Source of the DNA: Candidatus Latescibacterota bacterium | GTDB lineage: Bacteria > Latescibacterota > UBA2968 > UBA8231 | Assembly (NCBI GenBank): GCA_965248355.1 | Contig: OZ252098.1 | Coordinates: 1,184,001-1,248,000 of the forward strand | Direction of reading: 5' to 3' | DNA: 64,000 bases | In this document: piece by piece, positions 1 to 64,000 of the stretch | Layout: every line of letters starts with the position of its first letter | Numbering within the stretch: the stretch's first letter is position 1 | The notes under the pieces: generated by a model | What the model was told of the DNA's origin: nothing | Database searches by the model: none | What the model saw: the letters and a program-made list of their open reading frames with translations, nothing else | Position numbers and translations under genes: made by a program

Positions 1-459
1 CTCGTTCTCCGGCCACTTGCGGTGCTCGGCGAAGGCCACGGCGAGGCGCTCGGCGTACTCGGTGACGGCGTAGGGGGCGAAGCCGACCTCTTCGGGGGCG
101 ATGTCGAGAGTGTCGCAGAGGGCGACGAAGTCGTAGCGCTGGTCGGGCAGCTCCTGGCCCTGCAACAGCTCGATGTCGGCGAAGTGCTCGGGGAACTCCC
201 CGTGCCGGACGTGCGGGGCGCCCCGGTTCTTGGCGATGTCGGGGTCGAAGGAGAGGTGGGCGGCCATCGGGCCGCCGGACCGGAAGAAGGCGGGCACCTC
301 CCCGGGCAGGACCAGGACCGAGGCCCGCGTCAGCAGGGCGTGGGTGTCCCCCCACCAGGCCGCCGCCGGCTGCGCCAGGGCCAGTCCGGCCACGACCACC
401 GAGGCCACGGACCAGGAGGCGGGACCCCTCCGCCGGCCCGTCCGGCCCTGCGTTGACAC
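1..459 (-). CDS. Secreted S1/P1 nuclease / Zn-dependent phospholipase C-like protein (N-terminal part; runs off window edge)
   Basis: Not in ORF track; manual translation from GTG 459: MSTQGRTGRRRGPASWSVASVVVAGLALAQPAAA|WWGDTHALLTRAS...FDPD...EFPEHFADIE...VGFAPYAV. Signal peptide followed by N-terminal Trp and His (WxxxxH), as in the P1 nuclease/PLC superfamily. Confidence 0.7.
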   Translation of the reverse strand, partial: MSTQGRTGRRRGPASWSVASVVVAGLALAQPAAAWWGDTHALLTRASVLVLPGEVPAFFRSGGPMAAHLSFDPDIAKNRGAPHVRHGEFPEHFADIELLQGQELPDQRYDFVALCDTLDIAPEEVGFAPYAVTEYAERLAVAFAEHRKWPENE

Positions 460-480
460 TCTTCGAGTGCTCCCTATAGT
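453..480 (+). promoter_or_regulatory. Sigma70-type promoter for peroxiredoxin
   Basis: TTGACA (453-458), 16 nt spacer, TATAGT (475-480); GGAGGAG RBS at 511-517 before ATG 527. Confidence 0.6.
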
Positions 481-526
481 AGAATTCATCGAACCTTCAT
501 CCTTTTGCCAGGAGGAGCAATACACC

Positions 527-1162
527 ATGGCGATTCGATTGGGCGACGAAGCGCCCGACTTCAGCGCCGAGACCACGGAGGGAACGATCTCCTTCCACGA
601 GTGGATCGGGGACGGCTGGGCCGTCCTGTTCTCACACCCCGCCGACTTCACCCCGGTATGCACGACCGAGCTGGGCACGGTGGCCAAGCTGAAATCCGAG
701 TTCGACAGGCGCAACGTCAAGATCATCGGGCTCAGCGTCGACCCCGTCGATTCCCACGGCCGCTGGATCGGGGACATCAACGAGACCCAGAACACGACCG
801 TCAACTTTCCCCTGATCGCCGATCCGGATCGAGAGGTCTCCAACCTCTACGATATGATCCACCCGAACGCGCTCGACAACCTGACGGTGCGCTCCGTGTT
901 CGTCATCGGCCCCGACAAGAAGGTCAAGCTCACCCTGACCTACCCCGCCTCGACCGGCCGCAACTTCGACGAGATCCTGCGCGTGATCGACTCCCTGCAG
1001 CTGACCGCCAAACACTCGGTGGCCACGCCGGCCAACTGGACGGACGGTGAGGACTGCATCATCGTGCCGGCCGTAAGCGACGAGGATGCCAGGAGCATGT
1101 TCCCGAAGGGCTTCGACGCGGTGAAGCCCTACCTGCGGATCACGCCCCAGCCGAACCGGTAG
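527..1162 (+). CDS. 1-Cys peroxiredoxin (Prx6 subfamily)
   Basis: MAIRLGDEAPDF...LFSHPADFTPVCTTE...YPASTGRNFDEILRVIDSLQ; PVCTTE is the Prx6 signature. Start moved to ATG 527 with RBS. Confidence 0.95.
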   Translation: MAIRLGDEAPDFSAETTEGTISFHEWIGDGWAVLFSHPADFTPVCTTELGTVAKLKSEFDRRNVKIIGLSVDPVDSHGRWIGDINETQNTTVNFPLIADPDREVSNLYDMIHPNALDNLTVRSVFVIGPDKKVKLTLTYPASTGRNFDEILRVIDSLQLTAKHSVATPANWTDGEDCIIVPAVSDEDARSMFPKGFDAVKPYLRITPQPNR

Positions 1163-1211
1163 TACCACCCGGCTCGCACCACCGTCCCCGGAGGAGCGGG
1201 AGGAGGCGGCC

Positions 1212-1679
1212 TCAGAACGGCAGGCCGTCGTCCTCCAGCGCTCCGGGGGGCTGGGCCGTCGTTTCGGGTTCCTCCGCCTCGTCGCGCCCGTAGAGGAGAT
1301 CGAGCTCGCCGGGCCCCCCGGCGCCGTCGACCAACCGGATGTCGGTGACGACGATTTCGGTCACGCTTTGCCGGTGGCCGTGGTGATCCTCCCACCTCCG
1401 GGTCTGCAGGCGTCCCTCGACGTAGACCCGGGTCCCCTTGCACAGATGCTGGCTGGCGACCTCCGCCAACCGGCGCCAGAACACGAGCCGGTGCCATTCC
1501 GTGCGCCGGCGGCGGCCGCCCTTGCGGTCGGTCCAGGTCTCGTCGGTGGCGAGACGGGCGGTGGTCACCCGGGTCCCGGAGGGGGTGAACCGGGTCTCCG
1601 GGACGTCACCGAGGTTGCCCGCGAGAGTCACCTTGTTGAGGCACTTGCCCGGCGCCGTACGGGACAGGAGATCAGACAT
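1212..1679 (-). CDS. ssb: Single-stranded DNA-binding protein
   Basis: LNKVTLAGNLG..PETRFTP, TEWHRLVFW, KGTRVYVEGRLQTRRW, acidic tail ending DDGLPF. Confidence 0.93.
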   Translation of the reverse strand: MSDLLSRTAPGKCLNKVTLAGNLGDVPETRFTPSGTRVTTARLATDETWTDRKGGRRRRTEWHRLVFWRRLAEVASQHLCKGTRVYVEGRLQTRRWEDHHGHRQSVTEIVVTDIRLVDGAGGPGELDLLYGRDEAEEPETTAQPPGALEDDGLPF

Positions 1680-1854
1680 CGTCCCTGTCCGGCCGCGTCC
1701 GGCGCTTGCGCCGCGCCTGCGGTGTCTCGATGCCGTAGCGGCGGCACAGACGGCCGAAACTCCCCGGAGCGATGCCGAGGGCCTGGCCGGCGTCGCGGTT
1801 GCTGGCGTAGATCCGCGCGGCCCTCTCGATCCGCTCTCGGTCGAACTGCTCCAT
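1672..1854 (-). CDS. Small helix-turn-helix protein (Fis/HTH_8-like), 60 aa
   Basis: NRDAGQALGIAPGSFGRLCRRYGI resembles the AA..LGI.......R..YGI HTH; AGGAGG RBS upstream; overlaps ssb start by 8 nt. Confidence 0.7.
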   Translation of the reverse strand: MEQFDRERIERAARIYASNRDAGQALGIAPGSFGRLCRRYGIETPQARRKRRTRPDRDDV

Positions 1855-1902
1855 GACTCGGAACCTCCTGGGATGGGGCTGACGTATCGGCGGGCCCTGT
1901 GG

Positions 1903-1939
1903 TGAACATCAGTATACTATTCATATGTGCATGTGTCAA
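1903..1939 (-). promoter_or_regulatory. Sigma70 promoter with overlapping imperfect palindromes (candidate operator)
   Basis: Minus strand TTGACA (1939-1934), 17 nt, TATACT (1916-1911); plus-strand TGAAC-ATCA-GTATA (1903-1916) and TATTC-ATAT-GTGCA (1918-1931). Confidence 0.7.
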
Positions 1940-3105
1940 CCCCCGCTCCCCGATCCCCGGTCCTGCTCCCCGAGATCCTCCAGCACCGAGAGCACCCGCT
2001 CGATGTCGGAGGTGCCGTTGTGGACGTGGCCCGAGATGCGCACGCGGCCGTACTCTCCCCAGACCAGGACGCCCCGGTCCGCGAGCCGCCGGGACAGTCC
2101 CGCGGCATCCTCTTCCAGGAAGCAGGTGTTGCCCGAGCGCGCCTCCCTCCGGGAGGGGGAGATCACGGTCCGGCCCAGGGAGCGCAGACCCGCGTCGACC
2201 GCTTCCGAGAGGTCGCGGGCATGATCCTGGACCGCTTCCAAGCCAATCTCCTCCAGACGGGCCAACGCCTTCTCCAGAAACATGATAACGACCATGGCAG
2301 GATTTCCCGGCTCAAGTCGCTCGGGCATGGGCCGCACCGCCACCTCCGGAGTCCGGACGGCTCCCTGAGCCGGCCAGACGGCCAGGTTGCGCCAGCCGAA
2401 GCAGCTGTCCCGGACGGCCTCGCCGGCTCGTTCGCCGAGGTAGCAGGGCGCCGTGCCGTGGGTGGCCAGCATCCACTTGTAGCTGCTGCTCACGCACAGG
2501 TCGGTGACCGCCGCGGGGACCTTGACGACGCCGGAGGAATGGGTGGCGTCGACGGCCAGCAGGCACCCGGGATGGGCGGCCAGACCTTGCGCCAGGGACT
2601 CGATATCGAGGTTCTGCCCCGTATAGAAGCCCACCTGGCTCACGGCGAGGACGCGGGTCCGGTCGTCGACCGCGGCCAGCAGCTCCTCCTCGGCCACGTT
2701 CCAGTCCCGGTGCGGTACCATCCGCACCTCCACTCCAAGGTCGGCGATGCTTCGCCACGCATAGGCCACGGAAGGGAACTCGAGGTCATCGGTGACGACG
2801 TTGTCGCCGGGCCGCCAGTCCAGGCCCCGGGCCAGCCATCCCATGCCCTCGGCCGCCGAGGGGACGAAGGCCACGCGGTCATGCGGCACGCCCCACAGCC
2901 GCGCCACCCGGCCGCGGCAGCTCTCGCCCCGGCGGTAGATCTCGTCGCGTCCGGCGAGTCCACCGCTCTTGAGGCGGGCGAACTCCCCGTAGACCTGGTC
3001 GAACTCCTTCAACCACGGCGCTTCCCCGCCCGTGCACAGGTGCGCGATCCCCTCCATGCCGGTGAACAGGGCCGGGTCGAGCAGCGGTGCGATCTCACGT
3101 GTCAT
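1936..3105 (-). CDS. Aminotransferase class V PLP-dependent enzyme (C-S lyase-like)
   Basis: GDNVV..DLEFPSV, DATHS, SSYKWML (PLP lysine), VRISGHVHN; no SufS/IscS catalytic Cys loop; ATGA overlap with recG. Confidence 0.85.
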   Translation of the reverse strand: MTREIAPLLDPALFTGMEGIAHLCTGGEAPWLKEFDQVYGEFARLKSGGLAGRDEIYRRGESCRGRVARLWGVPHDRVAFVPSAAEGMGWLARGLDWRPGDNVVTDDLEFPSVAYAWRSIADLGVEVRMVPHRDWNVAEEELLAAVDDRTRVLAVSQVGFYTGQNLDIESLAQGLAAHPGCLLAVDATHSSGVVKVPAAVTDLCVSSSYKWMLATHGTAPCYLGERAGEAVRDSCFGWRNLAVWPAQGAVRTPEVAVRPMPERLEPGNPAMVVIMFLEKALARLEEIGLEAVQDHARDLSEAVDAGLRSLGRTVISPSRREARSGNTCFLEEDAAGLSRRLADRGVLVWGEYGRVRISGHVHNGTSDIERVLSVLEDLGEQDRGSGSGG

Positions 3106-5219
3106 GGCTTCTCCCTCTCCTCGTCGACGGCGACCCGGGCCTCGGAGCGCGCCGCCTCGAGGAGATCCTCGTCGCGCACCAGATGAGCCACCCGAAGCTC
3201 CGGCATCCCCGCCTGTCTCGTCCCCATCATCTCCCCCGGTCCACGTATCTCCATATCCTTGCGTGCCAGTTCAAAACCATCCATGGATTCACACAATGAA
3301 TCAAGTCGGGTCCGAGCCGGGCCGTCGGCATCTTCGGCGTGGGCCACGAGGATGCAATAGGCCGCCAGCCTACCCCGGCCGACCCGGCCGCGAAGCTGGT
3401 GCAGCTGCGCAAGCCCGAAGCGCTCGGCGTGCTCCACGACCATCACCGTGGCGTTGGGGACGTCGACCCCCACCTCGATGACCGTGGTCGCCACCAGGAC
3501 GTCGATCTGTCCGCAGGCGAAGCGGGCCATGATGCCGGTCTTCTCCTCGGCCGGCAGGCGGCCGTGAAGCAGCTCGACCCGCAACTCCTTCAGCGGTCCC
3601 CGGACGAGCTCCTCGTAACCGGCCCGGGCCGAGCTCAGATCGGAGCGCTCCGAGTCCTCGATGACCGGGTAGACCACGTAGGCCTGCCGCCCCGAGGCCA
3701 CCTCGTCGACGACGAAGGCCAGGATCCGTTCCCGGTGGGAGGGATCCCGGAGGACGGTCCGCACCGCCTGGCGGCCCGGCGGCATCTCGTCGATGACGGA
3801 CACGGCCAGGTCTCCGTAGAGGGTCATGGCCAGCGAGCGCGGAATCGGTGTGGCCGTCATGATCAGCAGATCGATCCCCTCCCCCTTGGCCGACAGGCGG
3901 GTGCGCTGGGCCACGCCGAACCGATGCTGCTCGTCCACCACCGCCAGGCCGAGCCGGGCAAAGGAGACGCCTTCCTCGATCAGGGCGTGGGTGCCGACGG
4001 CGACGCGGATCGTACCGCTGGCCAGCCCCGTCAGGATCTCCCGGCGAACCACCGCCCGAAGGCCGCCCTTGAGGAGGGCGATATCCTCGACCCCGACCGG
4101 CGCGGCCAGCCGGCGCAGACTGTGGAAGTGCTGCTCCGCGAGGATCTCGGTGGGCGCCATCAGGGCTACCTGAAAACCGCTCTCCACGGCTTGCAGGGCC
4201 GCGCACAGGGCGACGAGGGTCTTGCCCGAGCCCACGTCGCCGTGCAGGAGGCGGCGCATGGGACGGGGACGTGCCATGTCGGCGCCGATCTCTTCGATCA
4301 CGCGCAGCTGGGCCCGGGTGGGCTCGAAGGGCATGGCGGCGAGAAGGCGCGGCACAAGGTCGCGGCTGGCGGGGGTGGCGAGGCCCGGCCGGTCGTCCAG
4401 CCGGCGCCGGCGGCGCTCCAGCTCGCGCTGGAGCAGGTAGAGCTCCTCGAAGGCGAGGCGGCGCCGGGCCCGCTCCGCGGCCTCGACGTGGGCCGGGAAG
4501 TGGGCGTCCTGCAGGGCCGGCCCGAGGCCGATCAGCCCGTGCCGTTCTTCCCCTCCCGGGGGCAGCTGCGTGCGTACGGCGGGCACCGAACTCGCCAGGG
4601 CGCCCCGCATGAGGCGGCGGAAACCGCGGCTGCCCAGTCCGCGCTCCTTCATCTGCGCGCTCGAGCCGTAGAGGGGCACGACGGCCCCGGTGTGGAGGAG
4701 TCCGTCCAGTCCGGACCCGGCGTCCGAGAGGTGCTCGTACTCGGGGTGGCTCACCTGGCGCTGGCCGCGGTAGAGCTCGACCCGTCCGCTGAGGGCCAGC
4801 ACGTCTCCGGCCTCGAAGGTGTGCCACCGGGCGCCCTGGAACCAGACGCATCGCAGGCGGCCGGTCCCGTCCTCGACCTCCACACTGTGCGGGGCCGATC
4901 GCCTTCCGCCGCGGACGGGGGGCGGCCGGGCAACGGACCGAACGGTGCCGACGAGGGTGACTTCCTCCCCCATGGGGGCCTCGGCGATGGAGACGATCCG
5001 GCTGCGGTCGAGGTAGCGCCGGGGCAGCCGGGCCAGCAGGTCGGCGACCGTGGCCAGGCCCTCCTTCCGCAGGGCCTGCGCCCGGCGGCGGCCGATGCCG
5101 GGCACCTCTTCGATCGGGGCTCGCGCCGGCTCACCGTCGAGCAGGGGCAGGGCCGGGGCCACGCCGGTCACCGCCTCGGCCCGCTCCGCGGCCGGCCGGT
5201 GACCGCTACGAGGGGACAC
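3102..5219 (-). CDS. recG: ATP-dependent DNA helicase RecG
   Basis: PRRYLDRS, wedge OB domain, RRRLAFEEL, GDVGSGKT, MAPTEILAEQH, DEQHRFGV, MTATPIPRSL, QLRGRVGRG, RGPGE; exact start uncertain. Confidence 0.96.
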   Translation of the reverse strand: MSPRSGHRPAAERAEAVTGVAPALPLLDGEPARAPIEEVPGIGRRRAQALRKEGLATVADLLARLPRRYLDRSRIVSIAEAPMGEEVTLVGTVRSVARPPPVRGGRRSAPHSVEVEDGTGRLRCVWFQGARWHTFEAGDVLALSGRVELYRGQRQVSHPEYEHLSDAGSGLDGLLHTGAVVPLYGSSAQMKERGLGSRGFRRLMRGALASSVPAVRTQLPPGGEERHGLIGLGPALQDAHFPAHVEAAERARRRLAFEELYLLQRELERRRRRLDDRPGLATPASRDLVPRLLAAMPFEPTRAQLRVIEEIGADMARPRPMRRLLHGDVGSGKTLVALCAALQAVESGFQVALMAPTEILAEQHFHSLRRLAAPVGVEDIALLKGGLRAVVRREILTGLASGTIRVAVGTHALIEEGVSFARLGLAVVDEQHRFGVAQRTRLSAKGEGIDLLIMTATPIPRSLAMTLYGDLAVSVIDEMPPGRQAVRTVLRDPSHRERILAFVVDEVASGRQAYVVYPVIEDSERSDLSSARAGYEELVRGPLKELRVELLHGRLPAEEKTGIMARFACGQIDVLVATTVIEVGVDVPNATVMVVEHAERFGLAQLHQLRGRVGRGRLAAYCILVAHAEDADGPARTRLDSLCESMDGFELARKDMEIRGPGEMMGTRQAGMPELRVAHLVRDEDLLEAARSEARVAVDEEREKP

Positions 5220-5259
5220 GCGGCCCGAAGGGGTGGATCATCCGGTGGTTCCCCCATGG

Positions 5260-5289
5260 TTGACGCCCCCGGAGCCGAGCCGGTAGACT
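5260..5289 (+). promoter_or_regulatory. Candidate sigma70 promoter for the membrane protein gene
   Basis: TTGACG (5260-5265), 18 nt, TAGACT (5284-5289) in the divergent recG intergenic region. Confidence 0.45.
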
Positions 5290-5343
5290 TGAAGCCATTC
5301 CCTCCCCAGGCCCTCCCCCGCCCTTTCCGCACGCGCGGTCAAT

Positions 5344-5823
5344 TTGCCCGAACGCCCGTCCTTCGCCCAGTTCCTGATCGGGGCGGCCGCCCTCGAACGC
5401 CCGTCCTTCCTCTACGCCTACCTGGTGATGTGGCTGCACCTGCTCATCAGCGTGCCGGTCCTCGTCTTCCTGGTCGAGGTGCCGCTTCTGGACGCCCTGC
5501 CGCAGATGGCCATCAGCTCCCCGAGCCTGGGGATTCTCCTGTACGGCCTGGGTTCGAAGAGATACGGCTTCCTGGTGAACCTCCTGCCCTACGCCGTCGG
5601 CCTCCGCCGGGCCATCGATCCGGCCGCCCTGGACTACACGTTCCTGCTCCTGGCCGTCATCATCTGCCTCACCTCCACCTACCTGCTGCTGTCGGAGGAA
5701 TACCGGCTCTACACCAGTGGACAGGTCGAGGATGAGCGCGGCCTGCCCCTTCGCGTCACCCTCTCCGTGGGGGCCGCGGTCCTGCTGCTGCTGCTCTACG
5801 GCCTCCACCTCCAGGCCCGCTAG
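5344..5823 (+). CDS. Hypothetical integral membrane protein (~4-5 TM helices)
   Basis: Several hydrophobic stretches, GC3-rich codons, fills the gap between recG and mraY; TTG start; stop abuts mraY stop. Confidence 0.7.
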   Translation: MPERPSFAQFLIGAAALERPSFLYAYLVMWLHLLISVPVLVFLVEVPLLDALPQMAISSPSLGILLYGLGSKRYGFLVNLLPYAVGLRRAIDPAALDYTFLLLAVIICLTSTYLLLSEEYRLYTSGQVEDERGLPLRVTLSVGAAVLLLLLYGLHLQAR

Positions 5824-6930
5824 TCAGCGGATCTTCAGGGTCGCCAGTCCCATGAGCGCCAGAATGCCGGCGATGATCCAGAATCGGATGACGATCTTGG
5901 TGTCGGCCAGCCCGCACGCCTGGAAGTGGTGGTGCACGGGGGCGCTGCGGAAGAACCGCCGCCCCAGCCAGCGGATGCCGATCTTCTCCTGGATCACCAC
6001 CGAGAGCGCCTCGCCGACGAACACCCCTCCGACGATGAGGAACAGGAACTCCTGCTTCACCAGCACGACCACGGTTCCCAGCAGCCCGCCAAGGGCCATG
6101 GATCCGGTGTCCCCCATGATGACGTTGGCCGGGTAGGAATTGAACCACAGGAAGCCGAGACAGGCGCCGAAGACGGTGCAGCAGATGATGGTGACCTCGC
6201 CGGCCCCGGGGGTGAAGGGAAAGATGAGGAAGTCCGAGATGCGCGCGTGACTGGCCACGTAGGCGAAGACCCCGTAGACGGCCACGGCGAAGGCCGCGGG
6301 CACCACGGCGAGCCCGTCGATGCCGTCGGCGATGTTCACGGAGTTGGCGATGGCCACGAGGGTGAAGGCGATGAAGGGGACGTAGCCGAGGCCGAGATCG
6401 ATGACCGGGGTCTTGACGAAGGGCAGGAAGAGCTTGGTGGCCAGACCCTCGGGCATGGGCGACAGGGGCTCGATGACAAAGGCCAGGCCGAAGGCCAGGC
6501 CGAAGAGGGCCTGGAGCACGAGCTTGGCCGATTCCGAGAGCCCGCGGTCGCTCGTGCCGTGGCGGACTTTCAGATGGTCGTCGAGGTAACCGAGGCCCGC
6601 GAACCAGATCACCGCCCCCAGGCTCATGAGGACGAAGGTCTCGTGCAGGCGGCACCACAGCAGACAGCCGGCGAGCACCGAGGCCACCAGCAGGGGGCCG
6701 CCATAGGTCTTGGGGGCGCGGGACTTGGCCGGAGGAAAGTCGAAGCTGCGGCGCGTATCGCGGCGGCCGCCGCGGTAGAGGGCGAGGATGACCCGGTCGC
6801 CGAGGAGGATGGTGAGCACCAGGGCGGTGATGGCCCCGCCGATGGCGCGGAAGCTGATCGAGTCGAGCAGCCGCAGGAAGGACAGGGCCTCGACGCTTTC
6901 GTTCAGGTAGGTTCCCAGATAGTAGAGCAT
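5824..6930 (-). CDS. mraY: Phospho-N-acetylmuramoyl-pentapeptide transferase (divergent MraY)
   Basis: ISFRAIGG, YLDDHLK, ANSVNIADGIDGL, FLWFNSYPA, MGDTGSMALG, APVHHHFQ; the usual GTPTMGG motif reads RAPKTYGG. Confidence 0.9.
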   Translation of the reverse strand: MLYYLGTYLNESVEALSFLRLLDSISFRAIGGAITALVLTILLGDRVILALYRGGRRDTRRSFDFPPAKSRAPKTYGGPLLVASVLAGCLLWCRLHETFVLMSLGAVIWFAGLGYLDDHLKVRHGTSDRGLSESAKLVLQALFGLAFGLAFVIEPLSPMPEGLATKLFLPFVKTPVIDLGLGYVPFIAFTLVAIANSVNIADGIDGLAVVPAAFAVAVYGVFAYVASHARISDFLIFPFTPGAGEVTIICCTVFGACLGFLWFNSYPANVIMGDTGSMALGGLLGTVVVLVKQEFLFLIVGGVFVGEALSVVIQEKIGIRWLGRRFFRSAPVHHHFQACGLADTKIVIRFWIIAGILALMGLATLKIR

Positions 6931-6934
6931 GGGA

Positions 6935-8989
6935 TCAGCAGGCCGATTGGCCCATGCGCTCCAGGCCCTCGCGGACTCGGCGGGACAGGGAGTCCAGGCT
7001 GTCCTTCAACGGGAAGGCCGGTTCGAAGTTCGGTGAGGTGGACAGGATCTGCTCCACGTCGGCGGCCACCTCCTCCGGCTGCAGCACCCGCCGCTCCAGC
7101 AGGCCCTCCAGGGCGTGCACCGTCTCCTGGCGGCAGCGCCAGTCCGGATGCACGTAGAACCGGCGCAGGTCCGCCAGGCGCTCGGCGCGGCAGGTGACCC
7201 GGCCGAGGGCCCCCAGGGCGGCTGCGACCACGGAGCTCACGCCGTCGCCCAGGGACTCGACGAGGGCCGCTTCCACCTCCTCGTCCCCCGGAGTCGCCTG
7301 CTCGCCGAGGAGGCGGGCGGCGGCGACGCGCACCTCGAAGTAGGGATCATCGGAGAGGGCCTCCAGGACCGCGGACCGGCCCTGCGGACCGGCCCGCCGC
7401 AGCCCGATCATGGACAGGGGGAAGTCGATCGCGTTCCGCCGCAGGATGCCGGGGTGACGGTAGTCGCCGCCGGCGAGGCGCTGCAGCGGGCTGGCCGGGG
7501 TGCGGTCGCCGATCAGGGCGAGCACCAGGGGCAGGCGTTCCTCCCAGGCCAGCAGGCCCACGAGCTTGACCCCCACGTTGCGGCGGCCGTAGGGGATCTC
7601 GTACCAGCTCTCCGACGCCAGGTTCCGGTCGGCCTGGTAACGCAGGAAGGCCAGCTCCATCGGGCACAGGGCCTCCACCCCTCCCGCCTCGGCGATCCGG
7701 CTCCGCACGTGGCGCAGCAGACGATTCGGATCGGCCGGCACCCCGGCAGACCCGGCCACGGGGTACTCGAGTCTCAGGGGCGGCGGACGGAGGCCCTGCC
7801 TCAGGCTGTCGATCTCGCCGAGGATGGCCTCCAGGCTGTCGCGCCGCGGCGCCGAGGCGGCGGCGGCGGCCATGCGCCCGCGCTCGTCCGGTCCGTCGAG
7901 GAGCTCGAGGATGGCGCCGGCGAGACGGGACCCGCTGACCGCCAGATCGACGCGCCCATCCATGCGCCAGCTGGCCTCCTCGAACAGAACCCGGGCGGCT
8001 CCGAGCCCCTGAAGGGCCATGGCGTTGACCGCCTGGTGATCCTCGGCCGCCGTCGACAGCGGCAGGATCACCGCCGGCAGACCGCACACGCCGACCTCGG
8101 TGAGGGTGCTCATGCCGCCCCTGCAGACCACGAGGTCGGCAGCGGCGTAGGCGGTCTCGATCTCCTCCATGTAGCCGAACCGGCGGTACCACTGCTCGAG
8201 ATCCTGGAGGCCGGTCCGCTCCAGGGCGCCGGCGGTGTCCGCCACGGGGTCGTAGTCCTCCGAGACGTGGGCCCCCGTGCCGTGCAGGATGAGCAGCTCG
8301 TCGGCCCGGTTCGCCAGCAGCGGCAGGGCTTCGACCACGGCCCGGTTGATGGTCCTCGACCCCTGCGATCCTCCGAATATGAAGACGACGAGGCGATCTC
8401 CCTCGATCTCCCAGACCGCCCTCGCTCCCTCCCGGTCGAGGCGGGTCAGCTCGCGGCGCACCGGGAACCCGACCACCGCCACCCGCTTCATGTCGAACCA
8501 GCGGGCGGCTTGCTCGAAGACGACGCCGATGCGGTCGGCGATGCGACCGACGGCCTGGTTCAGCAGCCCGGGATGGGCGTTCGGCTCGTAGGCGAAGACC
8601 CTCGCCCGGCTCAGTCCGACCTTGCGCAGCAGACCGCTGGCGAACAGGATCGGAGCGCTCACGAAACCACCGGTGGCGAAGATCACATGGGGCCGGAACC
8701 GCAGCAGGACGAGGACCGCTCCGGCGACGCCGGCGGCCAGGACGAGGCTGAAGCGGAGCAGCGGCCAGGCGCGACGGGTGCGCGGAAAGGGCCTGGAAGG
8801 CAGCCGCCGCAGCGGATAGCCCCGGGCCGGCACGACGCGCTCCTCCAGCCGCCCCCGGACCCCCACGTACAGGAATCGAGCCTCGGGCTGGCGGCGCCGG
8901 ATCTCGTCGGCCACGGCCAGCGCCGGGTACACATGGCCGCCGGTACCGCCGCCGGTGAACAGGTATCTCACGGACGAAGGGCCGATCAT
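6935..8989 (-). CDS. murG: MurG-like GlcNAc transferase (GT28) fused to a C-terminal ~285 aa HEAT-repeat-like domain
   Basis: GGGTGGHVYPA, GGFVSAP, YEPN, GFPVR, GGSQGS, RGGMSTLTE, DHQAVNA in first ~400 aa; then LSDDPYFEVRVAAARLLG, LGDGVSSVVAAALGALG, HPDWRCRQETVHAL. Confidence 0.88.
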   Translation of the reverse strand: MIGPSSVRYLFTGGGTGGHVYPALAVADEIRRRQPEARFLYVGVRGRLEERVVPARGYPLRRLPSRPFPRTRRAWPLLRFSLVLAAGVAGAVLVLLRFRPHVIFATGGFVSAPILFASGLLRKVGLSRARVFAYEPNAHPGLLNQAVGRIADRIGVVFEQAARWFDMKRVAVVGFPVRRELTRLDREGARAVWEIEGDRLVVFIFGGSQGSRTINRAVVEALPLLANRADELLILHGTGAHVSEDYDPVADTAGALERTGLQDLEQWYRRFGYMEEIETAYAAADLVVCRGGMSTLTEVGVCGLPAVILPLSTAAEDHQAVNAMALQGLGAARVLFEEASWRMDGRVDLAVSGSRLAGAILELLDGPDERGRMAAAAASAPRRDSLEAILGEIDSLRQGLRPPPLRLEYPVAGSAGVPADPNRLLRHVRSRIAEAGGVEALCPMELAFLRYQADRNLASESWYEIPYGRRNVGVKLVGLLAWEERLPLVLALIGDRTPASPLQRLAGGDYRHPGILRRNAIDFPLSMIGLRRAGPQGRSAVLEALSDDPYFEVRVAAARLLGEQATPGDEEVEAALVESLGDGVSSVVAAALGALGRVTCRAERLADLRRFYVHPDWRCRQETVHALEGLLERRVLQPEEVAADVEQILSTSPNFEPAFPLKDSLDSLSRRVREGLERMGQSAC

Positions 8990-9082
8990 GTCGTCGCCGC
9001 GGGGGGGCGCGGGCGACTGCGTCGGAGGGGGAGCTGCGAGGGAGGGAGGCCCCTCGCCCGGGGTGGCTCAAGGGTCTGGTCC

Positions 9083-9111
9083 AGTATACACAGCGGTCCC
9101 AGGTCCGACAA
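9083..9111 (-). promoter_or_regulatory. Candidate promoter for murG-mraY
   Basis: Minus strand TTGTCG (9111-9106), 17 nt, TATACT (9088-9083). Confidence 0.55.
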
Positions 9112-9124
9112 GCTCCGCCACGGC

Positions 9125-9874
9125 TCAGATCATGGTCACCAGGTCCGCCGGCAGCCATCCGCCGAGACCGTTGTCCAGGCGGACCAGGAGCCACTCCCCC
9201 TCGCGGCGCTCCACGGTCACCTTCGTGCCCTCGTGAACGACGAACACGGGGGTCTGCCCGAGGTCGGGGCCGCCTCTCGCCTGTCCCTGGATAGCGGTGA
9301 CCACCGCCTCGGAGAGGGTGAGCTCGCGGTGCAGGCGCGTGCCGGCGAAGGCTCCGAACCCCAGGATCCCGCCGAGGCAGAGGCCGAGGGCCACCACCGC
9401 GGCCGGACCGGAGCCGCGCAGCAGGCGCCAGCTGGCCGCGGCGGCCAGCCCGAGCAGGCTCAGGGAGAGTCCGGCGAAGAGCTCGTTCGAGGTCGGCCAG
9501 AGGTAGAGCTCGTAGAGGAAGGCGCCGTCCTCTTCCTCTTCGCGGTCCCGCTTGATGCGGCGCAGGAACCGCAGGTTGGCCAGCACGTCCTCGTCCCTGG
9601 GCGCCACTCTCCGGGCGCGCTCGTACCAGACGATGGCCTCGCCCAGGCGGCCGTCCTTGAAGCAGGCGTTTCCGAGGTTGTAGAACAGGCGCTCGTCCCG
9701 GACCCCGGTGCCGGACGCCGCCAGGTAGCGCTGCCGGGCGCCGGCGAACTCGCCTCGCCGGTAGAGATCGTTGCCCTCGGCGTAGAGCCCCGCGGCGGCG
9801 GACTGGGCGGCGGCCTCGCCCACGGCGAGAACCGTGAACAGTCCCGCCGCCAGGAGGCGCAAGGGCCGGATCAC
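9125..9874 (-). CDS. batE: BatE-like TPR + SH3 protein
   Basis: GTG 9874 overlaps batD stop (GTGA); signal peptide, YAEGNDLY..G, YNLGNA.FK.G.LGEAI.WYERA, two TM helices, C-terminal SH3b (HEGTKV...WLLVRL.NG..GWLP). Confidence 0.8.
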   Translation of the reverse strand: MIRPLRLLAAGLFTVLAVGEAAAQSAAAGLYAEGNDLYRRGEFAGARQRYLAASGTGVRDERLFYNLGNACFKDGRLGEAIVWYERARRVAPRDEDVLANLRFLRRIKRDREEEEDGAFLYELYLWPTSNELFAGLSLSLLGLAAAASWRLLRGSGPAAVVALGLCLGGILGFGAFAGTRLHRELTLSEAVVTAIQGQARGGPDLGQTPVFVVHEGTKVTVERREGEWLLVRLDNGLGGWLPADLVTMI

Positions 9875-11658
9875 GACAGCGCCTTCCGGAGGAGGGCCAT
9901 CGCCTCCTCGGTCTCCGCGAGCAGTTCCTCCCGGGTCCCGCGGTCGGTGTTGGCGGGCGCGTAGCGGCCGAACTCGCAGCGCTCCAGTACGGCGTCCACC
10001 CGGTCGACGAGGGCGGGGTCGACGCCCCGGTCCTCCAGCTCCTGCCGGCAACGGTCCCGGGTCAGACCGGGCGCCGGCCGGTTTCCCTGGTCGGCGATGA
10101 AGGCGACCACGGCCTCCTGCAGGGCGCCGTGAAAGCCGTCGCCCTCCGCCGCTCTCCGGCCCGCTTCCCGCAGGCGGCCGGCCAGCTCGCCGCCGGACCG
10201 ACGCCGGCGAGCGTAGGCCGCATCCTTCTCCAGCCTGCGGCGATGGCGGTGCCAGGAGACCAGGGCCAGGTAGCCCAGGGGCAGCAGGGCGTGGGCGAAC
10301 CAGTAGTAGCCGCTGCGGTACAGGGGTGAGGCGGCGCCGATGTGCGCCACGTCGGGCTTGATGTGCCGGATGTCGCGTCCGAGCCGCTCGATCTCGCGCC
10401 GCGTCAGGTCGTACCCCTCCCCGGCGGCGGCTGCGGCGCTGTCCGGGCGGCTGTGAATCGCCATGGGCGCGCTCGAGGCCGTGCGGTACCGGTGGGACGC
10501 GGGATCGAAGTAGGCCACTCTCAGGGCCGGGATCTCCAGACGGCCTTCGCGCCCGGGGATCAGGATGTACTCGAGCCTCCTCGCAGCCCTGTACCGGCCG
10601 TCGGCGGAGCGTCCTTCCTCCACCTCCACCTTGGGCTCGTAGACCTCGAAGCCCCGGGGATGCAAGGCCGGCTCCGGGATGCTCTGCACGTTGCCGGTGC
10701 CCGTGATCGACACCTTCAGGGTGACCGGATCGCCGACGCGCACATCCCGGGGCCGGGCCTCGACGGAGATGCCGAACTCGCCCACGGCCCCCGCGAAGTC
10801 TCCGGGCCTCCCCTGTTCCGGTAGAGGTCGGACGTGGATGGAGACGGGCTCGCTGCGGATCATCAAGGCTCGACTGCGTCCGAAGATGGGGTCTTCCAGC
10901 AAGGAGCAGGTCAGCCCCAGGGGATCGATGACCTGGGAGCCGGAAGCGGTGGGGAACAGCACGACGTGGCGCAGGGGGGCCACCTGGAACGGCAGCCCCT
11001 GGATCACCTCGCGATGGGGGTCCAGCCGCGAGGCGGCGAACAACTCCTTGACCCAGAACCCGGTGTACTCCGGCACCTCGGCGAGCCGGGGGCCGCGCAG
11101 GTGGTACCGGTAGCACAGATCGAAGCGCACGTTCACCTGCTCTCCCACGTACGCCGTGTCCCGGTCGGCCTGCACCCGCACGAAGAGGTCGTCCTCGAGC
11201 TCCCGCTCTCCGGCCTCGCCGTCTCGCTCCGGCGTCCGCGCGGCGGTCTTGCCGAGGACGTGCACCTCCACCTCTTCCGTGGTCAGGACCTCGCCCTCCG
11301 CCTGCAGACGCGCGGGACCGAGCGTGAACCGGCCCGGGTTCCGGGCGTAGAGGGTGTACTTCAGCTCCCGGGTGAACCGCGCCCCCCTGTGGTCGTGGGA
11401 CTCCATGTCCATCACCGAGGGACCATGGACGATGAACTCCCGCAGGTCGATGGTGGGCGCCGCCAGGTGGCTCAGGGGGGTCTCCGCGCTCAGACGCAGG
11501 GTCAGCTGGATCGGTTGAGACGCGGAGACCTGGCTGCGGTCCACGGCCAGGGTGAACTCGATCTCCGGCCGGGCGGGTCCTGCCGACAGGAGCACGAGGG
11601 CCGCCATGAATTGCAGTCGGCGGGCCGGAAGGCGGGCCGGTACAGGGTTACCAGTCAC
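9871..11658 (-). CDS. batD: BatD family protein
   Basis: Signal peptide, repeated Ig-like modules (PGRFTLGPA, AYVGEQV, FAGAVGEF, VGDPVTL..SITGTGN, YFDP...YRT), DIRHIK, TM, C-terminal RYAP; start GTG 11658 or ATG 11607. Confidence 0.85.
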   Translation of the reverse strand: MTGNPVPARLPARRLQFMAALVLLSAGPARPEIEFTLAVDRSQVSASQPIQLTLRLSAETPLSHLAAPTIDLREFIVHGPSVMDMESHDHRGARFTRELKYTLYARNPGRFTLGPARLQAEGEVLTTEEVEVHVLGKTAARTPERDGEAGERELEDDLFVRVQADRDTAYVGEQVNVRFDLCYRYHLRGPRLAEVPEYTGFWVKELFAASRLDPHREVIQGLPFQVAPLRHVVLFPTASGSQVIDPLGLTCSLLEDPIFGRSRALMIRSEPVSIHVRPLPEQGRPGDFAGAVGEFGISVEARPRDVRVGDPVTLKVSITGTGNVQSIPEPALHPRGFEVYEPKVEVEEGRSADGRYRAARRLEYILIPGREGRLEIPALRVAYFDPASHRYRTASSAPMAIHSRPDSAAAAAGEGYDLTRREIERLGRDIRHIKPDVAHIGAASPLYRSGYYWFAHALLPLGYLALVSWHRHRRRLEKDAAYARRRRSGGELAGRLREAGRRAAEGDGFHGALQEAVVAFIADQGNRPAPGLTRDRCRQELEDRGVDPALVDRVDAVLERCEFGRYAPANTDRGTREELLAETEEAMALLRKALS

Positions 11659-12397
11659 GGGCCTCGTCGCCCCCCCCGCGGGCGCGGTAACGCCGCTCCT
11701 GGGCCTCCTGCTCCCGATCGCGGAAGGCGTCGAGCAGGCGCTCCGCCTCCTCGCGGTCCAGGCCGCCCTCCTCCGCCGGGGGCGGCGCCTGCGCCTCGCC
11801 GTCCTCGTCATCGGGCTCCGGTGGCCCCTCGTCGGGCTCCGGAGAGGAGGATGGCCGCTGCTGCTGTTGCTCCTCCCCTTCCGGGGGATCCCGCTGATCC
11901 CCGTCCGGGGAATCCTGCTCCCCTCCGTCCGGGGGATCCTCCTGATTCTCACCGCCCTGCGGCTGGGGCGGCGGCAGCCGCTGCAGGGCGAGCTCCAGGT
12001 TCGCCTTGGCGTCGGCGTCGCCGGGGACCCGCTGCAGGGCCTGCCGATAGGCTTCGGCGGCGGCCGGATAGTCCTGCAGCTGGAAGTGGGTGTTCCCCTT
12101 GTTGTAGTGACCGCTCGCCGACAGGGCCGGGTCGGCGGCGGCGGCCACCCTCTCGAACTCGCGCAGGGCTCTCTCGAAGTCGCCGAGCCGGAACTGGGCG
12201 TCGCCCACATTGAGATGGAGGCGAGCCGACTCCGGCCGCTCCACGAGGGCCTCCTTGTACATCTGCAGCGCTTCCTCGTAGCGTCCCGCCTCGTACAAAG
12301 CGCGGGCGGCCTCGTTCCGGGAGACGGCTCGATCGCCGATGCTGCGCGCCTGCGCCGCAGAGGCCGCGAGCAGCAGGACCAGAGCCAGCGCTCTCAC
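11648..12397 (-). CDS. batC: BatC-like TPR protein with acidic Q/E/P-rich linker
   Basis: GTG 12397 overlaps batB stop; signal peptide, TPRs (YNKGNTHF, ADAKANLELA), low-complexity linker, EEAERLLDA...RDW C-terminus. Confidence 0.85.
   Translation of the reverse strand: MRALALVLLLAASAAQARSIGDRAVSRNEAARALYEAGRYEEALQMYKEALVERPESARLHLNVGDAQFRLGDFERALREFERVAAAADPALSASGHYNKGNTHFQLQDYPAAAEAYRQALQRVPGDADAKANLELALQRLPPPQPQGGENQEDPPDGGEQDSPDGDQRDPPEGEEQQQQRPSSSPEPDEGPPEPDDEDGEAQAPPPAEEGGLDREEAERLLDAFRDREQEAQERRYRARGGGDEARDW
11867..11938 (-). repeat. Three imperfect 24-bp tandem repeats within batC
   Basis: Encode DPPDGGEQ / DSPDGDQR / DPPEGEEQ. Confidence 0.6.
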
Positions 12398-13422
12398 GCG
12401 AACCTCCCCCGCCACTCCCTCCGGCCGCGGGACCGCTCGGAGAGCAACCCCTCGGCCAGGAAGCAGGCCAGGGCCAGGGCCAGGGGGATCTGGAAGCGTT
12501 CCTCGTAGCGGGTGAAGCGCTCGGCTCCGAGCTCCTTCTGCTGCAGGCCGGAGATCCGGTCGGCCACGTCCTCCAACTCCCGGCCCGTGAGACTGCTGCG
12601 CCAGTAGGCGCCCTCCCCGGCGGCGGCCACCTCGCGCAGGGCGGCCTCGTCGAGACGGGACTTCACATAGTTGCCGTCGCGGTCCTTGTGGTAGTCCAGG
12701 CGGCTCCCGTCTTCGGACCCCAGGGGAATCAGGTCCCCCTCCGGCGAGCCGACGCCGATGCAGAACAGGCGGACTCCCCGGTCGGCCAGCTGACCCGCGG
12801 CGTCGGCGGCCGAGCCCGTGTGCGCCTCGCCGTCGCTGAAGAGGACGGCCACCTTGTCGTTCCGGTCCTCGGGGTCGAAGACCCCCCCCGCCAGCTCGAG
12901 GGCCCGGGCCAGGGAGGTCCCCTGGGACGGAATGGCGTTCACGTCCACCGCGCCAAGGAGCAGGCGCAGAGCCGCGGTGTCGAGGGTCAGGGGACACTGG
13001 ACGTAGGCGTTGGCGGCGAACACGACGAGAGCGACACGGTCGCCCTGGAGGTCGTCCAGCAGCTTGCCCATGGCCTGCCGCGCCCGTTCGAGCCGGTTCG
13101 GACGCACGTCCTCGGTGAGCATGCTGCGCGACAGATCGAGAAGGAGGACCACGTCCACGCCGCGCCGCTGGGCCATCTCCAGGCGCACCCCGAACCGGGG
13201 GCCCGTGAGGGCCAGCGCCAGCAGCCCCAGGCCGGCCACGAGGAGGGCGGACTTCACGTGCTGCCGGGTGCGGCTCACGCTCCGGATGAGGCGGGGAGCC
13301 ACGGCGGCATGGGCCAGGCGCTCGAGGTCGCGCCGGCGGCGGCTGTGGGCCCAGGCCGCGAACCAGGCCGCCAGCGGCACCAGGAGCAGCAGCCATTGGT
13401 TGTGCTCGGCGGCGAAGCGCAT
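12394..13422 (-). CDS. batB: BatB-like VWA domain membrane protein
   Basis: N-terminal TMs, ALTGPRFG, MIDAS DLSRSM, PNRLERA, CPLTLD, GTSL, FSDGE, SRLDE..L, C-terminal TM. Confidence 0.88.
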   Translation of the reverse strand: MRFAAEHNQWLLLLVPLAAWFAAWAHSRRRRDLERLAHAAVAPRLIRSVSRTRQHVKSALLVAGLGLLALALTGPRFGVRLEMAQRRGVDVVLLLDLSRSMLTEDVRPNRLERARQAMGKLLDDLQGDRVALVVFAANAYVQCPLTLDTAALRLLLGAVDVNAIPSQGTSLARALELAGGVFDPEDRNDKVAVLFSDGEAHTGSAADAAGQLADRGVRLFCIGVGSPEGDLIPLGSEDGSRLDYHKDRDGNYVKSRLDEAALREVAAAGEGAYWRSSLTGRELEDVADRISGLQQKELGAERFTRYEERFQIPLALALACFLAEGLLSERSRGRREWRGRFA

Positions 13423-13426
13423 GGTC

Positions 13427-14398
13427 TCAGGGCAGGCTGCGGAAGCGGGTGCGCGACAACAGGAAGTCCCCTGCCAGGGCCAGGAACCCCGGCCACAGGA
13501 ACAGGGGGTACAACTCCGAGTACTCCAGGTGAACCTGGCTGGTGACCTCGGTCTTCTCCAGGCGGCCGATCTCGGCGTAGATCTCCTCCAGCTTCTCGCC
13601 GCTGGTGGCGTGGTAGTACTGGCCGCCCGTGGCGGCGGCGATGGAGCGCAGGGTCTCCTCGTCGAAGTCCACCCCCCGGCCGCGGACCTGCGGCGGCGCC
13701 CCGACGCCGATGGTGTAGACGCGCACGCCCACGGCGGCGGCGGCCTCGGCCGCCGTCTGCGGATAGATCTCCCCGGCGTTGTTCACGCCGTCGGTGAGCA
13801 GGATGGCGACGCGGCCCCGGCGCCCTTCCCCACCCGCGTCTCGCAGTCGGTTGGTGGCGTTGATCAGGGCCATGCCGATGGCGGTGCCGTCCCAGGTCTC
13901 GTGGGCGATCTCGATCTCCTCCAGGAACTGCAGGAGCACGTCGTAATCGAGGGTGAGGGGACACTGGGTGAAGCTCTCGGCGGCGAAGACGACCATGCCG
14001 ATGCGGTCGGTGTGGCGGCCGTGGATGAAGCGGGCCACCACCTCCTTGGCCACCGCCAGCCGGCCCGCGGGACCCAGGTCCCGGGCCCGCATGCTGCCCG
14101 AGACGTCCAGAATGAGCATGATGTCCACGCCCTCGGCCGAGACGTCCACGATGCGCTCGCCGCTCTGCGGACGGGCCAGGGCGGCGACGAGACAGGCCAC
14201 GGCCAGGAAACGGGCTACGGGCAGGGCCCGGCGGGCCACGGCCCAGGGACCGGCCGGCAGGCCCCGCAGGTCGCCGACCTGGGGATAGCGGACGGAGCCC
14301 CTCAGCCGCTGGCCGTGGCGCCGCTGCCGCCACCCCATCCAGGGCAGCAGCAGAAGAAGGAGCAGGAAGGCGGGGTCGGCGAATCGAAGCTCGTCCAT
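13427..14398 (-). CDS. batA: BatA-like VWA domain membrane protein
   Basis: FADP.FLLLL, ALARPQ, MIDAS DVSGSM, CPLTLD, GTAIG, LLTDGVNNAG, VYTIGVG, DEETL..IA..TGG.YY.A. Confidence 0.9.
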   Translation of the reverse strand: MDELRFADPAFLLLLLLLPWMGWRQRRHGQRLRGSVRYPQVGDLRGLPAGPWAVARRALPVARFLAVACLVAALARPQSGERIVDVSAEGVDIMLILDVSGSMRARDLGPAGRLAVAKEVVARFIHGRHTDRIGMVVFAAESFTQCPLTLDYDVLLQFLEEIEIAHETWDGTAIGMALINATNRLRDAGGEGRRGRVAILLTDGVNNAGEIYPQTAAEAAAAVGVRVYTIGVGAPPQVRGRGVDFDEETLRSIAAATGGQYYHATSGEKLEEIYAEIGRLEKTEVTSQVHLEYSELYPLFLWPGFLALAGDFLLSRTRFRSLP

Positions 14399-14401
14399 GG
14401 G

Positions 14402-15370
14402 TCAGGAGCCGCCTTCGGAAGTCGCCGCCGCCCCGGCCGCCACCAGGGCCCGCAGCTGCTGCCCGGCGCCGGCCACCAGCCGCCGGCCCTCCTCCGGCGC
14501 CGCCGCCGCCTCGGGCCCTGGGGGCTCGGCCCGGGCGAACTTGACCAGGTCCGCCGCCTGCAGGAAGTCGATGATGCCTTCCCGGGTGTCGGCGTCGGGG
14601 GGAGACGGAGCCCGGCGCAGGTCGGCGGCGATCTCGGAGGTGGTGCGGTCCAGGCCGTCCACGGACAGCCGGTCCTCGAGGAAGCGGCGCATGACCTCGG
14701 ACAGACGGGTGTAATAGACCTTCAGGGCCCCGCGCTGCAGCAGCCCCGACTCGGCGATGAGGACGAACTCCCTCTCGTAGTCCACCGGAGCCGGCGGCGG
14801 GCTCGGGAGCTCGGTTGGCTCCTTGGGGCGGCGCAGCAGGAACCGGCCCGCCAGCCAGGCCAGGAGCACGGCCGCGGCCGCCGCCAGGATCCCGGCGAGC
14901 CACAGGGGGATGCCGCCGGGGATCGCCATGGGCGGCTTGATCTCCCGCAGCGCGTCACCCTCCTCCGGATCACGGGCGGACACGATCTCCATGGGAATCG
15001 ACGGCGACGTGAGACGCGCGGTGTCGGAGGCCGCCCCTACCACCAGGACCTCCAGGGCCGGGATGGCGCCGGTATCGAGGGTGAAGGCGGTCAGTTCGTA
15101 GCGGCGCTCGTCGACCTCGAGGCCGCCGGCTGCGGCCCTCGTGGCCGGCGCCGACTGGGAGCGCACGATCCACGAACCCAGCTTCTCCTGCAGCTCCGGG
15201 AACAGGGAACGCGAGGAGGCCGGACGCTCGACGCGCAGGAGCAGGGCCACGGGATCGCCGAGACGGACCCTCCCCGTGTCGACCTCCGCCCTCAGGAGCG
15301 GCCGGTCGGCGTGGACCGGGGAAGCGACGGCGGCGGCGACCAGGGCCGCGCCGCGGAGGAAAGCTGTCAT
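14402..15370 (-). CDS. Bat-operon-associated membrane protein (Ig-like periplasmic domain, TM, helical cytoplasmic domain)
   Basis: Signal peptide, LGDPV.L, FTLDTG.IP, EIKPP, TM, YYTRLSEVMRRFLE, TTSEI, ADLVKFAR; typical of the gene preceding batA. Confidence 0.75.
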   Translation of the reverse strand: MTAFLRGAALVAAAVASPVHADRPLLRAEVDTGRVRLGDPVALLLRVERPASSRSLFPELQEKLGSWIVRSQSAPATRAAAGGLEVDERRYELTAFTLDTGAIPALEVLVVGAASDTARLTSPSIPMEIVSARDPEEGDALREIKPPMAIPGGIPLWLAGILAAAAAVLLAWLAGRFLLRRPKEPTELPSPPPAPVDYEREFVLIAESGLLQRGALKVYYTRLSEVMRRFLEDRLSVDGLDRTTSEIAADLRRAPSPPDADTREGIIDFLQAADLVKFARAEPPGPEAAAAPEEGRRLVAGAGQQLRALVAAGAAATSEGGS

Positions 15371-15383
15371 CGGGCCGGACCCG

Positions 15384-16826
15384 CTACCCGTCGGCCGGCT
15401 CCACGGCTTCCGAGGCCTCCTCCATCGGGTTGGACACGTCGTCCAGGCTCAGATCGAGGTCCTCCACCGAGTCCTCTTCGACGGTGACCACGGTGCCCAG
15501 GTCGGCGCGCATCGCGTAGGCCTGGCCGTCGCCCGTCGTCGAGCCGACGCGGACTTCCACCGTACGGCCTCCGGTGAGATCGACGCGCACGGACAGCCGC
15601 GGCGAGTCGAGACCGAAGGGAGCCAGGGGAAGGCTCCCGTCGGCCGCTCCATCCTGGACGAAGCCCTCCGCCTCCAGATCGTTCAGGTCGTTCACCAGGC
15701 TGGTGAACCGCCAGGCCTTGGGCTCGCGCCCGGCGGCGTCCACCAGGCCCCAGGTGCCGGCGCTGTCCCGGGAGGCGGTGAAGACCCGCTCCCCCCGGCG
15801 CCGCAGCTCGATGCGGGAGATCTCCTCCTCGGACAGGGCCAGGAGCTTCCTCTCCCGCAGATCCGACAGCGGCTTGAGCAGCTCGTTGACGACGGTGGAG
15901 TCGACGACGAACACGTGGGGCCGGCTGGAGTCGCGGGCGAAGCGGTCGCCCCCGCCGGCCTCGGCGCCGACCTGCAGGCGCTTCTCGGCCCGGTCCTCGC
16001 CGATCCACAGGGTCACCTCCGCCAGGGCCGAGCCATCCTGCAGGCCGGCCGCCGACAACTCGTCGGCGGTGGGCTGCTCGAAGGCGATCCGGCTGGTCTC
16101 GGAATTCCGCAGCCGCGACAGGACGTCGTCCACCTCGTCGTCGTCGGCTTCCCTGGCCAGGGGCTGGTCGAGACGCCAGCCCCCATCCTGCCGGTAGAGC
16201 TCCACCCGGCCGCCGGGCCGGTCGAGCCTCAGGCCCCTGACCTCGTCCTCCTCGAAGGCCAGCAGCCGCCGGTCGCGCAGGTCGAAGAGGCCCTTGTCGA
16301 GGTTGTCGAACCGCCAGGCGCGGACCCTCAACACCTCCGGGTTGTCCCCCGAGCGCTGCAGGTAGGTGAAGCGCTCGGTGGGCGTGTCGTCGCCGAAGCG
16401 CAGGGTGTCGAAGACCGCGGGCGACTCCCCGGCGAGCTCGAGCAGCACCTGCAGGCGGGGCCGCTCCAGGCCGTAGGCGGTCAGCCGCCCCGCGTCCCCG
16501 GCCACGGCGGCGCTGTCCTGCAGAGGCTCGCCCTCGATCTCGGTCTCCCGCAGGTTCCTCAGGTAGCGCTCCACCGCCTGGGCATCGGCGTCGGTGGAGA
16601 CGGGGCTCGTCAGGCGCCAGGACTCCTCCCCCTTCTCCAGGACGGCCACCGTGTCGCCGCGGTCGATGGTGAGGCGCCGGGCCTCGTGATCGCTGAAGTC
16701 CAGGAGCTGGCGGGAGCGTTCCGCTTCGACCTGCCGCTGCTCCCCTCCCTTGATCTCGTAGAAGTAGACGAAGCCCAGCAGGGCCACGAAGATCCCGCTG
16801 ATGATGAGGTTCGTCTTCAGTCCCAT
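15384..16826 (-). CDS. DUF4340-like periplasmic protein, multi-repeat
   Basis: N-terminal TM anchor; repeated W.L..P....AD, YGLERP/FGLDSP, LRDRRLL/LRERKLL; follows GldG-like gene. Confidence 0.8.
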   Translation of the reverse strand: MGLKTNLIISGIFVALLGFVYFYEIKGGEQRQVEAERSRQLLDFSDHEARRLTIDRGDTVAVLEKGEESWRLTSPVSTDADAQAVERYLRNLRETEIEGEPLQDSAAVAGDAGRLTAYGLERPRLQVLLELAGESPAVFDTLRFGDDTPTERFTYLQRSGDNPEVLRVRAWRFDNLDKGLFDLRDRRLLAFEEDEVRGLRLDRPGGRVELYRQDGGWRLDQPLAREADDDEVDDVLSRLRNSETSRIAFEQPTADELSAAGLQDGSALAEVTLWIGEDRAEKRLQVGAEAGGGDRFARDSSRPHVFVVDSTVVNELLKPLSDLRERKLLALSEEEISRIELRRRGERVFTASRDSAGTWGLVDAAGREPKAWRFTSLVNDLNDLEAEGFVQDGAADGSLPLAPFGLDSPRLSVRVDLTGGRTVEVRVGSTTGDGQAYAMRADLGTVVTVEEDSVEDLDLSLDDVSNPMEEASEAVEPADG

Positions 16827-16851
16827 GTGCGGTGCCTCTCGTGCATGTGGC

Positions 16852-19800
16852 TCAGGCCGCGGCGGCGGCCGGGTGGAAGTCGCGGCGAATCCATACGAGG
16901 ATGCAGGCGTTGGCGATGCTCAGCCCCGCCAGCACCAGTTGCAGCGTCGGCTCGGGGACGACGACGAAGGCCAGCCCGGCGTTGGCGGCCAGGGTCGCCA
17001 GGGCCGGCAGCCAGGCCCGGGAATCTCGCTTGTAGAGGCCGTAGCTCAGCCCCCAGCAGAGCAGGCCCAGGACCACGCAGCCCTCGCCGCGCCAGAGGCT
17101 GGCCTCGCCGAGTCCGATGACGCCGAGGATGTAGTACCAGGTCCCCAGGGCCAGGAAGTTGTAGACCAGCCAGCTCACGAAGCCGCTGACATGGGTCCCG
17201 TAGCCGCGGCGCAGCATGATGACAAAGCCGGAGAGGGCCACGGCGAAGGGCAGGACGAAGACGGAGATCCAGAGGATCACGCTGCCCGCCGTGCCCACGA
17301 GGTTGATCGGGTTGAAGCGCGGCTGCTTCGGCGGGATCGTGAGGCTGCCCTCCCCCTCGGCGAGCCAGCGGACCGCGGCGGCCATGAGCTCGCCGTTGGC
17401 CTGTTGTCCGAAGTACTGGTTTCGGGCGAAATCGGCATCTCCGAAGACCACGATCCTCGTCTCGTCGCCCTCCGCCGCCGAGTCGGCCTCGGCGCTGACC
17501 GCCACCGCCAGGGACAGGGGACCGGGCCGGTCGGTCTCCGGATCGAAATCGATCGATCCTCCTTCCTCGCCCGACAGCACGGCCAGGTCGGACTCCCCCC
17601 AGGCGTTGCGGTCGGTGAAGGCGAGGGCCTCCACCCCGAAGCCGCCCGAGGCGGCGCTGACCGAGCGCGCCATGGGGAAGTAGCTCATCTGGCCGCGGAC
17701 GGCGCCCTCGGTGATCGGGTGGTCGCCGTAGCGCAGGACCACCGGCACCGAGACGTCGGTGCCGAGGAGCTGCCCGAGGCCGCTCAGGTCGACGACGAAG
17801 TCATGGCCGATGTCGATGTCGTACTCGTCGAGCAGGAGGTCCTCCAGACCGCTGTCCGGGACCGGGTCGACCAGCAGCAGCAGGTCGCCTCCCCGCTCCA
17901 GGAACCGGCGCACGCCCTCCACCTCCGCCGCGCTCAGCGGACTCTGCGGCCCCAGGACGGCCAGCACCTGCACCAGGGTCAGATCCTCCGTACCGGGACG
18001 CACGGCGTCCCGGATCTGCAGGTTCATCTCCTTCAGCCGCCCGTTGAGGATGCTGAAGCCCTCGCCGTCGACGTCGGTGAGCCCACCCTCCCCATGGCCC
18101 CCGACGAAGCCGATGACGCGCTCGTCGGCCGCCAGGGCCCGGCGGATGGCGTTGCTCAGAGCTTCCTCGCTCTGCTCGGTGAAGCGCTCGGTGACCACCT
18201 TGCCGGCGCCCGTGACCTCGACGATGGAGGTGCCCCGTTCGCGGATGCCGTACCGCCGCACCAGGAGGGCGTCCTTCTGGGGGTCGACGGTCTCGAAGTC
18301 GAAGCGGCGGGAGCGGTATCCGTACTCCTCGGCGATCTCCTGGAAGCGCCCGCCCTCCATGTCCGACATGAAGGTGCGGACCTGGATGTACTTGCCCGTG
18401 TCGCCGGCCTCTCGCAGCAGCTCCAGGCTCTCGGGGGCCAGGGTGAACAGCTCGTCCTCGGTCAGGTCGATGCGCCAGTGGTAGCGGTCGCCGAGGTAGT
18501 TCAGCAGGACGAGAACACCCAGGGAAAGGACCACGCCCAGACCGGCGGCGGCCAGGTCGCGCAGGCTCCAGCGGCCGGACCGGGAGACGACGACGAAGCC
18601 GGCCAGGGCGATCGCCGCCGGGTACAGGATCACGGTGATCCAGAAGATCCATTCCGATTGCGTATCGGTCAGGGCGATGGGGTTGAAGCCCGGCGCCTTG
18701 GGACGGATGGAGATCAGGGCCTCGTCCTCGGCCAGCCAGCTCACCGCGTTCAGGGCCAGGTCTCCGTTGCCCTGGGAGTCGAAGTAGCGGTTGCTCGCGA
18801 AGTCGGCGTCGCCGAAGACCACGAGCCGGCCCCCCGAGGCGGTGTCGGCCACCGCCGCACCGACGCCGACGGGTCCGCGCCGGTCGGCCTCGTCGAGGCG
18901 GACGGTGCGCTCGCCCCCCGCGCCTTCGCCCAGCACGGACAGGTCGGTCTCCGCCCAGCTCTCCGAGCTGGTCCGGGCCAGGACCGCGGCGCTGGACCCG
19001 TTGGCGGTTACCACGGAGGAATCGAGAGCGACCGAGCGGGCCAGCTCGTAGAAGGTCATGACCCCGCCGCGGTGGCGCCGGGCGATGGGGTGGACGTCGT
19101 CGTAGGTGGTGACCACGGGGATGGTGAAGTCGAGGCCGAAGAGAGATCCGATACCGCTGGTATCGATGACGAAGTCGTCGCCGGTGACCACGCCCCACTC
19201 CCCCGCCAGGGCCTCGAGACCGGTCTCCTGCAGGGCGTCGGCCAGCAGCAGCACGGAGCCGCCGCTGTCCAGGTAGCGGCGGACGGCGTCGACCTCGTGG
19301 TCCAGGAAGGGCGACCGGGGGCCGGCTATGATCAGCACGCGGCAGTCCCCGGGGACCCGGGCCTCCCGCGCCAGGAACAGGGAATCGCTCACCACGTAGT
19401 CGATCTCCCGGAGGCGCTCGGCCAGCCGCCCCAGGTCCGACTCGAGGCTGCCGCTGCCCCGCTCGCCGTGGCCGACGGTGAAGTAGACCCGATCCCGCCG
19501 GTCCCGGAGGACCTTCAGCATGGCGTTGGTGATCTCCTTCTCCGTCAGCTCGGTGAGGCTCAGCCGCTCGTCGCCGGCGGCCACCACCAGGGTGTTGTAG
19601 GCGCGCACCCCGTACTCCTGGGTCCGCACCGGATCGCGGTCGGGATCGACGAATTCGAAGTCGAAACGCCCGCCGCCGTGCACGGCGTACTGCTCCAGCA
19701 GCCCGCGCAGCTCCTCGTCCTCGCCCCCTTCCATGAAGGCCAGGGCCTCCACTTCCTTCTCCAGCGCCTCCAGGCTCTCCACGGTCAGGGGCGCCAGGCT

Positions 19801-20091
19801 GTGCAGCCCCCCTTCGGTCAGGTCGAGCCGCTGCGGATAACGGTCGGCGAGGAAGTTCACCATCCCGAGGATGGCCAGCACCAGGAGGCCTCCCCAGAAG
19901 GCGTTGAGCCAGCGACCGTACCGGCGGAACAGCTCGGGGTCGAGCACCGCCGAGGCGGCCACCAGAAGCGCCCCGAGGGCGGCGTTGGCCGCGGGCAGCC
20001 AGGTGGCCTCGGGCTCGAGGAGCATGGCCAGCCCGGCGGCGGCGAGAAGAGCCGCTCCGGCCAGGCTGGCGAAGGTCGAATAGGCCTTCAT
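16852..20091 (-). CDS. GldG-like ABC transporter auxiliary protein with two tandem GldG modules and extra C-terminal TMs (1079 aa)
   Basis: ATG 20091 overlaps permease stop (ATGA). Two copies of DLT....LAP, GHGE, VVFGDADF..N.YF....NG.L....V.WLA. Confidence 0.85.
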   Translation of the reverse strand: MKAYSTFASLAGAALLAAAGLAMLLEPEATWLPAANAALGALLVAASAVLDPELFRRYGRWLNAFWGGLLVLAILGMVNFLADRYPQRLDLTEGGLHSLAPLTVESLEALEKEVEALAFMEGGEDEELRGLLEQYAVHGGGRFDFEFVDPDRDPVRTQEYGVRAYNTLVVAAGDERLSLTELTEKEITNAMLKVLRDRRDRVYFTVGHGERGSGSLESDLGRLAERLREIDYVVSDSLFLAREARVPGDCRVLIIAGPRSPFLDHEVDAVRRYLDSGGSVLLLADALQETGLEALAGEWGVVTGDDFVIDTSGIGSLFGLDFTIPVVTTYDDVHPIARRHRGGVMTFYELARSVALDSSVVTANGSSAAVLARTSSESWAETDLSVLGEGAGGERTVRLDEADRRGPVGVGAAVADTASGGRLVVFGDADFASNRYFDSQGNGDLALNAVSWLAEDEALISIRPKAPGFNPIALTDTQSEWIFWITVILYPAAIALAGFVVVSRSGRWSLRDLAAAGLGVVLSLGVLVLLNYLGDRYHWRIDLTEDELFTLAPESLELLREAGDTGKYIQVRTFMSDMEGGRFQEIAEEYGYRSRRFDFETVDPQKDALLVRRYGIRERGTSIVEVTGAGKVVTERFTEQSEEALSNAIRRALAADERVIGFVGGHGEGGLTDVDGEGFSILNGRLKEMNLQIRDAVRPGTEDLTLVQVLAVLGPQSPLSAAEVEGVRRFLERGGDLLLLVDPVPDSGLEDLLLDEYDIDIGHDFVVDLSGLGQLLGTDVSVPVVLRYGDHPITEGAVRGQMSYFPMARSVSAASGGFGVEALAFTDRNAWGESDLAVLSGEEGGSIDFDPETDRPGPLSLAVAVSAEADSAAEGDETRIVVFGDADFARNQYFGQQANGELMAAAVRWLAEGEGSLTIPPKQPRFNPINLVGTAGSVILWISVFVLPFAVALSGFVIMLRRGYGTHVSGFVSWLVYNFLALGTWYYILGVIGLGEASLWRGEGCVVLGLLCWGLSYGLYKRDSRAWLPALATLAANAGLAFVVVPEPTLQLVLAGLSIANACILVWIRRDFHPAAAAA

Positions 20092-20870
20092 CGGCGCCAG
20101 CGCCTCGACTCGAGGACGCGCGTGGTGAGGAACAGGCAGAAGAAGATGAAACTCAGGTAGAAGAGAACGTCGGCGGTGTCGATGACGCCGCGCTGGAAGT
20201 CCTGCAGGTGCTGGATGATCGACAGGTAGGAGAGCAGCTTGGCCGCCGTGGGACCGGCGAAGCTCGCCGACCAGTCGATCAGCCACAGGAGCAGCAGCGC
20301 TCCGAAGGAGAGCAGCACGGCGACGATCTGGTTCTCCGTGAGGGACGAGGCCAGGACGCCGACGGCGACGAAGGTGCCTCCGAGGAGCAGGTAGCCGAGA
20401 TAGGCGGAGCCGATGGGCCCCCAGTCCGGGTCGCCGTAGACCTCGAGGATGAGGCAGAAGACGAGGGTCAGGGCGACGATGATGGTGTAGAGGGTGAGGG
20501 CCGCGAAGAACTTGCCGAGCAGGACCTGCACCGTCGAGATGGGTGAGGTCATGAGCAGCTCGATGGTGCCGCTCTTCTTCTCCTCCGCGAAGAGCCGCAT
20601 GGTCAGCATGGGCACCACGAGGAGCCAGATGAAGTCCATGACCGCGAAGAACTGGGTGACCACCATCTCGTTGAGGTTCAGGCTGGGCATGGCCCCCTGC
20701 ATGAACTGCTGGCGCTGACTGAACTGAAGGCACCAGAAGTTGAACTGCATCAGGATGTTGCGGAACAGGTACCCGGACAGGAACAGGAAGACGCCGGCGA
20801 TCACGTAGGCCACGGGCGAGACGAAATAGGAGCGCAGCTCCTTGGTGTACATGGCGAGGAAGTTGCGCAT
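20088..20870 (-). CDS. ABC-2 permease, GldF-like
   Basis: KELRSYFVSPVAY, PMLTMRLFAEEKKSGTIELLMTSP, LGKF, SSLTENQIVA, FQRGVID. Confidence 0.92.
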   Translation of the reverse strand: MRNFLAMYTKELRSYFVSPVAYVIAGVFLFLSGYLFRNILMQFNFWCLQFSQRQQFMQGAMPSLNLNEMVVTQFFAVMDFIWLLVVPMLTMRLFAEEKKSGTIELLMTSPISTVQVLLGKFFAALTLYTIIVALTLVFCLILEVYGDPDWGPIGSAYLGYLLLGGTFVAVGVLASSLTENQIVAVLLSFGALLLLWLIDWSASFAGPTAAKLLSYLSIIQHLQDFQRGVIDTADVLFYLSFIFFCLFLTTRVLESRRWRR

Positions 20871-21832
20871 CACTGGACCTCTTCGGCTTCGGAGGTGAGA
20901 CGCAGGAAGATGTCTTCCAGGGTCATGTCGAGGCTGCGCAGCTCGCGCAGGCCGTAACCGCCGTCGACGACCGCCTTGGCCAGGGGATCGCGCAGGTCCT
21001 GCCCCGGAGCGGCGGTCACCACGTAGGCCCCTTCGTCGGCAGGGCCCTCGGGGCCCTCCGCGCCGGTCTCCTCCTTGGCCTCGAGCACGCCCGGCAGCCC
21101 CCGAAGCAGGCCGAGGACGTCCTCCCGGGGCCCGGCCACGCGGGCCCGCAGCAGCTCGCCCTCTTTCAACTGCTCCGTCAGGCTCTCCGGCGATCCCTGG
21201 CCGACGATGCGGCCCTTGTCGATGATGACCACCTGCTCACAGGTCATGGACACCTCCGGCAGGATGTGGGTGGAGAGCACGATCGTATGCTCCCCCCGCA
21301 GCGACTTGATCATCTCGCGGATCTCGATGATCTGCTTGGGGTCGAGGCCCACCGTCGGCTCGTCCAGGATCAGCACGCTCGGGTTGTGCACCAGGGCCTG
21401 GGCCAGGCCCACGCGCTGGCGGTAGCCCTTGGAGAGATGGCCGATCAGGCTGCGCCGCACGTGGGCGACGCCCGTCTTCTCCATGGTCTCGTCGATGCGG
21501 GAGGACATGACCGCCGAGGGCACGCCCTTGATGCGGGCCACGAAGCCGAGGTAGGCCTCCACGGTCATGTCGCTGTAGAGGGGCGGCAACTCGGGCAGGT
21601 ACCCGATCCGCCGCCGCACCTCCATCGACTCCTCGGTGACGTCGAAGCCGTCGACGGTCGCCGTCCCCGAGGAGGGAGGCAGATAGCAGGTGACGATGCG
21701 CATGGTCGTCGTCTTGCCCGCCCCGTTGGGGCCGAGAAAGCCCATGATTTTCCCGGTCTCGGCGCGGAAGGTGACGTTGTCGATGGCCGTCACCTCCCCG
21801 TAGTGCTTGGACAGCTCGCGAACTTCGATCAC
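20870..21832 (-). CDS. ABC transporter ATP-binding protein, GldA-like
   Basis: GPNGAGKTT, LSKGYRQRVGLAQA, LDEPTVGLDPKQI, STHILPEV, TLEDIFLRLT. Confidence 0.93.
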   Translation of the reverse strand: MIEVRELSKHYGEVTAIDNVTFRAETGKIMGFLGPNGAGKTTTMRIVTCYLPPSSGTATVDGFDVTEESMEVRRRIGYLPELPPLYSDMTVEAYLGFVARIKGVPSAVMSSRIDETMEKTGVAHVRRSLIGHLSKGYRQRVGLAQALVHNPSVLILDEPTVGLDPKQIIEIREMIKSLRGEHTIVLSTHILPEVSMTCEQVVIIDKGRIVGQGSPESLTEQLKEGELLRARVAGPREDVLGLLRGLPGVLEAKEETGAEGPEGPADEGAYVVTAAPGQDLRDPLAKAVVDGGYGLRELRSLDMTLEDIFLRLTSEAEEVQ

Positions 21833-21846
21833 GGATATGGCTCCCT

Positions 21847-22725
21847 TCAGTTGCGGCTCATGCGGCCCTGGAAGAAACGGGCCAGCGGTTTCACGTGGTC
21901 CCGGGTGGCGTCGATGCGGATCTCGTCGACGCCGAGCCTGCGAAAGGCGTGGGTGCGCTGCCGGGCGGCCTCCCGGCGCAGCGCGGCGAAGCGGTCGCGG
22001 GCCTCGGCGTGACCGCTGTCGACGATCAGCTGCTCGCCGGTCTCCGCGTCCCGCAGGGTGACGAAGCCCACGTCGGGCAGCTCCATCTCCCGGGGGTCCT
22101 CCACGGTCACGGCGATCACGTCGTGGCGCCGGGCGGCGCGCTGCATGGCGCGCTCGTAGCCGGTGTCGAGGAAGTCGGAGATGACGAAAACCACCGCGTG
22201 CCGGGATATGACCCGGTCGAGGGTCTCCAGGGCGGTGGCGATCGAGGTGCCCCGGCCACGGGGGCGGTGGTAGAGCAACTCGCGGATGACGCGCAGCACG
22301 TGGCGGCGGCCCTTCTTGGGGGGCACGAAGACCTCCACGGCGTCGGTGAAGATCAGCAGGCCGGCCCGGTCGTTGTTGCGGATCGCCGAGAAGGCCAGCA
22401 GAGCGGAGATCTCCACCGAGACCTCGCCCTTCATCCGGGGGCCCGAGCCGAAAGCGCCGGAAGCGCTGGCGTCGACCACGAGAAGGACGGTCAGCTCGCG
22501 CTCCTCGTCGAAGACCTTCACGAAGGGCTTGCCTCCGGCGCGGGCGGTCACGTTCCAGTCGATGGTGCGCACGTCGTCCCCCGGCTGGTACTCCCTCACC
22601 TCGGCGAACTGCATCCCGTGACCCTTGAAGACGGAGTGATACTCGCCGGCGAAGAGGTCGCTCACCAGGCGGCCGGCCTGGATCTCGATGCGGTGAACCT
22701 TGTCGAGGATCTCCTTGGGGACCAT
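21847..22725 (-). CDS. DUF58 domain protein (VWA-like)
   Basis: GEYHSVFKGHGMQFAEVREYQPGDDVRTIDWNVTAR, EERELT, DASAS, ISDF. Confidence 0.93.
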   Translation of the reverse strand: MVPKEILDKVHRIEIQAGRLVSDLFAGEYHSVFKGHGMQFAEVREYQPGDDVRTIDWNVTARAGGKPFVKVFDEERELTVLLVVDASASGAFGSGPRMKGEVSVEISALLAFSAIRNNDRAGLLIFTDAVEVFVPPKKGRRHVLRVIRELLYHRPRGRGTSIATALETLDRVISRHAVVFVISDFLDTGYERAMQRAARRHDVIAVTVEDPREMELPDVGFVTLRDAETGEQLIVDSGHAEARDRFAALRREAARQRTHAFRRLGVDEIRIDATRDHVKPLARFFQGRMSRN

Positions 22726-22729
22726 GGCC

Positions 22730-23725
22730 TCAGGGCACCTCGACGTGATCGAAGAGCTGTTCCACGATGCGGTCGGAGTCGATCTGTTCGGCCTCGGCCT
22801 CGTAACTGGTGGCCACGCGATGGCGCAGCACGTCGGGGCCGACGGCCTTCACATCCTCGGGGGTCACGTAGCCGCGGCGCCGGATGAAGGCGTGGGCCCG
22901 GGCGGCGCGGGCCAGGAACAGCGTCGCCCTCGGCGAGGCGCCGTACTCGATGAGGGGCGCGAGCTCCTCGAGGCCGGCCGCGCCCGGCTCTCGGGTGGTC
23001 TGCACCAGATCGACGATGTAGTCCTTGATCTTGTCGTCCATGTAGACCAGGCGGATCGATTCGCGCAACCGCAGAATGTCGTCCAGACCGGCTACCGCCT
23101 CGATGGGAATCTCGCGGTCCTCCATCATGCGCTCGAGGATCTGCCTCTCCTCGTCGCGAGCCGGGTAGTCCACACGGACCTTGAGCATGAAGCGATCGAT
23201 CTGCGCTTCGGGCAGGGGATAGGTCCCCTCCTGCTCGATCGGGTTCTGGGTGGCCATGACCAGGAACGGATCGTCGAGGGCGTAGCTCTCGTCCCCGATC
23301 GTCACCTGGCGTTCCTGCATGGCTTCGAGCAGCGCGCTCTGCACCTTGGCCGGGGCGCGGTTGATCTCGTCGGCGAGGATGAGGTTGGCGAAGATGGGCC
23401 CCTTGCGGGCCACGAACTCGCCCGAGTGCTGCTGGTAGATCAGCGTGCCCGTGAGATCCGCCGGGAGCAGATCGGGTGTGAACTGGATGCGGTTGAAGCG
23501 GCCTCGAATGATGCGCGCCAGACTGCTGACCGTCAGGGTCTTGGCCAGGCCCGGCACGCCTTCGAGCAGGATGTGCCCGCCGCACAGGAAGCCGATGAAG
23601 ATCCGCTCCACCATCTGCCGCTGGCCGACGATGACGCGGTCCATCTCGGCCAGGATGCGGCCCAGGAGCAGACTCTCCTCCTCGATGCGCGCCGTGAGGG
23701 CGCCGATGTCCGGGTTGGCCTGCAC
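22730..23725 (-). CDS. moxR: MoxR family AAA+ ATPase
   Basis: HILLEGVPGLAKT, RIQFTPDLLPAD, DEINRAPAKVQSALLEAM, ATQNPIEQEGTYPLPEAQIDRF, GASPRA. Confidence 0.96.
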   Translation of the reverse strand: MQANPDIGALTARIEEESLLLGRILAEMDRVIVGQRQMVERIFIGFLCGGHILLEGVPGLAKTLTVSSLARIIRGRFNRIQFTPDLLPADLTGTLIYQQHSGEFVARKGPIFANLILADEINRAPAKVQSALLEAMQERQVTIGDESYALDDPFLVMATQNPIEQEGTYPLPEAQIDRFMLKVRVDYPARDEERQILERMMEDREIPIEAVAGLDDILRLRESIRLVYMDDKIKDYIVDLVQTTREPGAAGLEELAPLIEYGASPRATLFLARAARAHAFIRRRGYVTPEDVKAVGPDVLRHRVATSYEAEAEQIDSDRIVEQLFDHVEVP

Positions 23726-23790
23726 GGAATCTCAGCACCCTCCCCGGGCGGTCGTGGTCTCGAGCGGTGTCATTTCCCCGTCGTGAGAAC

Positions 23791-24315
23791 TCAAGGCGAG
23801 GCGGTGCTGTCCCCTTCCTGGAAGCTCACCCATTCCTCCGGAGGGCGTCCCACGTGGGGCAGCAGTTGACGGGCGTTGGCAGCCAGCTCGGAGCTCGGAT
23901 AGTTGTCGATGACGGCCTGGTAGGCGGCGCGCGCGGCATCGAGGTCGCCGAGATGCTCCTCGAGGATGAAGGCGATCATGAACTGCGACTCATCGGCCTC
24001 GTCGCTGTCGGGATACTCGGCCAGGATGCGCTCGTACTGGGCCAGGGCGCCCATCATGTCGCCGCCCTGCTGGCGCAGAATGGCCAGCTGCTTCAACGCC
24101 TGAGGCCGGCCCCCATCCTCCGGGTGGACCTGCAGGTAGGCTTCGAGAAGCTCGACCGCCGCGGACGCTTGGGTCGAGTCCCGCGCCGCCGCCCGGGCCG
24201 CCTGGAGGGCTTCGTCCAACTGTTGATCGGCCGAGGGCCCGCTGCATCCGGCCCCGACCCACAGCATGGCGGCCCCGATCATCGGGGGGATCCTGGCGGC
24301 CCATTGGCTGCTCAT
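23791..24315 (-). CDS. TPR lipoprotein (CpoB/BamD-like repeats)
   Basis: ATG 24315; lipobox-like VGAGC; TPRs ending YPDSDEAD and YPSSELAANA. Confidence 0.75.
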   Translation of the reverse strand: MSSQWAARIPPMIGAAMLWVGAGCSGPSADQQLDEALQAARAAARDSTQASAAVELLEAYLQVHPEDGGRPQALKQLAILRQQGGDMMGALAQYERILAEYPDSDEADESQFMIAFILEEHLGDLDAARAAYQAVIDNYPSSELAANARQLLPHVGRPPEEWVSFQEGDSTASP

Positions 24316-24415
24316 CTCACTGCACACCTGCTGTCTCTCCGGTCTGGCGCGGCTGGCACCAACGACCCTCACATCGAGAAAAAGACGCCCCGAGTGGCCG
24401 CCGGTTCCCTCGCCT

Positions 24416-24742
24416 TCAACTGTCTTCCGACTTGGAGGAGGCCGGCTTCCTGGCCGAGTCGCCTTTGCCGCCCTCGCCCGACTTGGAGGACGCAGGCTTC
24501 GAGTCGGGCGTGTCGGCCTTGGCCGCCTTCTTGTAGTTGTCGCTCCGGTAGTCGGTGATGTAGAACCCGGAGCCCTTGAACAGCAGGCCCCCACCGGTCC
24601 CGATCAGCCGGCGCACCCGGCCCCGGCCCGAGCCCTCCGGGCATTCGCTCCGGGGACATCTCTCCAGCGGCTCGGCGGTGATTCTCTGGAGCGCCTCGAA
24701 CTGGTGTCCGCACGTCTTGCATTCATATTCGTAGGTCGGCAT
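24416..24742 (-). CDS. FmdB family zinc-ribbon protein
   Basis: MPTYEYECKTCGHQFE...CPRSEC...FKGSGFYITDY plus K/S-rich tail. Confidence 0.92.
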   Translation of the reverse strand: MPTYEYECKTCGHQFEALQRITAEPLERCPRSECPEGSGRGRVRRLIGTGGGLLFKGSGFYITDYRSDNYKKAAKADTPDSKPASSKSGEGGKGDSARKPASSKSEDS

Positions 24743-24782
24743 GTGACATCTTCCCGGTGCTGCGCGGCCGAGGGAAACTAGA

Positions 24783-24811
24783 ATACTACGCAGGTATGTT
24801 GGAATGGGCAA
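24783..24811 (-). promoter_or_regulatory. Candidate promoter for fmdB-TPR-moxR-gld-bat unit
   Basis: Minus strand TTGCCC (24811-24806), 17 nt, TAGTAT (24788-24783) in an AT-richer gap. Confidence 0.5.
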
Positions 24812-24839
24812 CGCCTGCACCCGCCCTGCGGACCCGTCC

Positions 24840-26942
24840 CTACCCTCCGCCGGGGAGGCCCGCCTCGGCCGGCAGGTCATCGGTCTCCTCGAGCACCAAG
24901 ACCGGCAGATCCTCCCTCTTCAGGGGCCGGACTCGACCCCGGCCGTCGATCCTCAGAAGGGTCAGCTCGGAATTCACGCGGCGAGAGGGGCCAAAACTCA
25001 CCCGTCCGGAGGCTCCTTCGTAGTGGCGCAGATCGGCGAGGTATCGCCGCAGGCCGGTGCGGCTGTGGTGGCCGGCCCGCCAGCCCTCCATGACGAGGCG
25101 CGCGGCATCGTATCCCGCGCTGGCGTAGCCCGGATCCCGCCCGGTCCGCGAGCGGAAGGCGTCGACGAAGTTCCGCTCGTGCTCCGATCCCTGGCGCCGG
25201 GAGACGAAGATGCAACCCTTCACGTGCTGGCGCTCCGTGGACGGCAATTCCGAGATCGCCTCGGGATCGTACCACCTATCGTTGCCGAGCAACTGCGTCT
25301 GGATTCGGTGGAAGCGCAACTGCGGTGCGATGGTGCGGGCGTCTTCGAAGAGCTCGATGATCACGGCCGCGCCGTCGATGGACTCGATGAAGATCTCCGC
25401 CGAGTCCGGTGGTTCCTCGACGGGAACCACCGCCTGATCGACGAGTTCCCGGAAGGTCGATTCGCCCTCCAGGCTCGTGTCCAGAAGGGCCCCCTCGAGG
25501 GAGTCGAGCAGCTCGGGGCGGATCCTCTCCGGGAGCTCGAGGGAGAAACCGATCTGACGCAACTCCTGGAACTGCGCCTGAAAGTCCTTCTGCTCCCCGG
25601 GATAGTACCATTCGCTGTGGACGATCCGTCCGCCGTTGGCCACGGCGGCCGCGGTGAAGGCCTTCTCGAAGGCGTGCCCGTCGTCGCTGAGCGGCGAGAG
25701 GATGGCGAGGGTGTGCAGGCCGAGCACGAGGGTGGCGTACTCGGCCAGGGCCTGGCCTTGAACCTCGGGAATCGGGTTCAGCTGGAAAATGTGTCGCCCC
25801 AGGGTATCCAGACCGCTCTGCTGGGCCAGTGGGGCGATGAGCGGCACTCCCGCCGCTTCGGCCACGGCGGCGGCGGCGGCGCAGGAGGGGGAGAACACGG
25901 GACCGACGATCGCTTGCACATCCGCCTCCCCGGCCAGGAAGCGGGCACCGGAGACGACGCGAACGAGCCGGTCGCCGTCGCTCTGGTAGATGGGCACCTC
26001 CTCTTCCTCGAAGTCCTCGTACTCCGCGCCGGTGTCGACGACGACGATGTCGAAGGGCTTTCCGAGCTCGTCGTTGGCCAACTCGACACCCTCGAGCAGA
26101 TCGACCCCGATGGCCCCCTCGCGGCCGGAGAAGGGCGCGAGCACCCCGAGCCGCGGCACTCCCCGACGACGGGCCGGCTTGCCGGCTGCCGGCTCACGCG
26201 GAGGCCGGTCAGGCGCTCCTCCCTCCAGCGCGGAGCGCGCGAGACGGTGGAACATCCCTGTCTCACCCGCGCTGTCGATGTACGCCGACAGCCGGCTGCG
26301 GGCGAGCTCGACCCAGCCGAGCCGTCCGTACCAGCGCGCCTCGCCATAGAGCAGGGCATGGCGCATTCCCCGGGACCCCAGGCGGCGGATGCGGTCCTGC
26401 ATCTCCGTATCGAGCGACCGGTTCCTCACCATTCCGGCCAGACGCTCGGCGGCGCTGGCCTGGAGCGCCACCGGGCCCGACCCTTCGAGAAGCCGGGCGT
26501 ACTCGAGGGCGGCCTCGTCGTGGCGGCCCAGCACGTAGTACCCGTCGCCCGCGACCATCCGGGCATCGCCGGCATAGCGCCCGCCCGGGGACTCCCGAAG
26601 GAGGCGCCGAGCCGCCCGCACCGCACCCGCGGCGTCGTCCAGACGCAACCGGCTGCGGCCGAGCATCAGCAGCGCCGCCATCGAGCGATGATTGGCCGGC
26701 AACTCGGTGACGGCGGCAAAGCGCTCGCTCGCCGCCCGCCAGTGACCCTCTTCGCAGGCAGCAAGGCCCTGCGAGAACAGGCGCTCCGCCGCGCGCGAGT
26801 AGCGTCCATCCTCGACGGCCTGGGAAGCATGGGGCCCGCTCAGGAGGGCCAGCGCGCACAGGGCGCTGACGAGCCGGGAGATGCCTTGTCCCCGCTGCGG
26901 GGCCCGGTTACATTCGCCGAGGGCTCGCGCCTCCATCCTCAC
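24840..26942 (-). CDS. Exported TPR + type I periplasmic-binding-fold protein (LpoA/LppC-like)
   Basis: AAGGAGGT RBS; signal peptide; N-terminal TPRs; LGVLAPFSG, IVGPVFS, GYDAARL, YEGASGRVSF typical of the LivJ/LppC fold. Confidence 0.75.
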   Translation of the reverse strand: MRMEARALGECNRAPQRGQGISRLVSALCALALLSGPHASQAVEDGRYSRAAERLFSQGLAACEEGHWRAASERFAAVTELPANHRSMAALLMLGRSRLRLDDAAGAVRAARRLLRESPGGRYAGDARMVAGDGYYVLGRHDEAALEYARLLEGSGPVALQASAAERLAGMVRNRSLDTEMQDRIRRLGSRGMRHALLYGEARWYGRLGWVELARSRLSAYIDSAGETGMFHRLARSALEGGAPDRPPREPAAGKPARRRGVPRLGVLAPFSGREGAIGVDLLEGVELANDELGKPFDIVVVDTGAEYEDFEEEEVPIYQSDGDRLVRVVSGARFLAGEADVQAIVGPVFSPSCAAAAAVAEAAGVPLIAPLAQQSGLDTLGRHIFQLNPIPEVQGQALAEYATLVLGLHTLAILSPLSDDGHAFEKAFTAAAVANGGRIVHSEWYYPGEQKDFQAQFQELRQIGFSLELPERIRPELLDSLEGALLDTSLEGESTFRELVDQAVVPVEEPPDSAEIFIESIDGAAVIIELFEDARTIAPQLRFHRIQTQLLGNDRWYDPEAISELPSTERQHVKGCIFVSRRQGSEHERNFVDAFRSRTGRDPGYASAGYDAARLVMEGWRAGHHSRTGLRRYLADLRHYEGASGRVSFGPSRRVNSELTLLRIDGRGRVRPLKREDLPVLVLEETDDLPAEAGLPGGG

Positions 26943-26971
26943 GACGATCGACCTCCTTCGGCCATACCACG

Positions 26972-28492
26972 ATGATTCACCTCGAGAGACCGGGGCTCGA
27001 CCCGGAGCAGGTCCGCAGAATCCTCGCCGAGCAGAGCCGGGGCGAAGGGCAGCCCACGGAATCCGCGGGCTCCGAGACCGTGGGCACCGGCGCCGGCACG
27101 GAATCCGACCCCCCCCAAGGCCGCCGGCTGGAGTTCCATCTCAAGCCCCGGGAGTTGATTGCCCACCTCGACAGCTACGTCGTCGGTCAGCCCCGGGCCA
27201 AGGCGATTCTCGCCACCAAGATCTGCACCCATTTCAACCGCTTGAGCCTGCCCCCCGACGATAACGAGGAGGTGGTGGGCCAGATCAAGAACAACGTCCT
27301 CATGGTCGGTCCCACGGGGGTGGGCAAGACCTACCTCATCCGCCTCATCGCCCGCCGCCTCGGCGTCCCCTTCGTCAAGGCGGACGCCACCAAGTTCAGC
27401 GAGACCGGGTACGTGGGAGGGGACGTGGAGGACCTGGTCCGCGAGCTGGTGACCGAAGCCGACGGCGACATCGAGCTGGCCCAGAACGGCATCATCTACA
27501 TCGACGAGATCGACAAGATCGCCGCCAGCGGCCGCACCAGCGGCCCCGATGTCTCGCGCACCGGTGTCCAGCGCAACCTCCTCAAGCTGATGGAGGAAAC
27601 CGAGGTCGATCTGCGCTCGCCTCACGATCTGCCGTCGCAGATGGAGTCGGTGATGCAGATGCAACGCACCGGCAAGGTGGAACGCAAGAAGGTGAACACC
27701 CGCCACATCCTGTTCGTCGTGAGCGGCGCCTTTGCCGGTCTCGAGGAGATCATCCGCCGCCGGCTCAACCGGGGGGCCATGGGTTTCCGGTTGTCGAGCC
27801 GGGAGAGCCCCAGGGCGGCCATCGACGATTCGGCCCTGCTGGGGGAGGTTCGGGCCGAGGATCTGCTCGAGTTCGGTTTCGAGTCCGAGTTCATCGGCCG
27901 GCTCCCCGTGGTGGCCGTCCTCGCGGAGCTGTCCCGGACCGACCTCCTCGAGATCCTGCGCAGCCCCATGAGCAGCGTCGTCCTCTCCAAGATACGGGAC
28001 TTCCTCGCCTACGGCATCGAGCTGCAGATCTCCGACGAGGCGCTCCAGCTCCTGGCCGACCGCGCCTTCGAGGAGCGGATCGGCGCCAGGGGCCTGGTGA
28101 GCGCGGTGGAAAAGGTCCTTCTGGACTTCGAGTGCCGGCTCCCCTCTCTCGATGTCGACGCCTTCCACGTGACCTCCGAGGTCGTCGAGGATCCGGCCGG
28201 GGCTCTGGAGCGCCTGGTGGCCGAGCATTCGATCGAGGCCTTCCGGTCCGGTTTCGAGAAGGACCACGGGATCCGCTTCGAGTTCACCACCCGGGCCCTG
28301 TCCTGCCTGCGCGACCGGGCGGCCTCGGAGGGCCGCCTGCCGGGAGAGATCTGCACCGACCTGTTCTCCGACTACGGTCACGGTCTGAAGCTTCTGGAGC
28401 TCGACCGGTTCGAGATCACGCCCCAGGTCCTCGCCGATCCGCAGAAGGCCCTCGATGGAATGATCCGCAAGCTATACGGCGGCACGGGTTAG
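26972..28492 (+). CDS. ClpX-like AAA+ ATPase lacking the N-terminal zinc finger
   Basis: GPTGVGKT, ADATKFSETGYVGGDVE, IIYIDEIDK, DVS..GVQ..LLK, SGAFAGL, AMGF, EFIGRLP, IGARGL. Confidence 0.88.
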   Translation: MIHLERPGLDPEQVRRILAEQSRGEGQPTESAGSETVGTGAGTESDPPQGRRLEFHLKPRELIAHLDSYVVGQPRAKAILATKICTHFNRLSLPPDDNEEVVGQIKNNVLMVGPTGVGKTYLIRLIARRLGVPFVKADATKFSETGYVGGDVEDLVRELVTEADGDIELAQNGIIYIDEIDKIAASGRTSGPDVSRTGVQRNLLKLMEETEVDLRSPHDLPSQMESVMQMQRTGKVERKKVNTRHILFVVSGAFAGLEEIIRRRLNRGAMGFRLSSRESPRAAIDDSALLGEVRAEDLLEFGFESEFIGRLPVVAVLAELSRTDLLEILRSPMSSVVLSKIRDFLAYGIELQISDEALQLLADRAFEERIGARGLVSAVEKVLLDFECRLPSLDVDAFHVTSEVVEDPAGALERLVAEHSIEAFRSGFEKDHGIRFEFTTRALSCLRDRAASEGRLPGEICTDLFSDYGHGLKLLELDRFEITPQVLADPQKALDGMIRKLYGGTG

Positions 28493-28495
28493 TCC

Positions 28496-29881
28496 TCACC
28501 GTCGGAGTCCGTACTCCCTCTCCTTCCGGTAGAGGGTGCTCAGGCCGATCTCGAGCACCTTCGCCGCCTTGCGTCGATCGTAGTCGACGGCCTTCAGGGT
28601 CTGCTCGATGGCGAGCCTCTCGACCTGCTTCATCGTCATTCCCGGCCGCAGGCCTCCCTCGTCGCCCCCACCCGGGACACCGCGTATGTGAGCCGGCACG
28701 TCGGAGGTGGTCAGCTCCCGGCCGGGCGCCGACATGACCACCATTCCCTCCATGCAGTTCTTCAACTCGCGGACGTTTCCGGGCCAGCCATAGTCCATCA
28801 GGGCGTCCATGGCGGCCCCGTTCAGCGCGTGGATCTGGCGTCCGTTCTCCCGGGAGAACTGGCGCAGGAATTCGTTCACCAGGATGGGGATGTCCTCACG
28901 GCAGTCGCTCAGCCGGGGAATGCGGATGGTGACCACGTTGAGCCGGTAGTAGAGGTCCGCACGGTAGGTCCCCTCCTCGACCATGGCCTCGAGATTCCGG
29001 TTCGTGGCCGCGATGAGGCGAACATCGGCGCGCAGGGTGGCGGTGCCTCCCACCCGTTCGAACTCGCCGCTCTGAGTGACGCGCAGGAGCTTGACCTGGG
29101 TCGCCGGGGAGAGATCCCCCACCTCGTCGAGGAAGAGGGTTCCCATGTCGGCCAGCTCGAACCGACCCTTGCGCGAGGTGCTGGCGCCGGTGAAGGCTCC
29201 GCGTTCGTGTCCGAAGAGCTCGCTCTCGACGATGCTCTCGGGCAGGGCGCCGCAGTTGGTCTCCACGAAGGGGCGGTCCCGGCGAGGGCTCTGCTGGTGG
29301 ACAGCCTTGGCCACCTCTCCTTTGCCCGTGCCGGTCTCGCCCACCAGCAGGACGGTGGCCCGGGACCTGGCCACCTGCTCGATCTGGGCGTAGATGCGCT
29401 GCCAAAGGGAGGACCGGCGGGCGATCCCACCGTAGCGATAGCGTTCGTCCAGGCGGCGCTGGAGATCCGAGACTTCTCCCACCAACCGCTGGTAGGAGAG
29501 GCCCCGATCGAGAACGGCCCTCACCTTGCTCAGATTCAGGGGACGGACCTGGAAGTCGTAGGCTCCCTGGCGCATGGCTTCGGTCCCCAGCTCGATCTGG
29601 TCCGAACCCGTGGACACGATGGCGCAGATCTCCGGGTTCCGTTCCCGGGCCAGCCGCACCAGCCGCAGGCCGTCGATGCGGCTGTCGGCGAGTGGGCAGA
29701 TGAGGGCGTCCACCGGTTCGGAATCGAGGATGTCGTAGGCCGCCGCCCCCTCGCGGGTGGGCAGCACCTCGAAGCCCTCCCGGCGCAAGTAGGAGACCAG
29801 TTGGTGCGTGGCCTCCTCTTCCGGCGCCACGACCAGGATCCGCGGGGAGGCGTCTTTCTCCGGAGGTCTGGCGACGCTCAC
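28496..29881 (-). CDS. Sigma54-dependent transcriptional activator (NtrC family) with atypical receiver domain
   Basis: GETGTGKG, ESELFGHERGAFTGA, LFLDEVG, WPGNVREL, Fis HTH; start GTG 29881 with GAAGGGAG upstream. Confidence 0.92.
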   Translation of the reverse strand: MSVARPPEKDASPRILVVAPEEEATHQLVSYLRREGFEVLPTREGAAAYDILDSEPVDALICPLADSRIDGLRLVRLARERNPEICAIVSTGSDQIELGTEAMRQGAYDFQVRPLNLSKVRAVLDRGLSYQRLVGEVSDLQRRLDERYRYGGIARRSSLWQRIYAQIEQVARSRATVLLVGETGTGKGEVAKAVHQQSPRRDRPFVETNCGALPESIVESELFGHERGAFTGASTSRKGRFELADMGTLFLDEVGDLSPATQVKLLRVTQSGEFERVGGTATLRADVRLIAATNRNLEAMVEEGTYRADLYYRLNVVTIRIPRLSDCREDIPILVNEFLRQFSRENGRQIHALNGAAMDALMDYGWPGNVRELKNCMEGMVVMSAPGRELTTSDVPAHIRGVPGGGDEGGLRPGMTMKQVERLAIEQTLKAVDYDRRKAAKVLEIGLSTLYRKEREYGLRR

Positions 29882-29901
29882 GCTCGAGGCTCCCTTCCGT
29901 G

Positions 29902-31290
29902 TCAATCGGGACGGAGGCCCGTCCAGCGAGAGGAACGCAGGAGACGAACCACCACCTCGCAATGGGGGGTGTGGGGGAAGAGGTCCACCGGCCTGGCCCG
30001 CTCCAGGTCGTAACCGGCGGCGCACAAGGCCGAAAGGTCCTCGGCCAGGCTCTCCGCATTGCAGGAGATGTAGAGGATCGTGGGGGCGCCCAGGCAGACC
30101 ATCCCCTCGATGACCTTCCGGTGCAGCCCGGCCCTGGGTGGATCGGCGATGACGGCCTCGAAGCGCTCCGTCCTCTCCTCGCAGAGATCGGCCAGGGCCT
30201 CCTCGGCCGGGCCCGCGATGAAGGCGCAGTTGTGGATCCCGTTGCGCTCCGCGTTCCGGCGGGCGTCGGTCACCGCCTCGCGTACCTGCTCGACGCCGAC
30301 GACGGCTCGCGCCCTGGAGGCCACGTGAAGGCTGATGCCGCCGGTCCCGGCATAGAGATCCAGCACGTCCCCATCGAACCCGGGGCCGAGGAACTCCCGC
30401 ACGATCTCGTAGAGCCGTCCCGCCCCCCGCGTGTTGGTCTGGAAGAAGGACTGGGGGGAGATCTCGAACTCGAGGTCACCGCAGCGCTCGGTGATGCGCC
30501 CGGCGCCCTTGATCAGGAAGCTCTCCTCCCCGGCGGCGACCTGGGCCTTGCCGCCGTGGCGGGTGACGACGCAGGTGGTGATGCCCTCCCCGACCTGGCC
30601 CAGCACGCCCGCCAGCATTCGGTCGACGCCATCGTGCGGGTACTCGCGGACGACGAGGTTGACCATGGTCTGACCCGTGTCCTTTCCCTCCCGGACCACC
30701 AGGAAGCGCAGCAGACCCTCGTGGCTCTTGAGGTCGTAGGCCGGCAGGGCCAGCCGGGTGGCGTGGGTGCGGAAGGCGTCCACGATCCTGTTGGAAGCCT
30801 CGGACTGGAGGTGGCAGGCCTCCAGGTCGAAAATCCGGTTGAACCGTTCGCGCACGTGCAGTCCCAGCCACGGGTGCCCTTGGCGGTCGCTCCCGAAGGA
30901 GAACTCCATCTTGTTGCGATAGTAGAACGGATCCGGGCTGGGGGCGATCGTCTGCCAGCGTCCGACCCGGATCTCGCGGCGCTCGAAGGACTGGCGGACC
31001 ATCTGCTCCTTGAGCCGCAGTTGGTCCTCGTACCCGAGATCCTGCCACCGGCACCCACCGCACAGTCCGAAGTGCGTACAGGGCGGGTCGACGCGCGCCA
31101 CTCCCTCTTCGATCAGATCGTCGACGACGCCCTCGAAGCGCCCCTTGCGCTTGCGCCTGAGGTAGACCTCCACCCGGTCCCCCGGGACGCTGCGCGGGAC
31201 GAGCACCTCCCGGCCGTCCTGAATCGCCAGGCCGTCGCCCCTCGGGGTGAGGGCCTCGATGTCGACGATGACACGTTCCCCTCGTTTCAT
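29902..31290 (-). CDS. rlmD: 23S rRNA (uracil-C5)-methyltransferase RlmD
   Basis: TRAM domain, CTHFGLCGGC Fe-S motif, YRNKMEF, SFFQTN, DLYAGTG, DPPRAG, YISCN, DLFPHTPHCE. Confidence 0.93.
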   Translation of the reverse strand: MKRGERVIVDIEALTPRGDGLAIQDGREVLVPRSVPGDRVEVYLRRKRKGRFEGVVDDLIEEGVARVDPPCTHFGLCGGCRWQDLGYEDQLRLKEQMVRQSFERREIRVGRWQTIAPSPDPFYYRNKMEFSFGSDRQGHPWLGLHVRERFNRIFDLEACHLQSEASNRIVDAFRTHATRLALPAYDLKSHEGLLRFLVVREGKDTGQTMVNLVVREYPHDGVDRMLAGVLGQVGEGITTCVVTRHGGKAQVAAGEESFLIKGAGRITERCGDLEFEISPQSFFQTNTRGAGRLYEIVREFLGPGFDGDVLDLYAGTGGISLHVASRARAVVGVEQVREAVTDARRNAERNGIHNCAFIAGPAEEALADLCEERTERFEAVIADPPRAGLHRKVIEGMVCLGAPTILYISCNAESLAEDLSALCAAGYDLERARPVDLFPHTPHCEVVVRLLRSSRWTGLRPD

Positions 31291-31323
31291 CCCTCCTCGA
31301 CGGCGGCGCGACGTGGCGTTGAC

Positions 31324-31366
31324 AAAACGACGGGCGAGGTGGGAGCCTTCCCACCTCGCCCGTCGT
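31324..31366 (-). terminator. Intrinsic terminator after rplQ
   Basis: Perfect 18-bp inverted repeat ACGACGGGCGAGGTGGGA (31327-31344 / 31349-31366), 4-nt loop, short T run on minus strand. Confidence 0.8.
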
Positions 31367-31401
31367 CATTCCCAGTTGTCCGAGGGCGGCCGCCCAGGTG
31401 G

Positions 31402-31815
31402 TCAGCCTTCCTTCCCGTCGGGCTCCTCGGCCTCGGCCGCCGCAGGAGCCGCGACACCGGGTCGGTCGAGAAGCTCGACGATGCACATCTCGGCGCCATC
31501 CCCGCGGCGGCTGCCGGTCTTGACGAGGCGGGTATATCCTCCGTGCCGCTCCGCGTAACGCGGAGCGATCTCGTCGAAGAGTTTGGCCACGATGGACTTG
31601 TCCGGAATCTGACGCAGCACCTGGCGGCGGGCATGGAGGTCGCCGCGTTTGGCAAAGGTGATCATGTGCTCCGCCGCCCGCCGCAGAACCCGTCCGCGGG
31701 CGTCGGTGGTGCTCACCTGTTCGTGAGCGAACAGACTGCTCACCATGTTGGCGATCATCGCCTTCCGGTGGCTCGCCTGCCGCCCGAGCTTGGGTGTTCG
31801 CCGGCGGTGTCGCAT
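31402..31815 (-). CDS. rplQ: 50S ribosomal protein L17
   Basis: MRHRR..KLGR...HRKA, GGYTRLVK, RRGDGAEM. Confidence 0.97.
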   Translation of the reverse strand: MRHRRRTPKLGRQASHRKAMIANMVSSLFAHEQVSTTDARGRVLRRAAEHMITFAKRGDLHARRQVLRQIPDKSIVAKLFDEIAPRYAERHGGYTRLVKTGSRRGDGAEMCIVELLDRPGVAAPAAAEAEEPDGKEG

Positions 31816-31820
31816 CTCTC

Positions 31821-32831
31821 CTAGTATTCCTCGGCCAGGGAGGCCGGCTCCTCCTCGATCTCCACGTCCTCGTACTTGCTCACGTCCAGGCCCCAGGTAA
31901 GGTCCAAGGAGACGAGGATCTCTCCGAGCTCGTTCAGGGACTTGCGCCCGAAGTTCCGGAACTTGAGCATCTCCGCCTCGCTCTTGGATACCAACTCCTT
32001 GAGGGTGGAGATGCCCGCCGCCCGCAGGCAGTTGGCCGAGCGCACGGAGAGCTCCAGTTCGTCGATCTGCGTGGCCAGCAGCCTTGCGATGCGCTTGGTC
32101 TCCTCGTCGACTTCCTTCTCCAGCCCGGCCCCGGAGGGTTCCTCCTCGAAGTTGGCGATCAGGCCGAGGTGCTCGATGAGGATGCGCGCCGCCTGGGCCA
32201 CGGCGTCCTCAGGCCCCATGGACCCGTCCGTCCACACCTCCAGCATGAGGCGGTCGTAGTCGGTACGCCGACCAACGCGGGCGTTCTCGATGTCGTAGTT
32301 GACCTTCAGCACCGGCGAGTAGTTGGTGTCCAATGGGATCGTGCCGATGGGCTGGTCGGCGCTCCGGTTCTCCTCGGCGAATACGTAGCCCCGCCCCGTG
32401 CCAACGGTGAGGTCCATGTTGAGGCTCACGCCCTTGCCGAGGGTGGCGATGTGAAGATCGGGGTTCATGATTTCCACGCTGGGGTCGACGGCCAGGTCCT
32501 TGGCGGTGACCTCACCCTTGGCTTCTACCCGCAGGGTGCGGTCCTCCTCGCCGTGGTACCGGATGGCCACTTCCTTCAGGTTCAGCACGATCTCCGGGAC
32601 GTCTTCGCGCACGCCCTTGACGACCGAGAACTCGTGCTGCACGCCTTCGATGCTCAGGGACTTGACGGCAGCGCCCTGAATCTGAGAAACCAGAACCCGG
32701 CGCAGCCCGTGCCCCACGGTGACCCCGAATCCGCGCTCCAGCGGCTGGAAGGTGAACTTCCCGTAGGTGTTGGTGAGGCTCTCCCGATCGATCTCGAGGA
32801 GCCTCGGCATCTGGATGCCTTCGAGAGCCAT
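31821..32831 (-). CDS. rpoA: RNA polymerase alpha subunit
   Basis: PLERGFGVTVGHGLRR, HEFS, ARVGRRTDYDRL, LELSVRSANCL, NFGRKSL; start ATG 32831. Confidence 0.97.
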   Translation of the reverse strand: MALEGIQMPRLLEIDRESLTNTYGKFTFQPLERGFGVTVGHGLRRVLVSQIQGAAVKSLSIEGVQHEFSVVKGVREDVPEIVLNLKEVAIRYHGEEDRTLRVEAKGEVTAKDLAVDPSVEIMNPDLHIATLGKGVSLNMDLTVGTGRGYVFAEENRSADQPIGTIPLDTNYSPVLKVNYDIENARVGRRTDYDRLMLEVWTDGSMGPEDAVAQAARILIEHLGLIANFEEEPSGAGLEKEVDEETKRIARLLATQIDELELSVRSANCLRAAGISTLKELVSKSEAEMLKFRNFGRKSLNELGEILVSLDLTWGLDVSKYEDVEIEEEPASLAEEY

Positions 32832-32907
32832 GTGCTTCGCTATCCCTTGTGAAAGTCGTCGTTGCGATGCCGAACGGGCGGCGGTGTCCCGGTCGGAACC
32901 GGTTCTC

Positions 32908-33534
32908 CTAGACGCGGCTGTAGAACTCGATGACCAACTGCTCCTCCGCCGGCGTCGGTATGTCCTCGCGGCTGCCGCGCTCCACGACCGTGCCCGTGAG
33001 GTTGGCCTTGTCCACCGACAGCCAAGGCACCAACTCCCGGGAACGGCGGAGGGACTCGTGGATGATCTCCAGCTTCTTGCTGCCCTCGACCACGGCGATG
33101 ACGTCGCCCGGGGCGGTGAGGTACGACGGGATATTGACCCGCTTGCCGTTGACGGTGAAGTGGTTGTGACGCACCAGTTGCCTGGCCGCCTTCCGCGATG
33201 GCGCCAGGCCAAGTCGGTAGACGATGCTGTCGAGGCGGCTTTCGAGCAGGCGCAGGAGATTCTCGCCGCTCACGCCGGGGACGCGCGTCGACTCGCGGTA
33301 GTACTTGCGGAACTGTCCCTCGCGCACCCCGTAGATCCGCGCCAGCTTTTGCTTGGCTCGCAGCTGCACGCTGTACTCGGACTGCTTCAGGCGCCTGCCC
33401 TGGCCGTGCTGTCCGGGACCGTAGCTGCGGCGCTCGAAGGCGCATTTCTCGAGCGTACACCTCTCGCCCTTGAGGAACAGCTTGGCTCCCTCCCGGCGGC
33501 AGAGCCTGCAGTTGGGACCGGTATACCTGCTCAT
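32908..33534 (-). CDS. rpsD: 30S ribosomal protein S4 (Zn-binding type)
   Basis: [39 protein letters not shown]. Confidence 0.98.
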
Positions 33535-33555
33535 TCTCGTCGACCTCCGTGGGCC

Positions 33556-33948
33556 TCAGACACGGCGCCGCTTCGGGGGGCGGCAGCCGTTGTGGGGGAC
33601 CGGTGTCATGTCGCGGATGGCAGCGATCTCGAGCCCCGCGTTCTGCAGGGAACGGATCGCCGAGTCACGCCCGACGCCCGGACCCTTGACCCAGACCTCG
33701 ACGCGGCGCAATCCCATGCTGATCGCCTCCTGGGCGGCCCTCTCCGCGGCCAGCTGGCCGGCGAAGGGCGTGGATTTGCGGCTGCCGCCGATGCCCACCT
33801 TGCCCGGTGTGGCCCAGGAGATCACGTTGCCCTCGACATCGGTCAGGGTGACGATGGTGTTGTTGAAGGTGGACAGGATGTGGGCGATGCCCAAAGCCTC
33901 CACCTTCTTCGATTTCCTGCGGCGGCGACGGCCTTTTTCGGGTGGCAA
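33556..33948 (-). CDS. rpsK: 30S ribosomal protein S11
   Basis: [31 protein letters not shown]. Confidence 0.98.
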
Positions 33949-33992
33949 ATCGGATCAATCCCCTGTCGAAGTCAGTCTCTGACGGATTCGGT

Positions 33993-34370
33993 TCACTTTG
34001 TAGCCTTCTTCTTGCCGGCAATGGCTCGCCTCGGGCCCTTCCGTGTGCGGGCGTTGGTCTGCGTCCGCTGGCCTCTCACCGGCAGGCCCCGTCGGTGACG
34101 GAGACCCCGGTAGCAGCCCAAGTCCATGAGACGCTTGATGTTCATGTTCACCTCGCCGCGCAGGGAGCCCTCGACGCGGTACTTGCCCTCGATGATATTG
34201 CGCAGCTGCGTAACCTGCTGCTCCGAGAGGGAGCCCACGCGCGTGTCGGACGTGACCTGCGACTCGGACAGGATCGCCTCGGCCGAGGACCGGCCGAGGC
34301 CGTAGATGTAGGTCAGCCCCACGTCGATGCGCTTGTCCCGCGGAAGGTCGACCCCTGCGATTCGTGCCAT
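33993..34370 (-). CDS. rpsM: 30S ribosomal protein S13
   Basis: [27 protein letters not shown]. Confidence 0.98.
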
Positions 34371-34423
34371 TCGAGCTCTCTCCTCTTCGTGGGACCGGGA
34401 TCCCACCCCTTGGCCGGTGCGCT

Positions 34424-34540
34424 CTACCCCTGGCGTTGCTTGTGCCGGGGATTGCGCTTGCAGATGACGCGCACCACGCCGTGACGGCGGATGACCTTGC
34501 AGTCGGCGCAACGCTTGGATACGGATGCTCGGACCTTCAT
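34424..34540 (-). CDS. rpmJ: 50S ribosomal protein L36
   Basis: Not in ORF track; manual translation [38 protein letters not shown]. Confidence 0.97.
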
Positions 34541-34565
34541 GGCGAACCCCTTGTTGCGCGAGCCG

Positions 34566-35900
<1,335 letters not shown>

Positions 35901-35907
35901 GCCGGAC

Positions 35908-36372
35908 TCAGCTCGCCTTCTCGGCCAGGGTTTCGAAGGAACCGCCGGCGGATTCGATCTTCTCCCGCGCCGCCCGGGAGGCGGCGTGGGCCCGCAGGAC
36001 GAGCGGATTGGTCAACTCGCCGTCGCCGAGGATCTTCACCCGATCGGTTGCCTTGCGGACCAGCCCCGCCCGGGCGAGCTCGGCTGTACCTATCTCCCCG
36101 GAGAGTCCAGCCCCCTGGATGGCTCCCACGTTGACGATCTGGTATTCCACCCGGAATCTCTGGTTCGAGAATCCGACCTTCGGCAGACGGCGGTGCAGGG
36201 GCATCTGCCCTCCCTCGAAGCCTGTGCGACGGCCTCGACGGGCGCCGGAACGAGAGCGCTGGCCATTGTGGCCGCGGCCGGCGGTCTTGCCCCTGCCAGA
36301 GCCCGGGCCTTTCCCCTTCCGGGTGGCCGACCGGCGGGAGCCGGGCGGGGGACTCAGTTCTCCTAGTCGCAT
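35908..36372 (-). CDS. rplO: 50S ribosomal protein L15
   Basis: GKTAGRGHNGQ, GFEGGQMPLHRRLPK.GF. Confidence 0.97.
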   Translation of the reverse strand: MRLGELSPPPGSRRSATRKGKGPGSGRGKTAGRGHNGQRSRSGARRGRRTGFEGGQMPLHRRLPKVGFSNQRFRVEYQIVNVGAIQGAGLSGEIGTAELARAGLVRKATDRVKILGDGELTNPLVLRAHAASRAAREKIESAGGSFETLAEKAS

Positions 36373-36385
36373 GGTCGCCGCTCCT

Positions 36386-36571
36386 TCAGGGCCCTTCCTG
36401 TTCCACTACCTCGACGAGGTGCACCACCTTCGCGAGCATACCGCGGATCTGCGGAGTGTCCTCGTGGAGGACGACCTGGTGCAGCCGCCGGATGCCCAGG
36501 GCACGGATCGTGCGCTGCTGCTTGCGGGAACGCCCTATGGCGCTGCGCCGCTGCGTGATGGCGAGCTTCAC
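36386..36571 (-). CDS. rpmD: 50S ribosomal protein L30
   Basis: RSAIGR, LGIRR, TPQIRGM..KV.HLV. Confidence 0.95.
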
Positions 36572-37074
36572 CGCAAGCTCTCCACGGCCACTCCCCGAAT
36601 GCGGGCCACCTCCTCGGCATCGCGCAGGTGGCGCAATCCGTCGAGGGTGGCCTTGATGGTATTGTGCGAGTTGCCCGATCCGAGGGACTTGGTGAGGATG
36701 TCACTGATACCCGCCAGGTCGAGAACGATCCGGACGCCGCCGCTGGCGATCACCCCGGTTCCGGGAGAGGCCGGCTTCAGCAGCACGCGGGCGGCGCCGA
36801 ATCGACCGATGATCTCATGGGGGATCGTTCCCAGGGCGACGGGGATGCGGAGGATCTCCTTCTTCGCCTCCTCCGTGGCCTTGCGGATGGCCTCAGCCAC
36901 CTCCCCCGCCTTGCCTGCACCCACGCCCACGTGTCCAGCGCGGTCCCCGGCCACGACCATGGCGGTGAAGGAGAAGTTCCTGCCTCCCTTGCGCACGTGG
37001 GAGACACGTCGCACGCTGTTCTGAACGACCACCTCTGTGAGCTCAAGGTTGCTTGCGTCGATTCGGGATGCCAT
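36568..37074 (-). CDS. rpsE: 30S ribosomal protein S5
   Basis: [30 protein letters not shown]. Confidence 0.97.
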
Positions 37075-37096
37075 TCTCTCTCTCGATCTCAGTCGC

Positions 37097-37459
37097 TTAG
37101 AACTTCAGGCCGCCCTCGCGAGCGCCTTCGGCGACAGCCCGCACGATGCCGTGATAGTGCAGTCCGGCCCGGTCGAAGACGACTCGCTCGACCCCCTTCT
37201 CCCGCGCCTTCGAGGCCAACAGACGGCCCAGCGCCTTGCCCTGCTCGAGGCGAGGACCGGAGCGCTCGAAATCCTTCGCCAGCGTCGACAGGCCGACGAC
37301 GGAATGACCGGCCAGATCGTCGATGATCTGCGCCTCGATGTTCCGCAGGCTCCTGTGAACCACCAGACGGGGCCGCTCCCGGGTTCCCACCACCTTCTTG
37401 CGGATTCGAAACCGCCGCCGCTGACGAGCGGCGCCCTTCCTCTGTTGCTTGGTGGCCAT
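37097..37459 (-). CDS. rplR: 50S ribosomal protein L18
   Basis: [19 protein letters not shown]...[11 protein letters not shown]. Confidence 0.96.
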
Positions 37460-38016
37460 CAGGCAACCGCCGACTTTCCGGCCTTCCAGTGAATGACCTC
37501 GTTCTCGTAGCGAATCCCCTTCCCCTTGTAGGGATCGGGCTTGCGCTTCTGGCGGATCTCCGCGGCCACTTGCCCCACCTTCTGCTTGTCGATGCCGGTG
37601 ACGACGATGCGCGCCTGGGCGCCGGCCACGGGGTTGGTGATGGCTAGGTCCACTCCCGGGGGCGGCTCGTAGTCGACCTGGTGCGAGTAGCCCACGTTCA
37701 GCCTCAACGTTCCTCCCTGGACCTCGGCGCGGTAACCCACGCCGAACAACTCCAGGTTCTTTGAGAACCCCAGGGTGACGCCCTCCACGGCGTTGGCCAC
37801 CAGCGACCGGGTCAATCCGTGCAAGGCCATGGCCTCCTTGGTCTCCCTCTCGCGCCCGACCACCACCTCCTGGCCGGTGACGGCCACCTCGATGAAATCG
37901 GTGCGATAGTCGAGAGCCAGTGCTCCCTTTGGTCCCTTCACCTTCACCTGCCCCCCCTGGACACTCACCTCGACCCCCTGGGGAAGGGGGATGGGTTGTT
38001 TGCCTACGCGTGACAT
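37459..38016 (-). CDS. rplF: 50S ribosomal protein L6
   Basis: MSRVGKQPI, GVGYRA, PDPYKGKGIRY. Confidence 0.98.
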   Translation of the reverse strand: MSRVGKQPIPLPQGVEVSVQGGQVKVKGPKGALALDYRTDFIEVAVTGQEVVVGRERETKEAMALHGLTRSLVANAVEGVTLGFSKNLELFGVGYRAEVQGGTLRLNVGYSHQVDYEPPPGVDLAITNPVAGAQARIVVTGIDKQKVGQVAAEIRQKRKPDPYKGKGIRYENEVIHWKAGKSAVA

Positions 38017-38032
38017 GGTCGGCTCCGAGTCG

Positions 38033-38431
38033 CTACCACACGCTGCACAGGACTTCGCCGCCGATCCCGGCCCGGCGCGCGTCGCGGTCGGTCATGACAC
38101 CTCGCGAGGTGGAGAGGATGGCCACGCCCAGACCCCGCCGGACCCGCGGCAATCCATCCTTCGCGGCGTACTGCCGCAAACCCGGTCTGCTGAGACGGCG
38201 AATCCCCTGGATGATGCTCTCGTTGGACCCGTCGTAGCGCAGATAGAGGCGCAACTGGCCCTGCTTGCCGTCGTCGTAAAAGGCGAAGTTGTCGATGAAG
38301 CGCTCCTCCGCCAGGACGCGGGCGATTTCTCGCTTGAGTCGCGAGGCGGGGATCTCGACGCTGCGGTGCCCGGCCTGGGCGGCATTGCGGATCCGGGTCA
38401 ACAGGTCGGCGATGGGGTCGGTCATGCTCAT
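38033..38431 (-). CDS. rpsH: 30S ribosomal protein S8
   Basis: [35 protein letters not shown]. Confidence 0.98.
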
Positions 38432-38441
38432 GGCCGGCTGC

Positions 38442-38627
38442 CTACCAACTCGCCTTGGTCACACCGGGGATCTCGCCCCGCAGTGCCAACTCGCGGAAGC
38501 AGATCCGGCACAGGGCGAACTTGCGGTAGACGGCTCGAGGTCGACCGCAGCGCTGGCACCTCGTGTACTTCCGGACCTTGAATCTCGGCTCGCGGGCCGC
38601 CTTGATCATCAGGCACTTCTTGGGCAT
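38442..38627 (-). CDS. rpsN: 30S ribosomal protein S14 (short Zn-binding type Z)
   Basis: RCQRCGRP...[20 protein letters not shown]. Confidence 0.97.
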
Positions 38628-38644
38628 TCGCTCTCCAAGTCCGT

Positions 38645-39190
38645 TCAGTTGCTGAAGGGCACGCCGAACTGGCGAAGGAGTTCCTTGGCTTCCTCGTCGG
38701 TGCGCGCGCTCGTGACGAAGGTGATGTTCATGCCGCGGATCTGGTCGACCCGGTCATAGACGATCTCGGGAAAGATGATCTGTTCCCGGATGCCCAGATT
38801 GTAGTTGCCGCGGCCGTCGAACCCCTTGGAGGGAACACCGCGGAAGTCGCGCGACTGAGGCAGGGCGAAATTGACGAGACGATCGAAGAACTCGTACATC
38901 CGCTCGCGGCGCAGGGTCACCACGGCGCCGATGGGCATCCCTTGGCGCAGCTTGAAGTTGGAGATCGCCTTTTTCGAGCGCCGCAACGCCGGCTTCTGAC
39001 CGCTGATAGCCGTCAACTCGCCCAGCACCGTATCGAGGACCTTCGGTTCCTGTACCGCCTCTCCCACGCCCGCATTGATGACGATCTTCTCCAGCTGCGG
39101 GACCTCCATTGGGTTCGCGTATTCGAAGCGCTCGCGCAGGGCGGGGGCGACCTGGCTCCTGTAGTGTTCCTTGAGTCGTGCCGTGGCCAT
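38645..39190 (-). CDS. rplE: 50S ribosomal protein L5
   Basis: [29 protein letters not shown]. Confidence 0.98.
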
Positions 39191-39202
39191 TCCGTGGACC
39201 CT

Positions 39203-39520
39203 CTATTGAGAATCGATCATCTCGCCGCTGCGAGCGGCGACGCGGACAGTGCGGCCATCGTCGAGGGACCGCCGACGGACACGCGTTGGCGCATCGGTCT
39301 TCGGATCGACGACCATGACGTTGGATACGTGGATCGGGGCCTCGCGCTCGACGATTCCGCCCTGAGGATCGCGCTGGGTGGGCTTGGTGTGCTTCTTCAT
39401 CATGCGCACGCCTTCGACGATAACGCGGTCCTGGTCGGGATAGACGCGCAGCACGCGGCCCCTCCGGCCCTTGTCGTTGCCGCCGATGATCAGGACCATG
39501 TCGTCTTTCTTGACCTTCAT
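39203..39520 (-). CDS. rplX: 50S ribosomal protein L24
   Basis: G.DKG..G.V, KKH.KP, EAPIHVSNV. Confidence 0.97.
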   Translation of the reverse strand: MKVKKDDMVLIIGGNDKGRRGRVLRVYPDQDRVIVEGVRMMKKHTKPTQRDPQGGIVEREAPIHVSNVMVVDPKTDAPTRVRRRSLDDGRTVRVAARSGEMIDSQ

Positions 39521-39524
39521 CGCT

Positions 39525-39893
39525 CTAGACCACCTCGGGCGCGAGGGAGACGATCCGCATGAACTGTCGGTCCCGAAGCTCGCGCGCCACGGGTCCGAAG
39601 ATGCGCGTACCCCGGGGCTCGTTGTTCTGATCGACCAAGACGGCGGCGTTGTCGTCGAAGCGGATGTATGAGCCGTCCGGGCGCCGGAACTCCTTCTTCG
39701 TGCGCACCACCACCGCCCGGGCCACTTCCCCCTCCTTGAGGGGGCCGTTGGGGATCACGTCGTGGACGGCCACGACCACCAAGTCGCCCACGCCCGCATA
39801 GCGACGCTTGGAGCCGCCGAGCACACGGATGCACTTGGCTCTGCGCGCGCCGGCGTTGTCGGCCATGCGCAGGATGGAGTATTCGTGGACCAC
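39525..39893 (-). CDS. rplN: 50S ribosomal protein L14
   Basis: [31 protein letters not shown]. Confidence 0.97.
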
Positions 39894-39896
39894 GGC

Positions 39897-40163
39897 TCAA
39901 CCGGCCTTCTGAATGATCTCGACCAAGCGCCAGCGCTTGGTCTTGCTCAGGGGCCGGCACTCGCGGATACGGACCATGTCTCCCACGCCCGACTCGTTGC
40001 GCTCGTCGTGGGTCACGGCCCTTGTGGTGCGCGAGATGCCCTTGCCGTACAGCCGGTGGGAGGACCGGATCTCGATGGCCACAACGCGCGTCTTCTCGGT
40101 GCTGGCCTTGACGACGCGACCCTCCGCCAGGCGACCTCCGAATGTTCTCTTCCCCTCCTCCAT
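39897..40163 (-). CDS. rpsQ: 30S ribosomal protein S17 (divergent)
   Basis: H.LYGK, HDE.N, GD.V.I.ECRPLSKTKRW; start ATG 40163. Confidence 0.93.
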   Translation of the reverse strand: MEEGKRTFGGRLAEGRVVKASTEKTRVVAIEIRSSHRLYGKGISRTTRAVTHDERNESGVGDMVRIRECRPLSKTKRWRLVEIIQKAG

Positions 40164-40170
40164 GAATTCC

Positions 40171-40407
40171 TCAGGCTGGTTGTATGTCGCCGGCGTCGGC
40201 ACCCGCCACGGGCCGAATCCCCGTCCTGCTCTCGTGGAGCAAGGTGTGCACCCGGGCGATCTCCCGGCGCACTTGGCGCAGCCGGATGGGGCTGCTCAAC
40301 TGACCGAGGGTGTGTTGGAAGCGCAGGTTGAAGCTCTCCTCTTCGAGTTCCTCGAGTCGCGTGTTCAATTCTTCGACGTTCTGCTCTCTCAGCTCACTCG
40401 CCTTCAT
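40171..40407 (-). CDS. rpmC: 50S ribosomal protein L29
   Basis: [22 protein letters not shown]. Confidence 0.95.
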
Positions 40408-40414
40408 GGGATCC

Positions 40415-40825
40415 TCAACCGAGGCGCTCGACGAACTTCGTCTTGATGGGCAGCTTGTGACCAGCCCGGCGCAGGGCCTCCTTGGCCATCTCGGGGGTGA
40501 CACCCGACAACTCGAACATGACGCGACCCGGCTTGACCACGGCCACCCAGTCCTCGGGGGCTCCCTTGCCCTTTCCCATGCGCGTCTCTGCCGGCTTCTT
40601 CGTCAACGGCTTGTCGGGGAAGATGCGAATCCACAGCTTGCCCGTGCGGCTCATGGCTCGGCTGATGGCCACCCGGGCCGCCTCGATCTGGCGGCTGGTG
40701 ATCCAGCCCGGCTCGAGGGCCTTGAGGCCGAACTCCCCGAAGGAGACCAGCGCCCCGCCCTTCGTCTGGCCGCGCATGCGGCCTCGGGACTGCTTGCGCC
40801 ACTCGACCTTCTTCGGCATCAACAT
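40415..40825 (-). CDS. rplP: 50S ribosomal protein L16
   Basis: QIEAAR, RIFPDKP, RMGKGKG, KLPIKT. Confidence 0.98.
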
Positions 40826-40862
40826 GGAGTGTCCGCTCCTTGTTGCGCGTCATTCCTCGGTC

Positions 40863-41492
40863 TCAATCGACCATCTCACCGTGACAGATCCACACCTTGA
40901 CACCCACGGTACCCGAAACGGTGAAGGCCGTCGACCTGGCGAAGTCGATGTCGGACCGGAGGGTGTGGAGCGGCACCCGGCCCGCCGGCTCCGAGCGCTC
41001 CCGGCGCGACATCTCGGAACCGCCGATGCGTCCGGCGCACTCGATGCGGATGCCCTCCGCCCCCATGCGCATGGACGAGGCCACGGATTTCTTGATCGAT
41101 CGGCGGAAGGCCACCCGCTGCTCGAGCTGCCGGGCCAGGTTGTCGGCCACCAGTTGGGCGTCGAGCTCGGGTTTCTTGACCTCCTGGATATTCAGGGTCA
41201 CGTCCTTCTGCGTCAGCGTCTTCAACTCGTCCCGAAGCTTGTCCACCTCGGCGCCGCGGCGGCCGATGGCGATGCCCGGGCGCGCCGTATGCACCTCGAT
41301 GGTGACCCGCTTCGGGTGGCGCTCGATGTTGACGCGGGAAACCCCGGCCCGCTGCAGGCGCTGGCGGATGTAACGGCGCAGGGTGATGTCCTCTCCCAGA
41401 AGTCCGGAGAAATCCCGCTCAGCGAACCAGTTCGAGCTCCAGGTCTTGATGATGCCCAGGCGCAAACCGTAGGGATGCGTTTTCTGACCCAA
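40863..41492 (-). CDS. rpsC: 30S ribosomal protein S3
   Basis: [35 protein letters not shown]. Confidence 0.98.
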
Positions 41493-41503
41493 GTTTCCCT
41501 TCC

Positions 41504-41920
41504 TTACTCGTCCACGGGGGGAGCGGTCTCTTCGGGCTCCTCGTCCGGGGCCACCGGCACCCCGTCGGGACGGCCATCGGAGACGACGATGGTGAGGTGG
41601 CTCTGGCGCTTCAGGATCCGGTTCGCGGCCCCCCGGGCGCGCGGGCGAAGGCGTTTCACGGTCCGGCCCTGGTCGGCGTACACCCGGTGGATGAAGAGCT
41701 CCTCCACCTGCGGGGCGGCGTCGGCCTCCTCGTCCTCCCGGACCGTGGCGTTGGCGATGGCGGATCGCAAGGTTTTCTCGGCAACGCGGGCGGCGAGTCG
41801 GGGGGTAAACTGCAATAAGGCCAAGGCCTCCTCCACCGGCTTGCCGCGGATCAGGTCAATGACTTGGCGCATCTTTGTGGCCGGGATGCCGATGTGCCTG
41901 TGTATGGCGCGCGCTTCCAC
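41504..41920 (-). CDS. rplV: 50S ribosomal protein L22
   Basis: GTG 41920; [29 protein letters not shown]. Confidence 0.95.
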
Positions 41921-41921
41921 G

Positions 41922-42209
41922 TTATCGGACGCCGGTGGTGCGCTCGCTGGACCGCCCCCCGTGACTGCGGAAGGTCCGGGTAGGGGCGAACTCGCCGAGC
42001 TTGTGTCCCACCATGTTCTCCGTGATGTATACCGGGATGAATTTGTTGCCGTTGTGCACCGCAAGGGTGTGTCCCACAAAGTCGGGGGTGATAGTAGAAC
42101 GCCTCGACCAAGTGCGCAGGACCTTCCTGTCCCCGGTCTTGTTCATGACCTCGATCTTCTCGGCGAGATGGTCATCCACGAAGGGACCTTTCTTGATCGA
42201 CCGTGCCAC
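41922..42209 (-). CDS. rpsS: 30S ribosomal protein S19
   Basis: [25 protein letters not shown]. Confidence 0.98.
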
Positions 42210-42228
42210 TTCGTCTTCCCTCCCTTGC

Positions 42229-43065
42229 TTACCTGCGGTTCCGTCGGCGCACGATCCAGGCGTTGGACGCCTTCTTGCGCTTCCGGGTCTTGTAGCCCTT
42301 TGTCGGCTTGCCCCAAGGCGTGACCGGATGGCGCCCGCCGGAGGACTTCCCCTCGCCTCCGCCGTGGGGATGGTCCACCGGGTTCATGACCACCCCGCGG
42401 ACCTTCGGCCGCCGGCCGAGCCAGCGAGCCCGGCCGGCCTTGCCCAGCACCACGTTCTGATGGTCGACGTTGCCCACTTGGCCGATCGTGGCCTGACAGA
42501 TGCTCAGGACCTCCCGGATCTCACCCGAGGGCAGGCGGAGCTGAACCCGGCCATCCTCCTCGTCCCGTCCCATGATCTGAACCTCTGAGCCCGCACTGCG
42601 GGCCATGCGGCCACCCTGGCCGGGGTTCAACTCCACGTTGTGGACGGTGGTGCCCACCGGAATCCGCAACAGGGGCAGGGCATTGCCCAGGGCGATGGGG
42701 GCCTCCGCTCCGGCCTGTACCGTGGCGCCCACGGACAGGCCGTTGGGGGCGAGGATGTACCGCCTGTCGCCGTCGCGGTAGATGACCAGGGCGATGAAGG
42801 CGGAGCGGTTGGGATCGTACTCGATGCTGGCGACGCGACCCGGCACGCCGTGGTTGTTGCGGCGGAAATCGATCCTGCGGTAACGCCGCTTGTGCCCGCC
42901 ACCCCGCCGCCGGGCGGTGATCCGTCCGCGGCTGTTGCGTCCGCCGGACTTGGAGAGGGGCGCCGTAAGGGACTTCTCGGGGCCCTCGGTGGTGACTTCG
43001 GCAAAGGCGTTGACCGATTTGAAGCGCTGTGTCGGCGTGACGGGTCGGAACCTCTTGATCGGCAT
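42229..43065 (-). CDS. rplB: 50S ribosomal protein L2
   Basis: [30 protein letters not shown]. Confidence 0.99.
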
Positions 43066-43080
43066 CTTGGATCTCGCGAA

Positions 43081-43368
43081 CTAGAGGTTCTCGATGAGCT
43101 CGATGGAGTCGCCGGCCCGCAACTTGACGTAGGCCTTCTTCCAGGCCGAAGTGTAGCCCTTGTAGACGCCCTGGCGCTTCGGCTTGCGCCGGACGGCAAC
43201 CGTACGGACAGCCTCGACCTTGACGTCGAAGATCGACTCCACGGCCCGGCGGATCTGCACCTTGTTGGCCCGCGGGTCGACACGGAAGGTGTAGACATTG
43301 GCATCGCGCAGGGCCGTGGCCTTCTCGGTGATCACCGGAGTCCTGAGGATGCCGCGCATCCCTGCCAT
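43081..43368 (-). CDS. rplW: 50S ribosomal protein L23
   Basis: PVITEKA, ANK.QI..AVE..F.VKV, WKKAYV.L. Confidence 0.97.
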   Translation of the reverse strand: MAGMRGILRTPVITEKATALRDANVYTFRVDPRANKVQIRRAVESIFDVKVEAVRTVAVRRKPKRQGVYKGYTSAWKKAYVKLRAGDSIELIENL

Positions 43369-43370
43369 CC

Positions 43371-44039
43371 CTACCCCCTCTCCCCTGACTCGCCGGCCTC
43401 GGGGCCCGGCTCGCCGTGCACGGTGACCAGGGCGTCGACGGCGCCGCGAGTCAACAGCAGAGCCTCGGCGGCCAGCACCTCGTAGGTACCGAAAGTCGAG
43501 GCGGAGCGCACTTGAACGCCTGGGATGTTGCGACCGGACATGGCCAGGACCGGCTCGTTGGCGGCGGTGATGAAGAGAAGCTTCCGCCCCTGGAGACCGC
43601 AGGCCTTGAGCATGGCGGCGAAGGACTTCGTGCTCGGCTCTGCAAGCTCGAAGCCGTCCACCACCTGGACCTGCCCTTCCCGGCCCTTGGCGGTCAGCAC
43701 CGAGCGCAGGGCTTGGCGGCGGACCGAACGCTGCAGCCGCATGCCGTAGGAACGCCGCTTGGGCAGACCGAAAGCCACCCCCCCGCCGCGCAGGAGGTTG
43801 GTCGTCACCGAGCCGCGGCGGGCCTGGCCGGTGCCCTTCTGCCGGTGGTGCTTGCGCTTGGAACGGCTGACCTCCGAACGACCCTTCACCGAAGCGTTGC
43901 CTTGCCGCTGGTTGCTCTCGTAGGTGACCACCGCCCGGTGGACGGCGACCTCGGAGATAGGCGCCTCGAAGAGCTCCTCGGGAAGATCCACCGAACCCGA
44001 CCTTTCGCCCTTGGCGCTGAGGATATCGACGGAAGGCAT
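43371..44039 (-). CDS. rplD: 50S ribosomal protein L4
   Basis: ATG 44039; RQGNAS.K.RSEV, RQKGTG.AR.GS, RGGGVAFG, RNIPGV. Confidence 0.96.
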   Translation of the reverse strand: MPSVDILSAKGERSGSVDLPEELFEAPISEVAVHRAVVTYESNQRQGNASVKGRSEVSRSKRKHHRQKGTGQARRGSVTTNLLRGGGVAFGLPKRRSYGMRLQRSVRRQALRSVLTAKGREGQVQVVDGFELAEPSTKSFAAMLKACGLQGRKLLFITAANEPVLAMSGRNIPGVQVRSASTFGTYEVLAAEALLLTRGAVDALVTVHGEPGPEAGESGERG

Positions 44040-44041
44040 AC

Positions 44042-44350
44042 TCAGACCTTGATGTCGATGCCGATACCCGCGGGCAAATCGAGCTTCATAAGCGAATCCA
44101 CCGTCTGCGGCGTCGACTCGTAGATGTCGATCAACCGCTTGTGGACGCGCGTCTCGAACTGCTCCCGGGACTTCTTGTCCACGTGAGGCCCCCGCAGCAC
44201 GGTATACACGGTGCGCTGCGTGGGCAGCGGAACAGGACCCGCGATCCGGGCGCCACTGCGCCGCACGGTCTGGACGATCTCGTCCACCGAACGATCGAGA
44301 GCCGCATGGTCGTAGGCCTTCAGCCGGATGCGAATCCTGTCGACAGCCAC
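44042..44350 (-). CDS. rpsJ: 30S ribosomal protein S10
   Basis: [34 protein letters not shown]. Confidence 0.98.
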
Positions 44351-44367
44351 CGAAGCGTCCTCCCCGA

Positions 44368-45558
<1,191 letters not shown>

Positions 45559-45617
45559 CTGGGCTTATCCTCTCTGGGGTCTGCGTGCGCGCTCGGGGCG
45601 CGCTGGTCTGCTGTCGT

Positions 45618-47714
45618 CTATGCCTTGGCTTCCTGGGTACCGCGAATCCGGGTGAAGATTTCGTCCATCACCGAGCGGGAGACCTCGCGGAAGTTGGCAA
45701 ACTGAAGGGTGAACACACCGCGCCCCTGGGTGAGGGAACGCAGTCGCGTGGCATATCCGAAAGTCTCTGCCAGCGGCACCTTGGCGCTGATCACCTGCGC
45801 GTCGGAGCGAGGATTGATGCCCGCCACATCGGCGCGGTGGGCATTGAGGTCGCCGATGACATCTCCGAGGTATTGCTCGGGCACGACGACCTCCAGATCC
45901 ATGATCGGCTCCATGAGGAAGGGGTGGGCCTTGGAGGCGCCATCCTTGAAGGCCATGGAGCCGGCCACCTTGAAGGCTATCTCCGAGGAGTCGACCTCGT
46001 GGAAGGAACCGTCCAGGAGCTGTACCCGCACGTCGTCGATGGGGTAGCCGGCCACCGGACCGTTCAGCATGGCCTCCTGGATGCCTTCCTTCACCGCAGG
46101 GATGTACTCTCGAGGCACGGCGCCCCCGACGATCTTGTTCTCGAAAATCAGGCCCGTCCCGGGCTCACCCGGATCCAGCTGGAGCTCGACGTGGCCGTAC
46201 TGGCCGCGCCCCCCCGACTGCCGGACGAACCGGCCCGAGGACCGCACGGAGCCGCGCAGGCCCTCCTTGTAGGCCACCTGCGGACGACCGACGTTGGCCT
46301 CGACCTTGAATTCGCGGAACAGGCGATCCACCAGGATCTCCAGGTGCAGTTCGCCCATGCCGGAGATCACCGTCTGGGCCGTCTCCGGATCAACCCGCAC
46401 CTGGAAGGTCGGATCCTCTTCGGCTAGCTTGGACAGGGCCCCCTGAAGGGATTCCTGATCGGCGCGGGTCTTCGGCTCGATGGCCACATGAACGACCGGT
46501 TTGTCGAACTCGATCTTCTCGAGGACCACCGGGTCCGCCTCATCGCACAGGGTGTCCCCCGTGGTGGTGTTCTTCAAGCCCACGACGGCGACGATGTCAC
46601 CGGCGTGCACCTCCCTCTTCTCAGTGCGATCATTGGCGTGCATCTCGAGAAGGCGGGAGGCCCGCTCCCGGCGGCCGGTGCTGACGTTGTAGACGTAGGT
46701 GCCGGCCCCGAGGGTGCCGGAATAGACCCGGATGAAGGACAGGCGACCCACGAAGGGGTCGGTCATGATCTTGAAAGCCAGAGCCGAGAACGGCTCTTCG
46801 TCGCGGGCCTGGCGCTCCACCTGCTCCTCGGAGTCGGGCCGATGCCCGGTGACGGCGGGAACGTCCGCCGGCGAGGGCAGATAGTCGACGACCGCGTCGA
46901 GCAGCCGCTGCACGCCCTTGTAGCGGAAGGCGGAGCCGCAGGTGACAGGCACCGCCCGGAGGGCGATGGTCGCCTTGCGCAGGGCGGCCATGATCTCCTC
47001 CGGTGCGATCTCGCCGCCCTCGAGGAACTTCTCCAGGAGTCCGTCGTCGAAGTCGGCCACGGCCTCCAGGAGATTCTCGCGGTACTGGAGGGCGGGCTCC
47101 AGGAGATCTTCGGGGATCTGGTCCTCGTGGAAGTTGGCCCCCAGAGAGGTTTCCTCGTAGGTGATCGCCCGCATGGAGACCAGATCGATGAGGCCGTTGA
47201 AGGTCTCGCCCGTACCGATGGGAAGCTGAATGGGAACGAAGTTGCTCCCCAGGCGCTCCTCGAGCATCTCCAGGACGCGGAAGAAGTCGGCCCCGTTGCG
47301 ATCCATCTTGTTGACGAAGGCGATGCGCGGAACCTCGTAACGGTCGGCCTGCCGCCAGACCGTCTCCGACTGAGGCTCCACTCCGCCCACGGCACAGAAC
47401 ACTCCCACGGCGCCGTCAAGGACGCGCAGGGAGCGCTCTACCTCGGCCGTGAAGTCCACGTGCCCCGGGGTATCGATGATGTTGATGCGGTGGCCGTTCC
47501 ACTCGCAGGCCGTGGCTGCCGAGGTGATCGTAATCCCCCGCTCGCGCTCCTGGTCCATCCAGTCCATGACCGTGTTGCCGTCATGGACCTCTCCCATGCG
47601 GTGCAGGCGGCCCGTGTAGTACAGAATGCGCTCGGTCGTCGTCGTCTTGCCCGCGTCGATATGGGCGGCGATGCCGATGTTGCGCGTCAGGTCGATACGG
47701 TGGGGGCGGGCCAT
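45618..47714 (-). CDS. fusA: Elongation factor G
   Basis: [40 protein letters not shown]. Confidence 0.99.
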
Positions 47715-47788
47715 GAGGGCAGCGGGTCGGATTCGGGGGATGGGAGGGGGATCGAATCGAAGAGAGAGTCAGCTCGGCGAGACGGTCG

Positions 47789-48259
47789 CTAAAACCGGTA
47801 GTGCGCGAAGGCCTTGTTGGCCTCCGCCATTCGGTGCACGTCGTCACGGGCGCGTATGGCGCCGCCCTCGCCGTTGGCTGCGGCAATCAACTCGTTGGCG
47901 AGGCGCTCGGCCATGGTGCGCTCGGAGCGCTCACGGGCGTAACGGATCAACCACTTGATCGAGCGCGTGGTACGTTCCTCGGGGCGCACCTCGAGTGGCA
48001 CCTGGAGGGTCTGCGAACCGACGCGGCGGGACTTGGTGATGACCATTGGCTTGCAGTTCTCGACCGCCTTGAGAAAGATGTCGAGCCCCTGCTGCTCGGA
48101 ACGGCCGGTGACCATGTCGATGGCAGAGTAGAAGATCTGTTCCGCCGTGCTCTTCTTGCCCTGCTTCATCAGGCAATTGATGAACCGCGTCGCCAGAGGA
48201 TTGTGATACTTGGGATCCGGGAGGATCTGGCGCTTCACCGCGCGGCGTCTGCGAGACAT
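47789..48259 (-). CDS. rpsG: 30S ribosomal protein S7
   Basis: ATG 48259; PDPKY, GKKS.AE, SRRVG, MAEANKAFAHYR. Confidence 0.97.
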   Translation of the reverse strand: MSRRRRAVKRQILPDPKYHNPLATRFINCLMKQGKKSTAEQIFYSAIDMVTGRSEQQGLDIFLKAVENCKPMVITKSRRVGSQTLQVPLEVRPEERTTRSIKWLIRYARERSERTMAERLANELIAAANGEGGAIRARDDVHRMAEANKAFAHYRF

Positions 48260-48270
48260 GGGGGCCCTGC

Positions 48271-48645
48271 CTATCCCTGGCCCCGGCGGGCGCCGTACTT
48301 CGACCGCCCCTGCTTGCGCTCGGCTACGCCGCTGGCGTCGAGGACGCCGCGGATGATGTGGTAGCGCACCCCCGGCACGTCCTGCAGGCGCCCGCCCCGA
48401 ACCAGGACGATGGAGTGTTCCTGGAGGTTGTTGCCCTCGCCGGGGATGTAGGCCGTGACCTCCTGACCGGTGGTCAGCCGTACGCGGGCCATCTTCCGCA
48501 GGGCGGAATTGGGCTTCTTCGGGGTCGTCGTGTAGACGCGCGTGCAGACCCCGCGCCGCTGAGGACATCCTCTCAGGGCCGGGGAGTCGGTTCGCGACTT
48601 GGCCTTGCGGCGCCCCTTGCGGACTAGCTGGCTGATTGTGGGCAA
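48271..48645 (-). CDS. rpsL: 30S ribosomal protein S12
   Basis: [30 protein letters not shown]. Confidence 0.98.
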
Positions 48646-48756
48646 GAACGGAACCCCGGGTTGACTTGCGTGACAATTCCTTCGGCGAGAAGCGCTTGCG
48701 GCTGGCCGCCTGAGCGGGGCTCAAGGAGCTGCATCGCCAAATTACGACAGTCTTAG

Positions 48757-48785
48757 ATTATAGGTATTGGGCCACGGATCGTCAA
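48757..48785 (-). promoter_or_regulatory. Sigma70 promoter of the str (rpsL) operon
   Basis: Minus strand TTGACG (48785-48780), 17 nt, TATAAT (48762-48757). Confidence 0.8.
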
Positions 48786-48815
48786 CACCACAAGATGTGG
48801 CGGGATCGTCGACGT

Positions 48816-52910
<4,095 letters not shown>

Positions 52911-52949
52911 ATCCCTCTCATGCTCGAGTGCGGTGGTTTTCCGTGCGTC

Positions 52950-55900
52950 TCAGTACGTCTCGACAGCCAGGCTGTCTTCCAAGATCACGTCCAGGCAGAG
53001 GCTCTGGAGCTCCTTGACGAGGACGTTGAAGGATTCGGGGATGCCCGGCTCGGGAGGGTTTTCCCCCTTGACGATGGCTTCGTAGATCTTCGAGCGGCCA
53101 GCCACGTCGTCGGACTTCACCGTGAGCATCTCCTGCAGTGTGTAGGCCGAACCGTAGGCTTCCAGGGCCCACACCTCCATCTCGCCGAACCGCTGACCGC
53201 CGAACTGCGCCTTTCCACCCAGCGGCTGCTGGGTCACCAGCGAGTAGGGGCCGATGGAACGGGCGTGGATCTTGTCGGACACGAGGTGGGTGAGCTTCAG
53301 CATGTAGATGTAACCCACCGTGACCCGCTTCTCCAGCTCCTGACCGGAGCGGCCGTCGTGCAGTACGGCCTTGCCGTCCTCCGCCAGGCCGGCCTGTCGC
53401 AACATCCCCATGACCTCGTCGTGCGTGGCGCCGTCGAAGACAGGCGTCGCCAAGTGCAGACCGAGCTCCCTGGCCGCCCATCCGAGGTGGGTCTCGAAGA
53501 TCTGGCCGAGGTTCATGCGCGACGGGACCCCCAGGGGATTGAGAACCATGTCCACGGGCGTGCCGTCCTCGAGATAGGGCATGTCCTCCTCGGGGACGAT
53601 GGCGGCTACGACACCCTTGTTGCCGTGGCGCCCCGCCATCTTGTCGCCCACTGACAACTTGCGCTTCTTGGCGATGTAGACCTTGACGAGCTGGATGATA
53701 CCCGGGGGCAGCTCGTCGCCCCGGGAGAGGCGCTCCACCTGGCGTTCCGTCTGCTCCTGCACGAGCTGAATCTGCTCGCTGGCGTAGCGCAGGAGCTCGT
53801 CCACCTTCGCGTCGATGGCTGGCCGGTCACACCAGCTCTCCTCGGGCTCGAGGGAGCTGAAGTCGATGCGCTCGAGGAGACGCTCGCTGATCTGAGTCCC
53901 CTGACGCACGGCGACGCTGCCGTCTTCCTTGCTGCACAAGGATCCGAGCTTGCTGTCGCCGAGCAATTCCATGAGCTGCCGATCGCGCTCCCTCCGGAGG
54001 GCCTCGCTCCGGGCCTCGGCCTCGGCTCGCAACTCCGAAATCGACTCCTTCTCCTCCTTTATCGCCTCGCCCCGGTTCTTGCGGGAGAACACCTTTCGGC
54101 CGATGACGACCCCCTCCATGCCCGGCGGGGCCTTCAGGGAGGCGTCCCGAACGTCTCCCGCCTTCTCCCCGAAGATGGCGCGCAACAGGCGCTCTTCGGG
54201 TGAGAGCTCGGTTTCGCCTTTCGGCGTGACCTTGCCCACGAGGATATCCCCGGGGCCGACCTCGGCGCCGATGCGGACGATGCCCTCCTCGTCGAGGTTG
54301 CGCACCGCCAGCTCGCTCACGTTCGGGATCTCGTGGGTGATCTCCTCTTGGCCGCGCTTGGTGTCGCGCACCTGGAGCTCGAACTCCTCGATATGGACCG
54401 AGGTGAACACGTCCTGGCGCAACAGACGTTCGGAGATGACGATGGCGTCCTCGAAGTTGTACCCGTTCCAAGGCATGAAGGCGCACAGGACATTCATGCC
54501 CAGGGCGAGGTCGCCGGACTCGGTGGCCGGGCCGTCGGCGATGACCTGCCCTTTCTGCACCTTGTCGCCCACCTGCACCACCGGCCGCTGGTTCATGCAG
54601 CAGTCCTGATTGGAACGGGCGAACTTGGTCAAGGAGTATTCATCGCTGTCGGCGGTGTCCAGCGGCGACAGCGGGGTGGAGCGGCGCTTGTCGCGCCGTA
54701 CGAGCACGCGCTCGGAGCTGACCGACACGACCTCGCCCGGATTGCGGGCCAGGATGACGGCGCCTGAATCGACGGCGACCTTGCGCTCCATGCCCGTACC
54801 CACGTACGGCGCCTCGGTGAACAGCAGGGGCACCGCCTGACGCTGCATGTTGGAGCCCATGAGGGCCCGGTTGGCGTCGTCGTGCTCCAGGAAGGGGATC
54901 AGGGCGGCCGCCGCGCTCACCAACTGTTTCGGGGAGACGTCCATGTACTGGCACTCCTCGGGCGTCACCATTGGGTAGTCATCGCGCTGGCGCGCCTTGA
55001 CCAGGGCATTGACGAAGGAACCGTCCTCCTTGAGGAGCTCGTTGGCCTGGGCGATGGTGAAGCGATCCTCCTGATCGGCCGAAAGGAACTCGATCCTGTC
55101 TGTCGCCTTGCCGTCCACAACCTGGCGGTACGGCGTCTCCAGAAAACCGAACTCGTTGACACGGGCGAAGGTGCTCAAGGAGGAGATCAGGCCGATATTC
55201 GGACCTTCCGGTGTCTCGATCGGACAGATTCGGCCGTAGTGGGTGTAGTGAACGTCCCGGACCTCGAATCCGGCGCGGTCCCGGCTAAGCCCCCCCGGGC
55301 CCAGAGCGGAGAGGCGGCGTTTGTGGGTGAGCTCGTCGAGCGGATTGTTCTGCTGCATGAACTGGGACAACTGCGAGGAACCGAAGAAGGCCTGCACCAC
55401 GGTCGATACGGTTCGGGCGTTGACCAGGTCGTGAGGTGTGGGGCGTTCGTCGGTGTGCAGGCTCATGCGCTCGCGAATGGTACGCGCCATGCGCGTCAGG
55501 CCGCTGCTGAACTGGTTGGCCAGCAGCTCGCCCACGAGGCGGACACGTCGATTGCCGAGGTGGTCGATGTCGTCGGTAAACCCCTGCCCCATGCGCAGCT
55601 CCACCAGGTAACGCAGGATCGCCATGAAATCCTCCAGATGGAGGATCGTGCTCTGGGCGGGGACGTCGAGATCGAGACGGCGGTTGATGCGGTGACGTCC
55701 GACATCGCCCAGATTGTAGCGCTTGGGGTTGAAGAACAGGCGGTCGAGCAGGCCGCGGGCGGTCTCGATGTTGGGCGGATCACCGGGACGCAGGAGGTTG
55801 TAGATCCGGGTCAGCGCGTCTTCCTCGTTCTCGCTCGGATCCTTCTTGAGGGTGTTCTCCAGGATCCCCGGGTCATTGGGCGACGGGCCCCCCAGGAGGC

Positions 55901-56780
55901 GCACCTTCTTGAAGGGCGAGCCCTTGAGCGCCTCGAGAACCTCTTCGCTGATCTCCGTGTATCCTTCGGCGAGAATCTCTCCCGAACGCTTGTTGACCAC
56001 GTCCTCGGACCCAAGCGTCCGTCCGAGGATCTCATCGGAGATCTCCGCCTCCTCCTCTTCCCGGAAGAGGGCCATCACCTCGCCGTTGCGCGAGAAACCC
56101 ATGGCCCGCAGCAGCAGCGACACGGGCATCTTCCTGCGGCGGTCGATGTGCACGTACATGATGTCGTTGATATCAAGACTGAACTCGAGCCAGGGACCCT
56201 TGGAAGGCAGAATGCGGGCCGAGAACAGCCGCTTGCCGTTGGGGTGCAGGGTCTCGTCGAAGAACACGCCCGGAGAACGGTGCAACTGACTGACGACGAC
56301 ACGTTCGGCCCCGTTGATGACGAAGGTGCCCTCCTCGGTCATGATGGGCAGTTCCCCGAGAAAGACGGACTGCTCAACCACGTCCTTCACGGGCTTGTCG
56401 GGACTCTCCTTGTCCCGCGTGACCAGCCGCAGTGTGGCGCGCAGGGGCGCGGCGAAGGTCATGCCCCGCTCGCGGCACTCCTCAACACTGTACCTCGGGT
56501 TGCCGCAGGAATAGTCGACGTACTCGAGGGAGTAGATGCCGTGGACATCCGAGATGGGAAAGATGCTCTCGAAGACCAAGTGGAGGCCGCGACGCTGTCG
56601 GCGCTGCGGGGGTGTTTCGAGTTGCAGAAACGACTTGTAGGACTCGATCTGAACTTCGAGGAGGTTGGGCATCGGCACGATCTCGGCGATCTTGCCGAAG
56701 GAACGCCGCTCGATGCTCCCGCTGCAGCTTGCCACCCCGTCCCCGTTCGTGCTGGGCATTGTTGCGCTCAAGGCCTGCAC
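52950..56780 (-). CDS. rpoB: RNA polymerase beta subunit
   Basis: [44 protein letters not shown]; start may be ATG 56759. Confidence 0.99.
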
Positions 56781-56995
56781 TCCTTCTTGTGCCGGTTCGG
56801 CAAGGCGGTCAGGGCCTGCCGCGATTCATGCGCGAGATCACGGATGCCCGCCCTGATCGAGGGGCATGCGTAAACCGGCGCTTCAAGGGTTGAAAAATCG
56901 ATTGGGAATGAGCCTGTACCGGCGCCGCCCGGGCCGGGCCAGCGTGGACCCCTCGACCGACAAGCCGGTCGGAAGGCAGCCGTGGAAGACGGCTG

Positions 56996-57403
56996 TCACT
57001 TGATTTCGACAGTGGCTCCCGCCTCGGTCAATTTGGCCTGGATCTCCTCTGCCTCCTGCTTGGGCACAGCTTCCTTAACCGCCTTGGGCGCCTCGTCGAC
57101 CAAGGCCTTGGCCTCCTTGAGCCCCAGGCTCGTGATCTCGCGAACCACCTTGATCACCTGGATCTTCTTGTCGCCCGCGCTCGTGAGGACGACATCGAAC
57201 TCGACCTGCTCCTCCACCGCCTCGCCGCCCTCGCCGCCGCCGGGCACCACCCCGGCCATCATGACCGGAGCCGCGGCCGAAACACCGAACCTGTCCTCCA
57301 GAGCCTTGACCAGCTCGGCCAGCTCGAGTACGGTCAGGCCGCCGATGGTCTCGATGATCTCGCCCACCTTGGGGCTGACGCTGACTTCCTGTTCCTCGCT
57401 CAT
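56996..57403 (-). CDS. rplL: 50S ribosomal protein L7/L12
   Basis: [24 protein letters not shown]. Confidence 0.98.
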
Positions 57404-57460
57404 GGCTTTCTTGTCCTCCGCATGGTTTCTTGCTCGTTTCGAGAATCGAATCAGGAGCCT

Positions 57461-58000
57461 TCAGGACCCGGTGCCGGCATCGGCCTCCGATCGTTGCTCA
57501 GCGATCGCCGAGAGGGCGGCCACCAGACTTCGCAGCAGTCCGTTGAGAACCGCCGACAGCCCATAGAGCGGCGCCTGGACGGAGCCGACCACCTGGCCTA
57601 TCAACCCCTCGCGGGAAGGCAGCTTGGCCAATTGCGCCACGGCCTCGGCCGTCAGGATCTGTCCGTCCACCAGGCCTGTCTTGATGGCCAGCTTGCCGCC
57701 CCTGTCGATGAACTCCTGCAGGATCTTCGCCGGAGCCACGGGGTCGTCATGGGCAAAGGCCATCGCCGTGGGACCTTCGAGGTACTGCTCCAGGCCCTCC
57801 AGCCCGGCGTCGCTGGCAGCCCTCTTGGCCAGGCGGTTCTTCACCACCTGATACTCGACCCCGGCCCCCCGAAGGGACCGTCGCAAACGCGTGACGGCGG
57901 CCACGTCGACGCCATGGAAATCGGCGAGGAAGATGGCCTCGGCCTGGGCCATCTTCCTCGCCAGGCCACTGACGGTCTCGGTCTTCTCTGCCGTCGGCAT
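57461..58000 (-). CDS. rplJ: 50S ribosomal protein L10
   Basis: ATG 58000; VVKNRL, GPTAMAF, LAKLPSRE. Confidence 0.96.
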   Translation of the reverse strand: MPTAEKTETVSGLARKMAQAEAIFLADFHGVDVAAVTRLRRSLRGAGVEYQVVKNRLAKRAASDAGLEGLEQYLEGPTAMAFAHDDPVAPAKILQEFIDRGGKLAIKTGLVDGQILTAEAVAQLAKLPSREGLIGQVVGSVQAPLYGLSAVLNGLLRSLVAALSAIAEQRSEADAGTGS

Positions 58001-58001
58001 G

Positions 58002-58703
58002 TCAGGCCGCCAAGGCCGATGGGTCGATGCGGATACCCGGCCCCATGGTCGACGACAGCACGGCCTTCCGGATGAACTGGCCCTTCGCCGCCGAGGGCCT
58101 GGCCCGCAGGATGGCGTCGGAGAAAGCACGGGCGTTCTCCACGAGAGCTGCGGTTTCGAAAGAAACCTTGCCGATGGGCGCCTGGGCGTTGTTGCCGGAC
58201 TTGCTGTCAGCCCGAAACTCGACACGCCCCGCCTTGGCCTCCCTCACCGCCTGAGTGATCTCGCGCGTCACCGTCCCGGTCTTAGGATTGGGCATCATTC
58301 CCCGGGGACCGAGGATGCGGCCCAAGCGGCCCACTTGACCCATCATGTCGGGAGAAGCGATGACGAGATCGAAGTCGAGCCAGCCTTTCTGGATCTTCTC
58401 GATCAGGTCGTCCCCGCCCACGTGGTCGGCACCGGCCTCCTGAGCCTGGGTCACGAGTTCGCCCTGGGTGATGACCACCACTTGGATCTCCTTGCCCGTC
58501 CCGTGGGGCAACATGACCGTGCCGCGGATGGCCTGCTCCGCCTGGCGCCCGTCGATGCCCAGGTGAAAGCCGAGCTCCACGGTTTCATCGTACCTGCGCT
58601 GCGGGAAGGACTTGAGCATGCCCACGGCCTCTTCGAGAGAGAGGGACCCGGTCTTGTCGTATTTCTCTACGGATTCAAGGTATTTTCGGCTCTTCCTGCC
58701 CAT
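58002..58703 (-). CDS. rplA: 50S ribosomal protein L1
   Basis: RGTV.LPHGTGK, LGRILGPRGMMPNPK.GTV, STMGPG. Confidence 0.98.
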   Translation of the reverse strand: MGRKSRKYLESVEKYDKTGSLSLEEAVGMLKSFPQRRYDETVELGFHLGIDGRQAEQAIRGTVMLPHGTGKEIQVVVITQGELVTQAQEAGADHVGGDDLIEKIQKGWLDFDLVIASPDMMGQVGRLGRILGPRGMMPNPKTGTVTREITQAVREAKAGRVEFRADSKSGNNAQAPIGKVSFETAALVENARAFSDAILRARPSAAKGQFIRKAVLSSTMGPGIRIDPSALAA

Positions 58704-58726
58704 GTGATCTCCCTTCTCCAGTTCAC

Positions 58727-59152
58727 TCAGGATTCGACGATCAGCCCCATGCTGCGCGCCGTTCCGGCGATCATCAGGGCCGCCGCTTCCACGTCGTTGG
58801 CGTTGAGATCCTCCATCTTGGCCTCGGCGATCTCGCGCAACTGGTCCGGGGTAACGGTGCCCACCTTGTCACGGTTGGGCACGCCCGATCCCTTGTCGAT
58901 CCCCGCCGCGCGCTTGAGCAACGTCGACGCTGGCGGCGTCTTGGTGATAAAGCTGAAGCTGCGGTCGGCGAAGACGGTGATGACCACCGGAATCAGGAGG
59001 CCCTGCTTGTCCTGGGTCTGGGCGTTGAAGGCCTTGCAGAACTCCATGATGTTCACGCCGTGCTGACCCAGGGCGGGACCTACGGGCGGCGTGGGGTTTG
59101 CAGAGCCCCCGGGGATCTGCAGCTTGATCTGGGCCAATTCCTTCTTCGCCAT
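58727..59152 (-). CDS. rplK: 50S ribosomal protein L11
   Basis: [29 protein letters not shown]. Confidence 0.98.
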
Positions 59153-59184
59153 GGATTCGCTCTCCCGTGTTCGAGGCCGTCCCC

Positions 59185-59733
59185 TCAGGTGGTGACGCTC
59201 TCGTCCACCGCCTCCACCTGAAGGACGTCGAGTTCGACCGGCGTTCCACGGCCGAAGATGCTCACCACGATCTTCAGCCTCCGCTTCTCGGGAATGACCT
59301 CCTGCACCGTGCCTATGAAGTCCTTGAAGGCGCCGTCCACGACCTTCACCTGATCTCCGGCCATGTAGGGGATCTCATCGACTTCCTGTGCCTTGCGTCG
59401 ATCGGCGTGGCCCAGGATGTGGTCGACCTCCTCCTGGGTCAGGGGCTGCGGTTTGCGGGCGGGGCCGACGAAGTTGGTAACACCCGGCACGTTGGTCACC
59501 ATGTGCCAAGCGTCCTTGCTCATCTCCATCTCCACCAAGACGTAGCTGGGCAGAAAGCGCCTCTTGGAAACCGTCTTCTTGCCGCCACGCATCTCCACCA
59601 CTTCCTCCGTCGGCACGACGACCTTGGCGATGGCGCCGTCGGCGACGCCCTGCTGGATAAGGGTTTCCAGGTAGGTCTTGACCTTGTTCTCGTGCCCGGA
59701 ATAGGTATGGAGTGCGTACCACCGTTCGGCCAT
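59185..59733 (-). CDS. nusG: Transcription termination/antitermination factor NusG
   Basis: [25 protein letters not shown] motif, IFGR.TPVEL. Confidence 0.97.
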
Positions 59734-59760
59734 GGCTGCGATCTTCCGCTTTCTCAATCG

Positions 59761-59949
59761 CTACAAGACGATGAGGATGGACCGGATGTAGGACAGAACC
59801 AGGTCGAAAAGGCCGATGAAGATCGCGAAGGCGATGGAGAACACGACTACCACCGTCGTGGAGTTCACCAGTTCCTCCCGGGTGGGCCAGATGACCCGGG
59901 CGAACTCGCCACGCACTTCGGTCAGGAAGCCTGTCAGCTTGTCGAACAT
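59761..59949 (-). CDS. secE: Preprotein translocase SecE
   Basis: EF.RV.WPTREE, single TM; canonical position. Confidence 0.95.
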   Translation of the reverse strand: MFDKLTGFLTEVRGEFARVIWPTREELVNSTTVVVVFSIAFAIFIGLFDLVLSYIRSILIVL

Positions 59950-60000
59950 CCAGAGTCCAGATCCCTGTACGGTCCCCTAGTTCCCCCGCTTGATGATCTT

Positions 60001-60077
60001 TGGCAGGCCCGGCAGGACTTGAACCTGCAACCGCCGGTTTTGGAGACCGGTGCTCTACCAAATTGAGCTACAGGCCT
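60001..60077 (-). tRNA. tRNA-Trp (CCA)
   Basis: AGGCCTGTAGCTCAATTTGGTAGAGCACCGGTCT-CCA-AAACCGGCGGTTGCAGGTTCAAGTCCTGCCGGGCCTGCCA. Confidence 0.97.
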
Positions 60078-60228
60078 ACCGCGTCTCCCGGTGCAAGGTC
60101 TGCCGCCCGCAGTGGGCGCAGTATTTCCTGTACTCCACCCGGTCCGGATGGGTTCGGCGGTTCTTCGTAGCCGAGTAGTTGCGACGGCTACACACCTCGC
60201 ACTCGAGTGTGATCCGGTGCCTTGGCAT
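60076..60228 (-). CDS. rpmG: 50S ribosomal protein L33 (Zn-binding type)
   Basis: [13 protein letters not shown]...KN...KYCAHC...LHRET; ATG 60228. Confidence 0.96.
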
Positions 60229-60264
60229 CTCGCGGCCGCAGGGCCGCGAGCGCCCTCGGGTTGC

Positions 60265-60340
<76 letters not shown>

Positions 60341-60370
60341 TCGCATGGCTTAACGTGGTTCGGCGGGAAG

Positions 60371-60447
60371 TGGAGCGGGAAACGGGACTCGAACCCGCGA
60401 CATCGAGCTTGGAAGGCTCGCGCTCTAGCCAACTGAGCTACTCCCGC
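60371..60447 (-). tRNA. tRNA-Gly (TCC)
   Basis: GCGGGAGTAGCTCAGTTGGCTAGAGCGCGAGCCT-TCC-AAGCTCGATGTCGCGGGTTCGAGTCCCGTTTCCCGCTCCA. Confidence 0.97.
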
Positions 60448-60516
60448 CCTCCATCTGCCCGCCGCCGGGCGTCAAGGCTCGGGCTGCCGTAAGTGCCCGC
60501 CGGATACAGACTTGAG

Positions 60517-60545
60517 AAGATACAGCTGGTTGGCGTAGGTGTCAA
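60517..60545 (-). promoter_or_regulatory. Sigma70 promoter for tRNA-rpmG-secE-nusG unit
   Basis: Minus strand TTGACA (60545-60540), 17 nt, TATCTT (60522-60517). Confidence 0.7.
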
Positions 60546-60576
60546 CCCCTGCCACGGGCCCCTCGACGGCTGCGAT

Positions 60577-61083
60577 TCATGCCTCCGCAGCCCCCCGCGC
60601 AACCGGACCCAGATCACGGGTGATCTTGAGGATCTTGTAGTGGAGGACACCCGCCGGCACCGTGATCTGCACCTCCTCCCCCTCTTCCTTGCCCAGCAGG
60701 CCCCTCCCGATTGGGGAGACGGTCGAGATCTTTCCCTGCTCGAAATCCGCCTCCTCGGGGGACACGAGGGTGTACGAGAGCTCGCCACCCTTTCCGAGAT
60801 CCAGAAGCTGCACCGTGGCGCCGATGTAGACCTTGTCGTCGGGGATGTTCTCGGCTTCGATCAGCCGGGCGCGGCTGAGCGTCTCCTCGAGCCTGCCGAT
60901 CCGCTGCTCGAGAAACATCAGTCTCTCCTTGGCGGCGGAGTACTCGGCGTTCTCGGACAGATCGCCGAACTCACGGGCCCGCTGAAGGGCCCGGCGTACC
61001 TTGGGACGCTCGTCCGTCCTGAGCTGCCTCAGCTCGTCCTGGAGCTTCTGAAGCCCCTCGCGGGAAAGGTAGACCTCGGTCAT
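60577..61083 (-). CDS. greA: Transcription elongation factor GreA
   Basis: ATG 61083; AREFGDLSENAEYSAAKE, EAD...GKIS..SPIGRGLLGK. Confidence 0.97.
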   Translation of the reverse strand: MTEVYLSREGLQKLQDELRQLRTDERPKVRRALQRAREFGDLSENAEYSAAKERLMFLEQRIGRLEETLSRARLIEAENIPDDKVYIGATVQLLDLGKGGELSYTLVSPEEADFEQGKISTVSPIGRGLLGKEEGEEVQITVPAGVLHYKILKITRDLGPVARGAAEA

Positions 61084-61139
61084 GGCAAGGCTGGCTCCTG
61101 GTCGCCCCCCTGGCGCCGTGCTCCGGCACCGAGGGAAAC

Positions 61140-61187
61140 AAAAAAGCGGAAGCGTGGCTCCCATGTCTGAGAAGGGGCCGCTTCCGC
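61140..61187 (-). terminator. Intrinsic terminator/attenuator in the greA leader
   Basis: Minus strand GCGGAAGCG (61187-61179) pairs with CGCTTCCGC (61154-61146), followed by TTTTTT (61145-61140); lies between promoter and greA start. Confidence 0.75.
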
Positions 61188-61221
61188 CCGTTCGAGCAAC
61201 CGTCGTTTTGGTGACTGGCCA

Positions 61222-61250
61222 AAGATATACAGGAGCATCTCCGGTGGCAA
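61222..61250 (-). promoter_or_regulatory. Candidate greA promoter
   Basis: Minus strand TTGCCA (61250-61245), 17 nt, TATCTT (61227-61222). Confidence 0.6.
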
Positions 61251-61405
61251 GGTGAGACACCTGCCGCTGAGACATTCTCCCCTTCAGCGTCCTCACTCGA
61301 CGGTCCGCGCCCCCAAAGGGGCCGCGGATCTCTTCTTCCGCGCCCTTTGGCCGGAAAACAGGTTCTCCTTGCCCCCCTCCCGGAACCCCCGTAGGTTCCG
61401 CCTCC

Positions 61406-62359
61406 GTGCCCTTGAATTCGACCCGCCGCCCGGATCCATACGCCGCCGTTATGCGGGGGGCCGCCCTGTTCGACGGCTCCGGGCAGGGACGCATCCTCTT
61501 CACGGGTCCCGACCACCTCGACTTCCTGCACCGGATGTCGACCAACGCGATCACTCGAAGCGCCGTGGGGGACGGGCTGGAGACCGTGTTCTGCAACCCT
61601 CGCGGGAGGATCGTCCAGCTCGCCTGTCTCGGTCGCACGGCTCAGGAGGAGACCACCGCCTTCGTCCAGGATGCGCCGGGCCTGCTCGCATGGCTCGAGC
61701 GCTACCACTTCTCCGAATCCATGGAAGGGACGGACATCAGCGCCCCCACCGGCCAGCTCGAGCTGGTCGGACCCGCCAGTCCACAGGTCTTCCGATCGGT
61801 CTTCCGTTCGGACCCGTGGAACTCCATGTCCGCAACCATCCCCGTCGCCGAAGGCCTGTGGGCGATGCTCCTCCAGGTGGGGGAACAACCGGCCCTCCGG
61901 CTGTGGGGACCACGCCTCGAGGTCGACCGGTGCCGCCGCCAGCTCCTGGCCACCGGCGTAGCCGAGCTCGACGCCGATGCCTGGGAGATCCTGCGCGTTG
62001 AGTGGGGACAGCCCGCGGCCGGTGGCGAGCTGACCCTGGACCACAACCCCTGGGAGGCCGGTCTGGGCCACGCCATCCACATGGACAAGGGCTGCTACAT
62101 CGGTCAGGAGGTCGTCGCCCGTCTGGAAACCTACCGGAAAGTGAAGCAACGCCTCGTGGGCCTGCGCCTGGCCGGCGAGGTCCAACCCGGCGCCCGGGTC
62201 GAGGCCGGCGGGCGAGCCGCGGGCCTGGTAACCAGCGCCGTCACATCTGCACGGTTGGGGCCCCTGGCCCTGGCCTACGTGCGTTCCGCCCACTGCCAGC
62301 CCGGAACGGCCCTGTCCGTCAACGGCACCGACGCCGAGGTCAGCGCCCTCCCCTTTTGA
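61406..62359 (+). CDS. ygfZ: YgfZ/GcvT-family folate-binding protein
   Basis: GPDHLDFLHRMSTN, LRVEWGQP, NPWEAGL, KGCYIGQEVVAR signature; start GTG 61406 or ATG 61451. Confidence 0.9.
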   Translation: MPLNSTRRPDPYAAVMRGAALFDGSGQGRILFTGPDHLDFLHRMSTNAITRSAVGDGLETVFCNPRGRIVQLACLGRTAQEETTAFVQDAPGLLAWLERYHFSESMEGTDISAPTGQLELVGPASPQVFRSVFRSDPWNSMSATIPVAEGLWAMLLQVGEQPALRLWGPRLEVDRCRRQLLATGVAELDADAWEILRVEWGQPAAGGELTLDHNPWEAGLGHAIHMDKGCYIGQEVVARLETYRKVKQRLVGLRLAGEVQPGARVEAGGRAAGLVTSAVTSARLGPLALAYVRSAHCQPGTALSVNGTDAEVSALPF

Positions 62360-62364
62360 CCGGG

Positions 62365-63465
62365 GTGAGCGGAAGCCGCAAGATCATCCACATCGACATG
62401 GACGCGTTCTACGCCTCCGTGGAGCAACGCGACGATCCGAGGCTGCGGGGGCAGCCAGTCGTGGTCGGTGGAAGTCCGGAGGGCCGCGGTGTGGTCGCCG
62501 CGGCCTCCTACGAGGCCCGCGCCTTCGGTGTGCGCTCGGCCATGCCGATGCGCACGGCCCTGCGGCTGTGTCCCGGGGCGGTCCTCGTGAACCCGGACTT
62601 CGGCCGCTACCGGGAGGTCTCCCGGCACATCCGCGAGATCTTCCACGAGCACACCGATCTCGTGGAGCCGGTCTCCCTGGACGAAGCCTATCTGGACGTG
62701 ACCCACAACAAGCAGGGCATCCCTTTCGGCCACCGGGTGGCGCGCACGATCAAGGCCGACATTCGCGCCGGACTCAAGCTCACCGCCTCCGCCGGCGTCG
62801 CCCCCGGCAAGTTCGTGGCCAAGATCGCCTCCGACCTCGACAAGCCCGACGGGCTGGTCACCGTCATGCCGCACCAGGTACGGGGGTTTCTCCATCCCCT
62901 GCCGGTCGGCCGGATCCCGGGTGTCGGGAAGGTCACGCGACAGCGACTGGAAGCCCTGGGTTTCGAGACCATCGGGCAGCTCGCCGAGGCCGACCCTTCC
63001 CGGCTTGAGGCACGGTTCGGCAAGCGCGGCCGGTACCTTCACCAGAGGGCCCTGGGGATCGACGACGAACCGGTTACGACGGAGCGGGATCCGAAGCAAC
63101 TCAGCTCCGAGTCGACGTTCTCCGCCGATCTCTTCGACCCGGAGGAGATGCACGCAGCCCTGCGGGCTCTCACGGAGGAGGTCGCCGGCCGACTTCGTCG
63201 TCGCGGTCTCGCCGGGAGGACGGTGATGCTCAAGGTCCGCTACCCCGACTTCGAGACCGTGACCCGGGCGCAGACGGGTGGTATCTCGCTCGACCGGGCC
63301 GAGCCGATGCTGAGGATCGCCGTGGACCTGCTGCACCGCACAGATGCGGTGCGCAGGGGGGTCCGCCTCCTGGGAGTCGGCCTCTCCCACTTCGGCGGCC
63401 ACAGAGCCCCGGGAGCCTCGGGGCAGCTGGATCTGTTCGCCCCCGCGGAGTCCCCGGACCCCTGA
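62365..63465 (+). CDS. dinB: DNA polymerase IV
   Basis: GTG 62365; IHIDMDAFYASVE, SYEARAFGV.SAM, SLDEAYLD, AKIASD..KPDG, C-terminal clamp motif QLDLF. Confidence 0.96.
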   Translation: MSGSRKIIHIDMDAFYASVEQRDDPRLRGQPVVVGGSPEGRGVVAAASYEARAFGVRSAMPMRTALRLCPGAVLVNPDFGRYREVSRHIREIFHEHTDLVEPVSLDEAYLDVTHNKQGIPFGHRVARTIKADIRAGLKLTASAGVAPGKFVAKIASDLDKPDGLVTVMPHQVRGFLHPLPVGRIPGVGKVTRQRLEALGFETIGQLAEADPSRLEARFGKRGRYLHQRALGIDDEPVTTERDPKQLSSESTFSADLFDPEEMHAALRALTEEVAGRLRRRGLAGRTVMLKVRYPDFETVTRAQTGGISLDRAEPMLRIAVDLLHRTDAVRRGVRLLGVGLSHFGGHRAPGASGQLDLFAPAESPDP

Positions 63466-63475
63466 CCCCGGACGC

Positions 63476-63997
63476 CTACTCGTGGAGTGCCGGCTGGTAG
63501 AGACCGACGCTGTAGAACTCGTACGACGCCGCCTTGTCGGGGAAGTCGACGACGTGGACGGTGAATCTGGACGGCACGCCGGTGTGCGCCATGTGGTCTC
63601 GGAAGAAGCCGCTGTAGGCCTCGGCATATTCCTTGTACAAGCGCTGCTGCTCGGCCAGATAGCCTTCCGGATCGAGCCGGGGATCGGGCGCCTTCGGCTG
63701 TGAGGCGAAGGCGTGGACCTCGACGAAGTCGATCCTAGCGATCGAATCGCAGATCCCGGCTTGCCGCAGCCACTTCTCCCAGCACCGGAAGACCAGCTCC
63801 ACCTCGACCGCCGGCTGCATGGTGATCAGCTCGTCCCGCTCGAGTATGCCGCGGGCGGAGTGCCCCCCGGTTAGCCCGGCGAAGCAAATCTTCAGATCCC
63901 CTCCGCCGAGCTTCTCGGTCACGAGCGCCGAGAGCGTGGGGTGGTCTCCGCCGTAGTAGTAGGTGAGGCGTCCTCGTTCCTTGACGTTGAAGCTCAT
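63476..63997 (-). CDS. Divergent Rid (YjgF/YER057c/UK114)-like protein
   Basis: Pattern ICFAGLTG / LRQAG / AYSGFF / VPSRFTVHV..FP / YEF aligns by eye with Rid-family motifs (SGQ, LxxAG, YxxFF, PAR..V.V..LP, VEI); start at window edge uncertain. Confidence 0.55.
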   Translation of the reverse strand: MSFNVKERGRLTYYYGGDHPTLSALVTEKLGGGDLKICFAGLTGGHSARGILERDELITMQPAVEVELVFRCWEKWLRQAGICDSIARIDFVEVHAFASQPKAPDPRLDPEGYLAEQQRLYKEYAEAYSGFFRDHMAHTGVPSRFTVHVVDFPDKAASYEFYSVGLYQPALHE

Positions 63998-64000
63998 TGC

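Follow-up and report, generated by a model that had tools for sequence, protein, structure and literature searches.

A GldAFG-like ABC/DUF4340 module conserved inside a predicted MoxR-Bat operon of Latescibacterota-type bacteria

Bat (aerotolerance) gene clusters with MoxR and DUF58 are known from the Bacteroides fragilis type and also from spirochaetes (Leptospira, Borrelia bb0170-bb0176), and DUF4381 is the usual occupant of the position between DUF58 and batA. In the consulted sections of PMC3557215 and PMC5700661, canonical bat operons are described without an ABC module, and the former presents the specific function of the Leptospira Bat proteins as lacking experimental demonstration. GldA, GldF and GldG, for their part, belong to the gliding-motility transporter of Flavobacterium johnsoniae. 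In archaea, GldG-like DUF4350 membrane proteins (arCOG01314) are predicted to share operons with a MoxR ATPase, a vWA protein and Ig-like membrane proteins, and the association is put forward, in the consulted sections of Makarova et al. 2015 (PMC5898192), as a predicted secretion or membrane-remodelling system in which the membrane-anchored GldG-like domain has a flavodoxin fold.

In the window analysed here, that is, the whole 64,000-nucleotide stretch of a Candidatus Latescibacterota contig, ORF listing, GC3 filtering and Pfam/NCBIfam scans delimit 17 consecutive minus-strand genes between positions 5824 and 26942 (Table 1). This block is flanked on both sides by plus-strand genes, a clpX-like gene (26972-28492) and a membrane ORF of 159 aa (5344-5823). 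The surrounding region is housekeeping-like, with recG, ribosomal genes and rpoBC nearby. An earlier note on this DNA had described the 17 co-oriented genes and placed the gld module between DUF58 and the bat genes, and this gene order is confirmed. The tightly packed core comprises 12 genes (9125-23725) in the order moxR, DUF58, gldA, gldF, gldG, DUF4340, orfX and batA to batE. Its junctions had been reported as overlaps or gaps of at most 14 nt, except for 25 nt after the GldG-like gene, which is exact: from moxR to batE they measure 4, 14, -4, -4, 25, 13, 3, 4, -4, -11 and -4 nt.

Table 1. Features of the minus-strand block, listed in the direction of its genes
Feature	Position	Strand	Length (aa)	Evidence and remarks
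Protein with TPR and type-I periplasmic-binding-protein fold	24840..26942	-	700	Peripla_BP_6 93 bits, TPR_16
Promoter-like footprint	24783..24811	-		TTGCCC-17-TAGTAT upstream of the zinc-ribbon gene, read from sequence
FmdB-family CxxC zinc-ribbon protein	24416..24742	-	108	17th gene; TIGR02605 54.8 bits (cut-off 31.3), Pfam Zn_ribbon_8
TPR lipoprotein	23791..24315	-	174	Lipobox ...LWVGAGC after ATG 24315; TPR_6 52.9 bits
MoxR-type AAA+ ATPase	22730..23725	-	331	First core gene; Pfam AAA_3 (PF07726) 217 bits, AAA_lid_2
DUF58 (VWA-like) protein	21847..22725	-	292	PF01882 275 bits
GldA-like ABC ATPase	20870..21832	-	320	Top NCBIfam match GldA TIGR03522, 311.6 bits (below cut-off 402.6)
GldF-like ABC-2 permease	20088..20873	-	261	TIGR03518 159.9 bits (below cut-off 288.5)
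GldG-like auxiliary protein	16852..20091	-	1079	ABC_transp_aux (PF09822) 144 bits
DUF4340 protein	15384..16826	-	480	PF14238 188.8 bits
orfX, short BatD paralogue	14402..15370	-	322	hhalign to BatD; family DUF4381/BatD matches
BatA, membrane VWA	13427..14398	-	323	BatA N-terminal domain 27.0 bits (cut-off 25.9), VWA 77.5 bits
BatB, membrane VWA	12394..13422	-	342	VWA_2, VWA; BatB_Lepto 115.5 bits (below its cut-off)
BatC, TPR with signal peptide	11648..12397	-	249	TPR families; BatC_Lepto 92.7 bits (below cut-off 175)
BatD	9871..11658	-	595	PF13584 93 bits (cut-off 24.1)
BatE	9125..9874	-	249	Last core gene; TPR_2 30 bits, SH3_3 26.7 bits (cut-off 27)
Sigma-70-like promoter	9083..9111	-		TTGTCG-17-TATACT, promoter scan; in the 135-nt batE-murG spacer
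MurG (GT28) with C-terminal HEAT-repeat domain of ~340 aa	6935..8989	-	684	Glyco_transf_28 N and C, HEAT_2
MraY	5824..6930	-	368	4 nt after murG; TIGR00445 267.9 bits (cut-off 192.05)

The MoxR/Bat part of the core has MoxR, with LILADE as Walker B, beside the DUF58 protein, which bears a DxSxS motif at D85 and no TM-like segment in the TM scan. MIDAS motifs are intact in both membrane VWA proteins (DxSxS at D98 in BatA and at D96 in BatB). In BatD, sequence and hydropathy reveal a signal peptide and BatD Ig-like domains, together with a TM segment around residue 450 and a helical tail, and BatE combines TPR, a TM-like segment (158-176) and SH3_3. Scores with the Leptospira-specific NCBIfam 'exception' Bat models were all under cut-off. 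Directly before batA, orfX encodes a DUF4381-like protein with a signal peptide, an Ig-like domain, a TM helix and a helical tail predicted to be cytoplasmic; the predicted topologies were derived by simple hydropathy scanning combined with the positive-inside rule, judged by eye. No Pfam match was obtained for the orfX protein of the window, and within its family DUF4381 was matched in 11 and BatD in 5 of 31 members. In hhalign the protein aligns with BatD residues 297-567 (95%, E 3.4e-8), and its AF2 model (pLDDT 89.2) retrieved Ig-domain structures only with Foldseek.

A MoxR ATPase accompanied by vWA proteins could also belong to a conflict or anti-phage defence system, and the MoxR of the window does have a weak Pfam similarity to bpMoxR (56 bits). 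This reading can hardly be upheld, since the AAA_3 score is far above that of bpMoxR, PADLOC gave no match for 16 of the 17 proteins and generic ABC-ATPase similarity only for GldA, and the locus, which lies in the housekeeping region described above, is vertically conserved.

The ABC module embedded in this core pairs an ABC-2 permease with an ABC_transp_aux (GIFT) auxiliary protein. Both Walker A and Walker B were found in the ATPase, and the permease (Pfam ABC2_membrane_2, PF12679, 56.7 bits) has 6 TM-like segments in the TM scan. The auxiliary protein, also matched by IFT52_GIFT (66.9 bits), DUF4350 (66 bits) and DUF7088, is a single polypeptide in which two TM-GIFT-TM units are fused in tandem; its halves share 40% identity over 449 aa (E 1e-80). 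As Gld equivalogs, all three proteins fall short of the NCBIfam cut-offs, the GldG-like protein scoring 102 against 389.85 bits with TIGR03521. The DUF4340 protein has an N-terminal membrane helix followed by three beta-rich repeats, and no PDB fold matched its AF2 model (pLDDT 89.1, pTM 0.77) at E <= 1e-3.

With DUF4340 as anchor, the conservation of this arrangement was followed in 80 related loci, 65 of which allowed both flanks of the gld module to be assessed; all were found via one DUF4340 subfamily, and of the bat operons of the same phylum this sample covers only those that accompany gld. Whether gldAFG-DUF4340 stays inside the bat operon, a check proposed in the earlier note, can be answered positively: DUF58 stands directly before gldA and orfX directly after DUF4340 in 55 of the 65 assessable loci. 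The ten exceptions are eight Acidobacteriota loci with the ABC module only, one Marinimicrobia permutation and one deletion variant. All 12 genes are colinear in 49 loci and none was out of order. Median junctions from moxR to batE range from -20 to +25 nt (53-65 loci), that of moxR and DUF58 being 14 nt (57 loci). GldG is doubled in 61 loci and single-length in 11 gld-only loci as well as in L066, L068 and L069, the last two of which keep the embedding.

These results point to a conserved, operon-level joining, in the Latescibacterota-type lineage, of two known modules that are autonomous elsewhere. According to a less likely reading, the joining is a historical accident, gldAFG-DUF4340 having been inserted once into an ancestral bat operon so that a shared transcript would serve unrelated processes. 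Both modules are indeed autonomous in other phyla: no MoxR or Bat gene was detected in the flanks (up to 10 kb on each side) of the eight Acidobacteriota loci assessable on both sides, nor in the shorter flanks of three further gld-only loci. Moreover, two MAGs from different subclades (L005 and L039) have lost moxR/DUF58 and the orfX-bat genes, with no N in the stretches of gene loss, and retain an intact gld module; thus, the ABC module can do without the Bat part. The embedded loci also form one clade on the tree, and consequently few independent events stand behind the counts: a single ancestral insertion, or two if L066 is included, may underlie all embedded loci, and the 55 are not independent events. 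Against a mere accident, the 49 complete loci are unrearranged despite a GC span of 0.41 to 0.71 and median identities of 40-45% for the faster-evolving proteins (44% for DUF4340 and 40% for orfX), and their junctions are still overlapping or tiny. The Marinimicrobia MAG L066 joins the same modules in another order (TPR, moxR, DUF58, orfX, gldA, gldF, gldG, DUF4340) and without batA-E, and an archaeal GldG-like/MoxR/vWA association recurs independently, as far as the consulted sections of PMC5898192 describe it. Because the arrangement is conserved, colinear and tight in dozens of species-level genomes and is permuted in L066, it is reasonable to infer that the MoxR/Bat and ABC modules are functionally coupled.

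Upstream of moxR, the conservation extends to neighbours that lie outside the tight core. The TPR lipoprotein gene, whose start is most likely ATG 24315, giving a 174-aa lipoprotein rather than a 267-aa ORF, precedes moxR in all 47 assessable loci, L066 included, across a spacer that is variable and contains terminator-like T-runs in some loci. By tblastn, the zinc-ribbon gene sits between this gene and the 700-aa protein gene in all Latescibacterota-type loci with sufficient upstream contig and is absent from L066 and L068. The footprint in front of it agrees with the consensus at 8 of 12 positions, under the promoter-scan threshold, and a TTGCs...TAtATT pattern aligns there across most of 16 diverged loci. 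The gene of the 700-aa protein is itself a conserved upstream neighbour (45 of the 47 loci in which 3 kb or more precede moxR). The names LpoA-like and CpoB, as applied to the 700-aa and TPR proteins, fail the family tests and reflect architecture or weak similarity only. For the former, no LppC/LpoA Pfam match (E <= 1e-3) or NCBIfam LpoA model match was obtained and no LpoA chain appeared among PDB matches at E <= 0.01, the best being LIVBP-type binding proteins; its N-terminus has, by eye, a hydrophobic signal-like stretch in which L precedes the cysteine, unlike a canonical lipobox. For the latter, the TPR_6 repeats are weakly YbgF/BamD-like, the scores remain below the CpoB/YbgF cut-offs (43.4 against 90.1 for TIGR02795, 42.2 against 383 for NF008068), and no tol-pal gene was seen among the scanned window ORFs. 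Since neither identity is supported, PBP regulation is therefore unsupported too.

Downstream of the core, the MurG protein scores below the equivalog cut-off (TIGR01133, 203.5 against 250.25), a whole-protein score that the HEAT extension may lower. However, both of its GT28 domains are over cut-off (PF03033, 81 bits; PF04101, 94.5 bits), it can be aligned (E ~1e-27) with the structures 7d1i, 3s2u and 1f0k, and the GGTGGH loop is there. MraY aligns over its full length to the MraY structures 9zno, 8g01 and 4j72 (E 1e-70), with DG.DGLA, MGD.GS and HHH stretches whose residues presumably have a catalytic role. The fusion of MurG with HEAT repeats was present in all 120 matches listed out of 1727. 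As this fusion is lineage-wide and MraY exceeds its equivalog cut-off, murG and mraY look like housekeeping genes.

The earlier note envisaged a much larger unit, a single system for envelope assembly made up of all 17 genes (21 kb) and possibly fed with lipid-linked precursors by a dedicated pathway. Polyprenyl-linked glycans are common substrates of ABC-2 exporters as a class, murG-mraY directly follows batE in one or two clades even where MurG identity is as low as 53%, and the frequent upstream occurrence of the 700-aa protein gene speaks in the same direction. However, of the 53 loci that could be assessed only 17, restricted to derived clades, have murG-HEAT/mraY after batE; murG is missing there in the remaining 36, which include all basal lineages, and in L023 its place is taken by an oxidoreductase, an AAA_21 protein and DUF3226. 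In none of the 17 loci is the batE-murG spacer 30 nt or shorter. The candidate promoter already proposed in this spacer was recovered by the scan, which gave 2 sites in 11.8 kb where shuffled sequence would give 0.2, and its -35 CTTGTCG and TATACT/TATAAT-like -10 are conserved in ten loci (L001-3, 8, 10, 13, 15, 16, 18 and 26), the rest of the spacer having diverged. MurG-HEAT is encoded elsewhere, away from batE, in L059 and L049. Together with the equivalog-level MraY, the adjacency counts, the promoter footprint and the lineage-wide fusion largely refute the inclusion of murG/mraY in a single 17-gene system and leave a dedicated precursor pathway without support; the failed LpoA and CpoB tests also count against that system, which is very unlikely as a whole. 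The caveat that the linkage might be positional only was right: murG-HEAT and mraY are probably the ordinary lipid I/II enzymes of the lineage, a separate unit that is merely a neighbour of the Bat operon and that, with its own promoter, would have come to follow batE in part of the lineage only.

Taken together, the gene content, packing and conservation lend partial support to the idea of a single envelope-assembly system, as regards the joining of moxR-DUF58, gldAFG-DUF4340 and bat and not as regards murG-mraY or the wider 21-kb system. The explanation that we favour, and hold to be fairly probable, is that moxR to batE make up a 12-gene, presumably co-transcribed operon serving one envelope process, with murG and mraY outside it. 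MoxR and its VWA-like adaptor DUF58 would work in the cytoplasm and could assemble or remodel the complex via the cytoplasmic tails of the BatD-like proteins, while GldA would power the GldF permease. The two GIFT domains of the doubled GldG, the three DUF4340 repeats, the two MIDAS VWA domains of BatA and BatB, the Ig-like domains of orfX and BatD and the TPR proteins would form one periplasmic assembly anchored in the inner membrane, and what the process exports or handles would most likely be an envelope component linked to a glycan or lipid. The zinc-ribbon and TPR-lipoprotein genes may be a conserved upstream unit with its own promoter-like footprint. A bolder version, which we offer only tentatively and consider doubtful, makes MoxR/DUF58/BatD-like/BatA-E and GldAFG-like ABC/DUF4340 physical subunits of one unrecognised trans-envelope machine, in which a periplasmic scaffold of GIFT, DUF4340, VWA, Ig-like and TPR parts would be assembled or driven by the AAA+ chaperone and the ABC motor acting together, and would export or position an envelope glycoconjugate. 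If true, it would offer the first way into the mechanism of the Bat system as well as of DUF4340, and would place both with the archaeal GldG-like/MoxR/vWA systems in a single ancient class.

Compared with known systems, the 12-gene core resembles the Bat cluster by its AAA_3 MoxR, DUF58, two MIDAS-bearing membrane VWA proteins, TPR BatC, BatD and a BatE with TPR and SH3, all arranged relative to one another as in that cluster. It differs in that the contiguous order moxR-DUF58-(small membrane gene)-batA is interrupted by gldA, gldF, gldG and DUF4340, a four-gene module of 6 kb between DUF58 and the BatD-like/DUF4381-like gene; it also has the extra short BatD paralogue and the conserved upstream pair of zinc-ribbon and TPR-lipoprotein genes. 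The MraY/MurG pair is like that of the dcw cluster in its equivalog-level MraY with signature motifs and in GT28 domains that align to solved MurG structures; unlike it, the pair lies apart from other dcw genes in the window, with murG before mraY and the HEAT extension on MurG. The F. johnsoniae transporter provides the best-scoring NCBIfam models and the same ABC-2 permease with ABC_transp_aux/GIFT, whereas the window proteins are sub-cut-off, GldG is tandem-duplicated, DUF4340 is next to it, and no other gld, spr or T9SS gene was found among the scanned window ORFs. Closer in gene content are the stand-alone gldA-gldF-gldG-DUF4340 cassettes (10 Acidobacteriota loci and L076), with the same four genes in the same order and tight packing, which differ by their single-length GldG and by flanks (up to 10 kb, three of them shorter) in which no MoxR, DUF58 or Bat gene was found. 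As to the archaeal system, the consulted sections of PMC5898192 describe no ABC ATPase or permease and give S-layer-like partner families; with it the window shares the GldG-like DUF4350 domain, MoxR, VWA and the Ig-like domains of orfX and BatD, a resemblance in kind rather than orthology.

Reading frames in the window were picked by third-position GC on top of a mechanical ORF list because of its G+C content of about 70%, and the products were named with Pfam and NCBIfam. Seventeen successive minus-strand genes were delineated from 26942 to 5824, so that the block described in an earlier note was borne out by the ORF and family scans, and the computed junctions from moxR to batE (4, 14, -4, -4, 25, 13, 3, 4, -4, -11 and -4 nt) agreed exactly with the description of the spacings given there.

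Genes of the minus-strand block, its bounding neighbours, and the paired deletions in two relatives
Feature	Coordinates	Strand	Remark
clpX-like gene	26972-28492	+	bounds block upstream
TPR + periplasmic-binding-fold protein	24840-26942	-	gene 1 in transcription order
FmdB-type zinc-ribbon protein	24416-24742	-	gene 2
TPR lipoprotein	23791-24315	-	gene 3; plausible start ATG 24315 gives lipobox
moxR	22730-23725	-	gene 4
DUF58	21847-22725	-	gene 5
gldA-like	20870-21832	-	gene 6
gldF-like	20088-20873	-	gene 7
gldG-like	16852-20091	-	gene 8
DUF4340	15384-16826	-	gene 9
orfX (short BatD paralogue)	14402-15370	-	gene 10
batA	13427-14398	-	gene 11
batB	12394-13422	-	gene 12
batC	11648-12397	-	gene 13
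batD	9871-11658	-	gene 14
batE	9125-9874	-	gene 15
murG-HEAT	6935-8989	-	gene 16
mraY	5824-6930	-	gene 17
159-aa three-TM ORF	5344-5823	+	bounds block at mraY end
Paired deletions, locus L005	4362-4975 + 11452-11549		gldA-DUF4340 intact
Paired deletions, locus L039	1425-1623 + 8234-8995		gldA-DUF4340 intact

The product of the divergent upstream neighbour is a ClpX-like AAA+ protein of 506 aa that scored below both ClpX equivalog cut-offs (319 vs 359 and 288.7 vs 370.75), shows no ClpX zinc-finger among its Pfam matches and is found at the same position in relative L005. The ORF convergent on mraY has no family match, and its homologues follow mraY in 11 loci (L001-L004, L006, L013, L015, L016, L018, L026 and L041). 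Further upstream, window positions 31402-59757 (minus strand) hold core housekeeping genes, with L17, rpoA, S4 and secY recognized by Pfam and large ORFs whose size and position are consistent with EF-Tu, EF-G, rpoB and rpoC; these surroundings therefore place the cluster in a stable chromosomal region.

Conservation of the arrangement was assessed by aligning DUF4340 homologues and scanning species-representative genomes with 10-kb flanks, which yielded 80 loci drawn via one DUF4340 subfamily, on which 19 window proteins were placed by tblastn. Most loci are titled Latescibacterota, some carry Gemmatimonad-type or Handelsmanbacteria titles despite >80% identity to Latescibacterota-titled loci, and the rest comprise one Marinimicrobia, ten Acidobacteriota and one untitled 'uncultured bacterium'. 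Loci L001-L003, L017 and L018 encode proteins >80% identical to one another under conflicting titles (Latescibacterota, Gemmatimonadaceae, Gemmatimonas phototrophica and Handelsmanbacteria); for these MAGs, the taxonomy given by the submitters cannot be relied on.

Of the 65 loci assessable on both sides of the gld module, 55 have DUF58 as the gene immediately before gldA and orfX as the one immediately after DUF4340; in answer to the earlier note's question, the gldAFG-DUF4340 module does stay inside the bat operon in most of them. The other ten comprise eight Acidobacteriota loci carrying gldA-gldF-gldG-DUF4340 only, the Marinimicrobia locus L066, and L039. The complete set of twelve genes, moxR to batE, occurs in 49 loci and is colinear in every one of them, and the junction medians lie between -20 and +25 nt (53-65 loci). 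The loci span GC contents of 0.41-0.71, with median identities of 74% for MoxR, 44% for DUF4340 and 40% for the orfX product. In a gldA+gldF+DUF4340 tree of 70 rows rooted on nine Acidobacteriota loci, from which 11 loci missing one protein were excluded, the embedded loci form one clade. Therefore, the counts represent retention after one or two events and not many independent joinings.

The variant loci bear on the order of these events and on the relation between the two modules. The window gldG-like gene encodes an internal tandem duplication of two TM-GIFT-TM units, the halves being 40% identical over 449 aa (E 1e-80), and GldG is doubled in this way in 61 loci; it is single in L066, L068, L069 and the gld-only loci. 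Since L068 and L069 keep the window's gene order with a single-length GldG, the embedding is older than the duplication. In L066, genes for ClpB and a 173-aa TPR protein are followed by moxR, DUF58, an orfX homologue, gldA, gldF, single-length gldG and DUF4340, and then by rhomboid, recO and proS genes, all convergent, with no batA-E; the MoxR/DUF58/orfX trio is thus tied to the ABC module in another order, with the VWA Bat proteins absent. In L005 and L039, which belong to different subclades, the deletions are paired: one takes most of moxR/DUF58, the other the stretch from orfX to batC/D or batE. These deletions, whose stretches contain no N, may reflect natural co-loss or a MAG assembly artefact; if they are real, the MoxR and Bat halves were lost together and the ABC module is independent of them. 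Together with the stand-alone Acidobacteriota cassettes, the deletion variants argue that the ABC module would be the autonomous core and MoxR/Bat accessory to it in this lineage.

The position of murG-HEAT and mraY was far less constant. The earlier note asked whether both stay downstream of the bat operon; murG-HEAT follows batE in only 17 of the 53 loci whose contigs reach 2.5 kb or more beyond batE, and mraY comes next in 16 of these 17, the contig of the 17th ending there. Two clades, of 16 and 5 rows, contain fifteen of the 17 together with L039 and the window; L026 and L041 are outside the tree. The adjacency is missing from a clade of 33 rows, a basal one of four, L068, L069 and L066. 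In L023, for example, batE is followed by genes for an oxidoreductase, an AAA_21 protein and DUF3226. The batE-murG spacer has a median of 139 nt and is never 30 nt or shorter in the 17 loci, while the murG-mraY junction is tight (median 8 nt). In L009, about 1.6 kb (17899-19487) separates batE from murG, compared with that 139-nt median. The promoter-like site announced before murG (9111-9083, minus strand) was found in the 135-nt spacer of the window; its -35 CTTGTCG and TATACT/TATAAT-like -10 element are kept in ten diverged loci whose surrounding sequence is not.

The best 120 of 1727 MurG-HEAT homologues are all 629-714 aa long and combine HEAT repeats with one or both GT28 domains, the C-terminal one always included, and since every one of them has this build the MurG-HEAT form is lineage-wide; two MurG-HEAT clusters have a longest contig equal in length to those of L059 and L049, both of which have no adjacency. 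Among the best 120 of 5645 matches to shorter proteins there was no sign that these genomes encode a second canonical MurG: the high-identity short matches look like fragments, and the full-length MurGs, about 360-375 aa, do not exceed 46% identity and belong, with the exception of one 'Candidatus Lat...' record, to other phyla. No other dcw genes were seen among the window ORFs scanned. The idea that murG-mraY belongs to the system as a dedicated lipid-linked precursor pathway is not supported by the adjacency count, the separate promoter footprint and the spacer lengths, and the pair is best read as housekeeping enzymes of lipid I/II synthesis that, in some members of the lineage, have come to sit beside the operon.

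At the upstream end, the zinc-ribbon gene is preceded by a conserved promoter-like footprint, TTGCs-17/18-TAtATT (24811-24783, minus strand), that is similar to the one before murG. Wherever a Latescibacterota-type locus extends far enough, this gene sits between the LpoA-like gene and the TPR gene; it is missing in L066 and L068. The TPR-moxR spacer (65 nt in the window, median 110 nt) is not conserved in sequence, and GC-rich stem/T-run features resembling intrinsic terminators occur in this spacer of L015, L020, L023 and L047, with none in the window. A sigma-54-dependent response regulator (receiver, Sigma54_activat and HTH_8) is encoded two genes from the cluster (28496-30025, minus strand). 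Sigma-54 control of the cluster was considered and rejected, the promoter motif being rarer than chance (38 matches vs 50.7 expected) and absent from the cluster's spacers. Rfam at gathering thresholds returned only three tRNAs in the window, at 60.0-60.4 kb.

The names given to the proteins were examined against family cut-offs. MraY passed its NCBIfam equivalog threshold (267.9 vs 192.05) and aligned over its full length with solved MraY structures, the signature stretches being kept. Both GT28 domains are recognizable in the MurG part, which aligns with solved MurG structures; the whole protein, with its HEAT-repeat extension of about 340 aa, scored 203.5, below the MurG equivalog cut-off of 250.25. 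GldA, GldF and GldG were the best-matching NCBIfam models for the ABC module, yet all three scores were below the equivalog cut-offs, and by this sequence measure the proteins are Gld-like and not the gliding proteins. For the protein called LpoA-like, no LpoA-family match was found in Pfam, NCBIfam or PDB, and its C-terminal part resembles LIVBP-type binding proteins; the TPR lipoprotein reached 43 bits vs a YbgF cut-off of 90 and 42 vs a CpoB cut-off of 383. Since the LpoA, YbgF and CpoB tests all fail, the LpoA/CpoB-type PBP regulation mentioned in the earlier note is without support. Conflict/defence-type naming was tried with PADLOC, which returned nothing specific.

From a simple hydropathy scan and the termini, MoxR, DUF58 and GldA would be cytoplasmic and GldF a six-TM protein. 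The basic residues that follow the first hydrophobic segment of BatA and BatB would put their VWA domains in the periplasm, a placement that agrees with the topology reported for Borrelia BB0173 (PMC5700661). DUF58, BatA and BatB each retain an intact DxSxS MIDAS motif. DUF4340 was modelled (AF2 pLDDT 89, pTM 0.77) as three beta-rich repeats behind a single N-terminal helix, with 0 Foldseek matches in PDB at E <= 1e-3; in the protein atlas, its homologue P0012 returned, with PF14238 excluded, two 77-aa hypothetical clusters, below 0.9, which gave no lead. The orfX product has no Pfam match itself, its family members match DUF4381 (11/31) or BatD (5/31), and its profile aligns with BatD residues 297-567 (95%, E 3.4e-8). 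In its model (pLDDT 89), a signal peptide is followed by an Ig-like sandwich, a TM helix with basic residues after it, and a helical tail that by the positive-inside rule would lie in the cytoplasm; Foldseek against PDB gave only generic Ig-domain matches and none for the tail. A predicted complex of the orfX product with DUF4340 scored 0.18 against a mark of 0.32, which speaks neither for nor against binding.

The minimal conserved set would be that of L066, namely a TPR lipoprotein, MoxR, DUF58, a BatD-like protein and GldAFG-DUF4340. This arrangement suggests that BatD-like single-pass proteins bridge cytoplasmic MoxR/DUF58 to the periplasmic GIFT/DUF4340 domains of the ABC module, and the BatA/B VWA domains and TPR proteins could extend the periplasmic assembly. 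ABC-2 exporters as a class and the relatives of the GIFT fold in glycosylation point to glycan- or lipid-linked cargo, and a glycan- or lipid-linked envelope component would accordingly be the candidate substrate; the OST48_N match is weak.

The Bat/MoxR cluster is widespread, and to our knowledge no clear function has been assigned to it since the aerotolerance screen that named it. Essentially no functional literature on DUF4340 or non-gliding GldAFG-like cassettes was found, and no earlier description of either a gld-type ABC module embedded in a bat operon or a MurG fused to HEAT repeats was retrieved, most subscription journals lying outside the search. A lineage that locks both modules in one predicted operon offers a testable hypothesis of a common envelope process, to which the permuted variant and the natural deletion variants add, and the locus provides a defined candidate partner set for interaction and co-expression studies. 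A tempting connection with the synthesis of peptidoglycan precursors and with PBP regulation, for which there is no support, falls away. An essential DUF4340 domain has been reported in Verrucomicrobium. The parts themselves are known families, and archaeal GldG-like DUF4350 membrane proteins are predicted to be associated with MoxR and vWA proteins (PMC5898192).

Follow-up and report, generated by a model that had tools for sequence, protein, structure and literature searches.

Why should a MurG glycosyltransferase carry a long helical-repeat domain at its C-terminus, and why should its gene lie immediately upstream of mraY? The steps of peptidoglycan precursor synthesis that take place at the membrane are the work of MraY, MurG and MurJ, which are antibiotic targets; on whether the three form a physical complex, the debate still draws on cross-linking and two-hybrid experiments with the individual proteins. 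In the window, by which we mean the whole 64,000-nucleotide stretch of DNA that was analysed, one gene, here called murG-HEAT, joins MurG to such a domain. Its features and those of its surroundings are as follows.

6935-8989, minus strand: murG-HEAT open reading frame, 684 amino acids plus a TGA stop (6935-6937), with a stop-free translation
7796-8989, minus strand: MurG-type GT-B glycosyltransferase body, residues 1-398 (Pfam GT28 N and C domains, TIGR01133, Foldseek)
7730-7795, minus strand: Pro-rich linker, residues 399-420 (GLRPPPLRLEYPVAGSAGVPAD), where pLDDT dips to 69-71
6938-7729, minus strand: HEAT-like alpha-solenoid module, residues 421-684 (264 aa; Pfam HEAT_2 and HEAT, alignments A1 and A3, AF2 model, fold matches)
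8579-8590, minus strand: YEPN replacing the HEQN acceptor (lipid I) loop, from alignment to solved MurGs
8456-8470, minus strand: GFPVR replacing GNPVR, from alignment to solved MurGs
5824-6930, minus strand: mraY, 368 aa (TIGR00445), its ATG 4 nt past the murG-HEAT stop
9083-9111, minus strand: promoter-like site TTGTCG-17-TATACT upstream of the murG-HEAT start, a consensus match only

The promoter-like consensus was matched twice, against 0.2 matches expected from shuffles.

As the preliminary description had proposed, the frame continues from MurG through a Pro-rich linker into helical repeats: all the sequence strings quoted there were found in the one 684-aa product. That description had itself asked whether a stop codon might have been lost through assembly error. 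Two independent contigs cover the gene without gaps, one spanning 5800-9150 with 14 substitutions (run X5, record 24) and the other spanning 6734-9150 with 9 substitutions (run X13, record 7). The only indels listed, at 5807 and 9006, both fall outside the murG-HEAT frame. The fusion is present in all 62 genomes of the source family (f1), in frames of approximately 670-750 aa, and in many other phyla. In one relative (G020, locus L017) murG-HEAT is split into two overlapping frames, as might be expected if a sequencing or assembly error had joined two genes, and the extension is a separate gene in a minority of relatives rather than in all of them. Given the indel-free contigs and the spread of the fusion, the idea of a joined-gene artefact is already refuted, short of raw reads from the same strain, and we assign it virtually no likelihood.

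The N-terminal body has the hallmarks of MurG. Glyco_transf_28 was matched at residues 10-155 (9.5e-23, 81.2 bits; Pfam gathering cut-off 26.2) and Glyco_tran_28_C at residues 201-339 (9.3e-27, 94.5 bits; cut-off 22). The first six Foldseek ranks were all MurG chains (1f0k, 3s2u, 1nlm, 7d1i), with E values of 3.6e-19 to 1.7e-16 and target-normalised TM-scores of 0.71-0.87. The donor-site motifs GGTGGH (G-loop), GGSQGS (GGS loop), RxGxxTxxE (conserved Glu) and DHQxxNA are retained; some of these motif names are those generally used for MurG. Others come from excerpts of PMC8256705, which also describe the HEQN loop as the acceptor (lipid I) loop. Solved MurG chains are 364-365 aa long and the TIGR01133 profile has 353 positions, which agrees with the 350-370 aa given for canonical MurG in the preliminary description and makes its extension of approximately 285 aa a real one. 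The folded solenoid, however, begins later than was first thought, at residue 421, after the linker at approximately 399-420.

Two motifs differ from those of the solved enzymes, and both changes noted at the outset were seen in the alignment: ‘hEQNa’ reads ‘yEPNa’ and ‘GnPVR’ reads ‘GfPVR’. They differ in their reach. The acceptor loop is YEPN in the MurG of the source genome, YSPD in congeners and [YF][ES]P[ND] across the close clade (L024-L042), and HEQN is intact in more distant HEAT-linked MurGs. A G[YF]PVR-type sequence, on the other hand, is common to nearly all HEAT-linked MurGs, whereas canonical MurGs of the same class read GNP[TI]R or GIPVR. The N to F/Y substitution in GNPVR thus appears to mark the HEAT-linked MurGs as a whole, and HEQN to YEPN looks like a later, clade-specific change in the lipid I loop that may have relaxed or altered acceptor capture.

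The NCBIfam MurG equivalog model, TIGR01133, scored 203.5 bits, below its cut-off of 250.25, and its scores ranged from 196 to 244 bits across all of the HEAT-linked MurGs examined. Because of this sub-threshold score we file the product as a member of a divergent MurG subfamily rather than as an equivalog under the NCBI rule. In a tree whose canonical rows were drawn from the window's own phylum only, the 81 HEAT-linked MurG domains lay on one side of a branch and the 34 canonical domains on the other (SH-aLRT 98). In fold and donor motifs the body is like canonical MurG (GT28; 1F0K and 1NLM of E. coli, 3S2U of P. aeruginosa, 7D1I of A. baumannii), with the same two-Rossmann GT-B architecture, and its reaction is probably the same, lipid I + UDP-GlcNAc → lipid II. 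In contrast to those enzymes it has the C-terminal solenoid of approximately 285 aa, the TIGR01133 score below cut-off, G[FY]PVR and, in its clade, YEPN.

The helical-repeat nature of residues 400-684, read from the letters at first, was borne out by Pfam and by structure prediction. HEAT_2 (PF13646) matched residues 540-628 (3.3e-9, 37.3 bits; cut-off 27.7) and HEAT (PF02985) matched residues 541-563 (25.8 bits; cut-off 23.5). An AF2 model of residues 400-684 contained 14 helices (pLDDT 92.6, pTM 0.89), and the full-length protein was modelled with similar scores (pLDDT 93.4, pTM 0.91). The latter pTM suggests that the solenoid is packed rigidly on MurG, a picture that an intramolecular role would fit equally well. 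The closest folds were alphaRep, designed armadillo and HEAT proteins, with VIA-align Z scores of 17.7 (4xl5_C) and 14.9 (1oyz_A). Foldseek against the PDB and a wide VIA-align search yielded nothing beyond generic solenoids of the HEAT, armadillo and alphaRep types, with no natural homologue that pointed to a ligand, and an ESM Atlas search with the module returned only generic HEAT clusters, at a recognition under the usual mark. The module therefore shares its repeat fold and Pfam HEAT_2 with PBS-type HEAT and alphaRep proteins (E. coli YibA, 1OYZ; the artificial alphaReps 3LTJ and 4XL5). It differs from them in having invariant motifs of its own, an inserted GGDxxxxG loop and a fixed genomic partner. 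The motifs conserved in alignments A1 and A3 are RNxGVKLxGL, GGDxxxxGxxRRN, DPYxEVR, W..R and FxPxFPLK, with R470/N471/K475, R517/R518/N519 and D548/Y550/E552 among the invariant positions; the conserved Arg, Asp and Asn residues may serve as structural ladders along the repeats and not as a groove for binding. As modelled, the fold is that of a generic protein-binding solenoid, and a fold match of this kind is silent on the ligand.

The preliminary description had suggested a specialised lipid II-like synthase, and the genome argues against it. In the one-contig 5.5-Mb genome, murG-HEAT encodes the only MurG homologue (one match). The product of mraY, which follows after 4 nt (TGA tccc ATG), is colinear with solved MraYs and alone among the genome's proteins passes the curated MraY cut-off (TIGR00445, 267.9 bits against 192.05). 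The dcw cluster lies approximately 560 kb away and contains neither gene: where canonical murG sits, between ftsW and murC, here ftsW is followed directly by murC, so that a search for a second, canonical murG in the cluster found none. The two genes, murG-HEAT and mraY, form a two-gene operon outside the dcw cluster. Elsewhere, too, the fused gene gives the best MurG match or the only one: this holds in five other carriers and, within the Desulfacinum class, in 40 of the 41 genomes. Because it is the sole MurG, has the sole MraY as its partner, is accompanied by a dcw cluster without either gene and holds the same position in other carriers, the murG-HEAT product can be regarded as the housekeeping MurG and the sole candidate for the lipid II step. 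A contig from an RNA library (X17 record 10, 6603-7374) crosses the murG-HEAT/mraY junction; it may stem from DNA in the library, and a two-gene contig is not proof of one transcript.

It could still be speculated that the protein is a second, specialised enzyme that makes a non-peptidoglycan or modified glycolipid, since the TIGR01133 score, 203.5, falls short of the equivalog cut-off of 250.25 and the HEQN acceptor loop has become YEPN, or YSPD in congeners. This is very unlikely, however, as the genome has no other MurG, the partner is a bona fide MraY above cut-off, MurC, MurE, MurF, FtsW, FtsI, FtsQ and FtsZ are all encoded, and HEQN is kept in the more distant HEAT-linked MurGs.

The preliminary description had called for a search for the same architecture elsewhere, and MurG with a C-terminal HEAT domain was found throughout the source family and in further phyla. 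Module clusters with E <= 1e-3 numbered 102, nearly all of them 660-725 aa long with GT28 plus HEAT, and a full-library phmmer search gave 310 matches at E <= 1e-3. In a scan of the phylum with the A3 profile we counted a full-length module at scores of at least 260 bits; generic HEAT repeats, which occur in every genome, scored no more than 48 bits. It was present in 62/62 genomes of f1, 3/3 of f3, 1/1 of f12 and 4/4 of f13, and absent by the same measure from f2 (0/29) and f4 (0/21). On sequence grounds, then, we recognise a distinct MurG subfamily of wide distribution, whose defining feature is a conserved HEAT-like module of approximately 260 aa.

Public loci were located with a 5-row alignment (A2). 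In 78 of the 80, mraY directly follows the module on the same strand at a spacing of -40 to +432 nt, and 22 of these 78 have a 4-nt overlap of the module gene with mraY. One of the two exceptions stops at a contig edge; in the other no open reading frame was called, yet tblastn gave a match upstream of mraY. A module with RNxGVKLxGL, RRN and DPYxEVR is likewise the last coding element directly upstream of mraY in the window. The architectures of the 78 loci were MurG-HEAT (72), HEAT alone (3), MurJ-MurG-HEAT (2) and MurG-MurJ-HEAT (1), and triple fusions of MurG, MurJ and HEAT made up 8 of the 32 proteins run through Pfam, out of 150 listed. A MurJ-HEAT protein (P0160, 771 aa) was dropped as an architecture of its own: its MurJ match begins at profile position 5, and it may be cut at the N-terminus. 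In the three genomes of family f3 the module is a separate gene of 296-390 aa beside mraY, while a canonical MurG (297-311 bits) is encoded between ftsW and murC. The constant partner of the module is therefore mraY, not MurG. The MraYs linked to HEAT modules also form a separate score class (248-306 bits, compared with 380-408 for canonical MraYs) and carry signature positions, one of them in cytoplasmic loop E.

We favour, at a probability of roughly 0.55, the reading that the module is a cytoplasmic docking adaptor that would hold MurG, and elsewhere also MurJ, at MraY for the hand-over from lipid I to lipid II. The C-terminus of MurJ is cytoplasmic. The module would be cytoplasmic as well because it follows soluble MurG or the MurJ C-terminus. 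By docking MurG, and any fused MurJ, against the cytoplasmic side of MraY, it would let MurG receive lipid I straight from MraY, and close translational coupling would help the complex to assemble while its members are being made. The scaffolding tail of the preliminary description is thus plausible in view of the solenoid fold and the strict linkage to mraY; the binding itself we infer, with contact between module and MraY read from gene order and fusions. Three complex predictions of MraY (A4) with the module (A3) gave 0.27, 0.36 and 0.29, which fall on both sides of the mark of 0.32 and favour neither contact nor its absence. The module, murG and mraY travel as one cassette, and such adjacency fits either MraY binding or mere co-expression.

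Another possibility is that the module serves MurG itself, bracing it rigidly, providing a surface for oligomerisation or acting as its regulatory lid, and makes no contact with MraY. The full-length model is one compact unit (pLDDT 93.4, pTM 0.91), a Y or F in place of the N of GNPVR accompanies the module in nearly all HEAT-linked MurGs, and oligomers have been proposed for canonical MurG enzymes in excerpts of PMC8256705. We nevertheless consider this unlikely, as the three f3 genomes keep the module beside mraY and apart from a canonical MurG in the dcw cluster, and MurG-MurJ-HEAT places approximately 450 residues of membrane protein between MurG and the module. The module might instead recruit some other partner to the MurG/MraY site, such as MurJ, SEDS/PBP synthases, Mur ligases (for delivery of UDP-MurNAc-pentapeptide) or MreB, FtsA and FtsZ. 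MurJ fusions occur in both orders, and in L048, L050, L053 and L057 murJ stands as its own gene immediately upstream; MurG, MreB and MraY cross-link together in E. coli (from part of PMC2170320), and the source genome encodes FtsA and MreB. Yet across the loci examined mraY accompanies the module more constantly than any of these, and the source genome keeps its module despite having only weak MurJ matches (41 and 27.7 bits), so that this explanation seems to us as improbable as an intramolecular one.

The docking reading can be taken further. More tentatively, and at rather less than even odds, lipid II may be made on a hard-wired assembly line whose physical bridge is the module, clamping MurG (and MurJ in other lineages) onto MraY so that lipid I stays in the complex; in the source clade such channelling would have left the lipid I-binding HEQN loop, conserved elsewhere, free to change to YEPN (YSPD in congeners).

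Related arrangements are known. Portions of PMC10214165 survey the natural Mur chimeras MurE-MurF, MurC-Ddl, MurC-MurB, MurG-MurC, MurD-FtsW and MraY-MurG, and read fusions in peptidoglycan precursor synthesis as signs of multi-enzyme complexes. Compared with the chimeras in those portions, what is fused in MurG-HEAT is a HEAT adaptor that is not an enzyme, with the flippase MurJ as a fused part in relatives; in the available text the word ‘HEAT’ does not occur and MurJ occurs once, in a figure legend. A literature search, with subscription journals outside its reach, returned no paper describing a natural MurG-HEAT or MurG-MurJ fusion. In E. coli, according to part of PMC2170320, separate MurG and MraY (with MreB) were placed in one complex by cross-linking and immunoprecipitation. 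The proposed outcome is the same, with MurG held at MraY and consecutive steps kept together. Whereas the E. coli proteins are separate, the association may here be hard-wired by a module dedicated to it and by an obligatory pairing of genes.

An adaptor domain whose coding sequence constantly accompanies mraY, whether joined to MurG, to MurG and MurJ or to neither of them, would serve as a natural “Rosetta stone”, an argument for coupling between these steps. If the bridge is true, it would offer a ready-made, stable MraY-MurG(-MurJ) complex for structural studies of a hand-over that has proved difficult to catch with separate proteins from E. coli, and the fused proteins, including those of cultured Desulfacinum and Desulforhabdus strains, could provide stable material for structures and coupled assays. 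HEAT-linked MurGs are often annotated only as “glycosyltransferase” or “hypothetical protein”; with such vague names and scores below cut-off, pathway reconstructions may wrongly call MurG missing in whole lineages.

The preliminary description of this DNA had reported an open reading frame encoding a MurG-type enzyme that continues through a linker into a HEAT-repeat-like domain of ~285 aa; the folded HEAT-like module spans residues 421-684. The gene, its downstream neighbor and the dcw cluster of the same genome are as follows.

6935-8989, minus strand: murG-HEAT ORF, 684 uninterrupted codons
5824-6930, minus strand: mraY, directly downstream of murG-HEAT, 267.9 bits against a cut-off of 192
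G000:C1:1742001-1762000 (locus L002 of the window's own genome), ~560 kb from murG-HEAT: dcw cluster with rsmH, ftsI, murE, murF, ftsW, murC, ftsQ and ftsZ

The fusion is real. A stop codon lost by assembly error was not borne out, because contigs from independent sequencing runs cross the gene without gaps and the frame is conserved in relatives. Over 5800-9150, a contig from an independent study (X5) differs by 14 substitutions, and over 6734-9150 one from another study (X13) differs by 9; neither shows a gap. Indels are listed at two positions only, 5807 and 9006, both outside the ORF. The G+C content of the surrounding DNA is 71-74%. In a first scan, 23/24 genomes of the window's family had the module in open frames of ~670-750 aa, and a wider profile scan found it in 62/62. 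In one relative, G020 (locus L017, G020:C71:18001-27000), murG-HEAT occupies two overlapping frames of 499 aa and 222 aa followed by mraY; a frameshift or an error in assembly might account for the split.

By Pfam, residues 10-155 and 201-339 match the two halves of glycosyltransferase family 28, and residues 540-628 match HEAT_2 (E 3.3e-9) at a score exceeding the gathering threshold; HEAT was likewise found. With the NCBIfam murG equivalog model the protein scored 203.5 bits, below the 250.25-bit cut-off. Alignment with solved MurGs showed that the G-loop, GGS loop, conserved Glu and DHQxxNA are intact, and it confirmed the two altered motifs noted previously, HEQN to YEPN and GNPVR to GFPVR. 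In the full-length AlphaFold2 model (pLDDT 93.4, pTM 0.91), which rests on an alignment of 85 full-length relatives, a GT-B body extends to ~residue 398 and is followed by a Pro-rich linker of lower confidence and an all-helical tail; the best six PDB matches of the whole model are MurG chains. Modelled alone, the tail has 14 helices (pLDDT 92.6, 65-row alignment) and matched generic HEAT, armadillo and alphaRep solenoids only. We therefore class the enzyme part as a divergent MurG: its Pfam domains, fold and motifs are those of MurG, and it departs from MurG in the equivalog score and the HEQN motif.

Residues 400-684 as a query in a word-indexed search returned 102 clusters, nearly all of 660-725 aa with GT28 N, GT28 C and HEAT_2, and with automatic names only (“glycosyltransferase”, “hypothetical protein” or the MurG enzyme name). 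When 1.84 billion representatives were searched in full with phmmer, 310 matched at E <= 1e-3 and 111 of these at E <= 1e-10. Among the 32 of 150 listed matches surveyed for architecture with Pfam, the module was found behind MurG (~650-780 aa), behind MurG-MurJ (seven proteins, 1191-1333 aa), behind MurJ-MurG (one protein, 1219 aa), behind MurJ (one protein, possibly truncated) and standing alone (280-335 aa). As judged from alignments, invariant residues (tail numbering) N72, G74 and K76 in RNxGVKLxGL, R118 R119 N120, and Y151 and E153 in DPYxEVR mark the tail as a specific family module.

The module is linked to mraY. A scan limited to a single genome per species yielded 122 relatives; 80 loci were retained from it, and their ORFs were searched with HMMs built for this analysis. 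These loci carry the labels Latescibacterota or Gemmatimonadota (the closest), Myxococcota, Syntrophobacteraceae, Desulfobacterales, Desulfarculia, Glassbacteria and Planctomycetota. In 78/80 the module ORF is followed directly by mraY on the same strand (gap -40 to +432 nt), with a 4-nt overlap in 22 of these; the window's own junction is TGA tccc ATG. The two exceptions are L102, which ends within the module, and L035, where a tblastn match immediately before mraY was not called as an ORF. In a sister family, f3, three genomes encode the module by itself, in a gene of 296-390 aa that adjoins a true MraY. Their MurG is canonical (365-370 aa, 297-311 bits), and in the single genome whose neighbors were checked it lies between ftsW and murC. 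Because the module is separate from MurG here yet still beside mraY, the constant arrangement is module-then-mraY and not module-on-MurG. In the window, murG-HEAT and mraY form a single operon in which the conserved solenoid module is always placed before mraY, and the module is fused to either or both of the enzymes acting after MraY. An RNA-library contig crosses the murG-HEAT/mraY junction and others cross the enzyme/tail boundary, which is compatible with, but not proof of, expression as one unit.

Some of these loci have further features. In G030, which has a stand-alone module, the stretch immediately upstream of HEAT-mraY (L014:7806-10597, minus strand) holds two YkuD L,D-transpeptidase genes together with Tol-Pal-like genes (OmpA-family, PD40 repeats, TPR/YfiO). 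In four Myxococcota-labelled loci (L045, L046, L054, L062) the MraY after MurG-HEAT is 455-459 aa long, and an insertion of ~85-90 residues divides its profile match in two. Just downstream of two cassettes, and convergent to mraY, is a large second HEAT-like-repeat protein of 948-956 aa (L048:7893-10739 and L057:7903-10773, both minus strand).

It had been proposed that the fusion is a specialised lipid II-like synthase. An extra enzyme of this kind was not supported, since murG-HEAT is the genome's only MurG, a true MraY adjoins it and neither gene is among the ORFs scanned at the dcw cluster; murG-HEAT is the housekeeping MurG. The genome is a single 5.50-Mb contig (95.7% complete) with one match to the murG model, murG-HEAT itself. 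Glycos_transf_4 (Pfam) has two matches, the downstream mraY and a WecA-like gene that scores 32.5 bits with the mraY model. None of mraY, murD, murG, murB, ddl or ftsA is among the 15 ORFs scanned at the dcw cluster, where murC comes directly after ftsW; ftsA (C1:893866), MreB and two more Mur-ligase genes (C1:243426 and C1:3329046) are elsewhere. The MurJ flippase family gave weak matches only, of 41.2 and 27.7 bits (C1:942320-942934 and 4435218-4435811; L104, L105). Five other carriers, among them Desulfacinum infernum DSM 9756 and Desulforhabdus sp. TSK, each have a single strong MurG match, the HEAT-linked gene (196-234 bits; next best <=50), and the adjoining gene is their only MraY above the cut-off. 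In the Desulfacinum class, the best MurG lay in a frame of 710-1264 aa in 40/41 sampled genomes and MurG exceeded the equivalog cut-off in 0/41; the 20 loci kept from this sample comprise 11 MurG-HEAT and 9 MurJ-MurG-HEAT.

Across the phylum, a full-length module (260 bits or more in a profile scan) occurs in families f1 (the window's own), f3, f12 and f13; the scan found none in f2 (0/29), f4 (0/21) or f5-f11, where generic HEAT matches reached <=48 bits only. Each of 71 sampled genomes has exactly one MurG match at E <= 1e-30. In a quick maximum-likelihood tree of 115 MurG domains, one branch (SH-aLRT 98) separates 81 HEAT-linked domains, from all labelled phyla, from 34 canonical ones; as the latter come from the window's own phylum only, the branch shows neither rooting nor direction of transfer. 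Nearly all HEAT-linked MurGs, a split one among them, have GNPVR replaced by G[YF]PVR. Only the clade close to the window has YEPN; more distant HEAT-linked MurGs keep HEQN. In three tree rows (L060, plus L028 and L029 of the window's genus, genomes G001 and G009) all four residues of the HEQN loop are changed, to YSPD, in a module-fused gene followed by mraY. The HEQN loop is termed critical for accommodating lipid I in a passage of PMC8256705, and the YEPN change would therefore concern acceptor capture; the window MurG adds one member with an unusual acceptor loop to the HEAT-linked group.

MraY scores in the phylum fall into three classes: canonical (380-408 bits), HEAT-linked (248-306 bits) and divergent (111-128 bits). 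The last is that of f2 and f4, of the same class as the window's genome and without the module, whose best MraY match (e.g. G025:C1:3400423-3401277) is below the 192-bit cut-off and away from murG; it is a third, divergent MraY type. HEAT-linked and canonical MraY differ at eight positions, one of them G318, which lies in cytoplasmic loop E just ahead of the HHH motif. The window MraY is colinear with solved MraYs. Its first cytoplasmic loop has APKTYGG (residues ~70-78), against (G)TPTMGG in solved MraYs and in the HEAT-linked consensus.

We suggest that the module may act as a cytoplasmic docking adaptor that would hold MurG, and MurJ where fused, at MraY, and that this docking would allow direct hand-over of lipid I. 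We put the probability that MraY is the binding partner at about 0.45-0.55. In E. coli, separate MurG and MraY are described as cross-linking within one complex in an excerpt of PMC2170320. Another possibility is that the module has a purely intramolecular role within MurG. The pTM of the full-length model suggests rigid packing on MurG, as this would predict; in f3, the module is encoded apart from a canonical MurG. We regard such a role as rather unlikely, and binding of the module to some partner other than MraY, its neighbor at 78 loci, seems similarly improbable.

A survey of natural Mur chimeras describes MurE-MurF, MurC-Ddl, MurC-MurB, MurG-MurC, MurD-FtsW and MraY-MurG (PMC10214165); it contains no HEAT or MurJ fusion, whereas the murG-HEAT family has HEAT and its relatives also MurJ. 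No published description of a murG-HEAT fusion was found in the literature searched, and murG-HEAT/mraY is a real and conserved variant of a known enzyme system, apparently without earlier description.

Upstream of the operon, a long Bat/MoxR-type cluster (9125-23731, minus strand) encodes a MoxR AAA_3 ATPase, DUF58, a 1293-aa GldG-like ABC auxiliary protein, DUF4340, two VWA/BatA-type proteins, BatD and a TPR-SH3 protein. Positions 32908-56825 (minus strand) hold ordinary genes for ribosomal proteins, SecY, EF-Tu and EF-G. Two long ORFs there (48816-56825; 1378 and 1292 codons) may, from size and position alone, be rpoC and rpoB.
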